From the NCBI GenBank assembly GCA_965178125.1, contig CBCXTV010000001.1, forward strand, positions 186,001 through 250,000: a DNA stretch of 64,000 bases, in the 5' to 3' direction. The notes under the pieces were generated by a model. That model searched no databases and had not been told where the DNA came from. It saw only the letters and a program-made list of their open reading frames with translations. The translations under genes were made by a program, and so were the position numbers. Source of the DNA: Bilabrum cf. latius (Eukaryota). This document shows, piece after piece, positions 1 through 64,000 of this stretch. Numbering within the stretch: position 1 is the first letter of the stretch; every line of letters begins with the position of its first letter.

Positions 1-99
1 GGGCGGATCCTGCGGGAAGTCGTGGAGACTGAGGGCAGAGACTCTCGGGTCGGTCAGGGTCTCATGTAACGTGCTGTTCACCGCAGAGGTATGTGCGGA

Positions 100-353
100 T
101 CTTGGTGGATCTCTCGAGGACATGGGTGGCATACCGTTGTGCATCCGTTCCCCGGGGGGGGCGGTCGCAGAAGAGTGCACACGAAAACAAGAGGAAAGGA
201 GACCAACCCCCCAAACCCACGTAGTGCGATCCTGGGGGGTACCCTATAAGGTACTAAGAATCCTTCTCCCGAAAATCGCACTACCTCGGGCCACAACGTC
301 TTGGTGGATTCCTCGAGGACATGGGTGGCATACCGTTGTGCATCCGTTCCCCG
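100..353 (+). repeat. 55-bp direct repeats (100-154, 299-353) flanking a degenerate copy of the candidate origin hairpin
   Basis: TCTTGGTGGAT..CTCGAGGACATGGGTGGCATACCGTTGTGCATCCGTTCCCCG occurs twice; the enclosed DNA matches 15950-16080, including GTAGTGCGA...TCGCACTAC. Confidence 0.85.
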
Positions 354-3119
354 TCGCTCCCTAACGTCTTCAGTGGCAGGTTCGGAAAAGACACCTCCGT
401 AGGCACGCGACAAGTCCCGGTGAAGCGGGCTCGCACCGCGCTGGGCGGGAGATCGTGAGCGCTTAGAGGACCGGAGCTTTCGGGCGGGTGCGTGTCTCGA
501 CAAACTCCCTCTTGACCACGGGCGGGGAACGTGTAGGGCGGAAGCTAAAGACACCGTAAGTAGCGGAGGGCTAACATTCCGTCCTTCGGTGAGAGCCAAA
601 AGTTCGAGTCTGCGAGAGACTATTATACGAAGTTCTCCCCTCCTCATACGTGCGCATAGCCTCCTCACGCGGTAGCGCGAGCGCGGGACCCGGACCTGTC
701 CCTGATGGGCGTGAATCTGAACCCGGCGTACTCTCCTAGTCTGTCACTTCCACGACCTTGTTGTCGCGGAACCACTTGCACGGAGAGGAACCTGTCGTTC
801 AAGCGGGTGCAGCCGGACGCGCAGGTGTAGTGCATCGCCTTGCATATGTGCACGGCCAAGTAGATGCCGGAACCGTAGAGGTATCACACTTCCCGCGGAG
901 CTTGGGTGGGTCTTTCGCTGCTGTCGTCTGCTCCAGAAGGTTTGCGCCAAAAACCGGAAAACTTCTAAGACAGAGGTGGGATGCCAGGAGCTCACGGTCC
1001 TGCCGGATTGGGGAGGTCCATGCCCACGCGAGCCGGGTACGCGTCCAAATCAACGCACAGAGCGGGAGCTGAGGGCGCCAAGGACGCTCACTGTCAGGCA
1101 CACACAACGCGCACAGAATTCGTCATTTCGCGTTCAAAGCCTGCCAACGACGTGGCGCTTGGCGAAATGTGGTGGGTGGCGAAGATGTGGTACTTCGCCG
1201 TGCCTTTCTCTATGACGGCCAAGCGTGCACTCGCCATCGCGCTCGGACGCCACAGGAAGAGATCCCAGCTCGCAGCTCCGCCGCCTCATCCAGGAGTAAG
1301 GCGAAGTCGAATCGTGAATAGCGCTTCGCACCTTCACAGAGCCGAGGATCACAGATAGGCCCCGCCTCACAGAACCCAGCGCCATAGGGCAGAGCGTGAA
1401 GTACCTGGCCGCTTGGCTTGGCCGGACCCCCGCCCGCCCTCCGCCGGCAGCTCCTCCCGTCCGTCCCTATGGAGGCAGATCCGCGTACCCATGCTGCGGC
1501 GGGATCCTGACACAATCCGCTCCTCTTAGTGTGTGGCCGTGGGGCATGAGTGGAGCAGCATCGGGCCCTCACCAGCCGTGGAACGGAAGCAGCTCTCCGT
1601 GCGGCAGCTGTGCGATGCACAGACCTCGTCCCAAAGATACGGATCCATTTTGCCGTCTTCCCGCGCATACTGCATCGCTCTGCAAAACTGCATTGCGCAG
1701 TGGATCCCCGAGCGTCGACTGCCAATAGCAGGCGGCCTCGCAAGGCCTTCATGGACGCAGGATTTGGGCTTCTTCATCGTAAATTTGGGGTCTGCTCAGC
1801 GCGCGAAAATTCCAACGCTTCAAAATGATCCGGACGTCGCGAGAAGGGAACTCGTTGCTTGCTCACCTGTGCGGAGGGGTTGGATGCCCGATGTGCTAAA
1901 GAGAGGATACTGTCCGTCGGCGTTCTCTCTTCACCTTGTGCGGAAGGGTTGGGTGCCTGATTTCAGACAGAGAAGGTCTCGTCCGTTGGGAGCGCTTAGG
2001 AATACTTCCGGATGGGGCGTCCAGACGCGGTCCAGGACCTCCAGCTCGTCGGGGTCAATGTCGCCCGCGCCGTCCGTGCCTTTGACGCCTCTGGATCGAT
2101 GATGCCCACGATCTTTGTCATCTCGGACGACACACGTCCCAGCTGCTCTTTGGTAGTGCATTACCTCATTGACCCCGAAGCGTTGAATATTTAATGAAGA
2201 CCCTTCGGAAGCTGGCGAAGTTTGTCAGCTTGTCGGAGCGCAGCCTGGGTCCTTGTCAACAAACATGGAGGGTTTCGGGGCGGATTTCCAGCGTTCCGCC
2301 TTGATATCGAGTGCACCTCGAGGTCGGGATCGAAGCGGGGCGGGCGGTTCGTCATCCTCTGTGATACGCTTAGGAGGCGCCGACTTGATGCCCACCTTGT
2401 CCCCCAATCACTCCAGACGTAACTGGGGAACTCTTCCCGTCGTGGGCCGGGTACGCCTCCGAATCCCACGCGAGCCGTTCCCCACGGCGCACCGATAAGC
2501 GCCGCTGCAAGCGTACCAAGAGGGGCGTACCAAGAGGTGCTTCCTTCGCTCGGCAGTGTGGCACTTCAAGCAGTAGAATGTGCCACTCCCAGCACGTAGG
2601 TGGAGTTTGCGAGCTGCCGGCCGACATGCTCGTGTGGTGACCTCCGGCGCACCGATAAGTGCCGCTGCAAGCGCACCAATACTACTTCGCTTGGGAGCGA
2701 GGCACTTTAAGCAATGCAGTGCGCCGGTTTTCGTGCACGCCCAGTCGCGCGGACGCCGCAGGTGGCTTGGCCGTAGGATAGAATTAGTGGCGGGTCGGTT
2801 TTGCATGTCTTCCCTCTCCTCTTGATATGGTACACAAAGGCAAGAGCCTGACGATGCAGACGGAACTCCTGGATTTCACCGCCACATTCCTAGTCAAGAC
2901 AGCCCTCGACTAAACAGACGCCGAGTTATCTTGAGCAGCATCCCACGACGCAGTGATGTGGACGGCAAGGGTGATGCCATGCTTTCCGGGCCTCCCATGT
3001 GACCGCTTTTTGCGTACCGAAACACTTTCCGGGGTCGACGCCCCGGCGGAACACGCCGGCGCGGCGGCAAGCGTCGATGTTGCGGGCGGCCCAGCCATGA
3101 GGTACATGATCAAGTACAC

Positions 3120-4177
3120 GGAAAGCACGCAGAGCGTCGTCAATCCGTTCGTGAGCCGCGAGTTCCAAAAGGTCTTCGAGACATCCGCCCGGAAAGCACG
3201 CAGAGCATCGTCAATCCGTTCGTGAGCCGCGAGTTCCAGAAGGTCTTCGAGCACATCCCCCCGGAAAGCACGCAGAGCATCGTCAATCCGTTCGTGAGCC
3301 GCGAATTCCAGAAGGTCTTCGAGCACATCCCCCCGGAAAGCACGCAGAGCATCGTCAATCCGTTCGTGAGCCGCGAATTCCAAAAGGTCTTCGAGCACAT
3401 CCCCCGGATGATGTCGAGCATGCGGACGCCCTGCTCCGGATGATGTCGGCCATGCGGACGCTCTTCCCAGACCTTGCGCGGCAGCGGGACGAAAATGGAG
3501 CTCTCCCTGCACCGCAAGCACGCCGGAAACCTGGTGCACTTCCACGTGTGCATGACGGACTCCGAGAGGTCGCATCGTTGTCGCGTGGCGGAGGATTTCA
3601 TTTGGGCCGGCAGCAGGCCGAATGTCGTGTACGGCTTTAAGGTACCGAACCGGAGCTCCCGGCAGCAGCGCAGGCGGAGACATCCGCCCGGAAAGCACGC
3701 AGAGCATCGTCAATCCGTTCGTGAGCCGCGAGTTCCAGAAGGTCTTCGAGCACATCCCCCCGGAAAGCACGCAGAGCATCGTCAATCCGTTCGTGAGCCG
3801 CGAATTCCAGAAGGTCTTCGAGCACATCCCCCCGGAAAGCACGCAGAGCATCGTCAATCCGTTCGTGAGCCGCGAATTCCAAAAGGTCTTCGAGCACATC
3901 CCCCGGATGATGTCGAGCATGCGGACGCCCGGCTCCGGATGATGTCGGCCATGCGGACGCTCTTCCCAGACCTTGCGCGGCAGCGGGACGAAAATGGAGC
4001 TCTCCCTGCACCGCAAGCACGCCGGAAACCTGGTGCACTTCCACGTGTGCATGACGGACTCCGAGAGGTCGCATCGTTGTCGCGTGGCGGAGGATTTCAT
4101 TTGGGCCGGCAGCAGGCCGAATGTCGTGTACGGCTTTAAGGTACCGAACCGGAGCTCCCGGCAGCAGCGCAGGCGGC
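3120..4177 (+). repeat. 72-bp tandem repeats (4+3 copies) nested in a 499-bp tandem duplication
   Basis: GGAAAGCACGCAGAGC at 3120, 3191, 3263, 3335, 3690, 3762, 3834; ~3180-3678 repeats at ~3679-4177; unit derived from ORF910 at ~13723-13795. Confidence 0.95.
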
Positions 4178-4852
4178 ATGCTTGGGGCGGCACGTGGATC
4201 TTCGACGACGCCATTACGCTCAGCGATTGCGGGTCGAGGGTGCAGATCGACGCGCCGCAGTCGAAGGTCTTGGCGATGGTAATGCCCCGGAAGTCGGGCC
4301 AGTGGATTCCTCATAGGCTGCGCTCGCGTACGATCTGGTATTTGGGTGGGGAGCAGTCGGCCGTGATCACCAACCTCAAGTGCCAGGCCTGCCCCGGAAG
4401 TCGGGCCAGGGCATTCTCCGAGTCTCTTTGCCGATGATGTCTGAGGAGAAACCGTCCGAGAGCATTGCTGTTTCCTTGGGAGACGGCCGCAATCTTCGTG
4501 GGCGTCAAGGCGCCGGTAATATGGGAAACGAGGGCGGCATGTTGGCGCGCGAGGTCGACGCCCCGGCGGAGGGGGGGGGCCGTACGTGCCGTGACAGGTC
4601 GCGCCGGAGCCGGCGGAGGAGGCGACATGGACTTGCAACGCGTGCCAGGGCCTAAGCCCCGGTCAGAGTACTTCAAGAAGTGGAAGGACTGGATCCAACC
4701 AGTTTGCCGGGTGTGTTACGACAAGTTCGACAGCGCGACGCCGTGGTGGGTGAGGTGCAAGAACTGCAAAAACGAGTTTCCGGCGTACCGATTTCCCCAG
4801 ATCCGCCGGAAGAGGGACGGGCCTCGATCTCGGAAAGGGCGGGAGTCCGTTC

Positions 4853-6175
4853 TTGCATTCGGAATGGGCGGGGAGTTGCTTTTCCTGGGAGCATGTGCGA
4901 GATTCCTTCTCCGCGGGTCCTCTTTCGGCTTCGGCAGTCAGCAGCGCACTCTGCGGGAACGGCATTCTCCGAGTCTCTTTGCCGATGATGTCTGAGGAGA
5001 AACCGTCTGAAAGCATTGCTGTTTCCTTGGGAGACGGCCGCAATCTTCGTGGGCGTCGAGGCGCCGGTGATATGGGAAACGAGGGCGGCATGTTGGCGCG
5101 CGAGGTCGACGCGCCGGCGGAGCACGCCGGCGCGGCGGCAAGCGTCGATGATTCGGGCGGCCCCCACATCGAGAGCGGCGGCGCGGAGGCGGCGTCCACG
5201 GGGATGCTCGGAGAGGAGAGCGGCAAGGCAGCGCCGAAGGAGGACGCCGAAGACGACGGCGGCAAGAAGACGGAGGAGGAGGATGCTCGCGGCGGTGGAC
5301 GTGCTGTGGTGCCCGGAGGTAATGACGACGTATGGACCGACGCAGCAGCTTGGAAGGCGGGTGGCGGCGTGGCAGCCGGGGCGGTCTCTGGCGCTGATAG
5401 CTGGGCTCTATGGGGGACCCCTGCGAAGTCGTCATGGGGGGAGACGTACGTGCCGCGGCAGGTCGCGTCGGAGCCGGCGGAGGAGGCGACATGGACTTGC
5501 AACGCGTGCCAGTGCTGCAAGCCCCGGTCGGCGTACTTCAAGAAGTGGAAGGACTGGATCCAACCAGTTTGCCGGGTGTGTTGCGACAAGTTCGACAACG
5601 CGACGCCGTGGTGGGTGTGGTGCAAGAACTGCAAAAACGAGTATCCGGCGTACCGATTTCCCCAGATCCGCCGGAAGAAGGAGAACTTGCGCTATTTCTT
5701 CCCTGAGGACTGGTGCGCGAAGTGCCTGGTTGCGCGTGGCTGGAGTCTCCATGATGTCCGTTCCTCTGCGGGTGAAGCGAAGCGTTGGGTGCCAAAAGCT
5801 GGCGCGAATACCGGTGACGGCGACAACGACGCTCGTGCTCCCGCACGCGACGAGCTTCCTGCAGGAGGCGCCGCCTCCTGCAGCAACGCCGTGCATCAGA
5901 GTTCTTCGCGTGACGAGGCCTTGGATGACATCAACCGGGCCATGGAGCTTCTCCGGAATGCGGAGAAATTCATCTCCGCGATGCCATCGTGCATGCAGTG
6001 TGCGGTGCAGGACCAGTTGATGCAGGGCATCGTCAAAGACCAGGCCCTCTTGGATATCTTCTCCGGCAAGATAACGGACTGGATCAAATACCATCCGGCC
6101 ACTCTTGGGGCGATCCAATCCTATCGAAACGCATGGCTGTGGGCCGACGGAATGGCTCATGGTTGTCGAGGATGA
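4853..6175 (+). CDS. Chimeric paralog of the Cys-rich zinc-finger protein ORF430, with a C-terminus from ORF354 and ORF910 (expression unknown)
   Basis: Nearly identical to 20983-22275 up to AMELL, then QCAVQDQLMQG (ORF354) and IVKDQALLDIFSGKITDW...RNAWLWA (ORF910) in frame. Confidence 0.5.
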   Translation: MHSEWAGSCFSWEHVRDSFSAGPLSASAVSSALCGNGILRVSLPMMSEEKPSESIAVSLGDGRNLRGRRGAGDMGNEGGMLAREVDAPAEHAGAAASVDDSGGPHIESGGAEAASTGMLGEESGKAAPKEDAEDDGGKKTEEEDARGGGRAVVPGGNDDVWTDAAAWKAGGGVAAGAVSGADSWALWGTPAKSSWGETYVPRQVASEPAEEATWTCNACQCCKPRSAYFKKWKDWIQPVCRVCCDKFDNATPWWVWCKNCKNEYPAYRFPQIRRKKENLRYFFPEDWCAKCLVARGWSLHDVRSSAGEAKRWVPKAGANTGDGDNDARAPARDELPAGGAASCSNAVHQSSSRDEALDDINRAMELLRNAEKFISAMPSCMQCAVQDQLMQGIVKDQALLDIFSGKITDWIKYHPATLGAIQSYRNAWLWADGMAHGCRG

Positions 6176-6658
6176 TATCGAACCTCGCGAAGCATGCGTG
6201 GATCGGCTACTCGTAGTTCTTCACGCCATCGCGAAACCCCAAGGTGACGCAGATGGCCATGTTAGCGGGGTCAGAAGCACCGAGAATGGTCAGCCTCCAG
6301 CGCGGAAACTCACCTCATGCACAACTGCGAGCGCCTCTTGGACGTGCGGACCTATCCGGCGCACTGGGTAGACAACACATTTGTGGTCCCCTTCCACGTG
6401 GGCATGGGCCTAAAGTGGTATCTCATCAGCCCGGAGGGGAGGAAGGCGCTCCTGAAGATGCGGATCCCGAACCGAAGCTTCGAACGCTGCGTCTGGCGCC
6501 GCATCTTCGACACGTTCCAAGGGCCGGTATGTAATGTCCGTCGTGATGTCCGTGTGCGCGGCCCTGAGTTGGGGGGTTGTCTCGTCTGGGAAAAAACAGA
6601 GCGCGTGCCCATCTCCTACGAAGACTTGTGCGGTGTTCACGAGCACGCCGGCGAAACC
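6028..6658 (+). pseudogene. Frameshifted, internally deleted fragment of the GT25-like domain of ORF910 (also at 33222-33852 and 60417-61047)
   Basis: PTEWLMVVEDDIEPRE, HNCERLLDVRTYPAH and VWEKTERVPISYEDL fall in different frames; matches 11888-12409 and 12601-12726. Confidence 0.85.
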
Positions 6659-6834
6659 TCGAGTTTTGGCATCAAGATCGTGTCGCGGCCAGGCTGTACG
6701 ACGGCGGCAAGAAGACGGAGAAGGAGGATGCTCACGGTATCGCCCTGATCATCTGCACGACTTCGTGGGGCTCCATGACGTAACGGCGAGCGAGAACATT
6801 GACTGGTGGCGTGGCTGGAGGATCTCGGGAACAC

Positions 6835-6995
6835 ACGGCGGGCGAGCCGTTTTTCAAAAGGAGCACGGGTCCTTCGGGACGCCATTTCACTTACGGCGGG
6901 CGAGCCGTTTTCCGAATGGTGCGGGGGTCCTACTGATGCACACGGCGATCGCTGGTTCACTCACGGCGGGCGAGCCGTTTTCCGAATGGTGCGGA
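6835..6995 (+). repeat. Three copies of ACGGCGGGCGAGCCGTTTT(CCGAATGGTGCGG), each a small hairpin
   Basis: Motif at ~6835, ~6893 and ~6963; ACGGC...GCCGT is self-complementary. Confidence 0.8.
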
Positions 6996-7514
6996 GTCCT
7001 CCAGATGACCACGGTGATGGGTGGCAGCATGTCATAGGCGCGCCGTCGGAAGCTTCCCCTTCGAGTGATGCCTAAAACTGAGAAACCTGGAGATCCTAGC
7101 ATCGTATGGAGGCAAGAGGTAACACCTTGGGGTCCGTTCTCCGCTTCAATTCCTGTCCCAAATCCGATTCCCATTTCGAGACCGAAAAAGGTGACCCGGA
7201 AAACGACGGTACTTATTTCTGAACCGTTTTCCGGACGCTTTCCGGGTCTCCCATGTGACCGCTTTTTGCGTACCGAAACACGTTCCGCGCGTGAGGAGCA
7301 GATGCGGATCTCCGCGGGGTCCTATTTGTGTCTTTTTTCGGGGACGAAATCGGGCGCACTTCTCGTGCCGATTTGTGGTCGTCTCTGAAACCGGCTGCGA
7401 GTCGGGAAAGGTGCCCGAGATGCTTGTGTCCTTGGCTTCGTATTTCTCCGCATATTCTTCAAACGCGGGCGGCAGTGGCTCCTGCGCGGGAGCTTCCCGA
7501 GTGGGTCCGTCGTG

Positions 7515-7711
7515 CAGTGCGCTGGGTAGGTCCGCAGGTCAAGGAGGCGCTCGCAGTTATAGACGTAGGTGGAGTTTGCGAGCTGCCGGCCGACATGCTC
7601 ATGTGGTGACCGGAGGTCACCACATGAGCATGTCGGCCGGCAGCTCGCAAACCCCACCTGCGTCTATAACTGCGAACGCCTCCTTGACCTGCGGACCTAC
7701 CCAGCGCACTG
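7515..7711. repeat. 97-bp near-perfect inverted repeat with a 3-nt loop
   Basis: Arms 7515-7611 and 7615-7711, loop GGA, 3 non-Watson-Crick positions; the right arm ends in sequence homologous to ORF910 (NCERLLDLRTYPAH). Confidence 0.95.
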
Positions 7712-7791
7712 AGCAGACAACGCATTTGTGGTCCCCCTCCACGTCGGCATGGGCTTGAAGTGGTACCTCAGGAGGATTTCACTTGCGCCGG

Positions 7792-8695
7792 CCCCCAGGA
7801 TTTCGCCAAAAATGGCCGATCCGCACAAGGAATTTAAGTTGCGGCGACACAGCTCGGACCCTGGCTTTTTTTTGGCTGTTTCGGGGCCCCAAGAGGGCTC
7901 CCGGCCCCAAAAAGGGCAAAACGCGAGGTTGTGGTGGAAAAAATGGGCCCCAAGGAGTCTCCAAACGACGCAAAACGCCACGTTGTGGTGGATTTTAGAG
8001 CCCCTAAATCGCCCAAAAAAGACGCAAAACGCCACGTGGTGGTGGATTTTAGAGCCCCTAAATCGCCAAAAAAGACGCAAAACGCCACGTTGTAGTGGAT
8101 TTTAGAGCCCCTAAATCGCCCAAAAAAGACGCAAAACGCCACGTTGTGGTGTTTTTTTTGAGCGTTTTCGGGGGGCTCGGAAGGGGACCCCCCCAGGATT
8201 TGGCCAAAAATGGCCGATCCACACAAGGACTTTAAGTTGCGGCGACACAGTTCGGGCCCCGGTTTGTTTTTGCGGTTTGGGGGCCCCGAGAGGGCTCCCG
8301 GCCCCAAAAAGGGCAAAACGCGAGGTTGTGGTGGAAAAATGGGCCCCAGGCAGCCCCAAACGACGCAAAACGCCACGTTGTGGTGGATTTTAGAGCCCTA
8401 AATCGCCCAAAAAAGACGCAAAACGCCACGTTGTCGTGGATTTTAGAGCCCTAAATCGCCCCAAAGAGACGCAAAACGCCACGTTGTAGTGGATTTTAGA
8501 GCCCCTAAACCGCCCTAAAAAGACGCCAAACGCCACGTTGTGGTGTTTTTTTTGAGCGTTTTGGGGGGCCCGGAAGGGGACCCCCCCAGGATTTGGCCCA
8601 AAATGGCCGATCCACACAAGGAATTTAAGTTGCGGCGACACAGTTCGGGCCCCGGGGTTTGTTTTGCTGTTTGGGGGCCCCAAGAGGGCTCCCGG
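7792..8695. repeat. Satellite: 53-54-bp monomers inside a ~395-bp higher-order repeat
   Basis: GACGCAAAACGCCACGTTGTGGTGGATTTTAGAGCCCCTAAATCGCCCAAAAAA at 7967, 8021, 8074, 8128 and again from ~8362; CCCCCAGGATTT..CCAAAAATGGCCGATCC at ~7792, ~8190, ~8583. Confidence 0.93.
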
Positions 8696-11513
8696 GAGGC
8701 CCTAGAGTGGCCCTTCTCCGCTTCAATTCCTGTCCCAAATCCGATTCCCATTTCGAGACCGAAAAAGGTGACCCGGAAAACGACGGTACTCTCCGTCACT
8801 CCATCTGGCGGCGAAAATTGCCTCAGTTTCCGGTCCCCGATTCCGGGCCCAGGGACCCCCGAAATTCCCGATTCCGCGCAGTGCCGAAAGCTCGACATAA
8901 ACCACAAACACGACACACAACACAACACGATAGCGCCTCCCCACGCGCGGGATTGGGTCCTTCCGCTCGCTGCATGTGAGCTGCAGTGTGTTCTTGCCGG
9001 GAATGTCACTGGAAGTCGCGCTGCAGTCTGCTCAGGGCGCCTTATGACCATGAAGGCGTCTCAGCACCCGCGACGGCAAGAGGGGGCACGCACGACGTTG
9101 CGAAGCACCCGCCCTGGGTGAAGAAACTGCGTATCCACAGGAGTCACGTTCAGGTGCGCGAGAATTGGAAAGGCGGGGTAACTGGTGCAGAGGAGCTTGT
9201 TCGCAGCGCGGCTTCCACCAGCGCCGCTGACGGTAAGATGCATCGGTCTCGGTACATGAGTCGGCACGGTGTTGCGTGATTGACTTCACGATGCGGGAGT
9301 GTGCAGCCTTCCGCAGCGGGAGAATTGTATCTCCCCACGACCGCCGAAAAAAAAAAGAAGGCTATGCTGGACTCGTTCCAGGGAAGGCTATGCGATGAGT
9401 ATCTCTAGGCGCTTTCCGGAAGACCCACCCACTACACGCTGGTCAGCCCTCCCAAGCGGGAGTGAACCGCGGATCCGCGGGCCCGTGAGCGCTGCTGCTA
9501 CGATCATTTCTGCCCGTTTGACTCTCGCCCACTCTTGCCGTGACCAAAGACGCGCAGATCCTTATGACGCATGACACCTCGTCGAGGTGTCGAGACTGCC
9601 TCACATTCCCGTTACAAAGACCCACAGCACTGCGACAACGAAATCGGTCACGAAGAGAGCAAGAGGCCGCGCACCTGAGCATCACAAAAACCCCGAGAGA
9701 CATAAACAACACCGTCCCGTGAAGTCCCTGCGACGAGGGGATGCTAAGCGGCTCCCACGGCGGCTCCTCTGCGGGAAAAGCTGCCGCAGACCTCGAGATG
9801 GGATGCACATGACTGCGAAGATTGCGGAACTCGTCCGAAGCCGGTCGCACGAGGGTCACAGCGAATGGAGGCATATCTATGAAATAGAGTCTGCGTGCAA
9901 AGCAGCATTCCAACGATCGTCCGCATTCTTCCGAGCAAATCCTTGGGAGCACACATCCTGCGGACGACATCTCTTTTCTATCCACCCCAGCGTACTCCCC
10001 GCACACACTTCTCGCGAATGATTGAGAATTCTGTGCGGCACATGTAATATCAGGCTACCATGATACGCGGAATGGCGTGCTATTGCTCGCACGTTCGTGC
10101 GCCCCCTTCCGAATGCGCTTACCACATCACTATGTTCGTCGGCAACCGTATACACCGTAGGGGTCTTCCCTCCGACACCAAGCGTACACGACTGGCCGTA
10201 ATAGCGCAGCGTAGATGTTTCGGACGTCGCCCAGGACAAGTGTCGACGCCCGGTTCGTCACGATCACTACGTGTGCACTTCACTCACCGCCCTCCAGCCG
10301 CTAGACTTCTTTTGGAGCGCGACATCCTACGACGCGCTATGACACGTAGCCGTAAACCGCAGACGGCCTCGCGTTCACTGCTTGCAGCGCAAGAGCGTGA
10401 ACAAGAACCGCCCGCGTGGCACACCTTCGCAGGCGCGGAAGACAAAAAGTTCCTTCTAAGCTTGTATTCGGGTCCGAAAGCCAAATTCCACTTCGGGGTC
10501 GAGAAGGGCGACCCGGGAAATCACCGTACGCTCTGTGAATCCATTTCCCGGGGAAAGTCCCCGAGTTCCCGCTACCCGGTCCCAGGCCCAGCGACCCAGG
10601 AAAGTTCCCGTCCCCCCGCATGCGGAAACCTCCCACGAAGCACGCCCACCTCACGCTTCACACGCAAAAGTCCAGGAGTCAAATCCATTCCGGACCCAGC
10701 AGTTCACCCCCGTGACGATTGGGAAAGGCTCTTGCACACACCTTCTCGTCCGAGCAGTCTATGGAGCACACACCTGTCTTCGTTGCCTTTTCCGGCCAAA
10801 AATGCAGGGAGTTCGAAGGGGAAGTAGCAAGCGCGGAAGACCGCTTTCGAAACGCAGGTGCTCAGGGAAAAACAACCAGAGCGTCCCTGATCCTCGGCAG
10901 AGCCGTCCAGGAGGGACGGGCACGGACGGGCATCGCAGATCTTGCAGCGCCACCATTCGCCGGGATGGGCGACCGGACGAGGGCGACCACAAGTACGTAG
11001 CGTGCGACGTCCGTCAGTCGCCATGTTGCGCTGATTCGCTTTCGCGGCACGACTTCCAGGGCCGGCCTTACTCACTCCTCGGAGTCCGCGTGTGGATTCT
11101 CCCCTGCGCATGATCTGCCGCTCTAGATGCTACACAAAGATCCCGCTCGGATGACCCCCTCTGTGCATTCTGCAAGATTTTACGCGCCTCCATTCAATGC
11201 GCGAAGCATGCACCGCAGCAGTCTGAGTCCGGTGACCACCTTCAATAGCGTGGGACAAATTCCGTCCGCGATGTGCATTCGGGCATGCTCCCCTTTCCGA
11301 GTCTCTGTGACCCGTAGTGCGTCCGCGGCCAACGACTCAGGACTCCACGATGGTACGCACGAGTTGCATTCCTTGCACGAAGCGTGCGGAGAGAAAGCGA
11401 TGCTCAGACATCGAGGCGCTTGGAGGGTCTGCACGCGACATGCTTCGAGAGGCCATGCAAACATGCGAAACCAGAACTGAGGTTCCTCATCGTTCCTGCT
11501 GTCGAGCGCTCAA

Positions 11514-14246
11514 TTGGGGCATCGGATCAGGACGAAGCTCGCGAAGAGAGGGCGCGGGTGTCCCCATCCAAAAATCCGCCGCCTTCAAGGCTCATGTTCC
11601 CGGATCCTGCATTCGCGAGTTTCGGGAGCAGAAGTGCAAGATCGCCGCTGGACACACAGCGCATGCCATTTCCCGTCTCTGGAGATGTCGGGCTTCCAGG
11701 CGCAATTCGGACACCATCGCCAGGACCTCGGGAAGATGACATGTCTGCTGATCTGCAGGGAAGAGTCCCGCTTCGAGGAGTGGCGACAAAAAAAAGGGGC
11801 GCGAGAACTCCAGGAGCACATGGGAGCGGTCCTTCGGCTCCCCAATCCAGTGTTTCCGCAGACCGACAGGGACCCAGATGGACGCGACATCGTCAAAGAC
11901 CAGGCCCTCTTGGATATCTTCTCCGGCAAGATAACGGACTGGAGCAAATACAATCCGGCCACTGTTGGGGCGATCCAATCCCATCGAAACGCATGGCTGT
12001 GGGCTGAGAACCACACGCCGACGGAATGGCTCATGGTTGTCGAAGATGATATCGAACCTCGCGAAGCATGCGTGGATCGGCTACTCGTAGTTCTTCACGC
12101 CATCGCGAAAAACCCCAAGGTGACGCAGATGGCCATGTTAGCGGGGTCAGAAGCACCGAGAATGGTCACCCTCCAGCACGAAAACTCCACCTCCATCCAC
12201 AATTGCGAGCGCCTCTTGGACGTGCGGACCTATCCGGCGCACTGGGTAGACAACACATTTGTGGTCCCCTACCACGTCGGCATGGGCCTAAAGTGGTATC
12301 TCATCAGCCCGGAGGGGAGGAAGGCGCTCCTGAAGATGCGGATCCCGAACCGAAGCTTCGAACGCTGCGTCTGGCGCCGCCTCTTCGACACGTTCCAAGG
12401 GCCGGTATGGAAGTGGGGAGATTGCCTCCGCATGACATCTGTGCTGGCAGCCAGCCCGGTCCTCGCATCGACTCCCGAGAGCATGGACACGGAGTGGGGG
12501 GGCTCGGGACGACGAAGTGCGGATGCAGGGCACAGTATGAAACCGTACATAATGGTCGACCCGAGTGACGACTGGACTCTTGGCGAGCGATTAAACACAT
12601 TGTCCGTCGTGATGTCCGTGTGCGCGGCCCTGAGTTGGGGGGTTGTCCTCGTCTGGGAAAAAACAGAGCGCGTGCCCATCTCCTACGAAGACTTGTGCGG
12701 TGTTCACGAGCACGCCGGCGAAACCAACACGTTCGTCCACCTCCTCCAGGACAAACGCGGCGGGTCGTATTCGTACTTCCTGAGGTACGGAGACATCCGC
12801 ATCCACGTGGTGCAGCCGATGATGTGCATCCCCACCCTCGACAGAATGCTCGACATGGTAGCCCTGAAGAGGCCCAAGATGAACACCCTGCCTCCCTTGA
12901 AATGGCAGACCGCTCGATGGATCCAAGTCAAGCAGAAGTGGATCGATAAACTCCACACGGAGATGCCGGGGGCCGAGCTGCCCTCATGGCTGGAGTGGCC
13001 ACCCTCAACCCACGCGCTTGTCCTCTGCGACGACAGGGACTTGGCGGCGCACTGCCTCGAGGGGAGATGCCAAAAGGAGCAGCAGGAGTGGATGAACGAC
13101 GGGAAGGACAACAGCATCCAGCACTACATCCTTGAGGCAAAGCAAGCGCTGCAGAACGAGTTGGAAGACATCCTAAAGGGGGACAGCAGCTCACGCCTCG
13201 TCGTGATCCGCATGACAACCAAACTGCTGGGACAGGTCTGGGTGGACATGATGAAGCACCTCACGAAGCAGTTCGGGAAGCGCATCATAACGCCAACGTT
13301 CCTCCTCCCGAAAATGATCCCCAAAAGGAGGCACGACGAAAAGAACCCGAGTGATGATTGGATTACTTGGGGAGCATCCTTGGCGAAAACCGTGGGCCTC
13401 CTCACGCTCATACCTCCGATGCAAGTGCACTATCCCATCATGAGCTGGACCGTGGCCTGGAACCACTTCATGTTTAAGGGCAGGACTGCCACGGACACCG
13501 TGATCCCAGACGTCATCCGAACTCTGTACGCTCCGCACAAGAGCAACAGGAAGCAGCTCCTCAAGAACGGCCCGCTGTGCCAGACGAGGCGCGCCGTGCT
13601 GGACTCGCCCGCACTGCGGGAGATTGCGAACAACTACTCAAGGGCCAAGGACAAGACCTATAACCTCTTGAGTTATTCCAAATGGTTTGCCGAAGAAGCC
13701 ATGTGGCACATGATCAAGTACGCGGAAAGCACGCAGTGCATCGTCGACCCGTTCGTGAGCCGCCAGTGCCAAAAGGTCTTCGAGCACATCCCCTCGGACG
13801 ACATCGGCCATGCGGACGCCCGGCTCCGGTACAACCTTCAGGATGCCGACGACCGAGGTTACCGCTTCAACGCGGGGCATCTCTACACCGCGGTGCAGGG
13901 CATCAAAACGGTGAACATCGCATACAACAAGTGGCTCACCGAGCAGGCACAGAGTCATTCCGAATGGAGCTGGGGCAAAACGTTCATCAAGCTTGTGATC
14001 AACCAGTGGCGGCAGCAGCAGGGCAGTGAGCCGTATGACGTGGACGAGGAGGACTACGTGAGCCTTCCGCGGACCTTCCACGGGAATTCGTTGAAGCTCG
14101 CGAGGAGCGTAAGCCTCCAGGACACGAGATCCTGCTCCAGATCGTCCTCATCCTATTCCAGGTCGCCCTCCACCAACAGGACTGAGGCACAGCCTTCGAA
14201 GAGAGCGCGCCTGACCCCGGCACCCGGCGTAAAGCACGAGCCCTGA
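11514..14246 (+). CDS. ORF910: large protein with an N-terminal glycosyltransferase family 25-like domain (first ATG at 11685)
   Basis: Longest ORF with globular composition; GAIQSHRNAW...WLMVVEDD...GLKWYLISPEGRKALLK fits the GT25 pattern G-x2/3-SH-x3-W / hhhEDD / G-x3-Y-h-h-S-x2-G-x3-LL; C-terminal ~550 aa unrecognised; NLS-like PSKRARL. Confidence 0.8.
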   Translation: MGHRIRTKLAKRGRGCPHPKIRRLQGSCSRILHSRVSGAEVQDRRWTHSACHFPSLEMSGFQAQFGHHRQDLGKMTCLLICREESRFEEWRQKKGARELQEHMGAVLRLPNPVFPQTDRDPDGRDIVKDQALLDIFSGKITDWSKYNPATVGAIQSHRNAWLWAENHTPTEWLMVVEDDIEPREACVDRLLVVLHAIAKNPKVTQMAMLAGSEAPRMVTLQHENSTSIHNCERLLDVRTYPAHWVDNTFVVPYHVGMGLKWYLISPEGRKALLKMRIPNRSFERCVWRRLFDTFQGPVWKWGDCLRMTSVLAASPVLASTPESMDTEWGGSGRRSADAGHSMKPYIMVDPSDDWTLGERLNTLSVVMSVCAALSWGVVLVWEKTERVPISYEDLCGVHEHAGETNTFVHLLQDKRGGSYSYFLRYGDIRIHVVQPMMCIPTLDRMLDMVALKRPKMNTLPPLKWQTARWIQVKQKWIDKLHTEMPGAELPSWLEWPPSTHALVLCDDRDLAAHCLEGRCQKEQQEWMNDGKDNSIQHYILEAKQALQNELEDILKGDSSSRLVVIRMTTKLLGQVWVDMMKHLTKQFGKRIITPTFLLPKMIPKRRHDEKNPSDDWITWGASLAKTVGLLTLIPPMQVHYPIMSWTVAWNHFMFKGRTATDTVIPDVIRTLYAPHKSNRKQLLKNGPLCQTRRAVLDSPALREIANNYSRAKDKTYNLLSYSKWFAEEAMWHMIKYAESTQCIVDPFVSRQCQKVFEHIPSDDIGHADARLRYNLQDADDRGYRFNAGHLYTAVQGIKTVNIAYNKWLTEQAQSHSEWSWGKTFIKLVINQWRQQQGSEPYDVDEEDYVSLPRTFHGNSLKLARSVSLQDTRSCSRSSSSYSRSPSTNRTEAQPSKRARLTPAPGVKHEP

Positions 14247-15120
14247 CGACGAAATGCCGCAGAACAGCGCGTTGCGGGGAGACAAAGCTCCGCGGGCAAC
14301 AGCAGAAGGCCGCCGAGCGCCGGAGTTGGAGGGTCACATAGTTCCATCGGTCCCATTCTCTCCGGAAGTCGCATAGCACGTAGAGATCCGCATGCTCTCG
14401 GTGCATGAACGCTGGCAGCACGCAGTGCCAAAGTCGCAAAGCGCTTCAGAGTCACAAGTCCAGAAGTTCTTCTGCCAATGTGTGTCCTCTTCCCGCTCAT
14501 GTGTGCATCCTCGGAGGAAGTCTGGAGATGACAGGACCCAGCACGCAGCACATCAGAAGTCCTTTTTTAAAGCGGCATCGTCAGACAAAAATCTGGAACG
14601 CCCTTCCGCAAAAAAGAGTGCTGCCCACAGAAAAAAGGGAAACACCTGAGGCCCCAGAAGCCAAAGGGAGGACCGCGAAGGACGCAGTTTCGAGGTCACA
14701 CTTTCCGGGACCAGTTTTGAGCCCAAAAAGGGGTACACAAGAGGAAAACACGATGCGGGAGGCTTGAAATTGTCACCGAAAACGGGCCCAAAATTGGGAC
14801 CCCTTTTTCGCAAATTTCGCAGCATCCAGACGACCCAGAAAGGCTTTCCCAGGCGCCGCCTCGAAGCTCACCTTCTCGCATGCAACCATGACGCAGCCCC
14901 ACCTCCTCATGCAGACGCGTCTGAGAGACCCCGCAGTGGAACTTCTCCCATTCTGCGCAGGAAGCACCTCAGTCTACAAGGACCCGCGCACTTCTTACCG
15001 CACCACCTCCATGTGAAAGCACTTCTCGCGGAGTTTTTTTCGGGCCCAGGAATACAGCAACTGCCAGAAGCTTCGCACAGAAAAGCAGCCCACTCAGGAA
15101 GCAAACTCACTGCACACCCC

Positions 15121-15591
15121 ATGGCGAGCGACGCAGAACCGGAGGACGCAATGCGGCTCGACTCCCCTAGAGATGCGGATGCAGCGGCGCCACCCGAAGC
15201 GACGGAGGCAGGATCACAGAAACCAGATCATGCGCAGCAGTTCTTCGAGGAGCCCTGCCCGAAAGACGGACACATGGAAGCGCCAGAGAAGACCGCCAAG
15301 ACGGACGAACCTGGCGACACACCCATGTTCGTCGACAAGTGGACGGCAGCGATCACACGCCTTACCGAGGAGCGCAAGGCTCTCAAGCTCGAGCAGCGGG
15401 CTAAAACGAAGGCCATCCGCAAAACCATCCGGCAGAAAAGGCGCACCATGAAGAACGCCAAAAAACTCACAGACGACGAGCTCGCCCAAATCGTGCTAGA
15501 CAGGAAGATCTTGCAGTTGGTGCAAAAAGAAGAGATCGCAGCACGCAGCTCCGCCAACTCCTCAACGAGCCAGGCGAAGTCGACCTTGTGA
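15121..15591 (+). CDS. Small protein with an acidic N-terminus and a basic coiled coil (156 aa from ATG; ORF open from 14764)
   Basis: KWTAAITRLTEERKALKLEQRAKTKAIRKTIRQKRRTMKNAKKLTDDELAQIVL is a helical, K/R-rich segment. Confidence 0.65.
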   Translation: MASDAEPEDAMRLDSPRDADAAAPPEATEAGSQKPDHAQQFFEEPCPKDGHMEAPEKTAKTDEPGDTPMFVDKWTAAITRLTEERKALKLEQRAKTKAIRKTIRQKRRTMKNAKKLTDDELAQIVLDRKILQLVQKEEIAARSSANSSTSQAKSTL

Positions 15592-16012
15592 GAAGCGCTT
15601 CCCGTGTTCAGAGAACCGAGGATTACAGATAGACCCCGCGTCACAGAAGCCATCGCAAGAGGGCAGAGCGTCAAGTACAGCGCAGTCTTGACGGACACAG
15701 ATAGCCCGAGCAGCACAAAGCAGCGGATGCGGCTGCCCAGCGGAGTCGCGCACTCGGACAGCATACACGGGACGTGCTGGCAGAAATCACTCAGTCCGCG
15801 AGCACCGTCGTCAAGAGCACGGGAGGGGCAGACTCGACATGCACAACTTTGAAAAACGGGAGGGCACGAAAGGAAGACAAATTTGGCATTAATCCTTGAT
15901 TACCCCCGCCCCCCCGTAGAATCAGAGCGAGGAGATATGCTCGGAAGGTCCGGGGGGCAGTCGCAGAAAAGTGCACGCGAAAATAAGAGGAAAGGAGACC
16001 CCCCAAACCCAC

Positions 16013-16257
16013 GTAGTGCGACCCTCGGGGGTACCCTCTAAGGTACTAAGAATCCTTCCCCCGAAAATCGCACTACATCGGTCCCTGGCGTCGGGGAAAG
16101 CGGAAAAAAGGGGAGCACTACCGTGAAAAAATCCTGCATTTTACAGGAAAATCGGAGCACTACGTGTCAAAAACTGGGGGTTTTTGAGGTTTTTTTTCCA
16201 GAAAAACGGCATTTTTTTATGTAAAAACCGCGCGAAACGAGCACTACCGAGCACTAC
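16013..16257. promoter_or_regulatory. Candidate rolling-circle origin / Rep-binding region: stem-loop plus iteron-like GCACTAC repeats
   Basis: GTAGTGCGA (16013-16021) pairs with TCGCACTAC (16068-16076); inner TCGGGGG/CCCCCGA and GTACC/GGTAC; GAGCACTAC at 16113, 16155, 16239, 16249; ~500 bp upstream of Rep. Confidence 0.6.
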
Positions 16258-16765
16258 ATCGCCTCCTCCAGTCGTGTTTCGCATTTTTTTCGCTGGCCGA
16301 AAATGTCTCCGAAGGCGCTGCCTCGAGGGGGGGTTCCGATGGCTGATTTTGGGCGTTCTGTTGTCGATTTCGCGTGCATTTCAGGTTGTCGGCGAGGCCT
16401 TTTTGGCGTATGTCGCAGTTCGGATGCCCTCGAACGTCGTGTCTCATGTGGTATTCGCCGGTTTCTATGTTGGAGAAGGCGGTCGGTCGATCATCCTCTC
16501 TGGCAGGCTCCGAAGTGCGTTTGTGATCGTGCTAATTGCAACGCCATGCTTTCCTTCGTTGGCTTCGAGAATCCTTCCCTCGGAAGCGGTAGTACCTCGC
16601 CCAGGGCGGCACGAGCTGCAGACTCAGCTGCCTCGGTGCTCATGTGTGTCCCGTGTCAGCAGTTTCGGTGTTACGAACAGCAAGGATTCTGGGCATTGCG
16701 TGTCGGAGGCAAGTGTTCTATCTTGAGGCATTCCGCGATTCGTCGAAGGATTATTTGCGCAAATA

Positions 16766-19051
16766 ATGTCGGCTCCGTTCAAGGGCGAAACGATGAGTTT
16801 GTCTGTTGCCGAGTCGCTGAAGTCCCGAGTCGCATCCTGCTCCTGGGATCCCGCGTGGGTTTCCGCGAGCTGCGTGCCGTGCGATGGCCTCCCCACAAGC
16901 CAGGAGTCAGAAGCGTCCACGACGGCGACCTCTGCTTTGTTAGGGGTGTCCGAGGCGTCCCCAACGTGCTCGTGTGGCCTCGGTGTCTCCAATTCGGTGG
17001 CTGCAGCGCGCGCGGCCGCTGTCCCGAGTTTTGGCTTTGACGATGCGGAGAACGACTTCGACGCCAGTCTCGACATGATTGAGGCCTCATGCGAGGTCGC
17101 ATGCGAGGCAGAATGCGAGGGCGATCCGGGAGCCTGCTTGTTGTCCCACGGCAAGTCGAGCGGTCAGTGGCAGATCGGCGTAGTGGGTGAACGAGTCCTT
17201 TATGAGGGCCTCAGCGTTGAGGGCGACATTCCTGGCCGCGTTGCTGCCTCCGAAGCGCTCGCCGCGGGTGTCATCAATTTGGAACCCCCGTCAGAGGAAG
17301 TACTTTTGCCGGTGCAGCTTCTGCGGAGTAGTCAAGGTTACCGTGGGGTTCTGCCCATCGAGGATTCTGCGCCCGATGCGAGGGGGCGACCGCAGATGCT
17401 CATGCTCCCCGATTTCGTGCCCCGCGTGAAGAGGCGGCGTCTTCGGCAGAAGTGCGACCCTGCTGAGGGCGATGCAGCACCGAGTCTTGCGGCTCATCTC
17501 GGACCTCCGCCCGCGGCTCGTGCCGCGGCCGGAGCGTCTGGGCCGCAGCGCTCGACTGGAAGGCCTTCGACTCGTCCTATTGATAGTGTCATCTATCGTC
17601 TCCTGCGGGTTTTCCCTGACGATTTCAAGTTGGCGTTTCCGGCGTCGGTGTCACACCAGCGGAAGCGGTGCCTCATCAGGGAGGCGCTTCGCAATGTACC
17701 CGGTGACCGCATGTGCATCTTGAAAGACTGGGCTGCGGGGGCGGAGGACACTCCTTGCCAGCTTCGTTTCGAGGAGCTCTTCCCGGAGCTTGCGCGGCAG
17801 CGGGACGAAGTTGTGAGGAATCCGGGATCGCACTCAGTGCCCGTGGGCGAGATTGTGCCTGCGTCCGACAAGAACACGAGGCGGGGAAGGGCCGTGATGC
17901 TTACCTTTCACGGTCGCTGGGGTGTCGAAAAGGAGTCTGTGCGCGACATCATGTCGGCATCCGTGGCAAGGGGCGTCCTGAGGCGATTGGTTCTCGCGTC
18001 TCCGTTCTATGTGGAGCTTTGGGCCACCTTCAAGGCATGGGCGCAGGACATCGCGCGGCGGATGATGTGGCCTCAGCTGTCCATGAAAATGGAGCTCTCC
18101 CTGCACCGCAAGCACGCCGCAAACTTGGTGCACTTCCACGTATGCATGACGGATTCCGAGAAGTCGCATCGTTGTCGCGTGGCGGAGGATTTCATGTGGG
18201 CCGGCAGCAGGCCGAATGTCGTCTACGGCTCCGGGCGGTCAGCGAAGGCGCAGGAACGTGGCGCGTCGGAGTTACACTATTATTGTCAAGCTCCCAAAGT
18301 CGGTGCGCTGCTTTGCGCCACGAACTACCGAGCCGGACGCGATTTCGTCGTCAATGGTAAGTTCGTGCACGCGTTGTTCGCACGCTTCAAAATGGATCCG
18401 GACGTCGCGAGAAGGGAACTCGTGGCGTATCGGTGTCGGGACGCCGAGAACTTAGTGCGCGCCATCGACTTCCACATACAGAATACCGCGGAGAGGAGAG
18501 AGGTGTGCGCGCAGGCCGCGGTGCACGTAGTGACGAAGCTCCGCCCCTTTAAGGTGGTGCCCGAAGTCGAGAAGTGGCGCGAGAGCTATCGTCAGGAGTG
18601 GTTCGCGCACATGCGCTTCAAGTTCCTTGTCTTGGTGGGGGACTCCCGGTTCGGGAAGACAGTGTACGCGCGGAATCTCTTCGGGAGCGAAAGGACTCTT
18701 GTTGTGAACTGTCAGGGCAGTGTGGAACCTCCGCTCCGTGGCTTCGATCGAAGTCGGCATGTGGCCATTGTGTTCGACGAGGCAAATGCCCTGTGGGTCG
18801 TCAACAACAAACAGGTCTTTCAGGCTGGCCTTGACCCCTCCCTGCTCGGCCAGAGCAAGACGAACAGCCTCGCATACTCTGTGTGGCTCCACGGTATCGC
18901 CCTGATCATCTGCACGAATTCGTGGGGCTCTGACGTGACGGAGTCGGCGGACCGCGATTGGCTTGACAACAACTGCACGAAAGTGGAGGTGAAAGATCGG
19001 CTCTACTTCGACGAGGACTTGTTGTCTCTCACGGATGTGCAGAAGAGCTGA
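16766..19051 (+). CDS. rep: CRESS-virus-like replication initiator: HUH endonuclease + superfamily 3 helicase, with a ~370-aa N-terminal extension
   Basis: RCR motif I VMLTF (17894), motif II VHFHV (HxH at 18131-18139), motif III-like HYYCQAPK (18275-18298), Walker A GDSRFGKT (18638-18661), Walker B IVFDE (18767-18781), motif C IICTN (18905-18919). Confidence 0.9.
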   Translation: MSAPFKGETMSLSVAESLKSRVASCSWDPAWVSASCVPCDGLPTSQESEASTTATSALLGVSEASPTCSCGLGVSNSVAAARAAAVPSFGFDDAENDFDASLDMIEASCEVACEAECEGDPGACLLSHGKSSGQWQIGVVGERVLYEGLSVEGDIPGRVAASEALAAGVINLEPPSEEVLLPVQLLRSSQGYRGVLPIEDSAPDARGRPQMLMLPDFVPRVKRRRLRQKCDPAEGDAAPSLAAHLGPPPAARAAAGASGPQRSTGRPSTRPIDSVIYRLLRVFPDDFKLAFPASVSHQRKRCLIREALRNVPGDRMCILKDWAAGAEDTPCQLRFEELFPELARQRDEVVRNPGSHSVPVGEIVPASDKNTRRGRAVMLTFHGRWGVEKESVRDIMSASVARGVLRRLVLASPFYVELWATFKAWAQDIARRMMWPQLSMKMELSLHRKHAANLVHFHVCMTDSEKSHRCRVAEDFMWAGSRPNVVYGSGRSAKAQERGASELHYYCQAPKVGALLCATNYRAGRDFVVNGKFVHALFARFKMDPDVARRELVAYRCRDAENLVRAIDFHIQNTAERREVCAQAAVHVVTKLRPFKVVPEVEKWRESYRQEWFAHMRFKFLVLVGDSRFGKTVYARNLFGSERTLVVNCQGSVEPPLRGFDRSRHVAIVFDEANALWVVNNKQVFQAGLDPSLLGQSKTNSLAYSVWLHGIALIICTNSWGSDVTESADRDWLDNNCTKVEVKDRLYFDEDLLSLTDVQKS

Positions 19052-19255
19052 CGCCGGCCGCTGAGGTTTTCAGTCCGGTTCACACGAGCGCCGGAGCCGC
19101 AGCGGCAGCCGCTTCGGTGCTCCTGAAGGTCTAATGTCCTCAATGCGTTTCGTGTGCAAAAAGGATGTGGTTTCTACATGGGGGCATTCCGCAAGTTTCA
19201 TGTGGTCCGTCGCGTTCGTCCGGGGGAGTGCTTGCCTAGTATTGGGAGCTTGCCT

Positions 19256-19307
19256 GACACACACACACGTGGCACCCAGCCTGATGGGTTGCAAGTGTGT
19301 GTGTGTC
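19256..19307. other. Hairpin with a (CA)n/(TG)n stem downstream of rep (also at 46451-46502)
   Basis: GACACACACACAC (19256-19268) pairs with GTGTGTGTGTGTC (19295-19307); inner CCCA/TGGG. Confidence 0.7.
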
Positions 19308-19455
19308 TCCGCAGTGCCGCGGTTGGGACCCGGCGGGTCGTTTGCTTTTACGTCGCCGCGTCGCGCGCCGACGAGACATTTCTTGGTCTCAGAAGCCTCT
19401 GCTTCCGGTAGGCGCGCCGTGTACACTCGCGGGCCGAAGGTGGGTGCGTTGCTTG

Positions 19456-20148
19456 ATGGCCTACGTCGGTATCGCCGATGCACCGTATGTGCCCGTGGTT
19501 GCCGCGTCGACCTCCGAGCACGCCCCGGAGGGCGAGGTGGAGATGATGCTTGCGCCTCTTGCCGGAGATGTCGGTTTCAAGCGGCCTCGCGTGTTTCCTC
19601 CCGGTTCGCGACTTCTTCCTAAGTCGCCGGCCCATCCGGCGGTGCTCATAACAGCGCTCGGCAGTGAGGCACCCCAGGACACACAGTGCGTCGTTTGGTC
19701 GGACTCTAAGGCTTTCGACCTCGCGGAGTTTGTATGCTCTTCCTGCGGCTGCAATCGTGTCATGGCGGACCTGAATCATCGTATGCGTGATCGTCTCGTA
19801 CGTCGCGTGCAGCGCACGCTTTATGCCGATGATTCTCCGTGCGGCAGGGGTGCGATTTCGTGTCGTGCTTGTCGCGAGAAGGCGCGCGACGCGGCGCCGA
19901 AGACGTCGATTATGAACGCGGCGAACAAGAAGAAGATCTCGGGAACTCTTCGCATGCAGTTGGATCTCATTGTAGAGACCGGGGAGCGGAAGGGTCAGCG
20001 TTGTACTGCGGAGAAAATTCTGACATTGGGAACGATGAAGCAGCACAGGGTTTTCGAGAGGGACCTTTACGATGAGGCATGGCGCGGGCTTGTTCGTCTG
20101 TCTGGACGCGAGGCTTGGAGCGATGACGACTCGTGGTCTCCGCGTTGA
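19456..20148 (+). CDS. Hypothetical protein with CxxC pairs, putative zinc binding (230 aa from ATG; ORF open from 19297)
   Basis: FVCSSCGC...PCGRGAISCRAC; protein-like composition. Confidence 0.6.
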   Translation: MAYVGIADAPYVPVVAASTSEHAPEGEVEMMLAPLAGDVGFKRPRVFPPGSRLLPKSPAHPAVLITALGSEAPQDTQCVVWSDSKAFDLAEFVCSSCGCNRVMADLNHRMRDRLVRRVQRTLYADDSPCGRGAISCRACREKARDAAPKTSIMNAANKKKISGTLRMQLDLIVETGERKGQRCTAEKILTLGTMKQHRVFERDLYDEAWRGLVRLSGREAWSDDDSWSPR

Positions 20149-20349
20149 GCTTGCGTGACGGTTTTCCCTCTTAACCTGGCCTCTTGCGTGGCGCTGCTTC
20201 CGCGTGTGGCCTGAGCGTGCGACCTAAGCGTTCGGCCTGCTGTCGCGTGTGACCTGAGCGAACGGGCGCTCGACAGTATCCCGCGTTTGTTGCTTCTGGG
20301 GTTCAAGAAACTTGTACTTTTTGGGCTGTACGGTGGTCAGTGGTGCACG

Positions 20350-20500
20350 GTTCGTTCGCAGCCTCCGCGTTGTTGGAAAGCTATGGTGGAGCATGGTTCT
20401 TTTCGCAGCCTCCGCGTTGTGATCAAGCTACGGTGGAGCATGGTTCGTGAGCATGGTTCTTTTCGCAGCCTCCGCGTTGTTGACACGTGAAAGCTACGCG
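20350..20500 (+). repeat. Three imperfect direct repeats with core TTCGCAGCCTCCGCGTTGT...AAGCTA (also at 47545-47695)
   Basis: Core at ~20355, ~20402 and ~20462, with GAGCATGGTTC sub-repeats. Confidence 0.85.
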
Positions 20501-20982
20501 AACGTGACCACACAATAGGCCATACCCCAGGTGAAATCCGGACTCGGACATCCAGACGAAACGGCATCATGCACACTGTTGAACACACAAATGACACTGA
20601 GCTCCACCGTAACGTAACTTTCCATCACCACCTGGTTTATTTTCTCCGCGATGGCAGCTTAGCGGTGACGCTGTGTCTTCGGGCATGAAGGGGCAAATCT
20701 TTGATTTTTTGGGCCCTGTTTCGGTCACCGAAAAGTCGTGTGATTTCTGGCGCGCAGGAGGAGTGACGCAAGGTATTTCTGAACCGTTTTCCGGACGCTT
20801 TCCGGGCCTCCCATGTGACCGCTTTTTGCGTACCGAAACACGTTCCGCGCGTGAGGAGCAGATGCGGATCTCCGCGGGGTCCTAGTTGTGTCCTTTTTCG
20901 GGGGACGAAATCGGGCGCACTTGTCGTGCCGATTCGTGGTCGTCTCTGAGACCGGCTGCGAGTCGGGAAAGGTGCCCGGGAG

Positions 20983-22275
20983 ATGCTCGTGTCCTTGGCT
21001 TCGTATTTCTCCGCGTATTCTTCAAACGCGGGCGCACGTCTCCTACCGATTCGTGGTCGGTTTCCGAGGCCGATCGCGAGTCGGGAAATGCGCCCGCGAT
21101 GCGCTCTCGATCTCGGAAAGGGCGGGAGTCCGTTCTTGCATTCGGAATGGGCGGGGAGTTGCTTTTCCTGGGAGCATGTGCGAGATTCCTTCTCCGCGGG
21201 TCCTCTTTCGGCTTCGGCAGTCAGCAGCGCACTCTGCGGGAACGGCATTCTCCGAGTCTCTTTGCCGATGATGTCTGAGGAGAAACCCTCCGAGAGCATT
21301 GCTGTTTCCTTGGGAGACGGCCGCAATCTTCGTGCGCGTCGAGGCGCCGGTGATATGGGAAACGAGGGCGGCATGTTGGCGCGCGAGGTCGACGCGCCGG
21401 CGGAGCACGCCGGCGCGGCGGCAAGCGTCGATGATTCGCTCGGCCCCCACATCGAGAGCGGCGGCGCGGAGGCGGCGTCCACGGGGATGCTCGGAGAGGA
21501 GAGCGGCAAGGCAGCGCCGAAGGAGGACGCCGAAGACGACGGCGGCAAGAAGACGGAGGAGGAGGATGCTCGCGGCGGTGGACGTGCTGTGGTGCCCGGA
21601 GGTAATGACGACGTATGGACCAACGCAGCAGCTTGGAAGGCGGGTGGCGGCGTGGCAGCCGGGGCGGTCTCTGGCGCTGATAGCTGGGATCAATGGGGGA
21701 CCCCTGCGAAGTCGTCATGGGGGGAGACGTACGTGCTGCGGCAGGTCGCGTCGGAGCCGGCGGAGGAGGCGACATGGACTTGCAACGCGTGCCAGTGCTG
21801 CAAGCCCCGGTCGGCGTACTTTAAGAAGTGGAAGGACTGGATCCAACCAGTTTGCCGGGTGTGTTGCGACAAGTTCGACAACGCGACGCCGTGGTGGGTG
21901 TGGTGCAAGAGCTGCAAAAACGAGTATCCGGCGTACCGATTTCCCCAGATCCGCCGGAAGAAGGAGAACTTGCGCTATTTCTTCCCTGAGGACTGGTGCG
22001 CGAAGTGCCTGGTTGCGCGTGGCTGGAGTCTCCATGATGTCCGTTCCTCTGCGGGTGAAGCGAAGCGTTGGGTGCCAAAAGCTGGCGCGAATACCGGTGA
22101 CGGCGACAACGACGCTCGTGCTCCCGCACGCGACGAGCTTCCTGCAGGAGGCGCCGCCTCCTGCAGCAACGCCGTGCGTCAGAGTTCTTCGCGTGACGAG
22201 GCCTTGGATGACATCAAGCGGGCCATGGAGCTTCTCCAGAATGCGGAAAGGTTCCTCCTCACGATGCCAGCGTGA
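20983..22275 (+). CDS. ORF430: protein with two tandem C4 (treble-clef-like) zinc fingers and an acidic low-complexity N-terminus (true start may be 21268)
   Basis: WTCNACQCCKPRSAYF...VCRVC and WCKSCKNEYPAYRF...WCAKC. Confidence 0.7.
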   Translation: MLVSLASYFSAYSSNAGARLLPIRGRFPRPIASREMRPRCALDLGKGGSPFLHSEWAGSCFSWEHVRDSFSAGPLSASAVSSALCGNGILRVSLPMMSEEKPSESIAVSLGDGRNLRARRGAGDMGNEGGMLAREVDAPAEHAGAAASVDDSLGPHIESGGAEAASTGMLGEESGKAAPKEDAEDDGGKKTEEEDARGGGRAVVPGGNDDVWTNAAAWKAGGGVAAGAVSGADSWDQWGTPAKSSWGETYVLRQVASEPAEEATWTCNACQCCKPRSAYFKKWKDWIQPVCRVCCDKFDNATPWWVWCKSCKNEYPAYRFPQIRRKKENLRYFFPEDWCAKCLVARGWSLHDVRSSAGEAKRWVPKAGANTGDGDNDARAPARDELPAGGAASCSNAVRQSSSRDEALDDIKRAMELLQNAERFLLTMPA

Positions 22276-22475
22276 CGCGGGAGCTTCCCGAATGGGTCCG
22301 TCGTACTGTGAGGGCGCTCCGGAAGGAAGAGCGCGAGTGAGTCATCCTTGCGCCGAGGTGAGCGCGACGTCGGAGGAGCACGGTCGTTTGATTGGGAACG
22401 ATATGGTCGGCAGAGTGTGAAAATCCGAGTTTCTCGTGCAGGATTGGGCAGCTCTCTAGATATCTTGCCTGGGAA

Positions 22476-23455
22476 GGGTGTGATGTGGTGGGAGCGCTTC
22501 CGCCTCACGTGGCAGACGTCCACACTTCCTGGTTCCCCGGCAGGCTGTTTGGCGAGACGGAGTGGCAAAGCATCCGCCTGCTGATTCCTACTTTGTTACC
22601 TCGATTGTGAGCTCGGAGCTTGGGGCGGAGGATTCTGCGGGCAGCTCATGTGTGCCTAGAGTGTCATCCCGCGACCCTCTGACTTCTGTTCGTGGCTTTA
22701 CCTCTTCGCGCAGGAAGATTCCTCATGAGGCAAGCCCGGTCCGAACTCGCGTGGGATGCCGTGCGCTGGTGCGGCTTCCACTCATCCCCGGGGTGGGGAG
22801 CGCTGGGTAAAGGATCGTCTGTCCCTGCAAGTTTCGATTCGGCGAGGTGCGGCAGCATGACGCGGACCGAGGTGAAGTCCTTTGTCCGCGATAGGTCGCC
22901 GCGTCGCGCGGTGGCGACCCCACAGCGCCCCAATCCCATTCCGGAGAGGGGGTGTGATGCAGTGGGAGCCCTTCCGCCTCACGTGACAGACGTTCACACT
23001 TCCTGGTTCCCATAAGGTCTTCAGCACAGCGCATGCGAGGCAGGCTGTTCGGCGAGACGTAGTGGCATCGCCCCCGCCTGCTCATTCCTACTTTGTTACC
23101 TCGATTGTCAGCTTGGGGCTCGGGGCGGCGGATTCAGCGGGCAGCTCATGTATGCTGGAGTGTCATCCCGCGACCTCTGACTTCTGTCCGTGGCTTTACC
23201 TCTTCGCGCAGGAAGATTCCTCATGAGGCAAGCCCGGTGCGAACTCCTGTGGGATGCCGTGCGCTGGTTCGGATTCCACTCATGCCCGATGTGGGGAGCG
23301 CTAGGGTAAAGGATCGTCTGTCCCTGCAAGTTTCGATTCGGCTCGAGTCAATGTGAGGAAGGAGAGGTGCGGCAGCATGACGCGGAACGAGGTGACGTCC
23401 TTTGTCCGCGATAGGTCGCCGCGTCGCGCGGTGGCGACCCCGCAGCGCCCAAACC
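22476..23455 (+). repeat. Diverged ~470-500-bp tandem duplication (also at 49671-50650)
   Basis: GGGTGTGATG..GTGGGAGC.CTTCCGCCTCACGTG at 22476 and 22949; both copies end in GGTGGCGACCCC.CAGCGCCC. Confidence 0.9.
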
Positions 23456-23898
23456 CCGCCCCGCCTAGTCCTCACTCGACAGCGGTGTCGAACCTGCAGC
23501 AGCGCTTCGAGAACATGCAGCAGCGTGCGGAAAGCTTGAGCGCTCAGCTGGAGTACGCCCAAAGTGTGATCAGGCTGCTCTCAGGCCTGTTGCGCGATGA
23601 GGCTCCTCGGTTCTATGCAGACTTTGATCCCGTGATTCGGCGTGCGATGTCTGGCGCAAGCGGCTCCGTTGCGGGTAGGTCTTTCCGTCTTGTGGACGGA
23701 GGCGTCATCCACGGACCTGACACAGCAGTCGCTGCTCCTCCGCGTCGTCTCATCGTTGAGGTGCGTACGGACTGGGAGATGACCGAGACTGCCTCAACTG
23801 TGCTGGATTCCTCAGGATCAGACGACATGGGTTCCGAGGACTCGCCGCCGCCGACCGTCGTCCTCCCCAGCGGCGCGGCGGGCGCCGGCGGTGCCTAG
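23353..23898 (+). CDS. Hypothetical coiled-coil protein (ATG at 23377)
   Basis: VSNLQQRFENMQQRAESLSAQLEYAQSVIRLLSGLL shows a heptad pattern. Confidence 0.5.
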   Translation: MRKERCGSMTRNEVTSFVRDRSPRRAVATPQRPNPAPPSPHSTAVSNLQQRFENMQQRAESLSAQLEYAQSVIRLLSGLLRDEAPRFYADFDPVIRRAMSGASGSVAGRSFRLVDGGVIHGPDTAVAAPPRRLIVEVRTDWEMTETASTVLDSSGSDDMGSEDSPPPTVVLPSGAAGAGGA

Positions 23899-24436
23899 TC
23901 CTCGGCAGCTCCTGCATCGGAGCCTCCTGTCGAGATTCGATCGCGCAACGTCGTTCCTTACATTGCTTGCCGTCGCATGTGCCGGGCGGTGGTGGGTGTG
24001 CGTGTTCGCCGAAAGTTCCCGGCCTCGTCTTCCTCAGGAGAGCTCCTCGACCCGAAATTGGCAGCTCAGCGCTGCCGTGGCCGATACAGTACCCGTGCAT
24101 GGCCAGTTGGCAGCTACGCGCTGCCGTTGCCAATGTCGTCCGCACGAGAGCAGAGTGGCAGCTCAGCGCAGGCGAGAAACCGCGCTCGCAATGCTGCGAG
24201 GTGTATTCAATGCTGTGCACGTGTCTATCCCGCTCCCTGGTTTTGTCTCGCTTGCGCCAGTGTGACCGCAGCAGAGCGGGTGCTTCCCGTGCGTCTTCAG
24301 CTTTGAGCACTCCTCCAGCGACAGGAAGGCATTCGCTTGCTCTCGCTCCCCGCCTGCGTCCTATCCCTCCCGGGTATCTTCAGAGGCCACAGGCAGTGCG
24401 AAGCTTGGCAGCGGGTCCGTCCGCGTCGTTTCGGCT

Positions 24437-26074
24437 GTGAGCGATCTTCTGCCCGGTTCCTCACGCGTCATAATGTCCTCTGCTTCGGTGCCGGATCAGC
24501 TCGCACGGATCAGTAAGGAGCTGAAGTGTCTCAGAGACGCGAGACAACGGGCGCGCAATGGGCTGCGCCATCCGTGGTTGCGCGCCATGGAGGCACAGGT
24601 CGCTGAGGTTATTCGTCATCACCCCGGCGGTGGCGAGGCAGCTCTTCGAACCTATGTCTCTCGTCAGTTGCAGAGTCGACAGGTTTCCACGCGGACGGCT
24701 TCGCAGGAGGAGTTTCAAAGGCAGGTCGATGAGGAGGTCGCGCTCACCATGAGGCGCCCAGCTGAGGCGTGGCAGCGAAATCCTCTTCGCTCATGTCATC
24801 GAGAGTCCGTGGCACGCGCAGAGACCTTTCTCGCCGAGGCTTCTGTCGTTGCTTGGATCGACCATGTGAACGAGCAGCGTGGGTGTGCTCCAACTGGGAA
24901 CATGGTTTTCGCCATGCTTGCGAGGATGGGCGTTCGCGCGGGGAAGGACTCGGCTCGACGGCAGTGGCTCCTGCGCTTCCGTCGTCGTTGGCGGCTTCGG
25001 CATGGCCGATTGAAGAAGCAGCCCCCGGTAACACTCGATTACGTCAGACTCGCGTGTCGTGTCTTCTATCAGTGGATTGAATTCGCAGAAGCGCGAGTGC
25101 CCCCCAACCGCCGCCTCGTCTTTGTGAATTTCGATGAGTCCAGCGTGCCCTTTGCCTTTCCGGGAATGCGCGGGTACATCGCACCGAGGTCAGGAACGGA
25201 GCCCGCTTCGCTTGGTTCGCGCACGGAGCGCCTCGCCTCGAATAGCAATCGAGGATCGTACACCTTTCTGGGTTTTATTAGCGACTGCCCGGAAATCCAG
25301 CGACGACTCCCGCGTATACTCATCGGGAAGCACACGCGGCTGAGCAAGCGCTTGATGCGTGGGGCGCCGAACCAAATGGTGGACGGAATGGAAGTCTGGG
25401 CCCGAGAGAGCTCGTGGGTGACGCAGTCCCTCATGTTCGACATTCTGCGTCGGCTTTTCGCTTCTTGGATGGACATTCAGCATGAGATCTATCCAATAGT
25501 GATACTTGACTGCGCGCCCCAACACATTTCCACTGAGATTGTGAACTTCGCACACGGCCTTGGCATGGATCTCGTGTTTATTCCTGGTCGACTCACCTTC
25601 CTGCTTCAGCCGTTGGACGTTCTCGTCTTTCAGCTTCTTAAGCGCGACCTTCGGGAGACGTGGATGCAGGAGCGCTCGCGTCATGAAGCGGGTCATGTCG
25701 ATGTCTCTTGCCATCTCAGGGTTGTCGCTGAGTGCACGAAGAGAGTGCTCTCGTCTGGCTCGTGGCAAGGCGCTTTCGATATGACAGGCATTACCAGCGG
25801 CAGGCGCCGCTTGCATTCGACCCTACGGCGCTTGTTTGAGTGTGACATGGAGGACATCTCCAGCGATGCTCCGTCTGTCGACCAGCTCCGCTTCATCAGC
25901 AGTCCGCAGCAGCCTCTCCCGCACGATGCGCTCATCAACAGGGCCCCAGTCGCGTCCGGACACGCGGTCGACGGAGGCGTCCACGGTGGTAACGCTCGCC
26001 GCGTGCCTCGTGGCCGCAGACTAAACGGATGGACCCCCCGCGATCGCGCTCACCCCTCGGCGGCCATGCCGTGA
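24437..26074 (+). CDS. pogo-family (DDE_1) DD35D transposase (first ATG at 24473)
   Basis: CENP-B-type HTH end QWLLRFRRRWRL; D1 in VFVNFDES; SSWVT; D2 in IVILDCAPQH; D3 in FIPGRLTFLLQPLDVLVFQLLK; 35 residues between D2 and D3. Confidence 0.92.
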   Translation: MSDLLPGSSRVIMSSASVPDQLARISKELKCLRDARQRARNGLRHPWLRAMEAQVAEVIRHHPGGGEAALRTYVSRQLQSRQVSTRTASQEEFQRQVDEEVALTMRRPAEAWQRNPLRSCHRESVARAETFLAEASVVAWIDHVNEQRGCAPTGNMVFAMLARMGVRAGKDSARRQWLLRFRRRWRLRHGRLKKQPPVTLDYVRLACRVFYQWIEFAEARVPPNRRLVFVNFDESSVPFAFPGMRGYIAPRSGTEPASLGSRTERLASNSNRGSYTFLGFISDCPEIQRRLPRILIGKHTRLSKRLMRGAPNQMVDGMEVWARESSWVTQSLMFDILRRLFASWMDIQHEIYPIVILDCAPQHISTEIVNFAHGLGMDLVFIPGRLTFLLQPLDVLVFQLLKRDLRETWMQERSRHEAGHVDVSCHLRVVAECTKRVLSSGSWQGAFDMTGITSGRRRLHSTLRRLFECDMEDISSDAPSVDQLRFISSPQQPLPHDALINRAPVASGHAVDGGVHGGNARRVPRGRRLNGWTPRDRAHPSAAMP

Positions 26075-27093
26075 CCTCGACCACGACCATGTCAGGGGCG
26101 AACGCGACTTCGTCAACCTCGAGCACGACCATCCCAGCGGCGAACGCGGCTTCCTCGATGGGATCCCTGACCCCGACGAAGCTTCCCCGACCTCGGCCAC
26201 GTGAACCTGCAGGCGCATTCTTGCCCGATGTGCCCGCGCAGGTGGCGGCCTGCACGGCGTGGGCGCCACCGTTTCGTCGACCAGACAGCTCAGCCACTCC
26301 GGCGACGCGCGAGGCGGCAACGTCCACGTGCATCAATCCGTGGACCGCTCTCTCCTGGTATCCGACACCACCGCAGCCGACGGACCCCCCTTCCGACAGG
26401 CCTCGCGAGGTACCGAACCGGAGCTCCCGGCAGCAGCGCAGGCGTCATGCTTGGGGCGGCACGTGGGTGTTCGACGACGCCATTACGCTCAGCGATTGCG
26501 GGTCGAGGGTGCAGATCGACGCGCCGCAGTCGAAGCTCTTGGCGATGGTCCTGCCCCGGAAGTCGGGCCAGTGGATTCCTCGTAGGCTGCGCTCGCGTAC
26601 GATCTGGTATTTGGCTGGGGAGCAGTCGGCCGTGATCACCAACCTCAAGTGCCAGGCCTGCAGTCGGGTCAAGCACGCGGACAGCTTCAACCCGAAGAGC
26701 TTGCGTCGGGCTCAGTACTCGTTGCTGCATTCCCTGTGGCCCGGCTACATACGACGTACCGAGCGGTCTATTTGGTGCACGCAGTGTGCGGTGGAGGACC
26801 AGTTGATGCAGGGCAACTTTCCGGACGGCTACTGTTTCCGGATCCGCGCCACACTCGAAATTTGCCATCAAGATCGCGTCGCGGCCAAGCTGTTTGCAGT
26901 GCACGACAGTAACGCTCTCTTCGAGCAGATCCCGCTGAGCTCCCGTGCGGCCATGGACGTGGCGGAGCAGTTGCGCCGATACTGGCAGGATGCCGTGTCC
27001 TCAGACGGCCAGAGCAACATCTTCCACAGCGACCACGTTTCGACAGACGACGACTCTGAGTTCGCACCGGGCGGACCGGAGAGCGTGCCGTGA
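26029..27093 (+). CDS. ORF354: S/T/P-rich N-terminus plus a C4 zinc-finger-like domain; overlaps the transposase 3' end by 46 nt
   Basis: LKCQACSRVKHADSF...IWCTQC, the same finger style as ORF430. Confidence 0.65.
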   Translation: MDPPRSRSPLGGHAVTSTTTMSGANATSSTSSTTIPAANAASSMGSLTPTKLPRPRPREPAGAFLPDVPAQVAACTAWAPPFRRPDSSATPATREAATSTCINPWTALSWYPTPPQPTDPPSDRPREVPNRSSRQQRRRHAWGGTWVFDDAITLSDCGSRVQIDAPQSKLLAMVLPRKSGQWIPRRLRSRTIWYLAGEQSAVITNLKCQACSRVKHADSFNPKSLRRAQYSLLHSLWPGYIRRTERSIWCTQCAVEDQLMQGNFPDGYCFRIRATLEICHQDRVAAKLFAVHDSNALFEQIPLSSRAAMDVAEQLRRYWQDAVSSDGQSNIFHSDHVSTDDDSEFAPGGPESVP

Positions 27094-30000
27094 GGGACCG
27101 CAGCGACAGTAGCGTCGCTTAGGTGAGGAGCGGGTGCCAATGCTCTTTTGAAAATGGTGTGTCGTACGTACGGCAGGAGCCGTCGGTGGGAGCGGGGCGG
27201 ATCCTGCGGGAAGTCGTGGAGACTGAGGGCAGAGACTCTCGGGTCGGTCAGGGTCTCATGTAACGTGCTGTTCACCGCAGAGGTATGTGCGGATCTTGGT
27301 GGATCTCTCGAGGACATGGGTGGCATACCGTTGTGCATCCGTTCCCCGGGGGGGGCGGTCGCAGAAGAGTGCACACGAAAACAAGAGGAAAGGAGACCAA
27401 CCCCCCAAACCCACGTAGTGCGATCCTGGGGGGTACCCTATAAGGTACTAAGAATCCTTCTCCCGAAAATCGCACTACCTCGGGCCACAACGTCTTGGTG
27501 GATTCCTCGAGGACATGGGTGGCATACCGTTGTGCATCCGTTCCCCGTCGCTCCCTAACGTCTTCAGTGGCAGGTTCGGAAAAGACACCTCCGTAGGCAC
27601 GCGACAAGTCCCGGTGAAGCGGGCTCGCACCGCGCTGGGCGGGAGATCGTGAGCGCTTAGAGGACCGAAGCTTTCGGGCGGGTGCGTGTCTCGACAAACT
27701 CCCTCTTGACCACGGGCGGGGAACGTGTAGGGCGGAAGCTAAAGACACCGTAAGTAGCGGAGGGCTAACATTCCGTCCTTCGGTGAGAGCCAAAAGTTCG
27801 AGTCTGCGAGAGACTATTATACGAAGTTCTCCCCTCCTCATACGTGCGCATAGCCTCCTCACGCGGTAGCGCGAGCGCGGGACCCGGACCTGTCCCTGAT
27901 GGGCGTGAATCTGAACCCGGCGTACTCTCCTAGTCTGTCACTTCCACGACCTTGTTGTCGCGGAACCACTTGCACGGAGAGGAACCTGTCGTTCAAGCGG
28001 GTGCAGCCGGACGCGCAGGTGTAGTGCATCGCCTTGCATATGTGCACGGCCAAGTAGATGCCGGAACCGTAGAGGTATCACACTTCCCGCGGAGCTTGGG
28101 TGGGTCTTTCGCTGCTGTCGTCTGCTCCAGAAGGTTTGCGCCAAAAACCGGAAAACTTCTAAGACAGAGGTGGGATGCCAGGAGCTCACGGTCCTGCCGG
28201 ATTGGGGAGGTCCATGCCCACGCGAGCCGGGTACGCGTCCAAATCAACGCACAGAGCGGGAGCTGAGGGCGCCAAGGACGCTCACTGTCAGGCACACACA
28301 ACGCGCACAGAATTCGTCATTTCGCGTTCAAAGCCTGCCAACGACGTGGCGCTTGGCGAAATGTGGTGGGTGGCGAAGATGTGGTACTTCGCCGTGCCTT
28401 TCTCTATGACGGCCAAGCGTGCACTCGCCATCGCGCTCGGACGCCACAGGAAGAGATCCCAGCTCGCAGCTCCGCCGCCTCATCCAGGAGTAAGGCGAAG
28501 TCGAATCGTGAATAGCGCTTCGCACCTTCACAGAGCCGAGGATCACAGATAGGCCCCGCCTCACAGAACCCAGCGCCATAGGGCAGAGCGTGAAGTACCT
28601 GGCCGCTTGGCTTGGCCGGACCCCCGCCCGCCCTCCGCCGGCAGCTCCTCCCGTCCGTCCCTATGGAGGCAGATCCGCGTACCCATGCTGCGGCGGGATC
28701 CTGACACAATCCGCTCCTCTTAGTGTGTGGCCGTGGGGCATGAGTGGAGCAGCATCGGGCCCTCACCAGCCGTGGAACGGAAGCAGCTCTCCGTGCGGCA
28801 GCTGTGCGATGCACAGACCTCGTCCCAAAGATACGGATCCATTTTGCCGTCTTCCCGCGCATACTGCATCGCTCTGCAAAACTGCATTGCGCAGTGGATC
28901 CCCGAGCGTCGACTGCCAATAGCAGGCGGCCTCGCAAGGCCTTCATGGACGCAGGATTTGGGCTTCTTCATCGTAAATTTGGGGTCTGCTCAGCGCGCGA
29001 AAATTCCAACGCTTCAAAATGATCCGGACGTCGCGAGAAGGGAACTCGTTGCTTGCTCACCTGTGCGGAGGGGTTGGATGCCCGATGTGCTAAAGAGAGG
29101 ATACTGTCCGTCGGCGTTCTCTCTTCACCTTGTGCGGAAGGGTTGGGTGCCTGATTTCAGACAGAGAAGGTCTCGTCCGTTGGGAGCGCTTAGGAATACT
29201 TCCGGATGGGGCGTCCAGACGCGGTCCAGGACCTCCAGCTCGTCGGGGTCAATGTCGCCCGCGCCGTCCGTGCCTTTGACGCCTCTGGATCGATGATGCC
29301 CACGATCTTTGTCATCTCGGACGACACACGTCCCAGCTGCTCTTTGGTAGTGCATTACCTCATTGACCCCGAAGCGTTGAATATTTAATGAAGACCCTTC
29401 GGAAGCTGGCGAAGTTTGTCAGCTTGTCGGAGCGCAGCCTGGGTCCTTGTCAACAAACATGGAGGGTTTCGGGGCGGATTTCCAGCGTTCCGCCTTGATA
29501 TCGAGTGCACCTCGAGGTCGGGATCGAAGCGGGGCGGGCGGTTCGTCATCCTCTGTGATACGCTTAGGAGGCGCCGACTTGATGCCCACCTTGTCCCCCA
29601 ATCACTCCAGACGTAACTGGGGAACTCTTCCCGTCGTGGGCCGGGTACGCCTCCGAATCCCACGCGAGCCGTTCCCCACGGCGCACCGATAAGCGCCGCT
29701 GCAAGCGTACCAAGAGGGGCGTACCAAGAGGTGCTTCCTTCGCTCGGCAGTGTGGCACTTCAAGCAGTAGAATGTGCCACTCCCAGCACGTAGGTGGAGT
29801 TTGCGAGCTGCCGGCCGACATGCTCGTGTGGTGACCTCCGGCGCACCGATAAGTGCCGCTGCAAGCGCACCAATACTACTTCGCTTGGGAGCGAGGCACT
29901 TTAAGCAATGCAGTGCGCCGGTTTTCGTGCACGCCCAGTCGCGCGGACGCCGCAGGTGGCTTGGCCGTAGGATAGAATTAGTGGCGGGTCGGTTTTGCAT

Positions 30001-30313
30001 GTCTTCCCTCTCCTCTTGATATGGTACACAAAGGCAAGAGCCTGACGATGCAGACGGAACTCCTGGATTTCACCGCCACATTCCTAGTCAAGACAGCCCT
30101 CGACTAAACAGACGCCGAGTTATCTTGAGCAGCATCCCACGACGCAGTGATGTGGACGGCAAGGGTGATGCCATGCTTTCCGGGCCTCCCATGTGACCGC
30201 TTTTTGCGTACCGAAACACTTTCCGGGGTCGACGCCCCGGCGGAACACGCCGGCGCGGCGGCAAGCGTCGATGTTGCGGGCGGCCCAGCCATGAGGTACA
30301 TGATCAAGTACAC

Positions 30314-31371
30314 GGAAAGCACGCAGAGCGTCGTCAATCCGTTCGTGAGCCGCGAGTTCCAAAAGGTCTTCGAGACATCCGCCCGGAAAGCACGCAGAGC
30401 ATCGTCAATCCGTTCGTGAGCCGCGAGTTCCAGAAGGTCTTCGAGCACATCCCCCCGGAAAGCACGCAGAGCATCGTCAATCCGTTCGTGAGCCGCGAAT
30501 TCCAGAAGGTCTTCGAGCACATCCCCCCGGAAAGCACGCAGAGCATCGTCAATCCGTTCGTGAGCCGCGAATTCCAAAAGGTCTTCGAGCACATCCCCCG
30601 GATGATGTCGAGCATGCGGACGCCCTGCTCCGGATGATGTCGGCCATGCGGACGCTCTTCCCAGACCTTGCGCGGCAGCGGGACGAAAATGGAGCTCTCC
30701 CTGCACCGCAAGCACGCCGGAAACCTGGTGCACTTCCACGTGTGCATGACGGACTCCGAGAGGTCGCATCGTTGTCGCGTGGCGGAGGATTTCATTTGGG
30801 CCGGCAGCAGGCCGAATGTCGTGTACGGCTTTAAGGTACCGAACCGGAGCTCCCGGCAGCAGCGCAGGCGGAGACATCCGCCCGGAAAGCACGCAGAGCA
30901 TCGTCAATCCGTTCGTGAGCCGCGAGTTCCAGAAGGTCTTCGAGCACATCCCCCCGGAAAGCACGCAGAGCATCGTCAATCCGTTCGTGAGCCGCGAATT
31001 CCAGAAGGTCTTCGAGCACATCCCCCCGGAAAGCACGCAGAGCATCGTCAATCCGTTCGTGAGCCGCGAATTCCAAAAGGTCTTCGAGCACATCCCCCGG
31101 ATGATGTCGAGCATGCGGACGCCCGGCTCCGGATGATGTCGGCCATGCGGACGCTCTTCCCAGACCTTGCGCGGCAGCGGGACGAAAATGGAGCTCTCCC
31201 TGCACCGCAAGCACGCCGGAAACCTGGTGCACTTCCACGTGTGCATGACGGACTCCGAGAGGTCGCATCGTTGTCGCGTGGCGGAGGATTTCATTTGGGC
31301 CGGCAGCAGGCCGAATGTCGTGTACGGCTTTAAGGTACCGAACCGGAGCTCCCGGCAGCAGCGCAGGCGGC
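30314..31371 (+). repeat. 72-bp/499-bp nested repeats, copy 2
   Basis: Duplicate of 3120-4177. Confidence 0.95.
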
Positions 31372-32046
31372 ATGCTTGGGGCGGCACGTGGATCTTCGAC
31401 GACGCCATTACGCTCAGCGATTGCGGGTCGAGGGTGCAGATCGACGCGCCGCAGTCGAAGGTCTTGGCGATGGTAATGCCCCGGAAGTCGGGCCAGTGGA
31501 TTCCTCATAGGCTGCGCTCGCGTACGATCTGGTATTTGGGTGGGGAGCAGTCGGCCGTGATCACCAACCTCAAGTGCCAGGCCTGCCCCGGAAGTCGGGC
31601 CAGGGCATTCTCCGAGTCTCTTTGCCGATGATGTCTGAGGAGAAACCGTCCGAGAGCATTGCTGTTTCCTTGGGAGACGGCCGCAATCTTCGTGGGCGTC
31701 AAGGCGCCGGTAATATGGGAAACGAGGGCGGCATGTTGGCGCGCGAGGTCGACGCCCCGGCGGAGGGGGGGGGCCGTACGTGCCGTGACAGGTCGCGCCG
31801 GAGCCGGCGGAGGAGGCGACATGGACTTGCAACGCGTGCCAGGGCCTAAGCCCCGGTCAGAGTACTTCAAGAAGTGGAAGGACTGGATCCAACCAGTTTG
31901 CCGGGTGTGTTACGACAAGTTCGACAGCGCGACGCCGTGGTGGGTGAGGTGCAAGAACTGCAAAAACGAGTTTCCGGCGTACCGATTTCCCCAGATCCGC
32001 CGGAAGAGGGACGGGCCTCGATCTCGGAAAGGGCGGGAGTCCGTTC

Positions 32047-33369
32047 TTGCATTCGGAATGGGCGGGGAGTTGCTTTTCCTGGGAGCATGTGCGAGATTCC
32101 TTCTCCGCGGGTCCTCTTTCGGCTTCGGCAGTCAGCAGCGCACTCTGCGGGAACGGCATTCTCCGAGTCTCTTTGCCGATGATGTCTGAGGAGAAACCGT
32201 CTGAAAGCATTGCTGTTTCCTTGGGAGACGGCCGCAATCTTCGTGGGCGTCGAGGCGCCGGTGATATGGGAAACGAGGGCGGCATGTTGGCGCGCGAGGT
32301 CGACGCGCCGGCGGAGCACGCCGGCGCGGCGGCAAGCGTCGATGATTCGGGCGGCCCCCACATCGAGAGCGGCGGCGCGGAGGCGGCGTCCACGGGGATG
32401 CTCGGAGAGGAGAGCGGCAAGGCAGCGCCGAAGGAGGACGCCGAAGACGACGGCGGCAAGAAGACGGAGGAGGAGGATGCTCGCGGCGGTGGACGTGCTG
32501 TGGTGCCCGGAGGTAATGACGACGTATGGACCGACGCAGCAGCTTGGAAGGCGGGTGGCGGCGTGGCAGCCGGGGCGGTCTCTGGCGCTGATAGCTGGGC
32601 TCTATGGGGGACCCCTGCGAAGTCGTCATGGGGGGAGACGTACGTGCCGCGGCAGGTCGCGTCGGAGCCGGCGGAGGAGGCGACATGGACTTGCAACGCG
32701 TGCCAGTGCTGCAAGCCCCGGTCGGCGTACTTCAAGAAGTGGAAGGACTGGATCCAACCAGTTTGCCGGGTGTGTTGCGACAAGTTCGACAACGCGACGC
32801 CGTGGTGGGTGTGGTGCAAGAACTGCAAAAACGAGTATCCGGCGTACCGATTTCCCCAGATCCGCCGGAAGAAGGAGAACTTGCGCTATTTCTTCCCTGA
32901 GGACTGGTGCGCGAAGTGCCTGGTTGCGCGTGGCTGGAGTCTCCATGATGTCCGTTCCTCTGCGGGTGAAGCGAAGCGTTGGGTGCCAAAAGCTGGCGCG
33001 AATACCGGTGACGGCGACAACGACGCTCGTGCTCCCGCACGCGACGAGCTTCCTGCAGGAGGCGCCGCCTCCTGCAGCAACGCCGTGCATCAGAGTTCTT
33101 CGCGTGACGAGGCCTTGGATGACATCAACCGGGCCATGGAGCTTCTCCGGAATGCGGAGAAATTCATCTCCGCGATGCCATCGTGCATGCAGTGTGCGGT
33201 GCAGGACCAGTTGATGCAGGGCATCGTCAAAGACCAGGCCCTCTTGGATATCTTCTCCGGCAAGATAACGGACTGGATCAAATACCATCCGGCCACTCTT
33301 GGGGCGATCCAATCCTATCGAAACGCATGGCTGTGGGCCGACGGAATGGCTCATGGTTGTCGAGGATGA
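32047..33369 (+). CDS. Chimeric zinc-finger ORF, copy 2
   Basis: Same translation as 4853-6175. Confidence 0.5.
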   Translation: MHSEWAGSCFSWEHVRDSFSAGPLSASAVSSALCGNGILRVSLPMMSEEKPSESIAVSLGDGRNLRGRRGAGDMGNEGGMLAREVDAPAEHAGAAASVDDSGGPHIESGGAEAASTGMLGEESGKAAPKEDAEDDGGKKTEEEDARGGGRAVVPGGNDDVWTDAAAWKAGGGVAAGAVSGADSWALWGTPAKSSWGETYVPRQVASEPAEEATWTCNACQCCKPRSAYFKKWKDWIQPVCRVCCDKFDNATPWWVWCKNCKNEYPAYRFPQIRRKKENLRYFFPEDWCAKCLVARGWSLHDVRSSAGEAKRWVPKAGANTGDGDNDARAPARDELPAGGAASCSNAVHQSSSRDEALDDINRAMELLRNAEKFISAMPSCMQCAVQDQLMQGIVKDQALLDIFSGKITDWIKYHPATLGAIQSYRNAWLWADGMAHGCRG

Positions 33370-34708
33370 TATCGAACCTCGCGAAGCATGCGTGGATCGG
33401 CTACTCGTAGTTCTTCACGCCATCGCGAAACCCCAAGGTGACGCAGATGGCCATGTTAGCGGGGTCAGAAGCACCGAGAATGGTCAGCCTCCAGCGCGGA
33501 AACTCACCTCATGCACAACTGCGAGCGCCTCTTGGACGTGCGGACCTATCCGGCGCACTGGGTAGACAACACATTTGTGGTCCCCTTCCACGTGGGCATG
33601 GGCCTAAAGTGGTATCTCATCAGCCCGGAGGGGAGGAAGGCGCTCCTGAAGATGCGGATCCCGAACCGAAGCTTCGAACGCTGCGTCTGGCGCCGCATCT
33701 TCGACACGTTCCAAGGGCCGGTATGTAATGTCCGTCGTGATGTCCGTGTGCGCGGCCCTGAGTTGGGGGGTTGTCTCGTCTGGGAAAAAACAGAGCGCGT
33801 GCCCATCTCCTACGAAGACTTGTGCGGTGTTCACGAGCACGCCGGCGAAACCTCGAGTTTTGGCATCAAGATCGTGTCGCGGCCAGGCTGTACGACGGCG
33901 GCAAGAAGACGGAGAAGGAGGATGCTCACGGTATCGCCCTGATCATCTGCACGACTTCGTGGGGCTCCATGACGTAACGGCGAGCGAGAACATTGACTGG
34001 TGGCGTGGCTGGAGGATCTCGGGAACACACGGCGGGCGAGCCGTTTTTCAAAAGGAGCACGGGTCCTTCGGGACGCCATTTCACTTACGGCGGGCGAGCC
34101 GTTTTCCGAATGGTGCGGGGGTCCTACTGATGCACACGGCGATCGCTGGTTCACTCACGGCGGGCGAGCCGTTTTCCGAATGGTGCGGAGTCCTCCAGAT
34201 GACCACGGTGATGGGTGGCAGCATGTCATAGGCGCGCCGTCGGAAGCTTCCCCTTCGAGTGATGCCTAAAACTGAGAAACCTGGAGATCCTAGCATCGTA
34301 TGGAGGCAAGAGGTAACACCTTGGGGTCCGTTCTCCGCTTCAATTCCTGTCCCAAATCCGATTCCCATTTCGAGACCGAAAAAGGTGACCCGGAAAACGA
34401 CGGTACTTATTTCTGAACCGTTTTCCGGACGCTTTCCGGGTCTCCCATGTGACCGCTTTTTGCGTACCGAAACACGTTCCGCGCGTGAGGAGCAGATGCG
34501 GATCTCCGCGGGGTCCTATTTGTGTCTTTTTTCGGGGACGAAATCGGGCGCACTTCTCGTGCCGATTTGTGGTCGTCTCTGAAACCGGCTGCGAGTCGGG
34601 AAAGGTGCCCGAGATGCTTGTGTCCTTGGCTTCGTATTTCTCCGCATATTCTTCAAACGCGGGCGGCAGTGGCTCCTGCGCGGGAGCTTCCCGAGTGGGT
34701 CCGTCGTG

Positions 34709-34905
34709 CAGTGCGCTGGGTAGGTCCGCAGGTCAAGGAGGCGCTCGCAGTTATAGACGTAGGTGGAGTTTGCGAGCTGCCGGCCGACATGCTCATGTGG
34801 TGACCGGAGGTCACCACATGAGCATGTCGGCCGGCAGCTCGCAAACCCCACCTGCGTCTATAACTGCGAACGCCTCCTTGACCTGCGGACCTACCCAGCG
34901 CACTG
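34709..34905. repeat. 97-bp inverted repeat, copy 2
   Basis: Duplicate of 7515-7711. Confidence 0.95.
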
Positions 34906-34985
34906 AGCAGACAACGCATTTGTGGTCCCCCTCCACGTCGGCATGGGCTTGAAGTGGTACCTCAGGAGGATTTCACTTGCGCCGG

Positions 34986-35889
34986 CCCCCAGGATTTCGC
35001 CAAAAATGGCCGATCCGCACAAGGAATTTAAGTTGCGGCGACACAGCTCGGACCCTGGCTTTTTTTTGGCTGTTTCGGGGCCCCAAGAGGGCTCCCGGCC
35101 CCAAAAAGGGCAAAACGCGAGGTTGTGGTGGAAAAAATGGGCCCCAAGGAGTCTCCAAACGACGCAAAACGCCACGTTGTGGTGGATTTTAGAGCCCCTA
35201 AATCGCCCAAAAAAGACGCAAAACGCCACGTGGTGGTGGATTTTAGAGCCCCTAAATCGCCAAAAAAGACGCAAAACGCCACGTTGTAGTGGATTTTAGA
35301 GCCCCTAAATCGCCCAAAAAAGACGCAAAACGCCACGTTGTGGTGTTTTTTTTGAGCGTTTTCGGGGGGCTCGGAAGGGGACCCCCCCAGGATTTGGCCA
35401 AAAATGGCCGATCCACACAAGGACTTTAAGTTGCGGCGACACAGTTCGGGCCCCGGTTTGTTTTTGCGGTTTGGGGGCCCCGAGAGGGCTCCCGGCCCCA
35501 AAAAGGGCAAAACGCGAGGTTGTGGTGGAAAAATGGGCCCCAGGCAGCCCCAAACGACGCAAAACGCCACGTTGTGGTGGATTTTAGAGCCCTAAATCGC
35601 CCAAAAAAGACGCAAAACGCCACGTTGTCGTGGATTTTAGAGCCCTAAATCGCCCCAAAGAGACGCAAAACGCCACGTTGTAGTGGATTTTAGAGCCCCT
35701 AAACCGCCCTAAAAAGACGCCAAACGCCACGTTGTGGTGTTTTTTTTGAGCGTTTTGGGGGGCCCGGAAGGGGACCCCCCCAGGATTTGGCCCAAAATGG
35801 CCGATCCACACAAGGAATTTAAGTTGCGGCGACACAGTTCGGGCCCCGGGGTTTGTTTTGCTGTTTGGGGGCCCCAAGAGGGCTCCCGG
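34986..35889. repeat. Satellite, copy 2
   Basis: Duplicate of 7792-8695. Confidence 0.93.
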
Positions 35890-38708
35890 GAGGCCCTAGA
35901 GTGGCCCTTCTCCGCTTCAATTCCTGTCCCAAATCCGATTCCCATTTCGAGACCGAAAAAGGTGACCCGGAAAACGACGGTACTCTCCGTCACTCCATCT
36001 GGCGGCGAAAATTGCCTCAGTTTCCGGTCCCCGATTCCGGGCCCAGGGACCCCCGAAATTCCCGATTCCGCGCAGTGCCGAAAGCTCGACATAAACCACA
36101 AACACGACACACAACACAACACGATAGCGCCTCCCCACGCGCGGGATTGGGTCCTTCCGCTCGCTGCATGTGAGCTGCAGTGTGTTCTTGCCGGGAATGT
36201 CACTGGAAGTCGCGCTGCAGTCTGCTCAGGGCGCCTTATGACCATGAAGGCGTCTCAGCACCCGCGACGGCAAGAGGGGGCACGCACGACGTTGCGAAGC
36301 ACCCGCCCTGGGTGAAGAAACTGCGTATCCACAGGAGTCACGTTCAGGTGCGCGAGAATTGGAAAGGCGGGGTAACTGGTGCAGAGGAGCTTGTTCGCAG
36401 CGCGGCTTCCACCAGCGCCGCTGACGGTAAGATGCATCGGTCTCGGTACATGAGTCGGCACGGTGTTGCGTGATTGACTTCACGATGCGGGAGTGTGCAG
36501 CCTTCCGCAGCGGGAGAATTGTATCTCCCCACGACCGCCGAAAAAAAAAAGAAGGCTATGCTGGACTCGTTCCAGGGAAGGCTATGCGATGAGTATCTCT
36601 AGGCGCTTTCCGGAAGACCCACCCACTACACGCTGGTCAGCCCTCCCAAGCGGGAGTGAACCGCGGATCCGCGGGCCCGTGAGCGCTGCTGCTACGATCA
36701 TTTCTGCCCGTTTGACTCTCGCCCACTCTTGCCGTGACCAAAGACGCGCAGATCCTTATGACGCATGACACCTCGTCGAGGTGTCGAGACTGCCTCACAT
36801 TCCCGTTACAAAGACCCACAGCACTGCGACAACGAAATCGGTCACGAAGAGAGCAAGAGGCCGCGCACCTGAGCATCACAAAAACCCCGAGAGACATAAA
36901 CAACACCGTCCCGTGAAGTCCCTGCGACGAGGGGATGCTAAGCGGCTCCCACGGCGGCTCCTCTGCGGGAAAAGCTGCCGCAGACCTCGAGATGGGATGC
37001 ACATGACTGCGAAGATTGCGGAACTCGTCCGAAGCCGGTCGCACGAGGGTCACAGCGAATGGAGGCATATCTATGAAATAGAGTCTGCGTGCAAAGCAGC
37101 ATTCCAACGATCGTCCGCATTCTTCCGAGCAAATCCTTGGGAGCACACATCCTGCGGACGACATCTCTTTTCTATCCACCCCAGCGTACTCCCCGCACAC
37201 ACTTCTCGCGAATGATTGAGAATTCTGTGCGGCACATGTAATATCAGGCTACCATGATACGCGGAATGGCGTGCTATTGCTCGCACGTTCGTGCGCCCCC
37301 TTCCGAATGCGCTTACCACATCACTATGTTCGTCGGCAACCGTATACACCGTAGGGGTCTTCCCTCCGACACCAAGCGTACACGACTGGCCGTAATAGCG
37401 CAGCGTAGATGTTTCGGACGTCGCCCAGGACAAGTGTCGACGCCCGGTTCGTCACGATCACTACGTGTGCACTTCACTCACCGCCCTCCAGCCGCTAGAC
37501 TTCTTTTGGAGCGCGACATCCTACGACGCGCTATGACACGTAGCCGTAAACCGCAGACGGCCTCGCGTTCACTGCTTGCAGCGCAAGAGCGTGAACAAGA
37601 ACCGCCCGCGTGGCACACCTTCGCAGGCGCGGAAGACAAAAAGTTCCTTCTAAGCTTGTATTCGGGTCCGAAAGCCAAATTCCACTTCGGGGTCGAGAAG
37701 GGCGACCCGGGAAATCACCGTACGCTCTGTGAATCCATTTCCCGGGGAAAGTCCCCGAGTTCCCGCTACCCGGTCCCAGGCCCAGCGACCCAGGAAAGTT
37801 CCCGTCCCCCCGCATGCGGAAACCTCCCACGAAGCACGCCCACCTCACGCTTCACACGCAAAAGTCCAGGAGTCAAATCCATTCCGGACCCAGCAGTTCA
37901 CCCCCCGTGACGATTGGGAAAGGCTCTTGCACACACCTTCTCGTCCGAGCAGTCTATGGAGCACACACCTGTCTTCGTTGCCTTTTCCGGCCAAAAATGC
38001 AGGGAGTTCGAAGGGGAAGTAGCAAGCGCGGAAGACCGCTTTCGAAACGCAGGTGCTCAGGGAAAAACAACCAGAGCGTCCCTGATCCTCGGCAGAGCCG
38101 TCCAGGAGGGACGGGCACGGACGGGCATCGCAGATCTTGCAGCGCCACCATTCGCCGGGATGGGCGACCGGACGAGGGCGACCACAAGTACGTAGCGTGC
38201 GACGTCCGTCAGTCGCCATGTTGCGCTGATTCGCTTTCGCGGCACGACTTCCAGGGCCGGCCTTACTCACTCCTCGGAGTCCGCGTGTGGATTCTCCCCT
38301 GCGCATGATCTGCCGCTCTAGATGCTACACAAAGATCCCGCTCGGATGACCCCCTCTGTGCATTCTGCAAGATTTTACGCGCCTCCATTCAATGCGCGAA
38401 GCATGCACCGCAGCACTCTGAGTCCGGTGACCACCTTCAATAGCGTGGGACAAATTCCGTCCGCGATGTGCATTCGGGCATGCTCCCCTTTCCGAGTCTC
38501 TGTGACCCGTAGTGCGTCCGCGGCCAACGACTCAGGACTCCACGATGGTACGCACGAGTTGCATTCCTTGCACGAAGCGTGCGGAGAGAAAGCGATGCTC
38601 AGACATCGAGGCGCTTGGAGGGTCTGCACGCGACATGCTTCGAGAGGCCATGCAAACATGCGAAACCAGAACTGAGGTTCCTCATCGTTCCTGCTGTCGA
38701 GCGCTCAA

Positions 38709-41441
38709 TTGGGGCATCGGATCAGGACGAAGCTCGCGAAGAGAGGGCGCGGGTGTCCCCATCCAAAAATCCGCCGCCTTCAAGGCTCATGTTCCCGGAT
38801 CCTGCATTCGCGAGTTTCGGGAGCAGAAGTGCAAGATCGCCGCTGGACACACAGCGCATGCCATTTCCCGTCTCTGGAGATGTCGGGCTTCCAGGCGCAA
38901 TTCGGACACCATCGCCAGGACCTCGGGAAGATGACATGTCTGCTGATCTGCAGGGAAGAGTCCCGCTTCGAGGAGTGGCGACAAAAAAAAGGGGCGCGAG
39001 AACTCCACGAGCACATGGGAGCGGTCCTTCGGCTCCCCAATCCAGTGTTTCCGCAGACCGACAGGGACCCAGATGGACGCGACATCGTCAAAGACCAGGC
39101 CCTCTTGGATATCTTCTCCGGCAAGATAACGGACTGGAGCAAATACAATCCGGCCACTGTTGGGGCGATCCAATCCCATCGAAACGCATGGCTGTGGGCT
39201 GAGAACCACACGCCGACGGAATGGCTCATGGTTGTCGAAGATGATATCGAACCTCGCGAAGCATGCGTGGATCGGCTACTCGTAGTTCTTCACGCCATCG
39301 CGAAAAACCCCAAGGTGACGCAGATGGCCATGTTAGCGGGGTCAGAAGCACCGAGAATGGTCACCCTCCAGCGCGACAACTCCACCTCCATCCACAATTG
39401 CGAGCGCCTCTTGGACGTGCGGACCTATCCGGCGCACTGGGTAGACAACACATTTGTGGTCCCCTACCACGTCGGCATGGGCCTAAAGTGGTATCTCATC
39501 AGCCCGGAGGGGAGGAAGGCGCTCCTGAAGATGCGGATCCCGAACCGAAGCTTCGAACGCTGCGTCTGGCGCCGCCTCTTCGACACGTTCCAAGGGCCGG
39601 TATGGAAGTGGGGAGATTGCCTCCGCATGACATCTGTGCTGGCAGCCAGCCCGGTCCTCGCATCGACTCCCGAGAGCATGGACACGGAGTGGGGGGGCTC
39701 GGGACGACGAAGTGCGGATGCAGGGCACAGTATGAAACCGTACATAATGGTCGACCCGAGTGAGGACTGGACTCTTGGCGAGCGATTAAACACATTGTCC
39801 GTCGTGATGTCCGTGTGCGCGGCCCTGAGTTGGGGGGTTGTCCTCGTCTGGGAAAAAACAGAGCGCGTGCCCATCTCCTACGAAGACTTGTGCGGTGTTC
39901 ACGAGCACGCCGGCGAAACCAACACGTTCGTCCACCTCCTCCAGGACAAACGCGGCGGGTCGTATTCGTACTTCCTGAGGTACGGAGACATCCGCATCCA
40001 CGTGGTGCAGCCGATGATGTGCATCCCCACCCTCGACAGAATGCTCGACATGGTAGCCCTGAAGAGGCCCAAGATGAACACCCTGCCTCCCTTGAAATGG
40101 CAGACCGCTCGATGGATCCAAGTCAAGCAGAAGTGGATCGATAAACTCCACACGGAGATGCCGGGGGCCGAGCTGCCCTCATGGCTGGAGTGGCCACCCT
40201 CAACCCACGCGCTTGTCCTCTGCGACGACAGGGACTTGGCGGCGCACTGCCTCGAGGGGAGATGCCAAAAGGAGCAGCAGGAGTGGATGAACGACGGGAA
40301 GGACAACAGCATCCAGCACTACATCCTTGAGGCAAAGCAAGCGCTGCAGAACGAGTTGGAAGACATCCTAAAGGGGGACAGCAGCTCACGCCTCGTCGTG
40401 ATCCGCATGACAACCAAACTGCTGGGACAGGTCTGGGTGGACATGATGAAGCACCTCACGAAGCAGTTCGGGAAGCGCATCATAACGCCAACGTTCCTCC
40501 TCCCGAAAATGATCCCCAAAAGGAGGCACGACGAAAAGAACCCGAGTGATGATTGGATTACTTGGGGAGCATCCTTGGCGAAAACCGTGGGCCTCCTCAC
40601 GCTCATACCTCCGATGCAAGTGCACTATCCCATCATGAGCTGGACCGTGGCCTGGAACCACTTCATGTTTAAGGGCAGGACTGCCACGGACACCGTGATC
40701 CCAGACGTCATCCGAACTCTGTACGCTCCGCACAAGAGCAACAGGAAGCAGCTCCTCAAGAACGGCCCGCTGTGCCAGACGAGGCGCGCCGTGCTGGACT
40801 CGCCCGCACTGCGGGACATTGCGAACAACTACTCAAGGGCCAAGGACAAGACCTATAACCTCTTGAGTTATTCCAAATGGTTTGCCGAAGAAGCCATGTG
40901 GCACATGATCAAGTACGCGGAAAGCACGCAGTGCATCGTCGACCCGTTCGTGAGCCGCCAGTGCCAAAAGGTCTTCGAGCACATCCCCTCGGACGACATC
41001 GGCCATGCGGACGCCCGGCTCCGGTACAACCTTCAGGATGCCGACGACCGAGGTTACCGCTTCAACGCGGGGCATCTCTACACCGCGGTGCAGGGCATCA
41101 AAACGGTGAACATCGCATACAACAAGTGGCTCACCGAGCAGGCACAGAGTCATTCCGAATGGAGCTGGGGCAAAACGTTCATCAAGCTTGTGATCAACCA
41201 GTGGCGGCAGCAGCAGGGCAGTGAGCCGTATGACGTGGACGAGGAGGACTACGTGAGCCTTCCGCGGACCTTCCACGGGAATTCGTTGAAGCTCGCGAGG
41301 AGCGTAAGCCTCCAGGACACGAGATCCTGCTCCAGATCGTCCTCATCCTATTCCAGGTCGCCCTCCACCAACAGGACTGAGGCACAGCCTTCGAAGAGAG
41401 CGCGCCTGACCCCGGCACCCGGCGTAAAGCACGAGCCCTGA
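38709..41441 (+). CDS. ORF910 GT25-like protein, copy 2
   Basis: Intact; 5 amino-acid differences from copy 1. Confidence 0.8.
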   Translation: MGHRIRTKLAKRGRGCPHPKIRRLQGSCSRILHSRVSGAEVQDRRWTHSACHFPSLEMSGFQAQFGHHRQDLGKMTCLLICREESRFEEWRQKKGARELHEHMGAVLRLPNPVFPQTDRDPDGRDIVKDQALLDIFSGKITDWSKYNPATVGAIQSHRNAWLWAENHTPTEWLMVVEDDIEPREACVDRLLVVLHAIAKNPKVTQMAMLAGSEAPRMVTLQRDNSTSIHNCERLLDVRTYPAHWVDNTFVVPYHVGMGLKWYLISPEGRKALLKMRIPNRSFERCVWRRLFDTFQGPVWKWGDCLRMTSVLAASPVLASTPESMDTEWGGSGRRSADAGHSMKPYIMVDPSEDWTLGERLNTLSVVMSVCAALSWGVVLVWEKTERVPISYEDLCGVHEHAGETNTFVHLLQDKRGGSYSYFLRYGDIRIHVVQPMMCIPTLDRMLDMVALKRPKMNTLPPLKWQTARWIQVKQKWIDKLHTEMPGAELPSWLEWPPSTHALVLCDDRDLAAHCLEGRCQKEQQEWMNDGKDNSIQHYILEAKQALQNELEDILKGDSSSRLVVIRMTTKLLGQVWVDMMKHLTKQFGKRIITPTFLLPKMIPKRRHDEKNPSDDWITWGASLAKTVGLLTLIPPMQVHYPIMSWTVAWNHFMFKGRTATDTVIPDVIRTLYAPHKSNRKQLLKNGPLCQTRRAVLDSPALRDIANNYSRAKDKTYNLLSYSKWFAEEAMWHMIKYAESTQCIVDPFVSRQCQKVFEHIPSDDIGHADARLRYNLQDADDRGYRFNAGHLYTAVQGIKTVNIAYNKWLTEQAQSHSEWSWGKTFIKLVINQWRQQQGSEPYDVDEEDYVSLPRTFHGNSLKLARSVSLQDTRSCSRSSSSYSRSPSTNRTEAQPSKRARLTPAPGVKHEP

Positions 41442-42315
41442 CGACGAAATGCCGCAGAACAGCGCGTTGCGGGGAGACAAAGCTCCGCGGGCAACAGCAG
41501 AAGGCCGCCGAGCGCCGGAGTTGGAGGGTCACATAGTTCCATCGGTCCCATTCTCTCCGGAAGTCGCATAGCACGTAGAGATCCGCATGCTCTCGGTGCA
41601 TGAACGCTGGCAGCACGCAGTGCCAAAGTCGCAAAGCGCTTCAGAGTCACAAGTCCAGAAGTTCTTCTGCCAATGTGTGTCCTCTTCCCGCTCATGTGTG
41701 CATCCTCGGAGGAAGTCTGGAGATGACAGGACCCAGCACGCACCACATCAGAAGTCCTTTTTTAAAGCGGCATCGTCAGACAAAAATCTGGAACGCCCTT
41801 CCGCAAAAAAGAGTGCTGCCCACAGAAAAAAGGGAAACACCTGAGGCCCCAGAAGCCAAAGGGAGGACCGCGAAGGACGCAGTTTCGAGGTCACACTTTC
41901 CGGGACCAGTTTTGAGCCCAAAAAGGGGTACACAAGAGGAAAACACGATGCGGGAGGCTTGAAATTGTCACCGAAAACGGGCCCAAAATTGGGACCCCTT
42001 TTTCGCAAATTTCGCAGCATCCAGACGACCCAGAAAGGCTTTCCCAGGCGCCGCCTCGAAGCTCACCTTCTCGCATGCAACCATGACGCAGCCCCACCTC
42101 CTCATGCAGACGCGTCTGAGAGACCCCGCAGTGGAACTTCTCCCATTCTGCGCAGGAAGCACTTCAGTCTACAAGGACCCGCGCACTTCTTACCGCACCA
42201 CCTCCATGTGAAAGCACTTCTCGCGGAGTTTTTTTCGGGCCCAGGAATACAGCAACTGCCAGAAGCTTCGCACAGAAAAGCAGCCCACTCAGGAAGCAAA
42301 CTCACTGCACACCCC

Positions 42316-42786
42316 ATGGCGAGCGACGCAGAACCGGAGGACGCAATGCGGCTCGACTCCCCTAGAGATGCGGATGCAGCGGCGCCACCCGAAGCGACGG
42401 AGGCAGGATCACAGAAACCAGATCATGCGCAGCAGTTCTTCGAGGAGCCCTGCCCGAAAGACGGACACATGGAAGCGCCAGAGAAGACCGCCAAGACGGA
42501 CGAACCTGGCGACACACCCATGTTCGTCGACAAGTGGACGGCAGCGATCACACGCCTTACCGAGGAGCGCAAGGCTCTCAAGCTCGAGCAGCGGGCTAAA
42601 ACGAAGGCCATCCGCAAAACCATCCGGCAGAAAAGGCGCACCATGAAGAACGCCAAAAAACTCACAGACGACGAGCTCGCCCAAATCGTGCTAGACAGGA
42701 AGATCTTGCAGTTGGTGCAAAAAGAAGAGATCGCAGCACGCAGCTCCGCCAACTCCTCAACGAGCCAGGCGAAGTCGACCTTGTGA
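42316..42786 (+). CDS. Basic coiled-coil protein, copy 2
   Basis: Duplicate of 15121-15591. Confidence 0.65.
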   Translation: MASDAEPEDAMRLDSPRDADAAAPPEATEAGSQKPDHAQQFFEEPCPKDGHMEAPEKTAKTDEPGDTPMFVDKWTAAITRLTEERKALKLEQRAKTKAIRKTIRQKRRTMKNAKKLTDDELAQIVLDRKILQLVQKEEIAARSSANSSTSQAKSTL

Positions 42787-43207
42787 GAAGCGCTTCCCGT
42801 GTTCAGAGAACCGAGGATTACAGATAGACCCCGCGTCACAGAAGCCATCGCAAGAGGGCAGAGCGTCAAGTACAGCGCAGTCTTGACGGACACAGATAGC
42901 CCGAGCAGCACAAAGCAGCGGATGCGGCTGCCCAGCGGAGTCGCGCACTCGGACAGCATACACGGGACGTGCTGGCAGAAATCACTCAGTCCGCGAGCAC
43001 CGTCGTCAAGAGCACGGGAGGGGCAGACTCGACATGCACAACTTTGAAAAACGGGAGGGCACGAAAGGAAGACAAATTTGGCATTAATCCTTGATTACCC
43101 CCGCCCCCCCGTAGAATCAGAGCGAGGAGATATGCTCGGAAGGTCCGGGGGGCAGTCGCAGAAAAGTGCACGCGAAAATAAGAGGAAAGGAGACCCCCCA
43201 AACCCAC

Positions 43208-43452
43208 GTAGTGCGACCCTCGGGGGTACCCTCTAAGGTACTAAGAATCCTTCCCCCGAAAATCGCACTACATCGGTCCCTGGCGTCGGGGAAAGCGGAA
43301 AAAAGGGGAGCACTACCGTGAAAAAATCCTGCATTTTACAGGAAAATCGGAGCACTACGTGTCAAAAACTGGGGGTTTTTGAGGTTTTTTTTCCAGAAAA
43401 ACGGCATTTTTTTATGTAAAAACCGCGCGAAACGAGCACTACCGAGCACTAC
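43208..43452. promoter_or_regulatory. Candidate origin, copy 2
   Basis: Duplicate of 16013-16257. Confidence 0.6.
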
Positions 43453-43960
43453 ATCGCCTCCTCCAGTCGTGTTTCGCATTTTTTTCGCTGGCCGAAAATG
43501 TCTCCGAAGGCGCTGCCTCGAGGGGGGGTTCCGATGGCTGATTTTGGGCGTTCTGTTGTCGATTTCGCGTGCATTTCAGGTTGTCGGCGAGGCCTTTTTG
43601 GCGTATGTCGCAGTTCGGATGCCCTCGAACGTCGTGTCTCATGTGGTATTCGCCGGTTTCTATGTTGGAGAAGGCGGTCGGTCGATCATCCTCTCTGGCA
43701 GGCTCCGAAGTGCGTTTGTGATCGTGCTAATTGCAACGCCATGCTTTCCTTCGTTGGCTTCGAGAATCCTTCCCTCGGAAGCGGTAGTACCTCGCCCAGG
43801 GCGGCACGAGCTGCAGACTCAGCTGCCTCGGTGCTCATGTGTGTCCCGTGTCAGCAGTTTCGGTGTTACGAACAGCAAGGATTCTGGGCATTGCGTGTCG
43901 GAGGCAAGTGTTCTATCTTGAGGCATTCCGCGATTCGTCGAAGGATTATTTGCGCAAATA

Positions 43961-46246
43961 ATGTCGGCTCCGTTCAAGGGCGAAACGATGAGTTTGTCTG
44001 TTGCCGAGTCGCTGAAGTCCCGAGTCGCATCCTGCTCCTGGGATCCCGCGTGGGTTTCCGCGAGCTGCGTGCCGTGCGATGGCCTCCCCACAAGCCAGGA
44101 GTCAGAAGCGTCCACGACGGCGACCTCTGCTTTGTTAGGGGTGTCCGAGGCGTCCCCAACGTGCTCGTGTGGCCTCGGTGTCTCCAATTCGGTGGCTGCA
44201 GCGCGCGCGGCCGCTGTCCCGAGTTTTGGCTTTGACGATGCGGAGAACGACTTCGACGCCAGTCTCGACATGATTGAGGCCTCATGCGAGGTCGCATGCG
44301 AGGCAGAATGCGAGGGCGATCCGGGAGCCTGCTTGTTGTCCCACGGCAAGTCGAGCGGTCAGTGGCAGATCGGCGTAGTGGGTGAACGAGTCCTTTATGA
44401 GGGCCTCAGCGTTGAGGGCGACATTCCTGGCCGCGTTGCTGCCTCCGAAGCGCTCGCCGCGGGTGTCATCAATTTGGAACCCCCGTCAGAGGAAGTACTT
44501 TTGCCGGTGCAGCTTCTGCGGAGTAGTCAAGGTTACCGTGGGGTTCTGCCCATCGAGGATTCTGCGCCCGATGCGAGGGGGCGACCGCAGATGCTCATGC
44601 TCCCCGATGTCGTGCCCCGCGTGAAGAGGCGGCGTCTTCGGCAGAAGTGCGACCCTGCTGAGGGCGATGCAGCACCGAGTCTTGCGGCTCATCTCGGACC
44701 TCCGCCCGCGGCTCGTGCCGCGGCCGGAGCGTCTGGGCCGCAGCGCTCGACTGGAAAGCCTTCGACTCGTCCTATTGATAGTGTCATCTATCGTCTCCTG
44801 CGGGTTTTCCCTGACGATTTCAAGTTGGCGTTTCCGGCGTCGGTGTCACACCAGCGGAAGCGGTGCCTCATCAGGGAGGCGCTTCGCAATGTACCCGGTG
44901 ACCGCATGTGCATCTTGAAAGACTGGGCTGCGGGGGCGGAGGACACTCCTTGCCAGCTTCGTTTCGAGGAGCTCTTCCCGGAGCTTGCGCGGCAGCGGGA
45001 CGAAGTTGTGAGGAATCCGGGATCGCACTCAGTGCCCGTGGGCGAGATTGTGCCTGCGTCCGACAAGAACACGAGGCGGGGAAGGGCCGTGATGCTTACC
45101 TTTCACGGTCGCTGGGGTGTCGAAAAGGAGCCTGTGCGCGACATCATGTCGGCATCCGTGGCAAGGGGCGTCCTGAGGCGATTGGTTCTCGCGTCTCCGT
45201 TCTATGTGGAGCTTTGGGCCACCTTCAAGGCATGGGCGCAGGACATCGCGCGGCGGATGATGTGGCCTCAGCTGTCCATGAAAATGGAGCTCTCCCTGCA
45301 CCGCAAGCACGCCGCAAACTTGGTGCACTTCCACGTATGCATGACGGATTCCGAGAAGTCGCATCGTTGTCGCGTGGCGGAGGATTTCATGTGGGCCGGC
45401 AGCAGGCCGAATGTCGTCTACGGCTCCGGGCGGTCAGCGAAGGCGCAGGAACGTGGCGCGTCGGAGTTACACTATTATTGTCAAGCTCCCAAAGTCGGTG
45501 CGCTGCTTTGCGCCACGAACTACCGAGCCGGACGCGATTTCGTCGTCAATGGTAAGTTCGTGCACGCGTTGTTCGCACGCTTCAAAATGGATCCGGACGT
45601 CGCGAGAAGGGAACTCGTGGCGTATCGGTGTCGGGACGCCGAGAACTTAGTGCGCGCCATCGACTTCCACATACAGAATACCGCGGAGAGGAGAGAGGTG
45701 TGCGCGCAGGCCGCGGTGCACGTAGTGACGAAGCTCCGCCCCTTTAAGGTGGTGCCCGAAGTCGAGAAGTGGCGCGAGAGCTATCGTCAGGAGTGGTTCG
45801 CGCACATGCGCTTCAAGTTCCTTGTCTTGGTGGGGGACTCCCGGTTCGGGAAGACAGTGTACGCGCGGAATCTCTTCGGGAGCGAAAGGACTCTTGTTGT
45901 GAACTGTCAGGGCAGTGTGGAACCTCCGCTCCGTGGCTTCGATCGAAGTCGGCATGTGGCCATTGTGTTCGACGAGGCAAATGCCCTGTGGGTCGTCAAC
46001 AACAAACAGGTCTTTCAGGCTGGCCTTGACCCCTCCCTGCTCGGCCAGAGCAAGACGAACAGCCTCGCATACTCTGTGTGGCTCCACGGTATCGCCCTGA
46101 TCATCTGCACGAATTCGTGGGGCTCTGACGTGACGGAGTCGGCGGACCGCGATTGGCTTGACAACAACTGCACGAAAGTGGAGGTGAAAGATCGGCTCTA
46201 CTTCGACGAGGACTTGTTGTCTCTCACGGATGTGCAGAAGAGCTGA
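43961..46246 (+). CDS. rep: Rep HUH-SF3 helicase, copy 2
   Basis: Intact; 3 amino-acid differences, all outside the catalytic motifs. Confidence 0.9.
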   Translation: MSAPFKGETMSLSVAESLKSRVASCSWDPAWVSASCVPCDGLPTSQESEASTTATSALLGVSEASPTCSCGLGVSNSVAAARAAAVPSFGFDDAENDFDASLDMIEASCEVACEAECEGDPGACLLSHGKSSGQWQIGVVGERVLYEGLSVEGDIPGRVAASEALAAGVINLEPPSEEVLLPVQLLRSSQGYRGVLPIEDSAPDARGRPQMLMLPDVVPRVKRRRLRQKCDPAEGDAAPSLAAHLGPPPAARAAAGASGPQRSTGKPSTRPIDSVIYRLLRVFPDDFKLAFPASVSHQRKRCLIREALRNVPGDRMCILKDWAAGAEDTPCQLRFEELFPELARQRDEVVRNPGSHSVPVGEIVPASDKNTRRGRAVMLTFHGRWGVEKEPVRDIMSASVARGVLRRLVLASPFYVELWATFKAWAQDIARRMMWPQLSMKMELSLHRKHAANLVHFHVCMTDSEKSHRCRVAEDFMWAGSRPNVVYGSGRSAKAQERGASELHYYCQAPKVGALLCATNYRAGRDFVVNGKFVHALFARFKMDPDVARRELVAYRCRDAENLVRAIDFHIQNTAERREVCAQAAVHVVTKLRPFKVVPEVEKWRESYRQEWFAHMRFKFLVLVGDSRFGKTVYARNLFGSERTLVVNCQGSVEPPLRGFDRSRHVAIVFDEANALWVVNNKQVFQAGLDPSLLGQSKTNSLAYSVWLHGIALIICTNSWGSDVTESADRDWLDNNCTKVEVKDRLYFDEDLLSLTDVQKS

Positions 46247-46650
46247 CGCCGGCCGCTGAGGTTTTCAGTCCGGTTCACACGAGCGCCGGAGCCGCAGCGG
46301 CAGCCGCTTCGGTGCTCCTGAAGGTCTAATGTCCTCAATGCGTTTCGTGTGCAAAAAGGATGTGGTTTCTACATGGGGGCATTCCGCAAGTTTCATGTGG
46401 TCCGTCGCGTTCGTCCGGGGGAGTGCTTGCCTAGTATTGGGAGCTTGCCTGACACACACACACGTGGCACCCAGCCTGATGGGTTGCAAGTGTGTGTGTG
46501 TCTCCGCAGTGCCGCGGTTGGGACCCGGCGGGTCGTTTGCTTTTACGTCGCCGCGTCGCGCGCCGACGAGACATTTCTTGGTCTCAGAAGCCTCTGCTTC
46601 CGGTAGGCGCGCCGTGTACACTCGCGGGCCGAAGGTGGGTGCGTTGCTTG

Positions 46651-47343
46651 ATGGCCTACGTCGGTATCGCCGATGCACCGTATGTGCCCGTGGTTGCCGC
46701 GTCGACCTCCGAGCACGCCCCGGAGGGCGAGGTGGAGATGATGCTTGCGCCTCTTGCCGGAGATGTCGGTTTCAAGCGGCCTCGCGTGTTTCCTCCCGGT
46801 TCGCGACTTCTTCCTAAGTCGCCGGCCCATCCGGCGGTGCTCATAACAGCGCTCGGCAGTGAGGCACCCCAGGACACACAGTGCGTCGTTTGGTCGGACT
46901 CTAAGGCTTTCGACCTCGCGGAGTTTGTATGCTCTTCCTGCGGCTGCAATCGTGTCATGGCGGACCTGAATCATCGTATGCGTGATCGTCTCGTACGTCG
47001 CGTGCAGCGCACGCTTTATGCCGATGATTCTCCGTGCGGCAGGGGTGCGATTTCGTGTCGTGCTTGTCGCGAGAAGGCGCGCGACGCGGCGCCGAAGACG
47101 TCGATTATGAACGCGGCGAACAAGAAGAAGATCTCGGGAACTCTTCGCATGCAGTTGGATCTCATTGTAGAGACCGGGGAGCGGAAGGGTCAGCGTTGTA
47201 CTGCGGAGAAAATTCTGACATTGGGAACGATGAAGCAGCACAGGGTTTTCGAGAGGGACCTTTACGATGAGGCATGGCGCGGGCTTGTTCGTCTGTCTGG
47301 ACGCGAGGCTTGGAGCGATGACGACTCGTGGTCTCCGCGTTGA
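46651..47343 (+). CDS. CxxC protein, copy 2
   Basis: Duplicate of 19456-20148. Confidence 0.6.
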   Translation: MAYVGIADAPYVPVVAASTSEHAPEGEVEMMLAPLAGDVGFKRPRVFPPGSRLLPKSPAHPAVLITALGSEAPQDTQCVVWSDSKAFDLAEFVCSSCGCNRVMADLNHRMRDRLVRRVQRTLYADDSPCGRGAISCRACREKARDAAPKTSIMNAANKKKISGTLRMQLDLIVETGERKGQRCTAEKILTLGTMKQHRVFERDLYDEAWRGLVRLSGREAWSDDDSWSPR

Positions 47344-48177
47344 GCTTGCGTGACGGTTTTCCCTCTTAACCTGGCCTCTTGCGTGGCGCTGCTTCCGCGT
47401 GTGGCCTGAGCGTGCGACCTGAGCGTTCGGCCTGCTGTCGCGTGTGACCTGAGCGAACGGGCGCTCGACAGTATCCCGCGTTTGTTGCTTCTCGGGTTCA
47501 AGAAACTTGTACTTTTTGGGCTGTACGGTGGTCAGTGGTGCACGGTTCGTTCGCAGCCTCCGCGTTGTTGGAAAGCTATGGTGGAGCATGGTTCTTTTCG
47601 CAGCCTCCGCGTTGTGATCAAGCTACGGTGGAGCATGGTTCGTGAGCATGGTTCTTTTCGCAGCCTCCGCGTTGTTGACACGTGAAAGCTACGCGAACGT
47701 GACCACACAATAGGCCATACCCCAGGTGAAATCCGGACTCGGACATCCAGACGAAACGGCATCATGCACACTGTTGAACACACAAATGACACTGAGCTCC
47801 ACCGTAACGTAACTTTCCATCACCACCTGGTTTATTTTCTCCGCGATGGCAGCTTGGCGGTGACGCTGTGTCTTCGGGCATGAAGGGGCAAATCTTTGAT
47901 TTTTTGGGCCCTGTTTCGGTCACCGAAAAGTCGTGTGATTTCTGGCGCGCAGGAGGAGTGACGCAAGGTATTTCTGAACCGTTTTCCGGACGCTTTCCGG
48001 GCCTCCCATGTGACCGCTTTTTGCGTACCGAAACACGTTCCGCGCGTGAGGAGCAGATGCGGATCTCCGCGGGGTCCTAGTTGTGTCCTTTTTCGGGGGA
48101 CGAAATCGGGCGCACTTGTCGTGCCGATTCGTGGTCGTCTCTGAGACCGGCTGCGAGTCGGGAAAGGTGCCCGGGAG

Positions 48178-49470
48178 ATGCTCGTGTCCTTGGCTTCGTA
48201 TTTCTCCGCGTATTCTTCAAACGCGGGCGCACGTCTCCTACCGATTCGTGGTCGGTTTCCGAGGCCGATCGCGAGTCGGGAAATGCGCCCGCGATGCGCT
48301 CTCGATCTCGGAAAGGGCGGGAGTCCGTTCTTGCATTCGGAATGGGCGGGGAGTTGCTTTTCCTGGGAGCATGTGCGAGATTCCTTCTCCGCGGGTCCTC
48401 TTTCGGCTTCGGCAGTCAGCAGCGCACTCTGCGGGAACGGCATTCTCCGAGTCTCTTTGCCGATGATGTCTGAGGAGAAACCGTCCGAGAGCATTGCTGT
48501 TTCCTTGGGAGACGGCCGCAATCTTCGTGCGCGTCGAGGCGCCGGTGATATGGGAAACGAGGGCGGCATGTTGGCGCGCGAGGTCGACGCGCCGGCGGAG
48601 CACGCCGGCGCGGCGGCAAGCGTCGATGATTCGGGCGGCCCCCACATCGAGAGCGGCGGCGCGGAGGCGGCGTCCACGGGGATGCTCGGAGAGGAGAGCG
48701 GCAAGGCAGCGCCGAAGGAGGACGCCGAAGACGACGGCGGCAAGAAGACGGAGGAGGAGGATGCTCGCGGCGGTGGACGTGCTGTGGTGCCCGGAGGTAA
48801 TGACGACGTATGGACCAACGCAGCAGCTTGGAAGGCGGGTGGCGGCGTGGCAGCCGGGGCGGTCTCTGGCGCTGATAGCTGGGATCTATGGGGGACCCCT
48901 GCGAAGTCGTCATGGGGGGAGACGTACGTGCTGCGGCAGGTCGCGTCGGAGCCGGCGGAGGAGGCGACATGGACTTGCAACGCGTGCCAGTGCTGCAAGC
49001 CCCGGTCGGCGTACTTTAAGAAGTGGAAGGACTGGATCCAACCAGTTTGCCGGGTGTGTTGCGACAAGTTCGACAACGCGACGCCGTGGTGGGTGTGGTG
49101 CAAGAGCTGCAAAAACGAGTATCCGGCGTACCGATTTCCCCAGATCCGCCGGAAGAAGGAGAACTTGCGCTATTTCTTCCCTGAGGACTGGTGCGCGAAG
49201 TGCCTGGTTGCGCGTGGCTGGAGTCTCCATGATGTCCGTTCCTCTGCGGGTGAAGCGAAGCGTTGGGTGCCAAAAGCTGGCGCGAATACCGGTGACGGCG
49301 ACAACGACGCTCGTGCTCCCGCACGCGACGAGCTTCCTGCAGGAGGCGCCGCCTCCTGCAGCAACGCCGTGCGTCAGAGTTCTTCGCGTGACGAGGCCTT
49401 GGATGACATCAAGCGGGCCATGGAGCTTCTCCAGAATGCGGAAAGGTTCCTCCTCACGATGCCAGCGTGA
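48178..49470 (+). CDS. ORF430 zinc-finger protein, copy 2
   Basis: Intact; 2 amino-acid differences. Confidence 0.7.
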   Translation: MLVSLASYFSAYSSNAGARLLPIRGRFPRPIASREMRPRCALDLGKGGSPFLHSEWAGSCFSWEHVRDSFSAGPLSASAVSSALCGNGILRVSLPMMSEEKPSESIAVSLGDGRNLRARRGAGDMGNEGGMLAREVDAPAEHAGAAASVDDSGGPHIESGGAEAASTGMLGEESGKAAPKEDAEDDGGKKTEEEDARGGGRAVVPGGNDDVWTNAAAWKAGGGVAAGAVSGADSWDLWGTPAKSSWGETYVLRQVASEPAEEATWTCNACQCCKPRSAYFKKWKDWIQPVCRVCCDKFDNATPWWVWCKSCKNEYPAYRFPQIRRKKENLRYFFPEDWCAKCLVARGWSLHDVRSSAGEAKRWVPKAGANTGDGDNDARAPARDELPAGGAASCSNAVRQSSSRDEALDDIKRAMELLQNAERFLLTMPA

Positions 49471-50547
49471 CGCGGGAGCTTCCCGAATGGGTCCGTCGTA
49501 CTGTGAGGGCGCTCCGGAAGGAAGAGCGCGAGTGAGTCATCCTTGCGCCGAGGTGAGCGCGACGTCGGAGGAGCACGGTCGTTTGATTGGGAACGATATG
49601 GTCGGCAGAGTGTGAAAATCCGAGTTTCTCGTGCAGGATTGGGCAGCTCTCTAGATATCTTGCCTGGGAAGGGTGTGATGTGGTGGGAGCGCTTCCGCCT
49701 CACGTGGCAGACGTCCACACTTCCTGGTTCCCCGGCAGGCTGTTTGGCGAGACGGAGTGGCAAAGCATCCGCCTGCTGATTCCTACTTTGTTACCTCGAT
49801 TGTGAGCTCGGAGCTTGGGGCGGAGGATTCTGCGGGCAGCTCATGTGTGCCTAGAGTGTCATCCCGCGACCCTCTGACTTCTGTTCGTGGCTTTACCTCT
49901 TCGCGCAGGAAGATTCCTCATGAGGCAAGCCCGGTCCGAACTCGCGTGGGATGCCGTGCGCTGGTGCGGCTTCCACTCATCCCCGGGGTGGGGAGCGCTG
50001 GGTAAAGGATCGTCTGTCCCTGCAAGTTTCGATTCGGCGAGGTGCGGCAGCATGACGCGGACCGAGGTGAAGTCCTTTGTCCGCGATAGGTCGCCGCGTC
50101 GCGCGGTGGCGACCCCACAGCGCCCCAATCCCATTCCGGAGAGGGGGTGTGATGCAGTGGGAGCCCTTCCGCCTCACGTGACAGACGTTCACACTTCCTG
50201 GTTCCCATAAGGTCTTCAGCACAGCGCATGCGAGGCAGGCTGTTCGGCGAGACGTAGTGGCATCGCCCCCGCCTGCTCATTCCTACTTTGTTACCTCGAT
50301 TGTCAGCTTGGGGCTCGGGGCGGCGGATTCAGCGGGCAGCTCATGTATGCTGGAGTGTCATCCCGCGACCTCTGACTTCTGTCCGTGGCTTTACCTCTTC
50401 GCGCAGGAAGATTCCTCATGAGGCAAGCCCGGTGCGAACTCCTGTGGGATGCCGTGCGCTGGTTCGGATTCCACTCATGCCCGATGTGGGGAGCGCTAGG
50501 GTAAAGGATCGTCTGTCCCTGCAAGTTTCGATTCGGCTCGAGTCAAT

Positions 50548-51093
50548 GTGAGGAAGGAGAGGTGCGGCAGCATGACGCGGAACGAGGTGACGTCCTTTGT
50601 CCGCGATAGGTCGCCGCGTCGCGCGGTGGCGACCCCGCAGCGCCCAAACCCCGCCCCGCCTAGTCCTCACTCGACAGCGGTGTCGAACCTGCAGCAGCGC
50701 TTCGAGAACATGCAGCAGCGTGCGGAAAGCTTGAGCGCTCAGCTGGAGTACGCCCAAAGTGTGATCAGGCTGCTCTCAGGCCTGTTGCGCGATGAGGCTC
50801 CTCGGTTCTATGCAGACTTTGATCCCGTGATTCGGCGTGCGATGTCTGGCGCAAGCGGCTCCGTTGCGGGTAGGTCTTTCCGTCTTGTGGACGGAGGCGT
50901 CATCCACGGACCTGACACAGCAGTCGCTGCTCCTCCGCGTCGTCTCATCGTTGAGGTGCGTACGGACTGGGAGATGACCGAGACTGCCTCAACTGTGCTG
51001 GATTCCTCAGGATCAGACGACATGGGTTCCGAGGACTCGCCGCCGCCGACCGTCGTCCTCCCCAGCGGCGCGGCGGGCGCCGGCGGTGCCTAG
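50548..51093 (+). CDS. Coiled-coil protein, copy 2
   Basis: Duplicate of 23353-23898. Confidence 0.5.
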   Translation: MRKERCGSMTRNEVTSFVRDRSPRRAVATPQRPNPAPPSPHSTAVSNLQQRFENMQQRAESLSAQLEYAQSVIRLLSGLLRDEAPRFYADFDPVIRRAMSGASGSVAGRSFRLVDGGVIHGPDTAVAAPPRRLIVEVRTDWEMTETASTVLDSSGSDDMGSEDSPPPTVVLPSGAAGAGGA

Positions 51094-51631
51094 TCCTCGG
51101 CAGCTCCTGCATCGGAGCCTCCTGTCGAGATTCGATCGCGCAACGTCGTTCCTTACATTGCTTGCCGTCGCATGTGCCGGGCGGTGGTGGGTGTGCGTGT
51201 TCGCCGAAAGTTCCCGGCCTCGTCTTCCTCAGGAGAGCTCCTCGACCCGAAATTGGCAGCTCAGCGCTGCCGTGGCCGATACAGTACCCGTGCATGGCCA
51301 GTTGGCAGCTACGCGCTGCCGTTGCCAATGTCGTCCGCACGAGAGCAGAGTGGCAGCTCAGCGCAGGCGAGAAACCGCGCTCGCAATGCTGCGAGGTGTA
51401 TTCAATGCTGTGCACGTGTCTATCCCTCTCCCTGGTTTTGTCTCGCTTGCGCCAGTGTGACCGCAGCAGAGCGGGTGCTTCCCGTGCGTCTTCAGCTTTG
51501 AGCACTCCTCCAGCGACAGGAAGGCATTCGCTTGCTCTCGCTCCCCGCCTGCGTCCTATCCCTCCCGGGTATCTTCAGAGGCCACAGGCAGTGCGAAGCT
51601 TGGCAGCGGGTCCGTCCGCGTCGTTTCGGCT

Positions 51632-53269
51632 GTGAGCGATCTTCTGCCCGGTTCCTCACGCGTCATAATGTCCTCTGCTTCGGTGCCGGATCAGCTCGCA
51701 CGGATCAGTAAGGAGCTGAAGTGTCTCAGAGACGCGAGACAACGGGCGCGCAATGGGCTGCGCCATCCGTGGTTGCGCGCCATGGAGGCACAGGTCGCTG
51801 AGGTTATTCGTCATCACCCCGGCGGTGGCGAGGCAGCTCTTCGAACCTATGTCTCTCGTCAGTTGCAGAGTCGACAGGTTTCCACGCGGACGGCTTCGCA
51901 GGAGGAGTTTCAAAGGCAGGTCGATGAGGAGGTCGCGCTCACCATGAGGCGCCCAGCTGAGGCGTGGCAGCGAAATCCTCTTCGCTCATGTCATCGAGAG
52001 TCCGTGGCACGCGCAGAGACCTTTCTCGCCGAGGCTTCTGTCGTTGCTTGGATCGACCATGTGAACGAGCAGCGTGGGTGTGCTCCAACTGGGAACATGG
52101 TTTTCGCCATGCTTGCGAGGATGGGCGTTCGCGCGGGGAAGGACTCGGCTCGACGGCAGTGGCTCCTGCGCTTCCGTCGTCGTTGGCGGCTTCGGCATGG
52201 CCGATTGAAGAAGCAGCCCCCGGTAACACTCGATTACGTCAGACTCGCGTGTCGTGTCTTCTATCAGTGGATTGAATTCGCAGAAGCGCGAGTGCCCCCC
52301 AACCGCCGCCTCGTCTTTGTGAATTTCGATGAGTCCAGCGTGCCCTTTGCCTTTCCGGGAATGCGCGGGTACATCGCACCGAGGTCAGGAACGGAGCCCG
52401 CTTCGCTTGGTTCGCGCACGGAGCGCCTCGCCTCGAATAGCAATCGAGGATCGTACACCTTTCTGGGTTTTATTAGCGACTGCCCGGAAATCCAGCGACG
52501 ACTCCCGCGTATACTCATCGGGAAGCACACGCGGCTGAGCAAGCGCTTGATGCGTGGGGCGCCGAACCAAATGGTGGACGGAATGGAAGTCTGGGCCCGA
52601 GAGAGCTCGTGGGTGACGCAGTCCCTCATGTTCGACATTCTGCGTCGGCTTTTCGCTTCTTGGATGGACATTCAGCATGAGATCTATCCAATAGTGATAC
52701 TTGACTGCGCGCCCCAACACATTTCCACTGAGATTGTGAACTTCGCACACGGCCTTGGCATGGATCTCGTGTTTATTCCTGGTCGACTCACCTTCCTGCT
52801 TCAGCCGTTGGACGTTCTCGTCTTTCAGCTTCTTAAGCGCGACCTTCGGGAGACGTGGATGCAGGAGCGCTCGCGTCATGAAGCGGGTCATGTCGATGTC
52901 TCTTGCCATCTCAGGGTTGTCGCTGAGTGCACGAAGAGAGTGCTCTCGTCTGGCTCGTGGCAAGGCGCTTTCGATATGACAGGCATTACCAGCGGCAGGC
53001 GCCGCTTGCATTCGACCCTACGGCGCTTGTTTGAGTGTGACATGGAGGACATCTCCAGCGATGCTCCGTCTGTCGACCAGCTCCGCTTCATCAGCAGTCC
53101 GCAGCAGCCTCTCCCGCACGATGCGCTCATCAACAGGGCCCCAGTCGCGTCCGGACACGCGGTCGACGGAGGCGTCCACGGTGGTAACGCTCGCCGCGTG
53201 CCTCGTGGCCGCAGACTAAACGGATGGACCCCCCGCGATCGCGCTCACCCCTCGGCGGCCATGCCGTGA
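51632..53269 (+). CDS. pogo DD35D transposase, copy 2
   Basis: Same translation as copy 1. Confidence 0.92.
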   Translation: MSDLLPGSSRVIMSSASVPDQLARISKELKCLRDARQRARNGLRHPWLRAMEAQVAEVIRHHPGGGEAALRTYVSRQLQSRQVSTRTASQEEFQRQVDEEVALTMRRPAEAWQRNPLRSCHRESVARAETFLAEASVVAWIDHVNEQRGCAPTGNMVFAMLARMGVRAGKDSARRQWLLRFRRRWRLRHGRLKKQPPVTLDYVRLACRVFYQWIEFAEARVPPNRRLVFVNFDESSVPFAFPGMRGYIAPRSGTEPASLGSRTERLASNSNRGSYTFLGFISDCPEIQRRLPRILIGKHTRLSKRLMRGAPNQMVDGMEVWARESSWVTQSLMFDILRRLFASWMDIQHEIYPIVILDCAPQHISTEIVNFAHGLGMDLVFIPGRLTFLLQPLDVLVFQLLKRDLRETWMQERSRHEAGHVDVSCHLRVVAECTKRVLSSGSWQGAFDMTGITSGRRRLHSTLRRLFECDMEDISSDAPSVDQLRFISSPQQPLPHDALINRAPVASGHAVDGGVHGGNARRVPRGRRLNGWTPRDRAHPSAAMP

Positions 53270-54288
53270 CCTCGACCACGACCATGTCAGGGGCGAACGC
53301 GACTTCGTCAACCTCGAGCACGACCATCCCAGCGGCGAACGCGGCTTCCTCGATGGGATCCCTGACCCCGACGAAGCTTCCCCGACCTCGGCCACGTGAA
53401 CCTGCAGGCGCATTCTTGCCCGATGTGCCCGCGCAGGTGGCGGCCTGCACGGCGTGGGCGCCACCGTTTCGTCGACCAGACAGCTCAGCCACTCCGGCGA
53501 CGCGCGAGGCGGCAACGTCCACGTGCATCAATCCGTGGACCGCTCTCTCCTGGTATCCGACACCACCGCAGCCGACGGACCCCCCTTCCGACAGGCCTCG
53601 CGAGGTACCGAACCGGAGCTCCCGGCAGCAGCGCAGGCGTCATGCTTGGGGCGGCACGTGGGTGTTCGACGACGCCATTACGCTCAGCGATTGCGGGTCG
53701 AGGGTGCAGATCGACGCGCCGCAGTCGAAGCTCTTGGCGATGGTCCTGCCCCGGAAGTCGGGCCAGTGGATTCCTCGTAGGCTGCGCTCGCGTACGATCT
53801 GGTATTTGGCTGGGGAGCAGTCGGCCGTGATCACCAACCTCAAGTGCCAGGCCTGCAGTCGGGTCAAGCACGCGGACAGCTTCAACCCGAAGAGCTTGCG
53901 TCGGGCTCAGTACTCGTTGCTGCATTCCCTGTGGCCCGGCTACATACGACGTACCGAGCGGTCTATTTGGTGCACGCAGTGTGCGGTGGAGGACCAGTTG
54001 ATGCAGGGCAACTTTCCGGACGGCTACTGTTTCCGGATCCGCGCCACACTCGAAATTTGCCATCAAGATCGCGTCGCGGCCAAGCTGTTTGCAGTGCACG
54101 ACAGTAACGCTCTCTTCGAGCAGATCCCGCTGAGCTCCCGTGCGGCCATGGACGTGGCGGAGCAGTTGCGCCGATACTGGCAGGATGCCGTGTCCTCAGA
54201 CGGCCAGAGCAACATCTTCCACAGCGACCACGTTTCGACAGACGACGACTCTGAGTTCGCACCGGGCGGACCGGAGAGCGTGCCGTGA
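53224..54288 (+). CDS. ORF354, copy 2
   Basis: Duplicate of 26029-27093. Confidence 0.65.
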   Translation: MDPPRSRSPLGGHAVTSTTTMSGANATSSTSSTTIPAANAASSMGSLTPTKLPRPRPREPAGAFLPDVPAQVAACTAWAPPFRRPDSSATPATREAATSTCINPWTALSWYPTPPQPTDPPSDRPREVPNRSSRQQRRRHAWGGTWVFDDAITLSDCGSRVQIDAPQSKLLAMVLPRKSGQWIPRRLRSRTIWYLAGEQSAVITNLKCQACSRVKHADSFNPKSLRRAQYSLLHSLWPGYIRRTERSIWCTQCAVEDQLMQGNFPDGYCFRIRATLEICHQDRVAAKLFAVHDSNALFEQIPLSSRAAMDVAEQLRRYWQDAVSSDGQSNIFHSDHVSTDDDSEFAPGGPESVP

Positions 54289-57200
54289 GGGACCGCAGCG
54301 ACAGTAGCGTCGCTTAGGTGAGGAGCGGGTGCCAATGCTCTTTTGAAAATGGTGTGTCGTACGTACGGCAGGAGCCGTCGGTGGGAGCGGGGCGGATCCT
54401 GCGGGAAGTCGTGGAGACTGAGGGCAGAGACTCTCGGGTCGGTCAGGGTCTCATGTAACGTGCTGTTCACCGCAGAGGTATGTGCGGATCTTGGTGGATC
54501 TCTCGAGGACATGGGTGGCATACCGTTGTGCATCCGTTCCCCGGGGGGGGCGGTCGCAGAAGAGTGCACACGAAAACAAGAGGAAAGGAGACCAACCCCC
54601 CAAACCCACGTAGTGCGATCCTGGGGGGTACCCTATAAGGTACTAAGAATCCTTCTCCCGAAAATCGCACTACCTCGGGCCACAACGTCTTGGTGGATTC
54701 CTCGAGGACATGGGTGGCATACCGTTGTGCATCCGTTCCCCGTCGCTCCCTAACGTCTTCAGTGGCAGGTTCGGAAAAGACACCTCCGTAGGCACGCGAC
54801 AAGTCCCGGTGAAGCGGGCTCGCACCGCGCTGGGCGGGAGATCGTGAGCGCTTAGAGGACCGGAGCTTTCGGGCGGGTGCGTGTCTCGACAAACTCCCTC
54901 TTGACCACGGGCGGGGAACGTGTAGGGCGGAAGCTAAAGACACCGTAAGTAGCGGAGGGCTAACATTCCGTCCTTCGGTGAGAGCCAAAAGTTCGAGTCT
55001 GCGAGAGACTATTATACGAAGTTCTCCCCTCCTCATACGTGCGCATAGCCTCCTCACGCGGTAGCGCGAGCGCGGGACCCGGACCTGTCCCTGATGGGCG
55101 TGAATCTGAACCCGGCGTACTCTCCTAGTCTGTCACTTCCACGACCTTGTTGTCGCGGAACCACTTGCACGGAGAGGAACCTGTCGTTCAAGCGGGTGCA
55201 GCCGGACGCGCAGGTGTAGTGCATCGCCTTGCATATGTGCACGGCCAAGTAGATGCCGGAACCGTAGAGGTATCACACTTCCCGCGGAGCTTGGGTGGGT
55301 CTTTCGCTGCTGTCGTCTGCTCCAGAAGGTTTGCGCCAAAAACCGGAAAACTTCTAAGACAGAGGTGGGATGCCAGGAGCTCACGGTCCTGCCGGATTGG
55401 GGAGGTCCATGCCCACGCGAGCCGGGTACGCGTCCAAATCAACGCACAGAGCGGGAGCTGAGGGCGCCAAGGACGCTCACTGTCAGGCACACACAACGCG
55501 CACAGAATTCGTCATTTCGCGTTCAAAGCCTGCCAACGACGTGGCGCTTGGCGAAATGTGGTGGGTCGCGAAGATGTGGTACTTCGCCGTGCCTTTCTCT
55601 ATGACGGCCAAGCGTGCACTCGCCATCGCGCTCGGACGCCACAGGAAGAGATCCCAGCTCGCAGCTCCGCCGCCTCATCCAGGAGTAAGGCGAAGTCGAA
55701 TCGTGAATAGCGCTTCGCACCTTCACAGAGCCGAGGATCACAGATAGGCCCCGCCTCACAGAACCCAGCGCCATAGGGCAGAGCGTGAAGTACCTGGCCG
55801 CTTGGCTTGGCCGGACCCCCGCCCGCCCTCCGCCGGCAGCTCCTCCCGTCCGTCCCTATGGAGGCAGATCCGCGTACCCATGCTGCGGCGGGATCCTGAC
55901 ACAATCCGCTCCTCTTAGTGTGTGGCCGTGGGGCATGAGTGGAGCAGCATCGGGCCCTCACCAGCCGTGGAACGGAAGCAGCTCTCCGTGCGGCAGCTGT
56001 GCGATGCACAGACCTCGTCCCAAAGATACGGATCCATTTTGCCGTCTTCCCGCGCATACTGCATCGCTCTGCAAAACTGCATTGCGCAGTGGATCCCCGA
56101 GCGTCGACTGCCAATAGCAGGCGGCCTCGCAAGGCCTTCATGGACGCAGGATTTGGGCTTCTTCATCGTAAATTTGGGGTCTGCTCAGCGCGCGAAAATT
56201 CCAACGCTTCAAAATGATCCGGACGTCGCGAGAAGGGAACTCGTTGCTTGCTCACCTGTGCGGAGGGGTTGGATGCCCGATGTGCTAAAGAGAGGATACT
56301 GTCCGTCGGCGTTCTCTCTTCACCTTGTGCGGAAGGGTTGGGTGCCTGATTTCAGACAGAGAAGGTCTCGTCCGTTGGGAGCGCTTAGGAATACTTCCGG
56401 ATGGGGCGTCCAGACGCGGTCCAGGACCTCCAGCTCGTCGGGGTCAATGTCGCCCGCGCCGTCCGTGCCTTTGACGCCTCTGGATCGATGATGCCCACGA
56501 TCTTTGTCATCTCGGACGACACACGTCCCAGCTGCTCTTTGGTAGTGCATTACCTCATTGACCCCGAAGCGTTGAATATTTAATGAAGACCCTTCGGAAG
56601 CTGGCGAAGTTTGTCAGCTTGTCGGAGCGCAGCCTGGGTCCTTGTCAACAAACATGGAGGGTTTCGGGGCGGATTTCCAGCGTTCCGCCTTGATATCGAG
56701 TGCACCTCGAGGTCGGGATCGAAGCGGGGCGGGCGGTTCGTCATCCTCTGTGATACGCTTAGGAGGCGCCGACTTGATGCCCACCTTGTCCCCCAATCAC
56801 TCCAGACGTAACTGGGGAACTCTTCCCGTCGTGGGCCGGGTACGCCTCCGAATCCCACGCGAGCCGTTCCCCACGGCGCACCGATAAGCGCCGCTGCAAG
56901 CGTACCAAGAGGGGCGTACCAAGAGGTGCTTCCTTCGCTCGGCAGTGTGGCACTTCAAGCAGTAGAATGTGCCACTCCCAGCACGTAGGTGGAGTTTGCG
57001 AGCTGCCGGCCGACATGCTCGTGTGGTGACCTCCGGCGCACCGATAAGTGCCGCTGCAAGCGCACCAATACTACTTCGCTTGGGAGCGAGGCACTTTAAG
57101 CAATGCAGTGCGCCGGTTTTCGTGCACGCCCGGTCGCGCGGACGCCGCAGGTGGCTTGGCCGTAGGATAGAATTAGTGGCGGGTCGGTTTTGCATGTCTT

Positions 57201-57508
57201 CCCTCTCCTCTTGATATGGTACACAAAGGCAAGAGCCTGACGATGCAGACGGAACTCCTGGATTTCACCGCCACATTCCTAGTCAAGACAGCCCTCGACT
57301 AAACAGACGCCGAGTTATCTTGAGCAGCATCCCACGACGCAGTGATGTGGACGGCAAGGGTGATGCCATGCTTTCCGGGCCTCCCATGTGACCGCTTTTT
57401 GCGTACCGAAACACTTTCCGGGGTCGACGCCCCGGCGGAACACGCCGGCGCGGCGGCAAGCGTCGATGTTGCGGGCGGCCCAGCCATGAGGTACATGATC
57501 AAGTACAC

Positions 57509-58566
57509 GGAAAGCACGCAGAGCATCGTCAATCCGTTCGTGAGCCGCGAGTTCCAAAAGGTCTTCGAGACATCCGCCCGGAAAGCACGCAGAGCATCGT
57601 CAATCCGTTCGTGAGCCGCGAGTTCCAGAAGGTCTTCGAGCACATCCCCCCGGAAAGCACGCAGAGCATCGTCAATCCGTTCGTGAGCCGCGAATTCCAG
57701 AAGGTCTTCGAGCACATCCCCCCGGAAAGCACGCAGAGCATCGTCAATCCGTTCGTGAGCCGCGAATTCCAAAAGGTCTTCGAGCACATCCCCCGGATGA
57801 TGTCGAGCATGCGGACGCCCTGCTCCGGATGATGTCGGCCATGCGGACGCTCTTCCCAGACCTTGCGCGGCAGCGGGACGAAAATGGAGCTCTCCCTGCA
57901 CCGCAAGCACGCCGGAAACCTGGTGCACTTCCACGTGTGCATGACGGACTCCGAGAGGTCGCATCGTTGTCGCGTGGCGGAGGATTTCATTTGGGCCGGC
58001 AGCAGGCCGAATGTCGTGTACGGCTTTAAGGTACCGAACCGGAGCTCCCGGCAGCAGCGCAGGCGGAGACATCCGCCCGGAAAGCACGCAGAGCATCGTC
58101 AATCCGTTCGTGAGCCGCGAGTTCCAGAAGGTCTTCGAGCACATCCCCCCGGAAAGCACGCAGAGCATCGTCAATCCGTTCGTGAGCCGCGAATTCCAGA
58201 AGGTCTTCGAGCACATCCCCCCGGAAAGCACGCAGAGCATCGTCAATCCGTTCGTGAGCCGCGAATTCCAAAAGGTCTTCGAGCACATCCCCCGGATGAT
58301 GTCGAGCATGCGGACGCCCGGCTCCGGATGATGTCGGCCATGCGGACGCTCTTCCCAGACCTTGCGCGGCAGCGGGACGAAAATGGAGCTCTCCCTGCAC
58401 CGCAAGCACGCCGGAAACCTGGTGCACTTCCACGTGTGCATGACGGACTCCGAGAGGTCGCATCGTTGTCGCGTGGCGGAGGATTTCATTTGGGCCGGCA
58501 GCAGGCCGAATGTCGTGTACGGCTTTAAGGTACCGAACCGGAGCTCCCGGCAGCAGCGCAGGCGGC
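57509..58566 (+). repeat. 72-bp/499-bp nested repeats, copy 3
   Basis: Duplicate of 3120-4177. Confidence 0.95.
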
Positions 58567-59241
58567 ATGCTTGGGGCGGCACGTGGATCTTCGACGACGC
58601 CATTACGCTCAGCGATTGCGGGTCGAGGGTGCAGATCGACGCGCCGCAGTCGAAGGTCTTGGCGATGGTAATGCCCCGGAAGTCGGGCCAGTGGATTCCT
58701 CATAGGCTGCGCTCGCGTACGATCTGGTATTTGGGTGGGGAGCAGTCGGCCGTGATCACCAACCTCAAGTGCCAGGCCTGCCCCGGAAGTCGGGCCAGGG
58801 CATTCTCCGAGTCTCTTTGCCGATGATGTCTGAGGAGAAACCGTCCGAGAGCATTGCTGTTTCCTTGGGAGACGGCCGCAATCTTCGTGGGCGTCAAGGC
58901 GCCGGTAATATGGGAAACGAGGGCGGCATGTTGGCGCGCGAGGTCGACGCCCCGGCGGAGGGGGGGGGCCGTACGTGCCGTGACAGGTCGCGCCGGAGCC
59001 GGCGGAGGAGGCGACATGGACTTGCAACGCGTGCCAGGGCCTAAGCCCCGGTCAGAGTACTTCAAGAAGTGGAAGGACTGGATCCAACCAGTTTGCCGGG
59101 TGTGTTACGACAAGTTCGACAGCGCGACGCCGTGGTGGGTGAGGTGCAAGAACTGCAAAAACGAGTTTCCGGCGTACCGATTTCCCCAGATCCGCCGGAA
59201 GAGGGACGGGCCTCGATCTCGGAAAGGGCGGGAGTCCGTTC

Positions 59242-60564
59242 TTGCATTCGGAATGGGCGGGGAGTTGCTTTTCCTGGGAGCATGTGCGAGATTCCTTCTC
59301 CGCGGGTCCTCTTTCGGCTTCGGCAGTCAGCAGCGCACTCTGCGGGAACGGCATTCTCCGAGTCTCTTTGCCGATGATGTCTGAGGAGAAACCGTCTGAA
59401 AGCATTGCTGTTTCCTTGGGAGACGGCCGCAATCTTCGTGGGCGTCGAGGCGCCGGTGATATGGGAAACGAGGGCGGCATGTTGGCGCGCGAGGTCGACG
59501 CGCCGGCGGAGCACGCCGGCGCGGCGGCAAGCGTCGATGATTCGGGCGGCCCCCACATCGAGAGCGGCGGCGCGGAGGCGGCGTCCACGGGGATGCTCGG
59601 AGAGGAGAGCGGCAAGGCAGCGCCGAAGGAGGACGCCGAAGACGACGGCGGCAAGAAGACGGAGGAGGAGGATGTTCGCGGCGGTGGACGTGCTGTGGTG
59701 CCCGGAGGTAATGACGACGTATGGACCGACGCAGCAGCTTGGAAGGCGGGTGGCGGCGTGGCAGCCGGGGCGGTCTCTGGCGCTGATAGCTGGGCTCTAT
59801 GGGGGACCCCTGCGAAGTCGTCATGGGGGGAGACGTACGTGCCGCGGCAGGTCGCGTCGGAGCCGGCGGAGGAGGCGACATGGACTTGCAACGCGTGCCA
59901 GTGCTGCAAGCCCCGGTCGGCGTACTTCAAGAAGTGGAAGGACTGGATCCAACCAGTTTGCCGGGTGTGTTGCGACAAGTTCGACAACGCGACGCCGTGG
60001 TGGGTGTGGTGCAAGAACTGCAAAAACGAGTATCCGGCGTACCGATTTCCCCAGATCCGCCGGAAGAAGGAGAACTTGCGCTATTTCTTCCCTGAGGACT
60101 GGTGCGCGAAGTGCCTGGTTGCGCGTGGCTGGAGTCTCCATGATGTCCGTTCCTCTGCGGGTGAAGCGAAGCGTTGGGTGCCAAAAGCTGGCGCGAATAC
60201 CGGTGACGGCGACAACGACGCTCGTGCTCCCGCACGCGACGAGCTTCCTGCAGGAGGCGCCGCCTCCTGCAGCAACGCCGTGCATCAGAGTTCTTCGCGT
60301 GACGAGGCCTTGGATGACATCAACCGGGCCATGGAGCTTCTCCGGAATGCGGAGAAATTCATCTCCGCGATGCCATCGTGCATGCAGTGTGCGGTGCAGG
60401 ACCAGTTGATGCAGGGCATCGTCAAAGACCAGGCCCTCTTGGATATCTTCTCCGGCAAGATAACGGACTGGATCAAATACCATCCGGCCACTCTTGGGGC
60501 GATCCAATCCTATCGAAACGCATGGCTGTGGGCCGACGGAATGGCTCATGGTTGTCGAGGATGA
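59242..60564 (+). CDS. Chimeric zinc-finger ORF, copy 3
   Basis: One A-to-V change relative to copy 1. Confidence 0.5.
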   Translation: MHSEWAGSCFSWEHVRDSFSAGPLSASAVSSALCGNGILRVSLPMMSEEKPSESIAVSLGDGRNLRGRRGAGDMGNEGGMLAREVDAPAEHAGAAASVDDSGGPHIESGGAEAASTGMLGEESGKAAPKEDAEDDGGKKTEEEDVRGGGRAVVPGGNDDVWTDAAAWKAGGGVAAGAVSGADSWALWGTPAKSSWGETYVPRQVASEPAEEATWTCNACQCCKPRSAYFKKWKDWIQPVCRVCCDKFDNATPWWVWCKNCKNEYPAYRFPQIRRKKENLRYFFPEDWCAKCLVARGWSLHDVRSSAGEAKRWVPKAGANTGDGDNDARAPARDELPAGGAASCSNAVHQSSSRDEALDDINRAMELLRNAEKFISAMPSCMQCAVQDQLMQGIVKDQALLDIFSGKITDWIKYHPATLGAIQSYRNAWLWADGMAHGCRG

Positions 60565-61903
60565 TATCGAACCTCGCGAAGCATGCGTGGATCGGCTACT
60601 CGTAGTTCTTCACGCCATCGCGAAACCCCAAGGTGACGCAGATGGCCATGTTAGCGGGGTCAGAAGCACCGAGAATGGTCAGCCTCCAGCGCGGAAACTC
60701 ACCTCATGCACAACTGCGAGCGCCTCTTGGACGTGCGGACCTATCCGGCGCACTGGGTAGACAACACATTTGTGGTCCCCTTCCACGTGGGCATGGGCCT
60801 AAAGTGGTATCTCATCAGCCCGGAGGGGAGGAAGGCGCTCCTGAAGATGCGGATCCCGAACCGAAGCTTCGAACGCTGCGTCTGGCGCCGCATCTTCGAC
60901 ACGTTCCAAGGGCCGGTATGTAATGTCCGTCGTGATGTCCGTGTGCGCGGCCCTGAGTTGGGGGGTTGTCTCGTCTGGGAAAAAACAGAGCGCGTGCCCA
61001 TCTCCTACGAAGACTTGTGCGGTGTTCACGAGCACGCCGGCGAAACCTCGAGTTTTGGCATCAAGATCGTGTCGCGGCCAGGCTGTACGACGGCGGCAAG
61101 AAGACGGAGAAGGAGGATGCTCACGGTATCGCCCTGATCATCTGCACGACTTCGTGGGGCTCCATGACGTAACGGCGAGCGAGAACATTGACTGGTGGCG
61201 TGGCTGGAGGATCTCGGGAACACACGGCGGGCGAGCCGTTTTTGAAAAGGAGCACGGGTCCTTCGGGACGCCATTTCACTTACGGCGGGCGAGCCGTTTT
61301 CCGAATGGTGCGGGGGTCCTACTGATGCACACGGCGATCGCTGGTTCACTCACGGCGGGCGAGCCGTTTTCCGAATGGTGCGGAGTCCTCCAGATGACCA
61401 CGGTGATGGGTGGCAGCATGTCATAGGCGCGCCGTCGGAAGCTTCCCCTTCGAGTGATGCCTAAAACTGAGAAACCTGGAGATCCTAGCATCGTATGGAG
61501 GCAAGAGGTAACACCTTGGGGTCCGTTCTCCGCTTCAATTCCTGTCCCAAATCCGATTCCCATTTCGAGACCGAAAAAGGTGACCCGGAAAACGACGGTA
61601 CTTATTTCTGAACCGTTTTCCGGACGCTTTCCGGGTCTCCCATGTGACCGCTTTTTGCGTACCGAAACACGTTCCGCGCGTGAGGAGCAGATGCGGATCT
61701 CCGCGGGGTCCTATTTGTGTCTTTTTTCGGGGACGAAATCGGGCGCACTTCTCGTGCCGATTTGTGGTCGTCTCTGAAACCGGCTGCGAGTCGGGAAAGG
61801 TGCCCGAGATGCTTGTGTCCTTGGCTTCGTATTTCTCCGCATATTCTTCAAACGCGGGCGGCAGTGGCTCCTGCGCGGGAGCTTCCCGAGTGGGTCCGTC
61901 GTG

Positions 61904-62100
61904 CAGTGCGCTGGGTAGGTCCGCAGGTCAAGGAGGCGCTCGCAGTTATAGACGTAGGTGGAGTTTGCGAGCTGCCGGCCGACATGCTCATGTGGTGACC
62001 GGAGGTCACCACATGAGCATGTCGGCCGGCAGCTCGCAAACCCCACCTGCGTCTATAACTGCGAACGCCTCCTTGACCTGCGGACCTACCCAGCGCACTG
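61904..62100. repeat. 97-bp inverted repeat, copy 3
   Basis: Duplicate of 7515-7711. Confidence 0.95.
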
Positions 62101-62180
62101 AGCAGACAACGCATTTGTGGTCCCCCTCCACGTCGGCATGGGCTTGAAGTGGTACCTCAGGAGGATTTCACTTGCGCCGG

Positions 62181-63084
62181 CCCCCAGGATTTCGCCAAAA
62201 ATGGCCGATCCGCACAAGGAATTTAAGTTGCGGCGACACAGCTCGGACCCTGGCTTTTTTTTGGCTGTTTCGGGGCCCCAAGAGGGCTCCCGGCCCCAAA
62301 AAGGGCAAAACGCGAGGTTGTGGTGGAAAAAATGGGCCCCAAGGAGTCTCCAAACGACGCAAAACGCCACGTTGTGGTGGATTTTAGAGCCCCTAAATCG
62401 CCCAAAAAAGACGCAAAACGCCACGTGGTGGTGGATTTTAGAGCCCCTAAATCGCCAAAAAAGACGCAAAACGCCACGTTGTAGTGGATTTTAGAGCCCC
62501 TAAATCGCCCAAAAAAGACGCAAAACGCCACGTTGTGGTGTTTTTTTTGAGCGTTTTCGGGGGGCTCGGAAGGGGACCCCCCCAGGATTTGGCCAAAAAT
62601 GGCCGATCCACACAAGGACTTTAAGTTGCGGCGACACAGTTCGGGCCCCGGTTTGTTTTTGCGGTTTGGGGGCCCCGAGAGGGCTCCCGGCCCCAAAAAG
62701 GGCAAAACGCGAGGTTGTGGTGGAAAAATGGGCCCCAGGCAGCCCCAAACGACGCAAAACGCCACGTTGTGGTGGATTTTAGAGCCCTAAATCGCCCAAA
62801 AAAGACGCAAAACGCCACGTTGTCGTGGATTTTAGAGCCCTAAATCGCCCCAAAGAGACGCAAAACGCCACGTTGTAGTGGATTTTAGAGCCCCTAAACC
62901 GCCCTAAAAAGACGCCAAACGCCACGTTGTGGTGTTTTTTTTGAGCGTTTTGGGGGGCCCGGAAGGGGACCCCCCCAGGATTTGGCCCAAAATGGCCGAT
63001 CCACACAAGGAATTTAAGTTGCGGCGACACAGTTCGGGCCCCGGGGTTTGTTTTGCTGTTTGGGGGCCCCAAGAGGGCTCCCGG
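62181..63084. repeat. Satellite, copy 3
   Basis: Duplicate of 7792-8695. Confidence 0.93.
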
Positions 63085-64000
63085 GAGGCCCTAGAGTGGC
63101 CCTTCTCCGCTTCAATTCCTGTCCCAAATCCGATTCCCATTTCGAGACCGAAAAAGGTGACCCGGAAAACGACGGTACTCTCCGTCACTCCATCTGGCGG
63201 CGAAAATTGCCTCAGTTTCCGGTCCCCGATTCTGGGCCCAGGGACCCCCGAAATTCCCGATTCCGCGCAGTGCCGAAAGCTCGACATAAACCACAAACAC
63301 GACACACAACACAACACGATAGCGCCTCCCCACGCGCGGGATTGGGTCCTTCCGCTCGCTGCATGTGAGCTGCAGTGTGTTCTTGCCGGGAATGTCACTG
63401 GAAGTCGCGCTGCAGTCTGCTCAGGGCGCCTTATGACCATGAAGGCGTCTCAGCACCCGCGACGGCAAGAGGGGGCACGCACGACGTTGCGAAGCACCCG
63501 CCCTGGGTGAAGAAACTGCGTATCCACAGGAGTCACGTTCAGGTGCGCGAGAATTGGAAAGGCGGGGTAACTGGTGCAGAGGAGCTTGTTCGCAGCGCGG
63601 CTTCCACCAGCGCCGCTGACGGTAAGATGCATCGGTCTCGGTACATGAGTCGGCACGGTGTTGCGTGATTGACTTCACGATGCGGGAGTGTGCAGCCTTC
63701 CGCAGCGGGAGAATTGTATCTCCCCACGACCGCCGAAAAAAAAAAGAAGGCTATGCTGGACTCGTTCCAGGGAAGGCTATGCGATGAGTATCTCTAGGCG
63801 CTTTCCGGAAGACCCACCCACTACACGCTGGTCAGCCCTCCCAAGCGGGAGTGAACCGCGGATCCGCGGGCCCGTGAGCGCTGCTGCTACGATCATTTCT
63901 GCCCGTTTGACTCTCGCCCACTCTTGCCGTGACCAAAGACGCGCAGATCCTTATGACGCATGACACCTCGTCGAGGTGTCGAGACTGCCTCACATTCCCG

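Follow-up and report, generated by a model that had tools for sequence, protein, structure and literature searches.

The 64,000-bp stretch of DNA analyzed here (the window) lies within a head-to-tail array of 27.2-kb units, and each full unit carries an intact gene for a protein with the fold and catalytic motifs of a rolling-circle initiator (Rep), together with an adjoining origin-like module. We tentatively favor, at a probability of about 0.4, a reading in which the window is part of a true multimer of physically distinct 27.2-kb copies, whose formation would have been driven by Rep and followed by later steps; such an element would be organized around its replication module. Shared 20-mers peaked at offsets of 27,195 (20,539 k-mers) and 27,194 (7,410 k-mers), and self-BLAST aligned positions 1-36805 with 27195-64000 (99.924% identity over 36,806 columns; 27 mismatches, 1 gap) and positions 1-9611 with 54390-64000 (99.938%; 6 mismatches). 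Both analyses agree on 2.35 units without spacer (64,000/27,194.5), as the earlier note had described, and a 27.2-kb repeat is far beyond chance. The array extends past the window at both ends, and the window stays inside the repeat throughout. The array and its copies are located as follows:

1..64000 (no strand): head-to-tail array with a unit of 27,194/27,195 bp, from k-mer offsets and self-BLAST
1-27194: array copy 1
27195-54389: array copy 2
54390-64000: array copy 3, partial (9,611 bp)

The DNA of the window is GC-rich and eukaryote-like. All large open reading frames (ORFs) of the unit lie on the same strand, and only about a quarter of the 27.2 kb is recognizably coding. No rRNA or other Rfam family was detected in positions 1-30000, and a scan of the 146 ORFs that reach 100 amino acids (aa) or more turned up no virion gene, capsid included. 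The unit contains the following features:

101..353, plus strand (27295-27547 in copy 2): second hairpin copy, whose insert (155-299) shares about 90% identity with 15952-16084
1815..7770, plus strand: patchwork region assembled from copied pieces (29 to 1,169 bp) of rep, C441, O366 and ORF921
3119..4176, plus strand: nested tandem repeats, in which 72-bp units derived from 13723-13798 of ORF921 lie within a 499-bp unit
4754..6175, plus strand: C473, Cys-rich ORF, paralogue of C441
7515..7711 (no strand): 197-nt palindrome with 97-nt arms, 97% complementary, and a 3-nt loop
7792..8695, plus strand: 394-bp repeat in 2.3 copies, holding 53/54-bp sub-repeats
11736..14246, plus strand: ORF921, coding sequence of 836 aa from a conserved ~850-aa family
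15952..16262, plus strand (43147-43457 in copy 2): origin-like module, from folding z, iteron counts and AT skew
16766-19051, plus strand (43961-46246 in copy 2): rep, 761 aa, from motifs and a fold model, intact in both full copies
20950..22275, plus strand: C441, Cys-rich ORF, paralogue of C473
24437..26074, plus strand: pogo/Tc1-type DDE transposase ORF, 545 aa, from Pfam DDE_1
25993..27093, plus strand: O366, ORF with Cys motifs, a weak Stc1 match (E = 0.05) and a GC3 of 0.78

The Rep ORF matched no Pfam family, even at E ≤ 5, and no PDB sequence; a profile search of the PDB gave nothing significant, and PHROGs and NCBIfam gave no match. The curated models Viral_Rep, Gemini_AL1, RNA_helicase and Parvo_NS1 were unmatched, and Gemini_AL1_M matched weakly in just 2 of 62 Rep relatives (E = 0.0012). 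Judged by its homologues, the family is large yet invisible to Pfam, with at least 1,359 clusters (50% identity) at E ≤ 1e-3, of which 214 reach E ≤ 1e-30; the only locus found for these relatives was a 1.9-kb fragment. An AF2 model (pLDDT 92, pTM 0.77) shows the two-domain fold of CRESS-type Reps: within residues 330-761, a helical linker joins an HUH Y1 endonuclease to an SF3 helicase. These residues follow a low-complexity N-terminal part of ~330 aa whose conserved basic cluster (KRRRL) appears nuclear-localization-like. Across the 62 sequences, E114, H127, H129, Y177, K182, G296, E343 and N389 were invariant, and Y176, G301, K302 and D342 were conserved in at least 90%; T303 was invariant in a 12-sequence alignment. 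HUH motif II and the upstream acidic metal ligand are present, with E114, H127 and H129 on adjacent strands of the model, as are the SF3 Walker A, Walker B and motif C.

Comparison of the model with known structures pointed in the same direction. Among solved structures, the best Foldseek match was AAV2 Rep68 (9bc5), which covered both domains (E = 1.7e-7, 495 columns), with low TM-scores (0.24) because the domain orientation differs. Further full-length matches were Vientovirus Rep, B19V NS1, BPV E1 and SV40 LTag, and the helicase matches included AAV Rep40/68. In BFVD, at least 500 structural matches were found at E ≤ 1e-3, the best being CRESS Reps (E = 3e-14, about 400 aligned columns); among the 50 matches listed, many were nameless and every named one was a Rep or a parvovirus NS1. 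The Atlas embedding placed the protein with Cressdnaviricota Rep clusters at 0.96 to 0.97. The earlier note had proposed that the unit carries its own rolling-circle initiator, and at the level of modeled fold and catalytic motifs this initiator is real; the protein may be an active enzyme.

[quoted passage not shown] CRESS Reps were its best structural matches, yet identity in the structural alignments was 12 to 17%, and no sequence profile matched. Unlike them, it starts with the ~330-aa N-terminal extension, gains a helical stretch of ~55 aa after motif I in the model, and reads HYYxQAPK at the candidate motif III, where the Tyr and Lys stand at a helix end with a spacing different from that of the canonical YxxK of CRESS Reps. 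The parvovirus proteins NS1 and AAV Rep68 are alike in both domains and in the Glu plus HxH metal site, and the AAV motif likewise has a Tyr followed by ...PK. They differ in that sequence-level similarity to Rep is absent, and the unit has none of the terminal hairpin telomeres of a linear parvovirus genome.

The origin-like module was newly found here and is missing from the earlier note; its 3′ end lies 509 bp before the rep ATG. Its stem (GTAGTGCGA/TCGCACTAC, 16013-16076) has a 46-nt loop that encloses a mini-hairpin, and folding z-scores in the module were -3.4 and -4.6. Direct GCACTAC iterons start at 16070, 16115, 16157, 16241 and 16251, and a sixth occupies the left arm on the minus strand, so that six are packed into 245 bp; the whole window contains 28 occurrences versus 3.16 expected. 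The module also includes an A/T-rich tract at about 16170-16230, the lowest GC content (0.53), and an abrupt flip in AT skew (+0.437 to -0.138). In CRESS origins, iterons likewise sit beside a stem-loop upstream of rep. This architecture of hairpin, iterons and A+T-rich tract suggests origin function, with a putative nick site. The units are thus arranged as in a rolling-circle concatemer, head to tail and each with an initiator gene and an origin that, from its architecture, would be cognate. Two observations on this module weaken the reading of the array as a Rep-driven multimer: the canonical NANTATTAC nonanucleotide is absent from the entire window, and the AT-skew flip fits a bidirectional origin or a transcription switch, not unidirectional rolling-circle synthesis. 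A Cressdnaviricota virus genome was rejected as an identity for the unit, given its 27.2-kb size (an order of magnitude larger than CRESS viruses), the missing NANTATTAC and the lack of any capsid family among the 146 ORFs.

The hairpin occurs five times in the window, two per unit and 15.8 kb apart within it, with folding z-scores of -3.0 to -4.6. The second copy (101-353) has no iteron cluster, and its insert is flanked by 54-bp direct repeats (101-154 and 300-353). HUH transposons can yield tandem copies, and these flanking repeats would suit a Helitron- or Replitron-type transposon whose copies arose by terminator read-through. We consider such an origin highly improbable. The tyrosines of Y2 enzymes are spaced YxxxY, whereas those of Rep are arranged YY, and its helicase is SF3 by fold (AAV Rep, E1, LTag), not SF1B as in Helitrons. 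Helitrons and Replitrons are both eukaryotic elements with a Rep-class HUH enzyme and with hairpins and short repeats near their ends; Helitrons have a Y2 Rep with an SF1B helicase and Replitrons a Y1 Rep with no helicase (PMC10288648). Rep here is Y1-type with a fused SF3 helicase. Both classes were therefore rejected: RepHel joins a Y2 HUH domain to an SF1B (Pif1-like) helicase, whereas Rep matches SF3 structures only, and a Replitron Rep by definition lacks a helicase.

The copies of the array are nearly, but not fully, identical. Neighboring copies differ by 27 substitutions and 1 homopolymer indel (99.92% identity); the substitutions fall on 26 distinct sites, close to the roughly 25 differences reported in the earlier note. 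Copies 1 and 2 differ by 20 substitutions and the indel (C5 versus C6 near 10706), and the 9,611 bp of copy 3 differ at 6 sites from copy 1 and at 7 from copy 2. These differences are clustered: 19 of the 20 between copies 1 and 2 fall within 11221-24232, or 13.0 of the 27.2 kb (max-gap permutation P = 0.0015). The first 11.2 kb contain a single copy 1/copy 2 difference, versus six copy 1/copy 3 sites in 9.6 kb. Neither full copy has a stop codon in any of the six main ORFs (ORF921, Rep, the pogo-like ORF, C473, C441 and O366), and C473 stays open in copy 3 as well; the homopolymer indel disrupts only a doubtful ORF (10048-10827), in copy 2. The earlier claim that the major ORFs are intact is thus borne out.

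These differences bear on whether a chromosomal array exists at all. A long-read assembler could have drawn as a linear multi-unit contig what is really a circular episome of 27.2 kb, either a mixed population of circles or true oligomers. The Rep and origin module are what an episome needs, and the window never exits the repeat, although a window cut from within a long array would look the same. A 98%-identical relative of ORF921 also lies on a 25,927-bp contig, near the length of one unit, as expected of a repeat or circle collapsed from short reads. Nevertheless, 26 nonrandom substitution sites versus 1 homopolymer indel are unlike the error profile of one clonal circle, and phased, distinct copies require reads that join them. 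We therefore regard the episome as unlikely. The interpretation in the earlier note is partly supported. It had left the choice between a Rep-amplified array and an unrolled circle; the former gains from the intact Rep and origin-like module, and the latter, if clonal, is disfavored by the clustered differences.

An ordinary chromosomal macrosatellite is a more serious rival. Unequal sister-chromatid exchange and gene conversion could have built the array, with Rep as a passenger and the hairpin and iterons as a relic or promoter; this is possible, if somewhat doubtful. In this reading, a 27.2-kb stretch of a eukaryotic genome would by chance have included three such genes, one for an endogenized Rep, one glycosyltransferase-like and one of pogo type, before it was amplified. 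Macrosatellites and rDNA-type arrays likewise have units of tens of kilobases, identity above 99.9% and mosaic differences resembling concerted evolution. The clustering of differences is expected from recombination within an array and equally fits chromosomal concerted evolution, which weakens the case for a Rep-driven multimer. So do the all-nonsynonymous coding differences in ORF921 and rep (8 of 8), which suit a macrosatellite; these eight sites, too few to test, give no sign of purifying selection since duplication. Low coding density and many internal segmental duplications also suit a macrosatellite, and the large size of the unit, its mostly noncoding appearance and its lack of capsid or virion genes count against the Rep-driven reading. 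Unlike rDNA, however, the array lacks rRNA (positions 1-30000), and its unit bears its own initiator gene and origin-like site. For a dead passenger, an intact catalytic rep with a textbook origin architecture upstream would be an unexplained coincidence.

Internal fragments of the unit retain a strong orientation bias, with 22 of 23 intra-unit matches (A-half/B-half) in direct orientation. Pieces of rep recur in the patchwork at 1815-1858, 3460-3493, 3491-3636, 3990-4135 and 6733-6786. The 499-bp unit within 3119-4176 is repeated twice (99.8%) and also contains a 146-bp rep fragment, and the palindrome at 7515-7711 is built from an ORF921 fragment (12174-12303). Each 53/54-bp sub-repeat of 7792-8695 bears CACGTTGTGG, similar to the hairpin arm CACGTAGTGC. 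C473 and C441 share a segment (4823-5991 and 21106-22274, 98% identical), and the 3′ end of C473 is a captured ORF921 fragment (6028-6531 versus 11888-12409, 94%). Direct-only orientation is expected for deletions within a head-to-tail multimer and thus favors Rep-driven multimerization; unequal crossing-over between tandem units likewise yields direct-only fragments.

Precedent also favors a Rep-driven multimer. GRD is one known tandem array of a Rep element that is ascribed to viral multimers. EGV1 of yam (Dioscorea) is an endogenous geminivirus-like element whose chromosomal tandem repeats have a 2.6-kb unit bearing rep and the stem-loop of an origin, and viral multimers are held to be the source both of its slightly diverged arrays and of those of GRD in Nicotiana (PMC5014472). 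These arrays share with ours head-to-tail repeats and a unit containing an origin stem-loop and a rep with rolling-circle motifs. EGV1 differs in its TAATATTAC loop and recognizably geminiviral Rep, whereas our window has no NANTATTAC and a Rep that escapes all Pfam Rep models; our unit is 27.2 kb rather than 2.6 kb and, in addition to two further genes, one glycosyltransferase-like and one for a pogo-type DDE enzyme, contains debris from its own deletions.

Together, the intact rep in both full copies, the adjoining origin-like module, the direct fragments and the EGV1 precedent lead us tentatively to favor a Rep-driven multimer. Rep would bind the GCACTAC iterons and nick the hairpin loop, priming rolling-circle or recombination-dependent replication, and missed termination would generate head-to-tail multimers. 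A multimer may then have been fixed, most probably by chromosomal integration, or have persisted as an episome. Deletions within earlier multimers could account for the direct-orientation patchwork and the second hairpin, and the present 27.2-kb unit would be a higher-order repeat left by such deletions; subsequent point mutation and local homogenization may explain the 0.07% clustered divergence. We infer Rep as the maker of the array, and likewise the host and the integration status.

The other genes of the unit add to its unusual content. ORF921 has eight full-length relatives (29 to 98% identity), a GC3 of 0.78 versus a GC2 of 0.43, and an S/R-rich C-terminal tail with KRxRL. Its N-terminal part is probably a GT25-like glycosyltransferase. 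The window protein itself had no Pfam match, and the individual signals are weak but agree with one another: mimivirus R655 in the PDB (E = 1.4), Pfam GT25, matched by 2 of the 9 family members (E = 0.005), PHROG 854 glucosyltransferase (E = 0.0012), and Atlas GT25/GT11 of Nucleocytoviricota for one relative (0.93 to 0.94). The pogo-type ORF, identical in copies 1 and 2, matched DDE_1 (PF03184; E = 2.2e-11, 43.8 to 44.1 bits against a cut-off of 22), over only profile positions 16-141 of 177; HTH_Tnp_Tc5 and IS630 NCBIfam matches were weak. A search around this gene found no terminal inverted repeats with TA target duplication; a single 15-nt inverted pair (23232-23246/27058-27072) lacks TA flanks and has one arm within an ORF.

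To our knowledge, CRESS-type replicons reach only about a tenth of the size of this unit, which may represent a self-copying element of a new kind. The unit, or the 11.4-kb rep-pogo core between its hairpins, could be an undescribed eukaryotic plasmid- or virus-like element, seen as a rolling-circle multimer, that replicates via its own Rep and origin; its pogo-type DDE enzyme, possibly used in integration, and its giant-virus-type glycosyltransferase would have been recruited. We think this rather improbable. If so, no other CRESS-type Rep replicon of a eukaryote would come near it in size. Known eukaryotic Rep-driven replicons are single-stranded DNA viruses of a few kilobases and their short endogenous arrays. 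If Rep replicates or amplifies a 27-kb double-stranded unit, then (i) rolling-circle initiators would extend to large eukaryotic elements; (ii) CRESS-type replication modules would be linked with DDE transposases and giant-virus-type genes; and (iii) the array would be a concrete case of Rep-mediated macrosatellite birth. If the array arose by ordinary tandem duplication, what is left would be a new Rep family with an intact endogenous member, a modest but useful result. Because it escapes Pfam, this Rep family would be missed by current virus and transposon annotation pipelines.

The window comprised 2.35 head-to-tail units with no spacer, as judged from the offsets of shared 20-mers and from self-BLAST. 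Across the window, 20-mer offsets peaked at 27,195 bp (20,539 k-mers) and 27,194 bp (7,410 k-mers). Positions 1 to 36805 aligned to 27195 to 64000 with 99.924% identity (36,806 columns, 27 mismatches, 1 gap), positions 1 to 9611 aligned to 54390 to 64000 with 99.938% identity (6 mismatches), and both window ends fell inside the repeat. The unit carried the following main features, with all large ORFs on the + strand:

101-353, 27295-27547 and 54490-54742: second hairpin with its flanking repeats
11736-14246, + strand: ORF921, a CDS of 836 aa with 8 full-length relatives (29 to 98% identity) in a conserved family
16766-19051, + strand: rep, 761 aa
24437-26074, + strand: pogo/Tc1-type DDE protein (DDE_1, E = 2e-11)

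The earlier note had reported about 2.35 direct copies without spacer, roughly 25 differences noticed by eye and intact major ORFs, and our analysis agreed on each point. We counted 26 distinct substitution sites across the three copies against one homopolymer indel, a C5/C6 run near 10706 that was the sole indel between copies. Copies 1 and 2 differed at 20 substitution sites, and the partial copy 3 differed from them at 6 and 7 sites, respectively. ORF921, rep, the pogo-like ORF, O366 and the Cys-rich C473 and C441 were open in both full copies; the indel disrupted only one ORF (10048-10827), itself doubtful.

These differences were not evenly spread. Nineteen of the 20 that separate copies 1 and 2 fell within 11221-24232, or 13.0 of 27.2 kb (post-hoc binomial P = 9e-6), and the longest stretch free of them was 10,747 bp (permutation P = 0.0015). 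In the initial 9.6 kb, a single difference separated copies 1 and 2, and copy 3 stood 6 sites apart from both. With a 98% identical ORF921 relative (P0001) as the outgroup, three of the five ORF921 differences were private to copy 1 and two to copy 2. No shared context indicative of systematic base-calling error was found around the variant sites. Such a pattern is expected of separate molecules, or separate members of an array, that have undergone mutation and local homogenization. The clustering, together with 26 substitutions against one indel, argues against one version of the proposal that an assembler had unrolled a circle, namely, a clonal circle. A heterogeneous population of circular episomes laid out linearly by the assembler fits the differences just as a chromosomal array does, and the pattern does not tell the two apart; overall, we consider such a population unlikely.

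The substitutions had further properties. G↔C transversions made up 10 of the 26 sites, the ratio of transitions to transversions was 11:15, and all eight differences in ORF921 and rep were nonsynonymous, three of them D↔E. A simple gene-conversion tract was rejected for the four differences in C441 because paralogue-diagnostic sites were interleaved with them.

Rep was refractory to conventional annotation. ORF 16766-19051 had no Pfam hit at a threshold as loose as E ≤ 5; phmmer found no sequence match in PDB, PHROGs and NCBIfam gave no match, and tblastn against plasmids and phages returned nothing usable. The best hit of a PDB profile search, RBX1 (E = 0.13), was judged to be due to chance. 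The structural model of Rep was informative: the AlphaFold2 prediction from a 62-sequence alignment reached a pLDDT of 92 and a pTM of 0.77, superseding a single-sequence model with a pLDDT of only 33.7. Foldseek matched this model in PDB to AAV2 Rep68 (E = 1.7e-7, 495 columns) and further to Vientovirus Rep, B19V NS1, papillomavirus E1 and SV40 large T antigen. Among the 50 BFVD matches listed, starting at E = 3e-14, many rows carried no name, and those that did were all Rep proteins of CRESS-DNA viruses or parvovirus NS1. Language-model neighbors in Atlas were Cressdnaviricota Rep clusters (0.96 to 0.97). The alignment showed invariant HUH residues (E114, H127 and H129, forming Glu plus HxH), invariant columns at Y177 and K182, and invariant helicase residues in Walker A (G296), Walker B (E343) and motif C (N389); G301, K302 and D342 were conserved in at least 90% of the 62 sequences. 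From the motifs, fold matches and Atlas neighbors together, ORF 16766-19051 was assigned as a fusion of a Y1 HUH endonuclease domain, at about residues 370 to 520, with an SF3 helicase. The rep product thus has the CRESS Rep architecture but represents a deeply divergent, unannotated family, and the catalytic motifs and modeled fold bear out the earlier note's proposal that the unit carries its own initiator of the rolling-circle type. A transposon of the Helitron or Replitron type would also encode a Rep, but the helicase in such elements is SF1B (Helitrons) or missing (Replitrons), as described in PMC10288648; given the SF3 helicase here, we rejected this reading as highly improbable.

The Rep family is large. 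A word-index search with the whole protein gave no matches; restricted to residues 330 to 761, it gave 10, none with a name. An exhaustive HMMER search with the same residues retrieved 1,359 cluster representatives at E ≤ 1e-3, of which 893 reached E ≤ 1e-10 and 214 reached E ≤ 1e-30. The closest relatives were 51 to 52% identical, and apart from one generic "hypothetical protein," none was named. A basic RRRL-type cluster, which we infer to be a nuclear localization signal, was present in the window Rep and in all seven relatives with a long N-terminal extension in A3, an alignment of Rep relatives. Profile searches of a bacterial and archaeal genome collection gave no match with another alignment (A1) and, with A3, a single 1.9-kb contig that also encodes the cluster (PIVT01000289.1, positions 1 to 1859). 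This contig carries a 5′-open, 568-aa family member with a KRRRL-type motif. Because it is filed under a proteobacterial metagenome-assembled genome yet encodes this Rep family with a cluster resembling a nuclear localization signal, it is probably a misbinned eukaryotic or viral fragment.

In CRESS viruses and geminiviruses, origins combine a stem-loop and iterons directly upstream of rep, and the unit shares this layout. A 134-bp element occurred twice per unit (156-289 and 15952-16081) at about 90% identity, folding into a stem-loop whose stem is GTAGTGCGA/TCGCACTAC and whose 46-nt loop contains a mini-hairpin (z-scores of −3.0 to −4.6 against shuffles). At 16.0 kb, four more GCACTAC copies in direct orientation came after the right arm; counting the two arms, six copies lay within 245 bp (16013-16257), and the whole window held 28 against 3.16 expected. 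For four of the repeats, the match extended to AGCACTAC. An A/T-rich tract was located among the repeats of the module, the module coincided with the GC minimum of the unit (0.53), and the rep ATG lay 509 bp downstream. The canonical NANTATTAC was absent from the whole window. Exactly at the module (15201-16800), AT skew flipped sign, going from +0.437 to −0.138, with flanking genes on the same strand. Unidirectional rolling-circle synthesis does not predict such a sign change, which resembles a bidirectional origin or a transcription boundary more than a rolling-circle signature. The other hairpin copy (155-299) lacked the iteron cluster and formed a 145-bp insert between 54-bp direct repeats (101-154 and 300-353, 96% identical), an arrangement resembling a copy-in event that left a long target duplication. 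The hairpins mark off two arcs of the unit, one of 15.8 kb and the other of 11.4 kb; rep, C441, O366 and the pogo-type ORF all lie in the shorter arc.

Other repeats were observed as well. The region 7792-8695 holds a 394-bp repeat with 53/54-bp subrepeats, each bearing CACGTTGTGG, which shares 8 of 10 bases with the hairpin arm CACGTAGTGC; these may form a second iteron-like array. The degenerate motif CACGTWGTGS had 19 occurrences in the window, where 0.54 were expected. About 200 bp 3′ of the rep stop codon lay a palindromic (CA)n/(GT)n hairpin (19256-19309; 23-nt arms, 87% complementary).

Among the remaining genes, ORF921 gave four weak but concordant signals of a GT25-like glycosyltransferase domain at about residues 75 to 150: mimivirus R655 in PDB (E = 1.4), Pfam GT25 in two of nine family members, a PHROG glucosyltransferase (E = 0.0012) and, through the relative P0005, Atlas neighbors among Nucleocytoviricota GT25/GT11 proteins. 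The contig that carries its 98% identical relative measures 25,927 bp, nearly the length of one unit. A coding contrast was evident in both ORF921 and the Rep core, with GC3 at 0.76 to 0.78 against GC2 at 0.43. Terminal inverted repeats were not detected for the pogo-type ORF. C473 and C441 are paralogues (98% identical), and C473 is a chimeric ORF because its 3′ end was captured from ORF921: an in-frame piece at 6028-6658 is 94 to 99% identical to 11888-12409 and 12601-12725. Across 144 of the 146 ORFs of at least 100 aa (the remaining two were scanned separately), no other Pfam family was found at E ≤ 0.001; a weak, subthreshold PUF-repeat match appeared in two ORFs overlapping 72-bp repeats, and no capsid gene was seen in this Pfam scan.

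The region from 1.8 to 7.8 kb was a patchwork of pieces, 29 to 1,169 bp long, that come from rep, ORF921, C441 and O366; their order is scrambled and can be followed only by going round the unit several times. The two unit halves shared 23 matches, 22 of them direct and the remaining one, which was inverted, a short palindrome. A head-to-tail multimer that had undergone repeated internal deletions would leave such remains. Identities were layered (90% for the hairpin element, 94 to 98% for gene pieces and 99.92% for whole units), so the present unit looks like a higher-order repeat, the outcome of successive rounds of tandem amplification. A separate 197-nt near-perfect palindrome at 7515-7711 (97-nt arms, 97% complementary, 3-nt loop) derives from ORF921 (12174-12303); its transcript, if one is made, would fold into a long hairpin RNA directed against ORF921. 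The palindrome could also be a snap-back replication product.

Taken together, we tentatively favor, at a probability of about 0.42, a true multimer of an element based on Rep. Its head-to-tail form would stem from rolling-circle or recombination-dependent replication at the hairpin/iteron origin; the multimer would then have been fixed, probably via integration, and later reshaped by deletion, mutation and homogenization. The array structure, the Rep fold and motifs and the hairpin/iteron architecture are shown by the data, whereas Rep activity, a nick site and a causal tie of Rep to the array are inferred. A parallel is offered by the endogenous geminivirus-like arrays of yam, whose 2.6-kb units carry rep and an origin stem-loop (PMC5014472). 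The main rival, somewhat less probable, is an ordinary macrosatellite in which Rep travels as a passenger. An array of the rDNA type was ruled out by scans that found no Rfam families (1-30000) and no tRNA genes. GC content was about 60%, and within 1-27194 TpA was strongly depleted (observed/expected, 0.435), whereas CpG was not (1.10). The pogo-type gene, the clusters resembling nuclear localization signals and the sparse coding content all point to the nucleus of a eukaryote or to an element living there. Neither a dinoflagellate spliced-leader motif (≤3 mismatches) nor any of six telomere-type motifs was found.

Tandem arrays of endogenous Rep elements are already known. Compared with these, the present unit is roughly 10-fold larger, carries glycosyltransferase-like and pogo-type DDE genes, has a noncanonical origin-like module and encodes a Rep from a large family invisible to Pfam. 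Nonexhaustive keyword searches of the open-access literature did not bring up any account of a tandem unit that is similarly large and encodes a Rep. If the element is a duplicated endogenous gene, its interest would be modest; an autonomous 27-kb (or 11.4-kb) Rep replicon, if true, would be of high interest.

What the first reader, a model, noticed from the sequence alone, without database searches (positions are those of the whole stretch)
100..7770. Self-derived scrambled 'catalogue' of the element's genes
Seen: more than 15 pieces of ~18-1150 bp copied from Rep, ORF910, ORF275, ORF430, ORF354, the transposase (CGGCAGTGGCTCCTGCGC at ~7470, source ~24959), the origin and intergenic DNA. They are out of order, almost all in sense orientation, and range from near-identical to clearly diverged. 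Inference: either a defective-interfering-type genome fused to the helper, or a small-RNA/decoy template that samples most genes of the element (piRNA-cluster or CRISPR-like memory logic). It is kept in every array unit.
Basis: partly seen in the sequence, partly recalled or inferred. Interest (0 to 1): 0.85.

Follow-up and report, generated by a model that had tools for sequence, protein, structure and literature searches.

The report
Patchwork of an element's own genes
A 27-kb repeated DNA element carrying a virus-like replication gene holds a 4.8-kb stretch stitched together from about 25 same-direction pieces of its own genes, most likely scars of copying errors during its replication rather than a purpose-built archive.

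Summary
The window is 2.35 head-to-tail copies of a 27,194/5-bp unit (99.92-99.94% alike). In each unit, 2981-7770 is 90% covered (4317 of 4790 nt) by pieces of the unit's other parts: 36 BLAST matches, against 0 in 30 of 30 shuffles. About 25 independent pieces are sense and 1 is antisense. They measure 18-1169 bp and are 82-100% identical to their sources. Of 18 junctions, 9 have 1-7 nt of microhomology, 4 are blunt and 5 carry filler. Positions 100-2980 are mostly unassigned.

The element encodes an HUH/SF3-helicase Rep from a large family with no Pfam match, a pogo-like DDE transposase, and conserved orphan genes.

Copy-versus-source differences look neutral. Identity shows no trend along the region, and gene coverage is very uneven (ORF430 94%, transposase 1%, ORF283 0%).

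Metagenome proteins show the same chimeric ORF in another assembly (99% identical across two junctions) and a different ORF430/Rep patchwork in a more distant relative.

Best reading (0.55): repeated same-strand template switching in a Rep-driven multicopy replicon, with the products piling up in a dispensable segment. One 395-codon chimeric ORF430 paralogue stays intact. A small-RNA or decoy role could not be tested.

The parts
1..27194 (+). One array unit. It repeats at 27195-54389 and, truncated, at 54390-64000.
   Evidence: Self-offset 27,194/27,195. Units are 99.92-99.94% identical.
101..154 (+). Left copy of a 54-nt direct repeat that flanks the inserted hairpin piece. The right copy is at 299-353.
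   Evidence: Alignment shows one continuous conserved block with 2 mismatches.
156..289 (+). Copy (about 90-93% identical) of the origin-like hairpin region 15952-16081. The hairpin arms are 216-237 and 268-289.
   Evidence: Folded as DNA: -16.3 kcal/mol, z -3.2, 0 of 200 shuffles as stable.
290..2980 (.). Mostly unassigned DNA with no convincing ORF. It holds an ORF275-derived piece (1256-1404, 82%), a Rep-derived piece (1815-1855) and a 49-54 nt copy of the palindrome centre (2594-2647).
   Evidence: Flat GC1/2/3 in its ORFs. No Pfam match.
2981..7770 (+). Core patchwork. About 22 abutting sense pieces come from ORF430 and its upstream DNA, ORF910, Rep, ORF354, the transposase (18 nt) and intergenic 8714-8790.
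   Evidence: 4317 of 4790 nt covered. 0 matches in 30 of 30 shuffles. Junctions.
3119..3405 (+). Four copies of a 72-bp tandem repeat derived from ORF910 13723-13798. A second block lies at 3680-3904.
3178..4176 (+). Recent 499-bp tandem duplication inside the patchwork (99.8%). It duplicates six pieces.
4823..5991 (+). Largest piece, a 1169-bp copy of ORF430 21106-22274 (98.0%; 23 mismatches, no gaps, no stop in the source frame).
4988..6175 (+). Intact chimeric ORF (395 codons from its ATG; 440 from the TTG at 4853). It joins ORF430 residues 97-430, a 13-residue ORF354 piece and an ORF910 piece, and is open in all three units.
   Evidence: 4853..6175, 32047..33369, 59242..60564. P0198 from an 11,803-bp metagenome contig matches 392 of 395 residues across both junctions.
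6028..6658 (+). Two ORF910 pieces (11888-12409 and 12601-12725), joined with 191 nt of the source left out.
6787..7136 (.). Unassigned 350 nt with about three local ~60-nt repeats.
   Evidence: read directly from the sequence.
7214..7471 (+). Copy of ORF430's upstream region and first 17 codons (20774-21034, 96-97%).
7470..7487 (+). Exact 18-mer from the transposase gene (24959-24976). It overlaps its two neighbouring pieces by 2 and 3 nt.
7515..7711 (.). Palindrome with 97-nt arms (97% complementary, 3-nt loop). It is made from an old ORF910 piece (12174-12303, 83%) and contains the only antisense piece.
   Evidence: The longest exact run against the source is 16 nt.
7792..8695 (.). Tandem repeats bounding the patchwork on the right (394-bp unit x 2.3, with 53-54-bp sub-repeats).
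16007..16082 (+). Source hairpin in the intergenic DNA upstream of Rep. It lies exactly where AT skew flips from +0.40 to -0.28. Putative origin (inferred).
   Evidence: -19.4 kcal/mol, z -3.4, 0 of 200 shuffles as stable..
16766..19051 (+). Rep (761 aa). The C-terminal 382 aa combine an HUH endonuclease and an SF3 helicase.
   Evidence: Invariant H77/H79, Y127/K132, G251-K252-T253 and D292-E293 in 16 relatives. 1360 relatives. Model pLDDT 88. Foldseek top hits are AAV Rep68, B19V NS1 and papillomavirus E1. Language-model hits are Gemini_AL1-type Reps.
20983..22275 (+). ORF430, the most heavily sampled source (94% of it is represented). It has a Cys-rich C-terminal part and evolves fast.
   Evidence: Orthologue P0194 is 95% identical and has a 12-aa insertion.
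11514..14246 (+). ORF910, a conserved orphan gene and source of several pieces. A glycosyltransferase function is only a lead.
   Evidence: 7 homologues at 27-98% identity. Leads only.
24437..26074 (+). DDE_1 (pogo-type) transposase gene with no flanking terminal inverted repeats.
   Evidence: Pfam PF03184, E 2.2e-11..
26029..27093 (+). ORF354, a source of four pieces.

Best explanation
The patchwork is a fixed record of many separate copying accidents in a multicopy, Rep-driven replicon.

In this model, the growing strand repeatedly left its template during replication of the element and re-primed, with little or no homology, at another place on a template of the same polarity. That template could be the same circle or concatemer, or a sister copy. 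Each event copied 18-1169 nt before the strand jumped again.

The products survived only in the one long stretch of the unit that carries no essential gene, so they piled up there over a long time. They were then reshaped by local slippage (the 72-bp repeats), a 499-bp tandem duplication and one strand-switch that made the palindrome.

The pieces then drift neutrally. The exception may be one full-length ORF430 paralogue, which has stayed open and could be expressed as a chimeric protein.

Shown here: the anatomy, the junction types, the orientation bias, the spread of ages, the near-neutral differences, the HUH/SF3 Rep, and the recurrence in other assemblies.

Inferred: rolling-circle or other strand-displacement replication, template switching as the joining mechanism, and dispensability of the segment.
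For: (1) The signal is far above chance: 36 matches against 0 in 30 of 30 shuffles. Dispersed copies occur nowhere else in the unit.

(2) 18 junctions were examined: 9 have 1-7 nt of microhomology, 4 are blunt and 5 carry 1-20 nt of filler. Many pieces are very short (18-60 nt) and directly abutting, as in serial template switching.

(3) About 25 independent pieces are sense and 1 is antisense (binomial p 8e-7). Random capture of broken DNA would not give this. Copying from templates of one polarity would.

(4) The hairpin piece at 156-289 is flanked by a 54-nt direct repeat, meaning the flank was copied again after the detour.

(5) The element encodes an HUH + SF3 Rep and lies in a head-to-tail array.

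(6) Identity ranges from 81.9 to 100% with no trend along the region, which points to many events over time.

(7) Differences split 55 synonymous to 113 non-synonymous and are even over codon positions. The substitution spectrum is symmetric, so there is no RIP-like or editing-like bias.

(8) The same chimeric junctions occur in P0198 on an 11.8-kb metagenome contig (392 of 395 residues). A different ORF430 + Rep-N-terminus + ORF430 patchwork underlies P0195, listed on a 17,177-bp contig. The truncated ORF430 copy P0197 is listed on a contig of the same length.
Against: No replication intermediate, nick site or subgenomic molecule was observed.

The orientation bias could also come from selection against antisense inserts, if the whole unit is transcribed in one direction.

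Over residues 42-398, the ORF430 copy in the patchwork has 1 private amino-acid change against 5 in the 'real' gene. The chimeric ORF is open in all three units and in another assembly. At least that piece may therefore be under constraint rather than junk.

GC and AT skew flip at about 16.0 kb. That pattern would also fit bidirectional rather than rolling-circle replication.

The one distant relative with long flanks (L004) shows no such patchwork.
Confidence: 0.55

Rival explanations
1. Two-component co-integrate. The unit would be a helper module (16.08 kb to 27.2 kb to 0.25 kb, about 11.4 kb: Rep, ORF283, ORF430, transposase, ORF354) joined to a second module (0.29-16.0 kb, about 15.8 kb: unassigned DNA, patchwork, repeats, ORF910, ORF275). 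Each would begin at a copy of the same origin-like 'common region'. The patchwork-bearing module would be a satellite-like or defective partner that Rep can release between the two hairpins.
For: There are two hairpin regions in direct orientation, about 90% alike over 134 nt. The source hairpin sits exactly at a sharp AT-skew and GC-skew flip. The two modules differ in composition: A>T on one side, T>A on the other.
Against: No contig or joint shows either module as its own circle. The one loose end that looked like such a joint (27483) is explained by a source contig mislaid on the copy. The hairpin copy looks like one more inserted piece, with flanking duplication. ORF910 is a conserved gene, not defective DNA. 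The sizes of the metagenome contigs (about 12 kb and 17 kb) are what assembly breaks at the 1169-bp repeat would give (my arithmetic from the coordinates).
Confidence: 0.15
2. Regulatory RNA locus, the first reader's piRNA-cluster or decoy idea. The patchwork would be transcribed, antisense or through the palindrome, into small RNAs. Alternatively it would act as a sense decoy. Either way it would tune expression or copy number of the element's own genes, or of incoming relatives.
For: One locus gathers pieces of 6 of the 7 large ORFs in one orientation. A 97-nt-arm palindrome could give a long hairpin RNA. The locus persists in other assemblies, and a more distant relative has its own patchwork.
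Against: Coverage is very uneven: transposase 1%, ORF283 0%. Many pieces are too diverged to guide cleavage: the palindrome arm has at most 16 consecutive matches to ORF910. The differences look neutral. There is no order by age. No expression data exist.
Confidence: 0.1
3. Silent-cassette archive. The partial ORF430, ORF910 and ORF354 copies would serve as donors for segmental gene conversion that diversifies the expressed genes, ORF430 above all.
For: ORF430 is the fastest-changing gene seen (95% identity against 98% for ORF910 in what is listed as the same 25.9-kb contig). It is indel-polymorphic. Several overlapping variant copies of it sit in the patchwork. All 4 ORF430 differences between array units 1 and 2 carry the patchwork allele in unit 2. 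At 5 residues the patchwork copy matches another strain's expressed gene rather than its own.
Against: Plain new mutations in unit 1's ORF430, with the copy keeping the ancestral state, would produce all of these patterns. The numbers are small. There is no conversion tract with both ends defined. Most pieces are too short or too diverged to be donors.
Confidence: 0.08
4. RNA-mediated origin. The pieces would be reverse-transcribed from the element's sense transcripts, with template switching, and then inserted.
For: All large ORFs are on the + strand, so mRNA-derived pieces would all be sense.
Against: No reverse transcriptase is found in the unit. The pieces include upstream and intergenic DNA and the hairpin region (532 source nt lie outside the 7 ORFs). 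No poly(A) remnants are seen at junctions.
Confidence: 0.05
5. Assembly artefact. A mixed population of rearranged molecules would have been wrongly threaded into one concatemer.
For: The element is very deeply covered in one run, which gives tens of thousands of variant contigs. 81 joints are listed in total, 15 of them shown.
Against: The same structure appears three times in the window, with single-base differences between units. P0198, from a different assembly, crosses two of the junctions at 99% identity. A 25,927-bp contig carries ORF910 and ORF430 orthologues. Ten runs hold 62-84% of the 31-mers sampled from 1-10000, more than the 52% of that stretch that lies outside the patchwork.
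Confidence: 0.03

Closest known systems
Defective (subgenomic, rearranged) DNAs of Rep-encoding rolling-circle replicons such as geminiviruses and nanoviruses (recalled, not checked in a paper here)
   Same: These are also made from the replicon's own sequence by illegitimate recombination. The junctions have little or no homology, an origin-type hairpin is retained, and they arise again and again.
   Different: Here the rearranged DNA is part of the full-length 27-kb unit, not a small separate molecule. It is made of about 25 pieces rather than one or two deletions. It has layers of very different age. Interference with the full-length element has not been shown.
'Jumbled' plastid minicircles of the dinoflagellate Heterocapsa (passage read in PMC1679814, which cites Zhang, Cavalier-Smith and Green 2001; that paper was not read)
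   Same: These are multicopy circular molecules carrying truncated pieces of several of the genome's own genes next to a conserved core.
   Different: They are organellar, 2-3 kb and have no Rep gene of their own. They are separate circles, not a segment inside the gene-bearing molecule.
Complex rearrangements by fork stalling / microhomology-mediated break-induced replication (PMC2621351; only its abstract, in the listing, was seen)
   Same: These also show chains of short templated insertions, 0-7 nt of microhomology or filler at joints, and duplications flanking the inserts.
   Different: As I recall, such events usually mix direct and inverted pieces. Here the ratio is about 25 to 1 in one orientation, and the events accumulated over time at one locus of a small replicon.
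piRNA clusters such as Drosophila flamenco (recalled)
   Same: One locus collects fragments of many mobile-element genes in a common orientation.
   Different: Here the pieces come from the carrier itself, are sense relative to their genes, cover the genes unevenly and look neutral. No small RNAs are known.
Silent cassette archives for gene conversion (Borrelia vls, Neisseria pilS, trypanosome VSG pseudogenes; recalled)
   Same: These hold several partial, variant, same-orientation copies of a fast-evolving gene near or on the same replicon.
   Different: Here the cassettes are of mixed genes, mostly very short, joined without spacers, and not shown to donate sequence.

Membership tests
HUH-endonuclease + SF3-helicase Rep (CRESS-DNA-virus / parvovirus NS1 type) | HUH metal-binding motif | tested here: met
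   LVHFH. H77 and H79 are invariant in 16 of 16 aligned relatives.
HUH-endonuclease + SF3-helicase Rep (CRESS-DNA-virus / parvovirus NS1 type) | Catalytic tyrosine motif (YxxK) | tested here: met
   HYYCQAPK. Y127 and K132 are invariant in 16 of 16.
HUH-endonuclease + SF3-helicase Rep (CRESS-DNA-virus / parvovirus NS1 type) | Walker A, Walker B and motif C of an SF3 helicase | tested here: met
   G251-K252-T253, D292-E293 and N339 are invariant. The top Foldseek hits are AAV2 Rep68/Rep40, B19V NS1, papillomavirus E1 and PCV2 Rep ATPase (E 3e-6 to 2e-3; model pLDDT 88).
HUH-endonuclease + SF3-helicase Rep (CRESS-DNA-virus / parvovirus NS1 type) | Match to a curated Rep family profile (Pfam Viral_Rep, Gemini_AL1, Parvo_NS1, RNA_helicase) | tested here: not met
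   There are 0 Pfam families for the window's Rep and for 16 of 16 relatives scanned. There is no PDB sequence match. Only language-model similarity to Gemini_AL1 clusters (0.96-0.98) was found. I therefore file it as Rep-like in architecture, not as a member of a named virus family.
HUH-endonuclease + SF3-helicase Rep (CRESS-DNA-virus / parvovirus NS1 type) | Origin stem-loop with a conserved nonanucleotide nicked by Rep | tested here: inconclusive
   A stable hairpin lies upstream of rep, at the skew flip. No canonical nonanucleotide was recognised, and no nick site is known.
Defective interfering genome | Made of rearranged or deleted parental sequence | tested here: met
Defective interfering genome | Exists as its own subgenomic molecule that depends on a helper | not testable with these tools
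   Only contigs could be laid. The apparent joints and loose ends were either ambiguous or mislaid source contigs.
Defective interfering genome | Retains the replication origin | tested here: inconclusive
   A 90% copy of the hairpin region lies at 156-289. Whether it is an origin is unknown.
CRISPR-like ordered memory | Pieces of uniform size separated by repeats | tested here: not met
   Pieces measure 18-1169 nt and abut directly, with 0-7 nt of overlap or 1-20 nt of filler.
CRISPR-like ordered memory | Polarised addition (an age gradient along the array) | tested here: not met
   Spearman rho of position against identity is 0.24, p 0.24, over 25 pieces.
piRNA-cluster-like small-RNA source | Produces small RNAs antisense to the sampled genes | not testable with these tools
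   No usable RNA data.
Replicative template-switch rearrangement (FoSTeS/MMBIR type) | Microhomology or short filler at joints, and short templated inserts | tested here: met
   Of 18 junctions, 9 have 1-7 nt of microhomology, 4 are blunt and 5 carry filler. The mean overlap of the 13 non-filler joints is 2.4 nt.
Replicative template-switch rearrangement (FoSTeS/MMBIR type) | Mixture of direct and inverted pieces | tested here: not met
   About 25 sense pieces to 1 antisense. This departure is what points to single-polarity templates.
pogo/Tc1-type DDE transposon | DDE_1 transposase domain | tested here: met
   PF03184, E 2.2e-11, 44.1 bits against a cut-off of 22.
pogo/Tc1-type DDE transposon | Terminal inverted repeats flanking the transposase gene | tested here: not met
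   No convincing pair was found around 24437-26074.

The most novel reading that the evidence does not exclude
The patchwork would be a working self-sampling locus of a previously undescribed class of large Rep-plus-transposase replicons. The element would keep one dedicated sink where pieces of its own, and its relatives', genes are written in a fixed orientation. That sink would be read out as RNA or as a recombination donor, to control copy number, to exclude related competitors, or to diversify the fast-evolving ORF430. It would also spin off new chimeric genes such as the conserved 395-codon ORF at 4988-6175.
Probability: 0.1. Interest if true: 0.85.

Novelty: new variant of a known kind. 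Interest (0 to 1): 0.6.

Why it matters
If the reading is right, this is an unusually clean natural record of serial same-strand template switching. About 25 dated events sit in one 4.8-kb sink of a replicon, and they can be used to study how Rep-driven elements rearrange, create chimeric genes and generate defective forms.

The carrier itself also seems undescribed. It is a 27-kb unit with a Rep from a large family that has no Pfam match (1360 relatives at E <= 0.001), linked to a pogo-type transposase. The same gene pair recurs in a distant metagenome relative (L004). My literature searches listed no paper on such an element.

If instead the locus is read out as RNA or used as a recombination donor, it would be a new kind of self-sampling device in a mobile element.

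Tried and rejected
Expression: no RNA holder is listed among the 23 runs, so expression could not be addressed.

Read laying:
- The shared 'loose ends' at 30830, 33927, 33967, 30654, 27483 and 31329 first looked like structural variants of the patchwork. All six match the source genes (Rep, hairpin flank) that lay outside the laid stretch, so they are mislaid source contigs.
- The other 9 of the 15 loose-end strings checked match nothing in the unit. They remain unexplained differences in runs X1, X8 and X11.
- The listed joints (15 of 81 shown) mostly have anchors of 21-30 nt between repeated pieces. I do not use them as evidence for subgenomic forms.
- Depth per bin cannot prove the patchwork is present in X5 or X8, because source contigs also lie on it.

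Databases with no match:
- No DNA match in phages or plasmids.
- No tRNA and no Rfam family in the unit.
- The Rep pattern scan found nothing in IMG/VR or in 185,579 prokaryote species genomes. ORF910 found nothing in IMG/VR.
- The word-index protein search with full-length Rep found nothing, although full HMMER did.
- Pfam gave nothing for 20 of the 22 ORFs tried. The BTAD hit for the minus-strand ORF 2910-4214 is below its cut-off.

ORF910: the structure model was too poor to search (pLDDT 47). The glycosyltransferase idea rests only on language-model scores of 0.90-0.91, 1 of 8 homologues matching GT25 at E 0.005, and a PDB hit at E 0.77.

Other negative results:
- ORF430 and ORF354 share no detectable similarity.
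- tBLASTx and relaxed BLASTN of 290-2980 against the rest of the unit found nothing convincing beyond the known pieces and a copy of the palindrome centre.
- The old ORF910-derived pieces are not closer to the 63%-identical relative P0188 than to the window's own ORF910, so import from that lineage is not indicated.
- There is no RIP-like or editing-like substitution bias.
- L004, the only relative with long flanks, has 5.6-kb terminal inverted repeats but no dispersed self-copies.
- Exact look-up of 8 patchwork ORF translations found none in the protein collection.

Full report
WHAT THE WINDOW IS

The 64-kb window is 2.35 head-to-tail copies of one unit. The best self-offset is 27,195 (79% identity at that offset) and 27,194 before a single indel. 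Units align end to end at 99.92-99.94%. Units 1 and 2 differ by 20 mismatches and one indel. GC content is about 60%. No tRNA and no Rfam family is present in a unit. Neither the phage nor the plasmid collection has similar DNA, and no genome is held for the window.

THE GENES

All large ORFs with a coding-type GC3 > GC2 pattern lie on the + strand:
- ORF910 (11514-14246)
- ORF275 (14764-15591)
- ORF761 (16766-19051)
- ORF283 (19297-20148)
- ORF430 (20983-22275)
- ORF545 (24437-26074)
- ORF354 (26029-27093)

ORF545 is a DDE_1 (pogo-type) transposase (Pfam E 2.2e-11). It has no flanking inverted repeats.

The C-terminal 382 residues of ORF761 are a Rep.
- A full HMMER scan found 1360 relatives at E <= 0.001, 199 of them at E <= 1e-30.
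- In an alignment of 16 of them, the HUH histidines, the YxxK tyrosine and lysine, Walker A GKT, Walker B DE and motif C N are invariant.
- The AlphaFold model (pLDDT 88) finds AAV2 Rep68/Rep40, B19V NS1, papillomavirus E1 and PCV2 Rep ATPase as its best PDB matches.
- A language-model search points to Gemini_AL1-type Reps.
- None of the 16 relatives scanned, nor the window's protein, matches any Pfam family. The Rep is therefore Rep-like in architecture but belongs to no curated family.
- It was not found in 185,579 prokaryote species genomes or in IMG/VR.

ORF283 is conserved next to Rep in metagenome contig L001 (Rep 74%, ORF283 62% amino-acid identity). In the distant contig L004, a Rep (29%) again sits beside a DDE transposase (31%).

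ORF910 has seven homologues at 27-98% identity.

THE OBSERVATION

BLASTN of 1-7800 against the rest of the unit gives 36 matches, against 0 in 30 of 30 dinucleotide shuffles.
- Positions 2981-7770 are 90% covered (4317 of 4790 nt).
- Positions 1-2980 are 11% covered (324 of 2980 nt).
- Elsewhere the unit contains only local tandem repeats.

After collapsing the internal duplications there are about 25 sense pieces and one antisense piece (p 8e-7). Pieces measure 18-1169 nt (median 101) and are 81.9-100% identical to their sources.

Coverage of the sources is very uneven: ORF430 94%, ORF354 31%, ORF910 29%, Rep 12%, ORF275 8%, transposase 1%, ORF283 0%. Another 532 source nt lie outside ORFs.

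ANATOMY

Eighteen junctions were examined. Nine have 1-7 nt that fit both sides, four are blunt and five carry 1-20 nt of filler.

Later local events sit on top of the chain:
- 72-bp tandem repeats of an ORF910 piece.
- A 499-bp tandem duplication at 99.8%.
- A palindrome with 97-nt arms (97% complementary), built from an old ORF910 piece that is only 83% like its source.

The piece at 156-289 copies a hairpin region that lies upstream of Rep (16007-16082). That hairpin is more stable than all 200 shuffles, and it sits exactly where AT skew flips from +0.40 to -0.28 inside non-coding DNA. It is a plausible origin. The copy is flanked by a 54-nt direct repeat, 101-154 and 299-353. This is the pattern expected if the copying strand made a detour and then re-copied the flank.

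HOW THE PIECES EVOLVE

Differences between copies and sources number 55 synonymous and 113 non-synonymous, are spread evenly over codon positions, and are symmetric in direction. This is near neutral, with no RIP-like or editing-like signature. Identity shows no trend along the region (rho 0.24, p 0.24).

One piece stands out. The 1169-bp ORF430 copy has no gap or stop. It forms, with an ORF354 piece and an ORF910 piece, an ORF that is open in all three units.

In a three-way comparison with the orthologue P0194:
- The copy shares 5 residues with P0194 that the window's own ORF430 has changed.
- It has 9 private changes, 8 of them in the last 32 residues.

All four ORF430 differences between units 1 and 2 carry the patchwork allele in unit 2. 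New mutations in the expressed gene explain this most simply. Gene conversion is not excluded.

EVIDENCE FROM ELSEWHERE

The first 10 kb was used to search sequencing runs.
- Fourteen runs hold it or part of it, and ten of those hold at least half of its 31-mers. The runs come from ten studies and carry ten different coded organism labels.
- The 10 runs holding 62-84% of the sampled words exceed the 52% of that stretch that lies outside the patchwork.
- Laying contigs of four runs showed cover in all 30 bins for three runs and in 29 of 30 for the fourth.
- Source-gene contigs also lie on the patchwork, and six apparent structural differences turned out to be exactly that.

Better evidence comes from proteins called on metagenome contigs.
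- P0198 (395 aa, on an 11,803-bp contig) matches the chimeric ORF at 392 of 395 residues, across both the ORF430-to-ORF354 and the ORF354-to-ORF910 junctions.
- P0195 (244 aa, listed on a 17,177-bp contig) translates a different chain: ORF430 (21487-21657), then the Rep N-terminal region (17277-17672, in another frame), then ORF430 again. The window does not have this chain.
- P0197, listed on a contig of the same length, is a truncated ORF430 copy about 81% identical, with a longer insertion allele.
- ORF910 and ORF430 orthologues (98% and 95%) are both listed on a 25,927-bp contig.

The patchwork is therefore not an artefact of this assembly, and relatives carry other versions. L004, the only distant relative with long flanks, has 5.6-kb terminal inverted repeats but no dispersed self-copies.

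INTERPRETATION

Four features together are what serial template switching during replication produces:
- very short abutting pieces,
- little or no junction homology,
- filler at some junctions,
- a flanking duplication.

The near-absolute sense orientation is the unusual feature. Random capture of broken DNA would give both orientations. As I recall, fork-based template switching on duplex DNA usually gives both as well. Copying from templates of a single polarity would keep the orientation. That is the situation in strand-displacement or rolling-circle synthesis driven by an HUH Rep, with jumps within a concatemer or between sister copies. The one exception here is a snap-back palindrome.

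The events differ widely in age and sit in the only long stretch of the unit without a supported gene, so tolerance of insertions there explains the location. I put this reading at 0.55.

Selection against antisense inserts in a one-direction transcription unit could produce the same bias. It is compatible with the main reading.

RIVALS

- A two-module co-integrate bounded by the two hairpin regions (0.15). The direct hairpin pair and the compositional break at 16.0 kb support it. No module-sized molecule was seen, and the hairpin copy looks like just another insert.
- A small-RNA or decoy locus (0.10). This could not be tested here. Uneven coverage, divergence and neutrality argue against it.
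- A gene-conversion archive for ORF430 (0.08).
- An RNA-mediated origin (0.05). No reverse transcriptase is present, and intergenic pieces are included.
- Misassembly (0.03).

COMPARISON WITH WHAT IS KNOWN

The closest analogues are:
- defective DNAs of Rep-encoding replicons (recalled);
- the 'jumbled' minicircles of Heterocapsa, which carry truncated versions of several plastid genes (passage read in PMC1679814);
- replicative complex rearrangements of the MMBIR type (PMC2621351, abstract seen in the listing).

The difference here is that the rearranged DNA sits inside the full-length unit, is built from about 25 pieces of very different ages, and obeys a strict orientation rule.

The searches (CRESS/Rep/pogo/protist; HUH/SF3/DDE/episome; 27 kb/Rep/concatemer) listed no paper that describes such an element. 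I read only those listings. Supplements were closed.

LIMITS

- The host is unknown. The eukaryote-type transposase family and the arginine-rich N-terminal stretches are hints only.
- Whether the array is chromosomal or a read-through of circles is unknown.
- No replication, expression or small-RNA evidence exists.
- The DNA of the informative metagenome contigs could not be fetched.

Noticed in passing
window 16766-19051; proteins P0001-P0150: The Rep belongs to a large family (1360 representatives at E <= 0.001) that has clear HUH and SF3 motifs. None of the 16 members scanned matches a Pfam family. Many members carry long N-terminal extensions with an RRRL(R/K)K-type basic stretch.
   Followed up: partly
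L004 1-17426 (Rep 8654-10762, transposase 6823-7950): A distant relative again pairs this Rep type (29%) with a DDE transposase (31%). In that contig the gene pair is flanked by 5,634-bp terminal inverted repeats at 99.95%. The repeats could be real or a fold-back assembly artefact.
   Followed up: partly
window 15600-16600: AT skew flips from +0.40 to -0.28, and GC skew changes from negative to positive, within non-coding DNA exactly at the 16007-16082 hairpin. All large ORFs stay on the + strand on both sides. The 8-16 kb part is A>T and the 16-26 kb part is T>A.
   Followed up: partly
window 11514-14246: ORF910 is a conserved orphan with an 'EDD' stretch. The glycosyltransferase (GT25/GT11, giant-virus-like) hints are weak: language-model scores of 0.90-0.91, 1 of 8 homologues matching Pfam GT25 at E 0.005, and mimivirus R655 at E 0.77. 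The structure model was too poor to test this.
   Followed up: partly
window 20983-22275; P0194-P0197: ORF430 is indel-polymorphic after 'GGVA': there is no insert here, and inserts of 12, 13 or about 22 residues in relatives. It diverges faster than ORF910. Gene callers start the related proteins at the internal Met 96/97, so the first ~95 codons may not be coding.
   Followed up: partly
window 7792-8695: A 394-bp tandem repeat (2.3 copies) containing seven 53-54-bp sub-repeats lies directly to the right of the patchwork. It could hold iterons or a promoter or partition region.
   Followed up: no
window 22476-23457: A ~500-bp tandem duplication (87% identical) lies between ORF430 and the transposase gene. 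A 47-bp repeat lies at 20340-20448.
   Followed up: no
window 20001-40000 as laid: The element is held by runs with ten different coded organism labels from ten studies. One run shows extreme depth and about 35,000 laid contigs. Nine of the 15 loose-end strings checked match nothing in the unit, for example at 28192/28332 in X8 and several places in X11. Some carriers therefore differ in sequence or context.
   Followed up: partly
window 2594-2647: A 49-54-nt copy (94-98%) of the centre of the 7515-7711 palindrome lies in the otherwise unassigned left region.
   Followed up: no

Follow-up and report, generated by a model that had tools for sequence, protein, structure and literature searches.

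The window, that is, the whole 64-kb stretch of DNA analysed here, consists entirely of unit sequence arranged in tandem, host flank being absent. Self-BLASTN analyses revealed a 27,194-bp unit that is present 2.35 times, head to tail, with positions 1-36805 aligning to positions 27195-64000 at 99.92%. Two full copies (1..27194 and, at an offset of 27195, 27195..54389) are followed by a partial third copy of 9,611 bp (54390..64000) that is cut by the window end, all three on the plus strand. Between copies 1 and 2 there are 20 substitutions plus a single 1-nt indel, and the third copy carries 6 substitutions relative to copy 1 and 7 relative to copy 2. Because the copies differ by substitutions, this physical head-to-tail array of non-identical copies is genuine. 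The variant sites 10706 (an insertion), 20661 and 24232 were also found to be variable in independent runs.

Each full unit carries an intact gene for a Rep-like protein (16766..19051, plus strand) and an intact gene for a pogo-like DDE_1 transposase (24437..26074, plus strand). In copy 2, their counterparts occupy positions 43961-46246 (3 nt differences) and 51632-53269 (no difference), respectively, and neither contains internal stops. A previous reading of the locus, made from the sequence only, had reported the same two linked genes within one compact cassette. The linkage was confirmed, but the cassette is not free-standing and proved to be part of the 27.2-kb tandem unit, which also harbours ca. 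5 kb of scrambled fragments of its own genes. This mosaic region (3094..8695, with no strand assigned) is an assemblage of tandem repeats and rearranged gene pieces, including a 499/500-nt repeat with Rep and ORF853 fragments (3178-4176), a fragment of ORF354 (4138-4392), copies of ORF430 (4404-5991), a fragment of ORF853 (6028-6531) and repeats of ca. 400 nt (7792-8695). A palindrome with 97-nt arms, 97% complementary and separated by a 3-nt spacer, is found at 7515..7711, and its arms are related to positions 12165-12244 inside ORF853. The joints of the mosaic region recur in contigs from four runs, and of three loose ends examined, two run into it; the third, at 21254 in runs X6 and X9, leads into sequence that is absent from the window and may be either flank or a variant.

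Approximately six accessory ORFs had been proposed to accompany the two genes, a set that was only partly retained. ORF853 (11685..14246, plus strand; codon score 0.34, GC3 0.78) encodes a conserved large accessory protein with 8 homologues at 29-98% identity. It resembles GT11/GT25 clusters (atlas features 0.90-0.91), and Glyco_transf_25 was weakly matched by two of the nine members of its family (best E 0.0053); a glycosyltransferase-like (GT25/GT11) assignment is only a lead. The ORF located directly after Rep (19285..20148, plus strand, ATG at 19456) exhibits a CxxC...CxxC motif and has a syntenic homologue after Rep in the metagenomic locus L001 (TBLASTN match at 3240-3674, E 3e-13, 26% over 145 aa, reciprocal). 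Coding-like codon statistics were further obtained for three plus-strand ORFs: ORF157 (15121..15591, codon score 0.235), possibly a small basic coiled-coil protein; ORF430 (20983..22275, codon score 0.116), which has a Cys-rich C-terminus and is duplicated in the mosaic region; and ORF354 (26029..27093, codon score 0.117, GC3 0.78), which displays a CxxC...CxxC motif in its C-terminal half, a weak match to Stc1 (E 0.05) and, as previously noticed, an overlap with the 3' end of the transposase gene, here of 46 nt. The codon statistics of ORFs 8603-9121, 10060-10827 and 16303-17040 were not coding-like. Sequence-level Pfam scans of 29 ORFs detected no capsid family, and a packaging gene was likewise unrecognised.

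The Rep-like protein and the transposase

The 761-aa Rep-like protein was identified from its structure and conserved residues. Pfam searches with the whole ORF returned no family even at E<=10, hence no membership in Viral_Rep, Gemini_AL1 or RNA_helicase-type families, and PDB sequence searches gave no relevant match. When 43 members of the Rep family were submitted to Pfam, only weak generic AAA matches and a single PPV_E1_C match (E 0.056) were obtained. Representative protein clusters matching Rep nevertheless numbered 1365 at E<=1e-3, including 212 at E<=1e-30. The protein comprises a variable N-terminal half, an HUH nuclease domain (aa ~370-530), a helical linker and a P-loop SF3-like ATPase domain (aa ~590-750). 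In an alignment of 43 sequences at 25-52% identity, numbered according to the conserved C-terminal fragment of 392 aa (add 369 for the full ORF), residues E74, H87 and H89 (HUH), Y137, K142, G256, E303 and N349 are invariant, and T11 (motif I), the Walker A residues GKT261-263 and D302 are conserved in at least 90% of sequences. Motif I, the HUH motif II with its acidic ligand, and the Tyr and Lys of motif III, all characteristic of CRESS Reps, are present, as are Walker A, Walker B and the motif C Asn in the C-terminal P-loop NTPase. Motif III has the spacing Y-x4-K, the canonical CRESS motif being YxxK.

The AF2 model of the 392-aa fragment (pLDDT 94.3) places the nuclease motifs on strands 7-13, 68-75 and 86-93 and on helix 124-139. 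Its best structural matches in the PDB were AAV2 Rep68 and redondovirus Rep; Foldseek was led by Rep68, redondovirus Rep, B19 NS1, papillomavirus E1, Rep40 and SV40 LTag, and CRESS Reps gave the best matches in BFVD (lowest E 5.8e-14, ~400 columns aligned). For the isolated nuclease domain (model pLDDT 97.1), the top six among 48,161 chains were all nuclease domains of Rep or NS1, with moderate Z scores of 8.3-7.2. These included redondovirus 9pqf (Z 8.3, rmsd 3.1, 105/113 aligned) and the full-length redondovirus chain 9pqq (Z 8.2), the only two chains reaching Z>=8, followed by nanovirus 6h8o (Z 7.8), geminivirus 1l2m (Z 7.4), circovirus 7kii (Z 7.2) and B19 NS1 (Z 7.2). With Foldseek, the top five matches of this domain were geminivirus or redondovirus Reps at E 2.8e-3 to 1.5e-2, none reaching 1e-3. 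The ATPase domain gave VIA Z scores of 11-12 to HslU, ClpX and ClpB and of 10.7 to E1, a comparison that leaves SF3 and generic AAA+ unseparated. The models support the predicted assignment of Rep as an HUH nuclease followed by an SF3-like ATPase, in agreement with the intact HUH+SF3 protein of the sequence-only reading.

The transposase comprises 545 aa from a GTG start, in which form it is identical to protein record P0166; with the ATG at 24473 as start, its length is 533 aa. It matches the Pfam family DDE_1 (E 2.1e-11, 44.1 bits, cut-off 22) and possesses an acidic triad, D290/D415/D451 in the numbering of the stop-to-stop ORF, that is near-invariant in 13 sequences. The second and third residues of the triad are separated by 35 residues, the pogo spacing named DD35D, and the intact DD35D transposase recognised earlier was thus upheld. 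An N-terminal HTH_Tnp_Tc5 domain was matched below the cut-off (E 0.077, 13.4 bits, cut-off 22.2), and a word-index search identified only 5 homologues, none of them carrying a name. Taken together, profile and structure searches recovered DDE_1 and the structural matches to CRESS Reps but no Pfam family for Rep. Purifying selection acts on both proteins between lineages: in comparisons between subfamilies, the transposase has dN/dS values of 0.16-0.33 and Rep values of 0.31-0.39. Within subfamily A, the values for Rep rise to 0.7-1.07 and many copies are therefore decaying.

Rep-transposase linkage and distribution of relatives

A same-strand transposase gene was present at 12 of the 39 metagenomic loci with a Rep homologue, and the many related sequences in which the two genes travel together stem from aquatic metagenomes. 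The refuting condition named in the sequence-only reading, in part that Rep homologues in other genomes lack a nearby pogo gene, failed to refute it: a co-oriented DDE_1 gene lies near Rep at these 12 loci, and in 9 of the 10 loci having at least 3 kb upstream of Rep. Loci devoid of it included L009, with 4.5 kb upstream, and L030, with 4.3 kb downstream. Pfam confirmed DDE_1 at L002, L006, L012, L021, L023 and L025. Besides Rep, Rep-derived fragments and antisense overlaps, the transposase was the sole window ORF shared with the 39 loci (E<=1e-4). One weak antisense match formed an exception. Rep precedes the transposase gene in the window and in L002, where they are 5.4 kb and 3.6 kb apart, respectively; at other loci the transposase gene comes first and is adjacent to Rep, with a gap of 357-459 nt in 8 of them. 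Clades A, B, C and D share the order GT2-like ORF766, ORF223, transposase, Rep.

Lineages with a linked transposase share only 21-35% Rep identity, and the trees of the two proteins, whose comparison covers about six independent lineages, agree on the deep clades: both recovered {window, L002} (98/99), {L012, L015} (87/100) and {A+B} (95/100). The pairing of the two genes is not accidental. Since Rep homologues elsewhere keep a co-oriented DDE_1 gene and the deep clades agree, the transposase is, as had been suspected from the window, an integral partner of Rep and not a nested insertion.

No inverted repeats were found within the window around the transposase or the cassette, and neither TIRs nor a target-site duplication were visible at the transposase. 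The earlier statement that TIRs are lacking holds for the window copy but not for the family, because relatives have long inverted repeats around the pair. Such repeats bracket both genes in L021 (1-285 versus 5851-5567), L026 and L023, where positions 1-1481 are the reverse complement of L021 5560-7042. Rep and transposase within inverted repeats, in multiple copies, were encountered in relatives of clades A and C. These inverted repeats are far longer than is typical for pogo/Tc1-mariner elements. In L006, the arms extend over 5,634 nt at 99.95% up to either end of the contig, and may have arisen artificially during amplification or assembly. Because the outer ends of the inverted repeats run off the contigs, no true terminus or target-site duplication was seen in relatives. 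L025 displays a direct period of ~16.96 kb at 87-95%. An origin-like hairpin conserved near Rep was detected neither in the window nor in 7 loci.

The stretch 7801-27800 was fully covered in four runs from four studies. Joints 8790->20774 and 18230->26408 appeared in each of these runs, and several others in three of them. The same DNA (at least 72% of sampled words) occurred in runs from six studies under six organism labels, one possibly being the source of the window, and an ENA contig of 25,927 nt, near one unit length, carried an identical transposase and ORF853 at 98%. Run X1 alone yielded 41,620 pieces spanning 90-100% identity. Among 185,579 prokaryotic species genomes, the family was essentially absent, being found in a single MAG contig of 1,859 nt.

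Nature and possible mechanism of the element

We consider it reasonably probable that the window is made of head-to-tail 27.2-kb units, each harbouring one representative of a widespread family of composite mobile elements that has no name as yet, and the hosts of which are probably aquatic microbes that we infer to be eukaryotic. The core of this family would be a co-inherited pair, a CRESS-like Rep (HUH nickase and SF3-type helicase) and a pogo-like DD35D transposase, accompanied by a large, putatively glycosyltransferase-like gene and small accessory ORFs. The fold and active-site residues of each enzyme, and the conserved linkage, orientation and co-phylogeny of the pair, are observed; we infer a division of labour in which Rep replicates the element and the transposase integrates it. 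The transposase would excise and integrate the element via terminal inverted repeats, as in clades A and C, and Rep would nick an element-borne origin for rolling-circle (or rolling-hairpin) replication of an excised or resident copy. Head-to-tail concatemers produced by such replication could then become fixed as tandem arrays, such as those of the window and of L025 (~17-kb period). Unequal crossing-over can also generate tandem arrays without Rep activity. The earlier interpretation of a Rep-transposase element is thus partly supported; its rolling-circle replicon integrating by means of the transposase stays an extrapolation, searches for an origin hairpin, an outer TIR end and a target-site duplication having been negative.

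The unit might instead be a circular plasmid- or virus-like episome replicated by rolling circle, with the window a non-chromosomal concatemer or read-through and the transposase serving for occasional integration only. We regard this as unlikely, even if the lack of host flank anywhere in 64 kb, the two loose ends that return into the unit and the unit-length ENA contig would all fit, and the six organism labels would suit a transmissible element (with the reservation that one study may be the window's source). As copies in one molecule differ at 21 sites, the window does not simply represent a circle duplicated by the assembler; it would be unusual for a streamlined episome to hold ca. 5 kb of scrambled gene pieces in each unit, the Pfam scans recognised no capsid-like or packaging gene, the loose end at 21254 may be flank or variant, and the thousands of diverged variants in run X1, at 90-99% identity, resemble a genomic repeat family.

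Quite unlikely, in our opinion, is a pogo-type transposon that is purely cut-and-paste, with Rep co-opted as a helper in transposition or repair (acting, for instance, as nickase-helicase on the element's ends), no replication, and an array formed by unequal recombination. Such an element would account for the inverted repeats around the pair in clades A and C, for a transposase that is more constrained than Rep (whose dN/dS is ~1 within subfamily A) and for the failure to find a replication origin near Rep. The catalytic residues of both Rep domains are, however, invariant or at least 90% conserved in 43 divergent sequences, which implies that nicking and ATPase activities are retained, and head-to-tail periodicity in two distant clades (window and L025) is what concatemeric replication predicts. 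In addition, no DDE transposon dependent on an HUH-SF3 protein is known to us, and literature searches likewise gave none. A coincidence, namely an ordinary pogo element beside or nested near an endogenous Rep gene and co-amplified in a host tandem repeat, is highly improbable: the window copy, with no visible TIRs or target-site duplication and with other ORFs in the 5.4 kb between the genes, would permit it, but same-strand linkage at 12 of 39 independent loci, the congruent trees and the four-gene order conserved in clades A-D contradict it.

Going further than the composite family favoured above, we tentatively suggest that these elements form a superfamily, so far without a name, of transposons that replicate themselves in aquatic protists. 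A pogo-type DD35D transposase would serve for their integration and excision, Rep would drive their multiplication by a rolling-circle or rolling-hairpin mode, and they would carry glycosyltransferase-like cargo and leave behind head-to-tail arrays with units of tens of kilobases.

Relation to known mobile elements

The view that no named class pairs a CRESS-like Rep with a DDE transposase holds within the literature searched, but the idea of such a pairing is not entirely new, given a transposon of Tuber melanosporum in which a geminivirus-like Rep occurs together with transposase ORFs and 37-bp TIRs, and of which there are 42 copies or remnants (Liu et al. 2011, PMC3198968, in the part of the article cited here). 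As portrayed there, this element resembles the present family in its Rep-like and transposase ORFs inside TIRs and its multiple copies, but constitutes one young, decayed family with an interrupted Rep and interrupted or truncated transposases (PMC3198968). In the present family, compared here by description, the two genes are intact and diverge in parallel across deep clades. Its Rep was matched by none of the Pfam geminivirus families, its inverted repeats measure between 285 nt and 5.6 kb, and there are large accessory genes and tandem arrays.

[quoted passage not shown] 2019, in the section drawn upon). The present protein differs by a helical insert in the nuclease domain, the Y-x4-K spacing and a N-terminal extension of ~370 aa, and it belongs to a 27-kb unit with a DDE transposase instead of a 2-6-kb circle with a capsid gene; neither a nonanucleotide-type hairpin near Rep nor a Pfam capsid family was found in the 27,194-bp unit. 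The DDE_1 domain, the DD35D spacing and the location of relatives between inverted repeats recall pogo/Tc1-mariner elements, from which the family is set apart by the Rep and other genes carried inside.

Helitrons and Replitrons are likewise eukaryotic mobile elements with an HUH Rep that tend to copy-and-paste; in the portions of Craig (2022/2023, the latter elements from a preprint) considered here, the Rep of Helitrons is of the Y2 type and fused to an SF1 (Pif1-like) helicase, these elements being described without a DDE enzyme, and Replitrons have Rep as the only recognised domain, with no helicase. The present element combines an SF3-like ATPase with a separate DDE transposase. A Helitron was rejected on the basis of the single invariant Tyr, of an ATPase best matching SF3 initiators and of the Helitron transposase 7lcc ranking only 36th (E 0.27), and a Replitron on that of the conserved P-loop domain after the nuclease. 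Teratorn (piggyBac and herpesvirus) and Polintons/Mavericks also unite a replication module and a DDE integrase or transposase inside long TIRs, but, according to the excerpts cited, with different replication machinery (herpesvirus genes or protein-primed PolB) and with capsid genes (PMC10175614, PMC6431247), none of which was recognised here. Terminons of bdelloid rotifers are similarly giant, possibly with an accessory rolling-circle Rep, and form head-to-tail arrays, but the relevant passage presents them as reverse-transcriptase retroelements at telomeres (Arkhipova and Yushenova 2019, PMC6431247). Reverse transcriptase is absent from the present element.

If the proposed mechanism is true, the family would be to ssDNA replicons what Teratorn and Polintons are to other replicons, would connect CRESS-type replicons with DDE transposons as a living link, and may represent a little-known kind of mobile DNA that copies and inserts itself. 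To our knowledge, eukaryotic mobile DNA otherwise relies on DDE transposition or, in Helitrons and Replitrons, on an HUH Rep in the role of transposase. Reps of the CRESS type otherwise come from small viruses and plasmids, whose integration into genomes is poorly understood. A large, deeply diverged family keeping both enzymes is a candidate for how a Rep replicon gains an integration module, for the origin of very large tandem arrays, and for virus-to-transposon transitions outside the Polinton and Teratorn cases. The central claim is amenable to bench testing, since Rep is compact and confidently folded, with clear active-site residues. The 1365 representative protein clusters, so far unannotated metagenomic dark matter, gain an identity.

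An HUH Rep with an SF3-like ATPase, and a pogo-like transposase

The best-supported reading of the locus is that of a composite mobile element family, the core of which is a co-inherited pair of genes for a Rep and a pogo-like transposase (Tnp), one family member being present in the window inside a 27.2-kb unit that is multiplied in head-to-tail orientation. The Rep ORF (16766-19051) encodes 761 aa and matched no Pfam family, either at E≤10 or at 0.01, and searches against PDB sequences (phmmer and profile) returned chance matches only, such as allophycocyanin (E 0.92) and RBX1 (E 0.05). When its C-terminal 392 aa were run by HMMER against all 1.84 billion representatives, 1365 proteins passed E≤1e-3, of which 896 reached E≤1e-10 and 212 reached E≤1e-30; by sequence similarity, Rep thus belongs to a very large protein family that carries no annotation. 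In an alignment of 43 sequences (25-52% identity), residues E74, H87, H89, Y137, K142, G256, E303, N349 and a few more were invariant (numbering of the C-terminal fragment, plus 369 for the full ORF), and T11, GKT261-263 and D302 were at least 90% conserved. Together these residues make up a complete set of HUH motifs, with Walker A, Walker B and motif C behind it.

An AlphaFold model built from this alignment (pLDDT 94.3) was compared by Foldseek with the PDB, where full-length HUH-SF3 initiators led the matches (AAV2 Rep68, E 2.2e-7; redondovirus Rep, 6.4e-7), followed by B19 NS1, papillomavirus E1 and SV40 LTag. Among the best 50 matches in BFVD, many of them nameless, the named entries were nearly all Reps of CRESS-DNA viruses, together with two parvovirus NS1, the best match reaching E 5.8e-14 over about 400 columns. 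Since VIA on the full model aligned the ATPase domain only, and to generic AAA+ proteins without separating SF3 from other AAA+, the nuclease domain was folded alone (pLDDT 97.1). When 48,161 chains were scanned without bias, its best six matches were all Rep or NS1 nuclease domains, two from redondovirus (Z 8.3 and 8.2) and one each from nanovirus (7.8), geminivirus (7.4), circovirus (7.2) and B19 (7.2), and Foldseek concurred with modest E-values (2.8e-3 and weaker). The sequence-only reading of the protein as an HUH+SF3 Rep is therefore backed by fold and motifs, though not by sequence membership in any Pfam Rep family. Compared with typical CRESS Reps, it differs by a helical insert in the nuclease domain, a Y-x4-K spacing and a variable N-terminal half of about 370 aa. 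The Tnp ORF (24437-26074) scored well above the cut-off for Pfam DDE_1 (E 2.1e-11; 44.1 bits, cut-off 22) and carries an acidic triad, D290/D415/D451 in the stop-to-stop frame, that is near-invariant across 13 aligned sequences and has 35 residues between its last two members, as expected of the DD35D transposase initially proposed.

Linkage of Rep and Tnp, and the architecture of relatives

Metagenome contigs from JGI/ENA, scanned with a degenerate pattern derived from an 8-sequence alignment, provided 39 loci with a Rep homologue, against which all window ORFs of at least 80 aa were compared by tblastn (E≤1e-4). The Tnp ORF matched 12 of them (E 1e-11 to 1e-24), every time on the strand of Rep. 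The other matching ORFs were Rep itself, mosaic fragments derived from it and one antisense overlap of Rep, with one further weak match from the antisense ORF of Tnp. Most of the 27 loci devoid of a Tnp match were contigs of 1-3 kb, too small for Tnp to be visible; where 3 kb or more were available upstream of Rep, Tnp was found there in nine of ten cases, the exception being L009, and the 4.3 kb downstream of Rep in L030 also lacked Tnp. The spacing was tight, with just 357-459 nt from the Tnp stop to the Rep ORF in eight loci, and Pfam DDE_1 was detected in L002, L006, L012, L021, L023 and L025. The sequence-only reading had made its proposed pairing depend on Rep homologues elsewhere having a pogo gene nearby, and in these 12 loci they do have a nearby Tnp on the same strand. 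Additional linked copies are suggested by equal contig sizes for Rep protein P0004 and Tnp protein P0169 (14,535 nt each), as well as for P0158 and P0166, the latter identical to the window Tnp (25,927 nt each). Cluster look-ups returned neither names nor accessions.

The comparison of maximum-likelihood trees, also suggested from the sequence alone, revealed deep clades common to Rep and Tnp: {window, L002} with supports of 98 and 99, {L012, L015} with 87 and 100, and {A+B}, uniting two groups of relatives, with 95 and 100. Because only about six independent lineages are involved, this agreement shows congruence but falls short of statistical proof. Between subfamilies, dN/dS was 0.16-0.33 for the catalytic part of Tnp and 0.31-0.39 for Rep, values that place both under purifying selection. 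Within the young subfamily A, Rep values of 0.7-1.07 were near neutral, as decaying copies would give.

Rep/Tnp loci form subfamilies of 77-99% nucleotide identity. In clades A, B, C and D, a GT2-like ORF of about 770 aa and an ORF of about 220 aa lie upstream of Tnp-Rep. The window clade has the order Rep then Tnp, with 5.4 kb between them in the window and 3.6 kb in L002. Inverted repeats bracket Tnp-Rep in clade A (positions 1-285 versus 5851-5567 of L021 at 85%, likewise in L026 and L023), and cross-locus comparison extended this repeat, L021 5560-7042 being the reverse complement of L023 1-1481. In clade C, the 17.4-kb metagenomic contig L006 displays inverted arms of 5,634 nt (1-5634 versus 17426-11793, 99.95%) that enclose a 6.2-kb Tnp-Rep core. 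As these arms extend to both contig ends, L006 may be a linear element whose TIRs are very long, or else a chimera of amplification or assembly. Both the GT2-like and the ~220-aa ORFs are located inside the inverted arms in clades A and C. In the clade B locus L025, sequence recurs in direct orientation after about 16.96 kb (1-1667 versus 16965-18522 at 87-95%), which makes it a second, independent head-to-tail case in a distant clade. No outer repeat ends or target-site duplications were captured in the relatives or the window, and a search near Rep in the window and seven loci for origin-like hairpins (stem of at least 10, loop 3-14) yielded none that was conserved.

A non-identical tandem array

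Self-comparison of the window revealed that 1-36805 matches 27195-64000 at 99.92% and that 1-9611 corresponds to 54390-64000; the window therefore consists of 2.35 head-to-tail copies of a 27,194-bp unit and is not unique sequence. GC content stays at about 0.60 along its whole length. Between copies 1 and 2 there are 20 substitutions and a single-base indel, and the partial copy 3 departs from them at 6 and 7 sites, respectively. Because these differences are substitutions, not homopolymer slips, and because three inter-copy variants (the insertion at 10706, 20661 and 24232) are also variable in independent sequencing runs, the array is a physical concatemer whose copies are not identical, rather than an assembler-made duplicate of a circle. 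Between copies 1 and 2, three nucleotide differences fall in Rep and five in ORF853 (11685-14246), all eight changing an amino acid, a number too small for significance.

Genes occupy 8700-27093 of one unit. Some 5 kb per unit (roughly 3.1-8.7 kb) is mosaic, made up of tandem repeats and of scrambled fragments of genes from the unit itself, with one block at 3119-4176 (periods of 71 nt and 499/500 nt, 97-99.8%) that includes Rep and ORF853 fragments, and another at 7792-8695 (period of about 400 nt, 85-93%). Also in the mosaic are a piece of ORF354, almost complete copies of ORF430 and an N-terminal fragment of ORF853. At 7515-7711, a palindrome with 97-nt arms, 97% complementary around a 3-nt spacer, is made of sequence from ORF853, where 12165-12244 is related to it. 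In principle able to fold into a long hairpin, it is a candidate site for replication or recombination, or else a rearrangement scar. No TIRs were found in the window, and no Rfam families in its positions 1-30000.

For the composite element, we propose that the transposase would mediate excision and integration through inverted repeats, and that Rep would nick an element origin to drive replication by a rolling-circle or rolling-hairpin route; concatemers produced in this way would account for the tandem arrays seen in two distant clades. The array could instead be the concatemer of a 27-kb episome, which we consider unlikely, and a pogo transposon to which Rep is merely accessory seems slightly less likely again. 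A coincidental association of Rep and Tnp is effectively excluded, as is a nested insertion, both being contradicted by the same-strand linkage, the congruent trees and the conserved four-gene order.

Among known systems, Helitrons (Y2 Rep with an SF1 helicase) were ruled out by the conserved-residue alignment and the structural matches, and Replitrons, which have no helicase, by the P-loop ATPase conserved behind the Rep nuclease; nor does the element fit a CRESS virus, with its small circular genome and capsid gene. Teratorn and Polintons, in the relevant passages of PMC10175614 and PMC6431247, offer a conceptual parallel, and Rep is described as cargo of rotifer Terminons in part of the latter source. 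The sequence-only reading knew of no named class with this pairing. A full-text literature search indeed returned none joining an SF3-type Rep with a DDE transposase, and the Rep-based transposons named in an excerpt of the Replitron preprint are IS200/IS605, IS91, Helitrons and Replitrons, with no others. Yet the passages of Liu et al. 2011 (PMC3198968) on a "geminivirus-like transposon" of Tuber melanosporum, the closest precedent, describe 42 copies or remnants with 37-bp TIRs, an interrupted Rep and two damaged transposase ORFs. Replicon-transposon fusions are thus an already known kind and the present element is not categorically new; the novelty lies in how deep, large and conserved the family is, in its four-gene module and in the large tandem arrays.

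Occurrence and accessory genes

The Rep-to-Tnp stretch (16700-26100) was represented by 72-85% of sampled words in 10 sequencing runs under six organism labels from six studies, one of which may be the source of the window itself, and by 16 rows from 12 studies when weaker shares are included; none of the runs listed as carrying it was of RNA. Contigs of four runs from four studies, placed on 7801-27800, covered 30 of 30 bins in each; at most of the listed sites the four runs depart from the window in the same way, and contigs at kilobase scale diverge by about 0.5%. Joints 8790->20774 and 18230->26408, both corresponding to junctions of the mosaic region, occurred in all four runs, and several more in three. 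Two of three loose contig ends checked continue into the remaining part of the unit. The third, at 21254 in contigs of runs X6 and X9, leads into about 235-241 nt not found in the window and is a variant junction or a possible array flank. Run X1 contained 41,620 contig pieces (23,207 at 99% or above, 13,341 at 95-99% and 5,072 at 90-95%); this is a repeat family both large and polymorphic, and the summed depth of words does not equate to copy number. Near-identical DNA under many organism labels could stem from an associate or contaminant that the runs have in common, from strains that are closely related, or from horizontal spread. Thirteen pattern matches to Rep in viral contigs were all unconfirmed. 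A prokaryotic origin was ruled out, the single Rep-family match in 185,579 prokaryotic species genomes being a 1,859-nt contig of a proteobacterial MAG, probably a mis-binned eukaryote-derived sequence. A dinoflagellate spliced-leader relic, searched as a 15-mer with up to 2 mismatches, gave no match.

As for the roughly six accessory ORFs counted from the sequence alone, several hold up: codon statistics identified ORF853, Rep, Tnp, 15121-15591, 19456-20148, 20983-22275 (ORF430) and 26029-27093 (ORF354) as plausible genes, whereas 8603-9121, 10060-10827 and 16303-17040 were non-coding-like, with the appearance of GC-rich noise. ORF853 is a conserved protein with eight homologues; its resemblance to glycosyltransferases (Atlas features of 0.90-0.91 to GT11/GT25 clusters, a weak GT25 match in two of nine members) is a lead only, as is the GT2 assignment of the ~770-aa ORF of clades A and B (L025 1740-4037), made by language-model features alone (0.95-0.96). 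PDB profile searches with either protein gave no match. Homology between the two was refuted (hhalign probability 0.1%), and similar glycosyltransferase-like cargo may have been taken up repeatedly, in different clades. The Cys-rich ORF that directly follows Rep has a syntenic counterpart in L001 (E 3e-13). C-terminal CxxC...CxxC zinc-ribbon-like motifs occur in 19456-20148, 20983-22275 and 26029-27093, three products that may be paralogous small factors of the element, binding DNA or proteins, and ORF354 gave a weak match to Stc1 (E 0.05).
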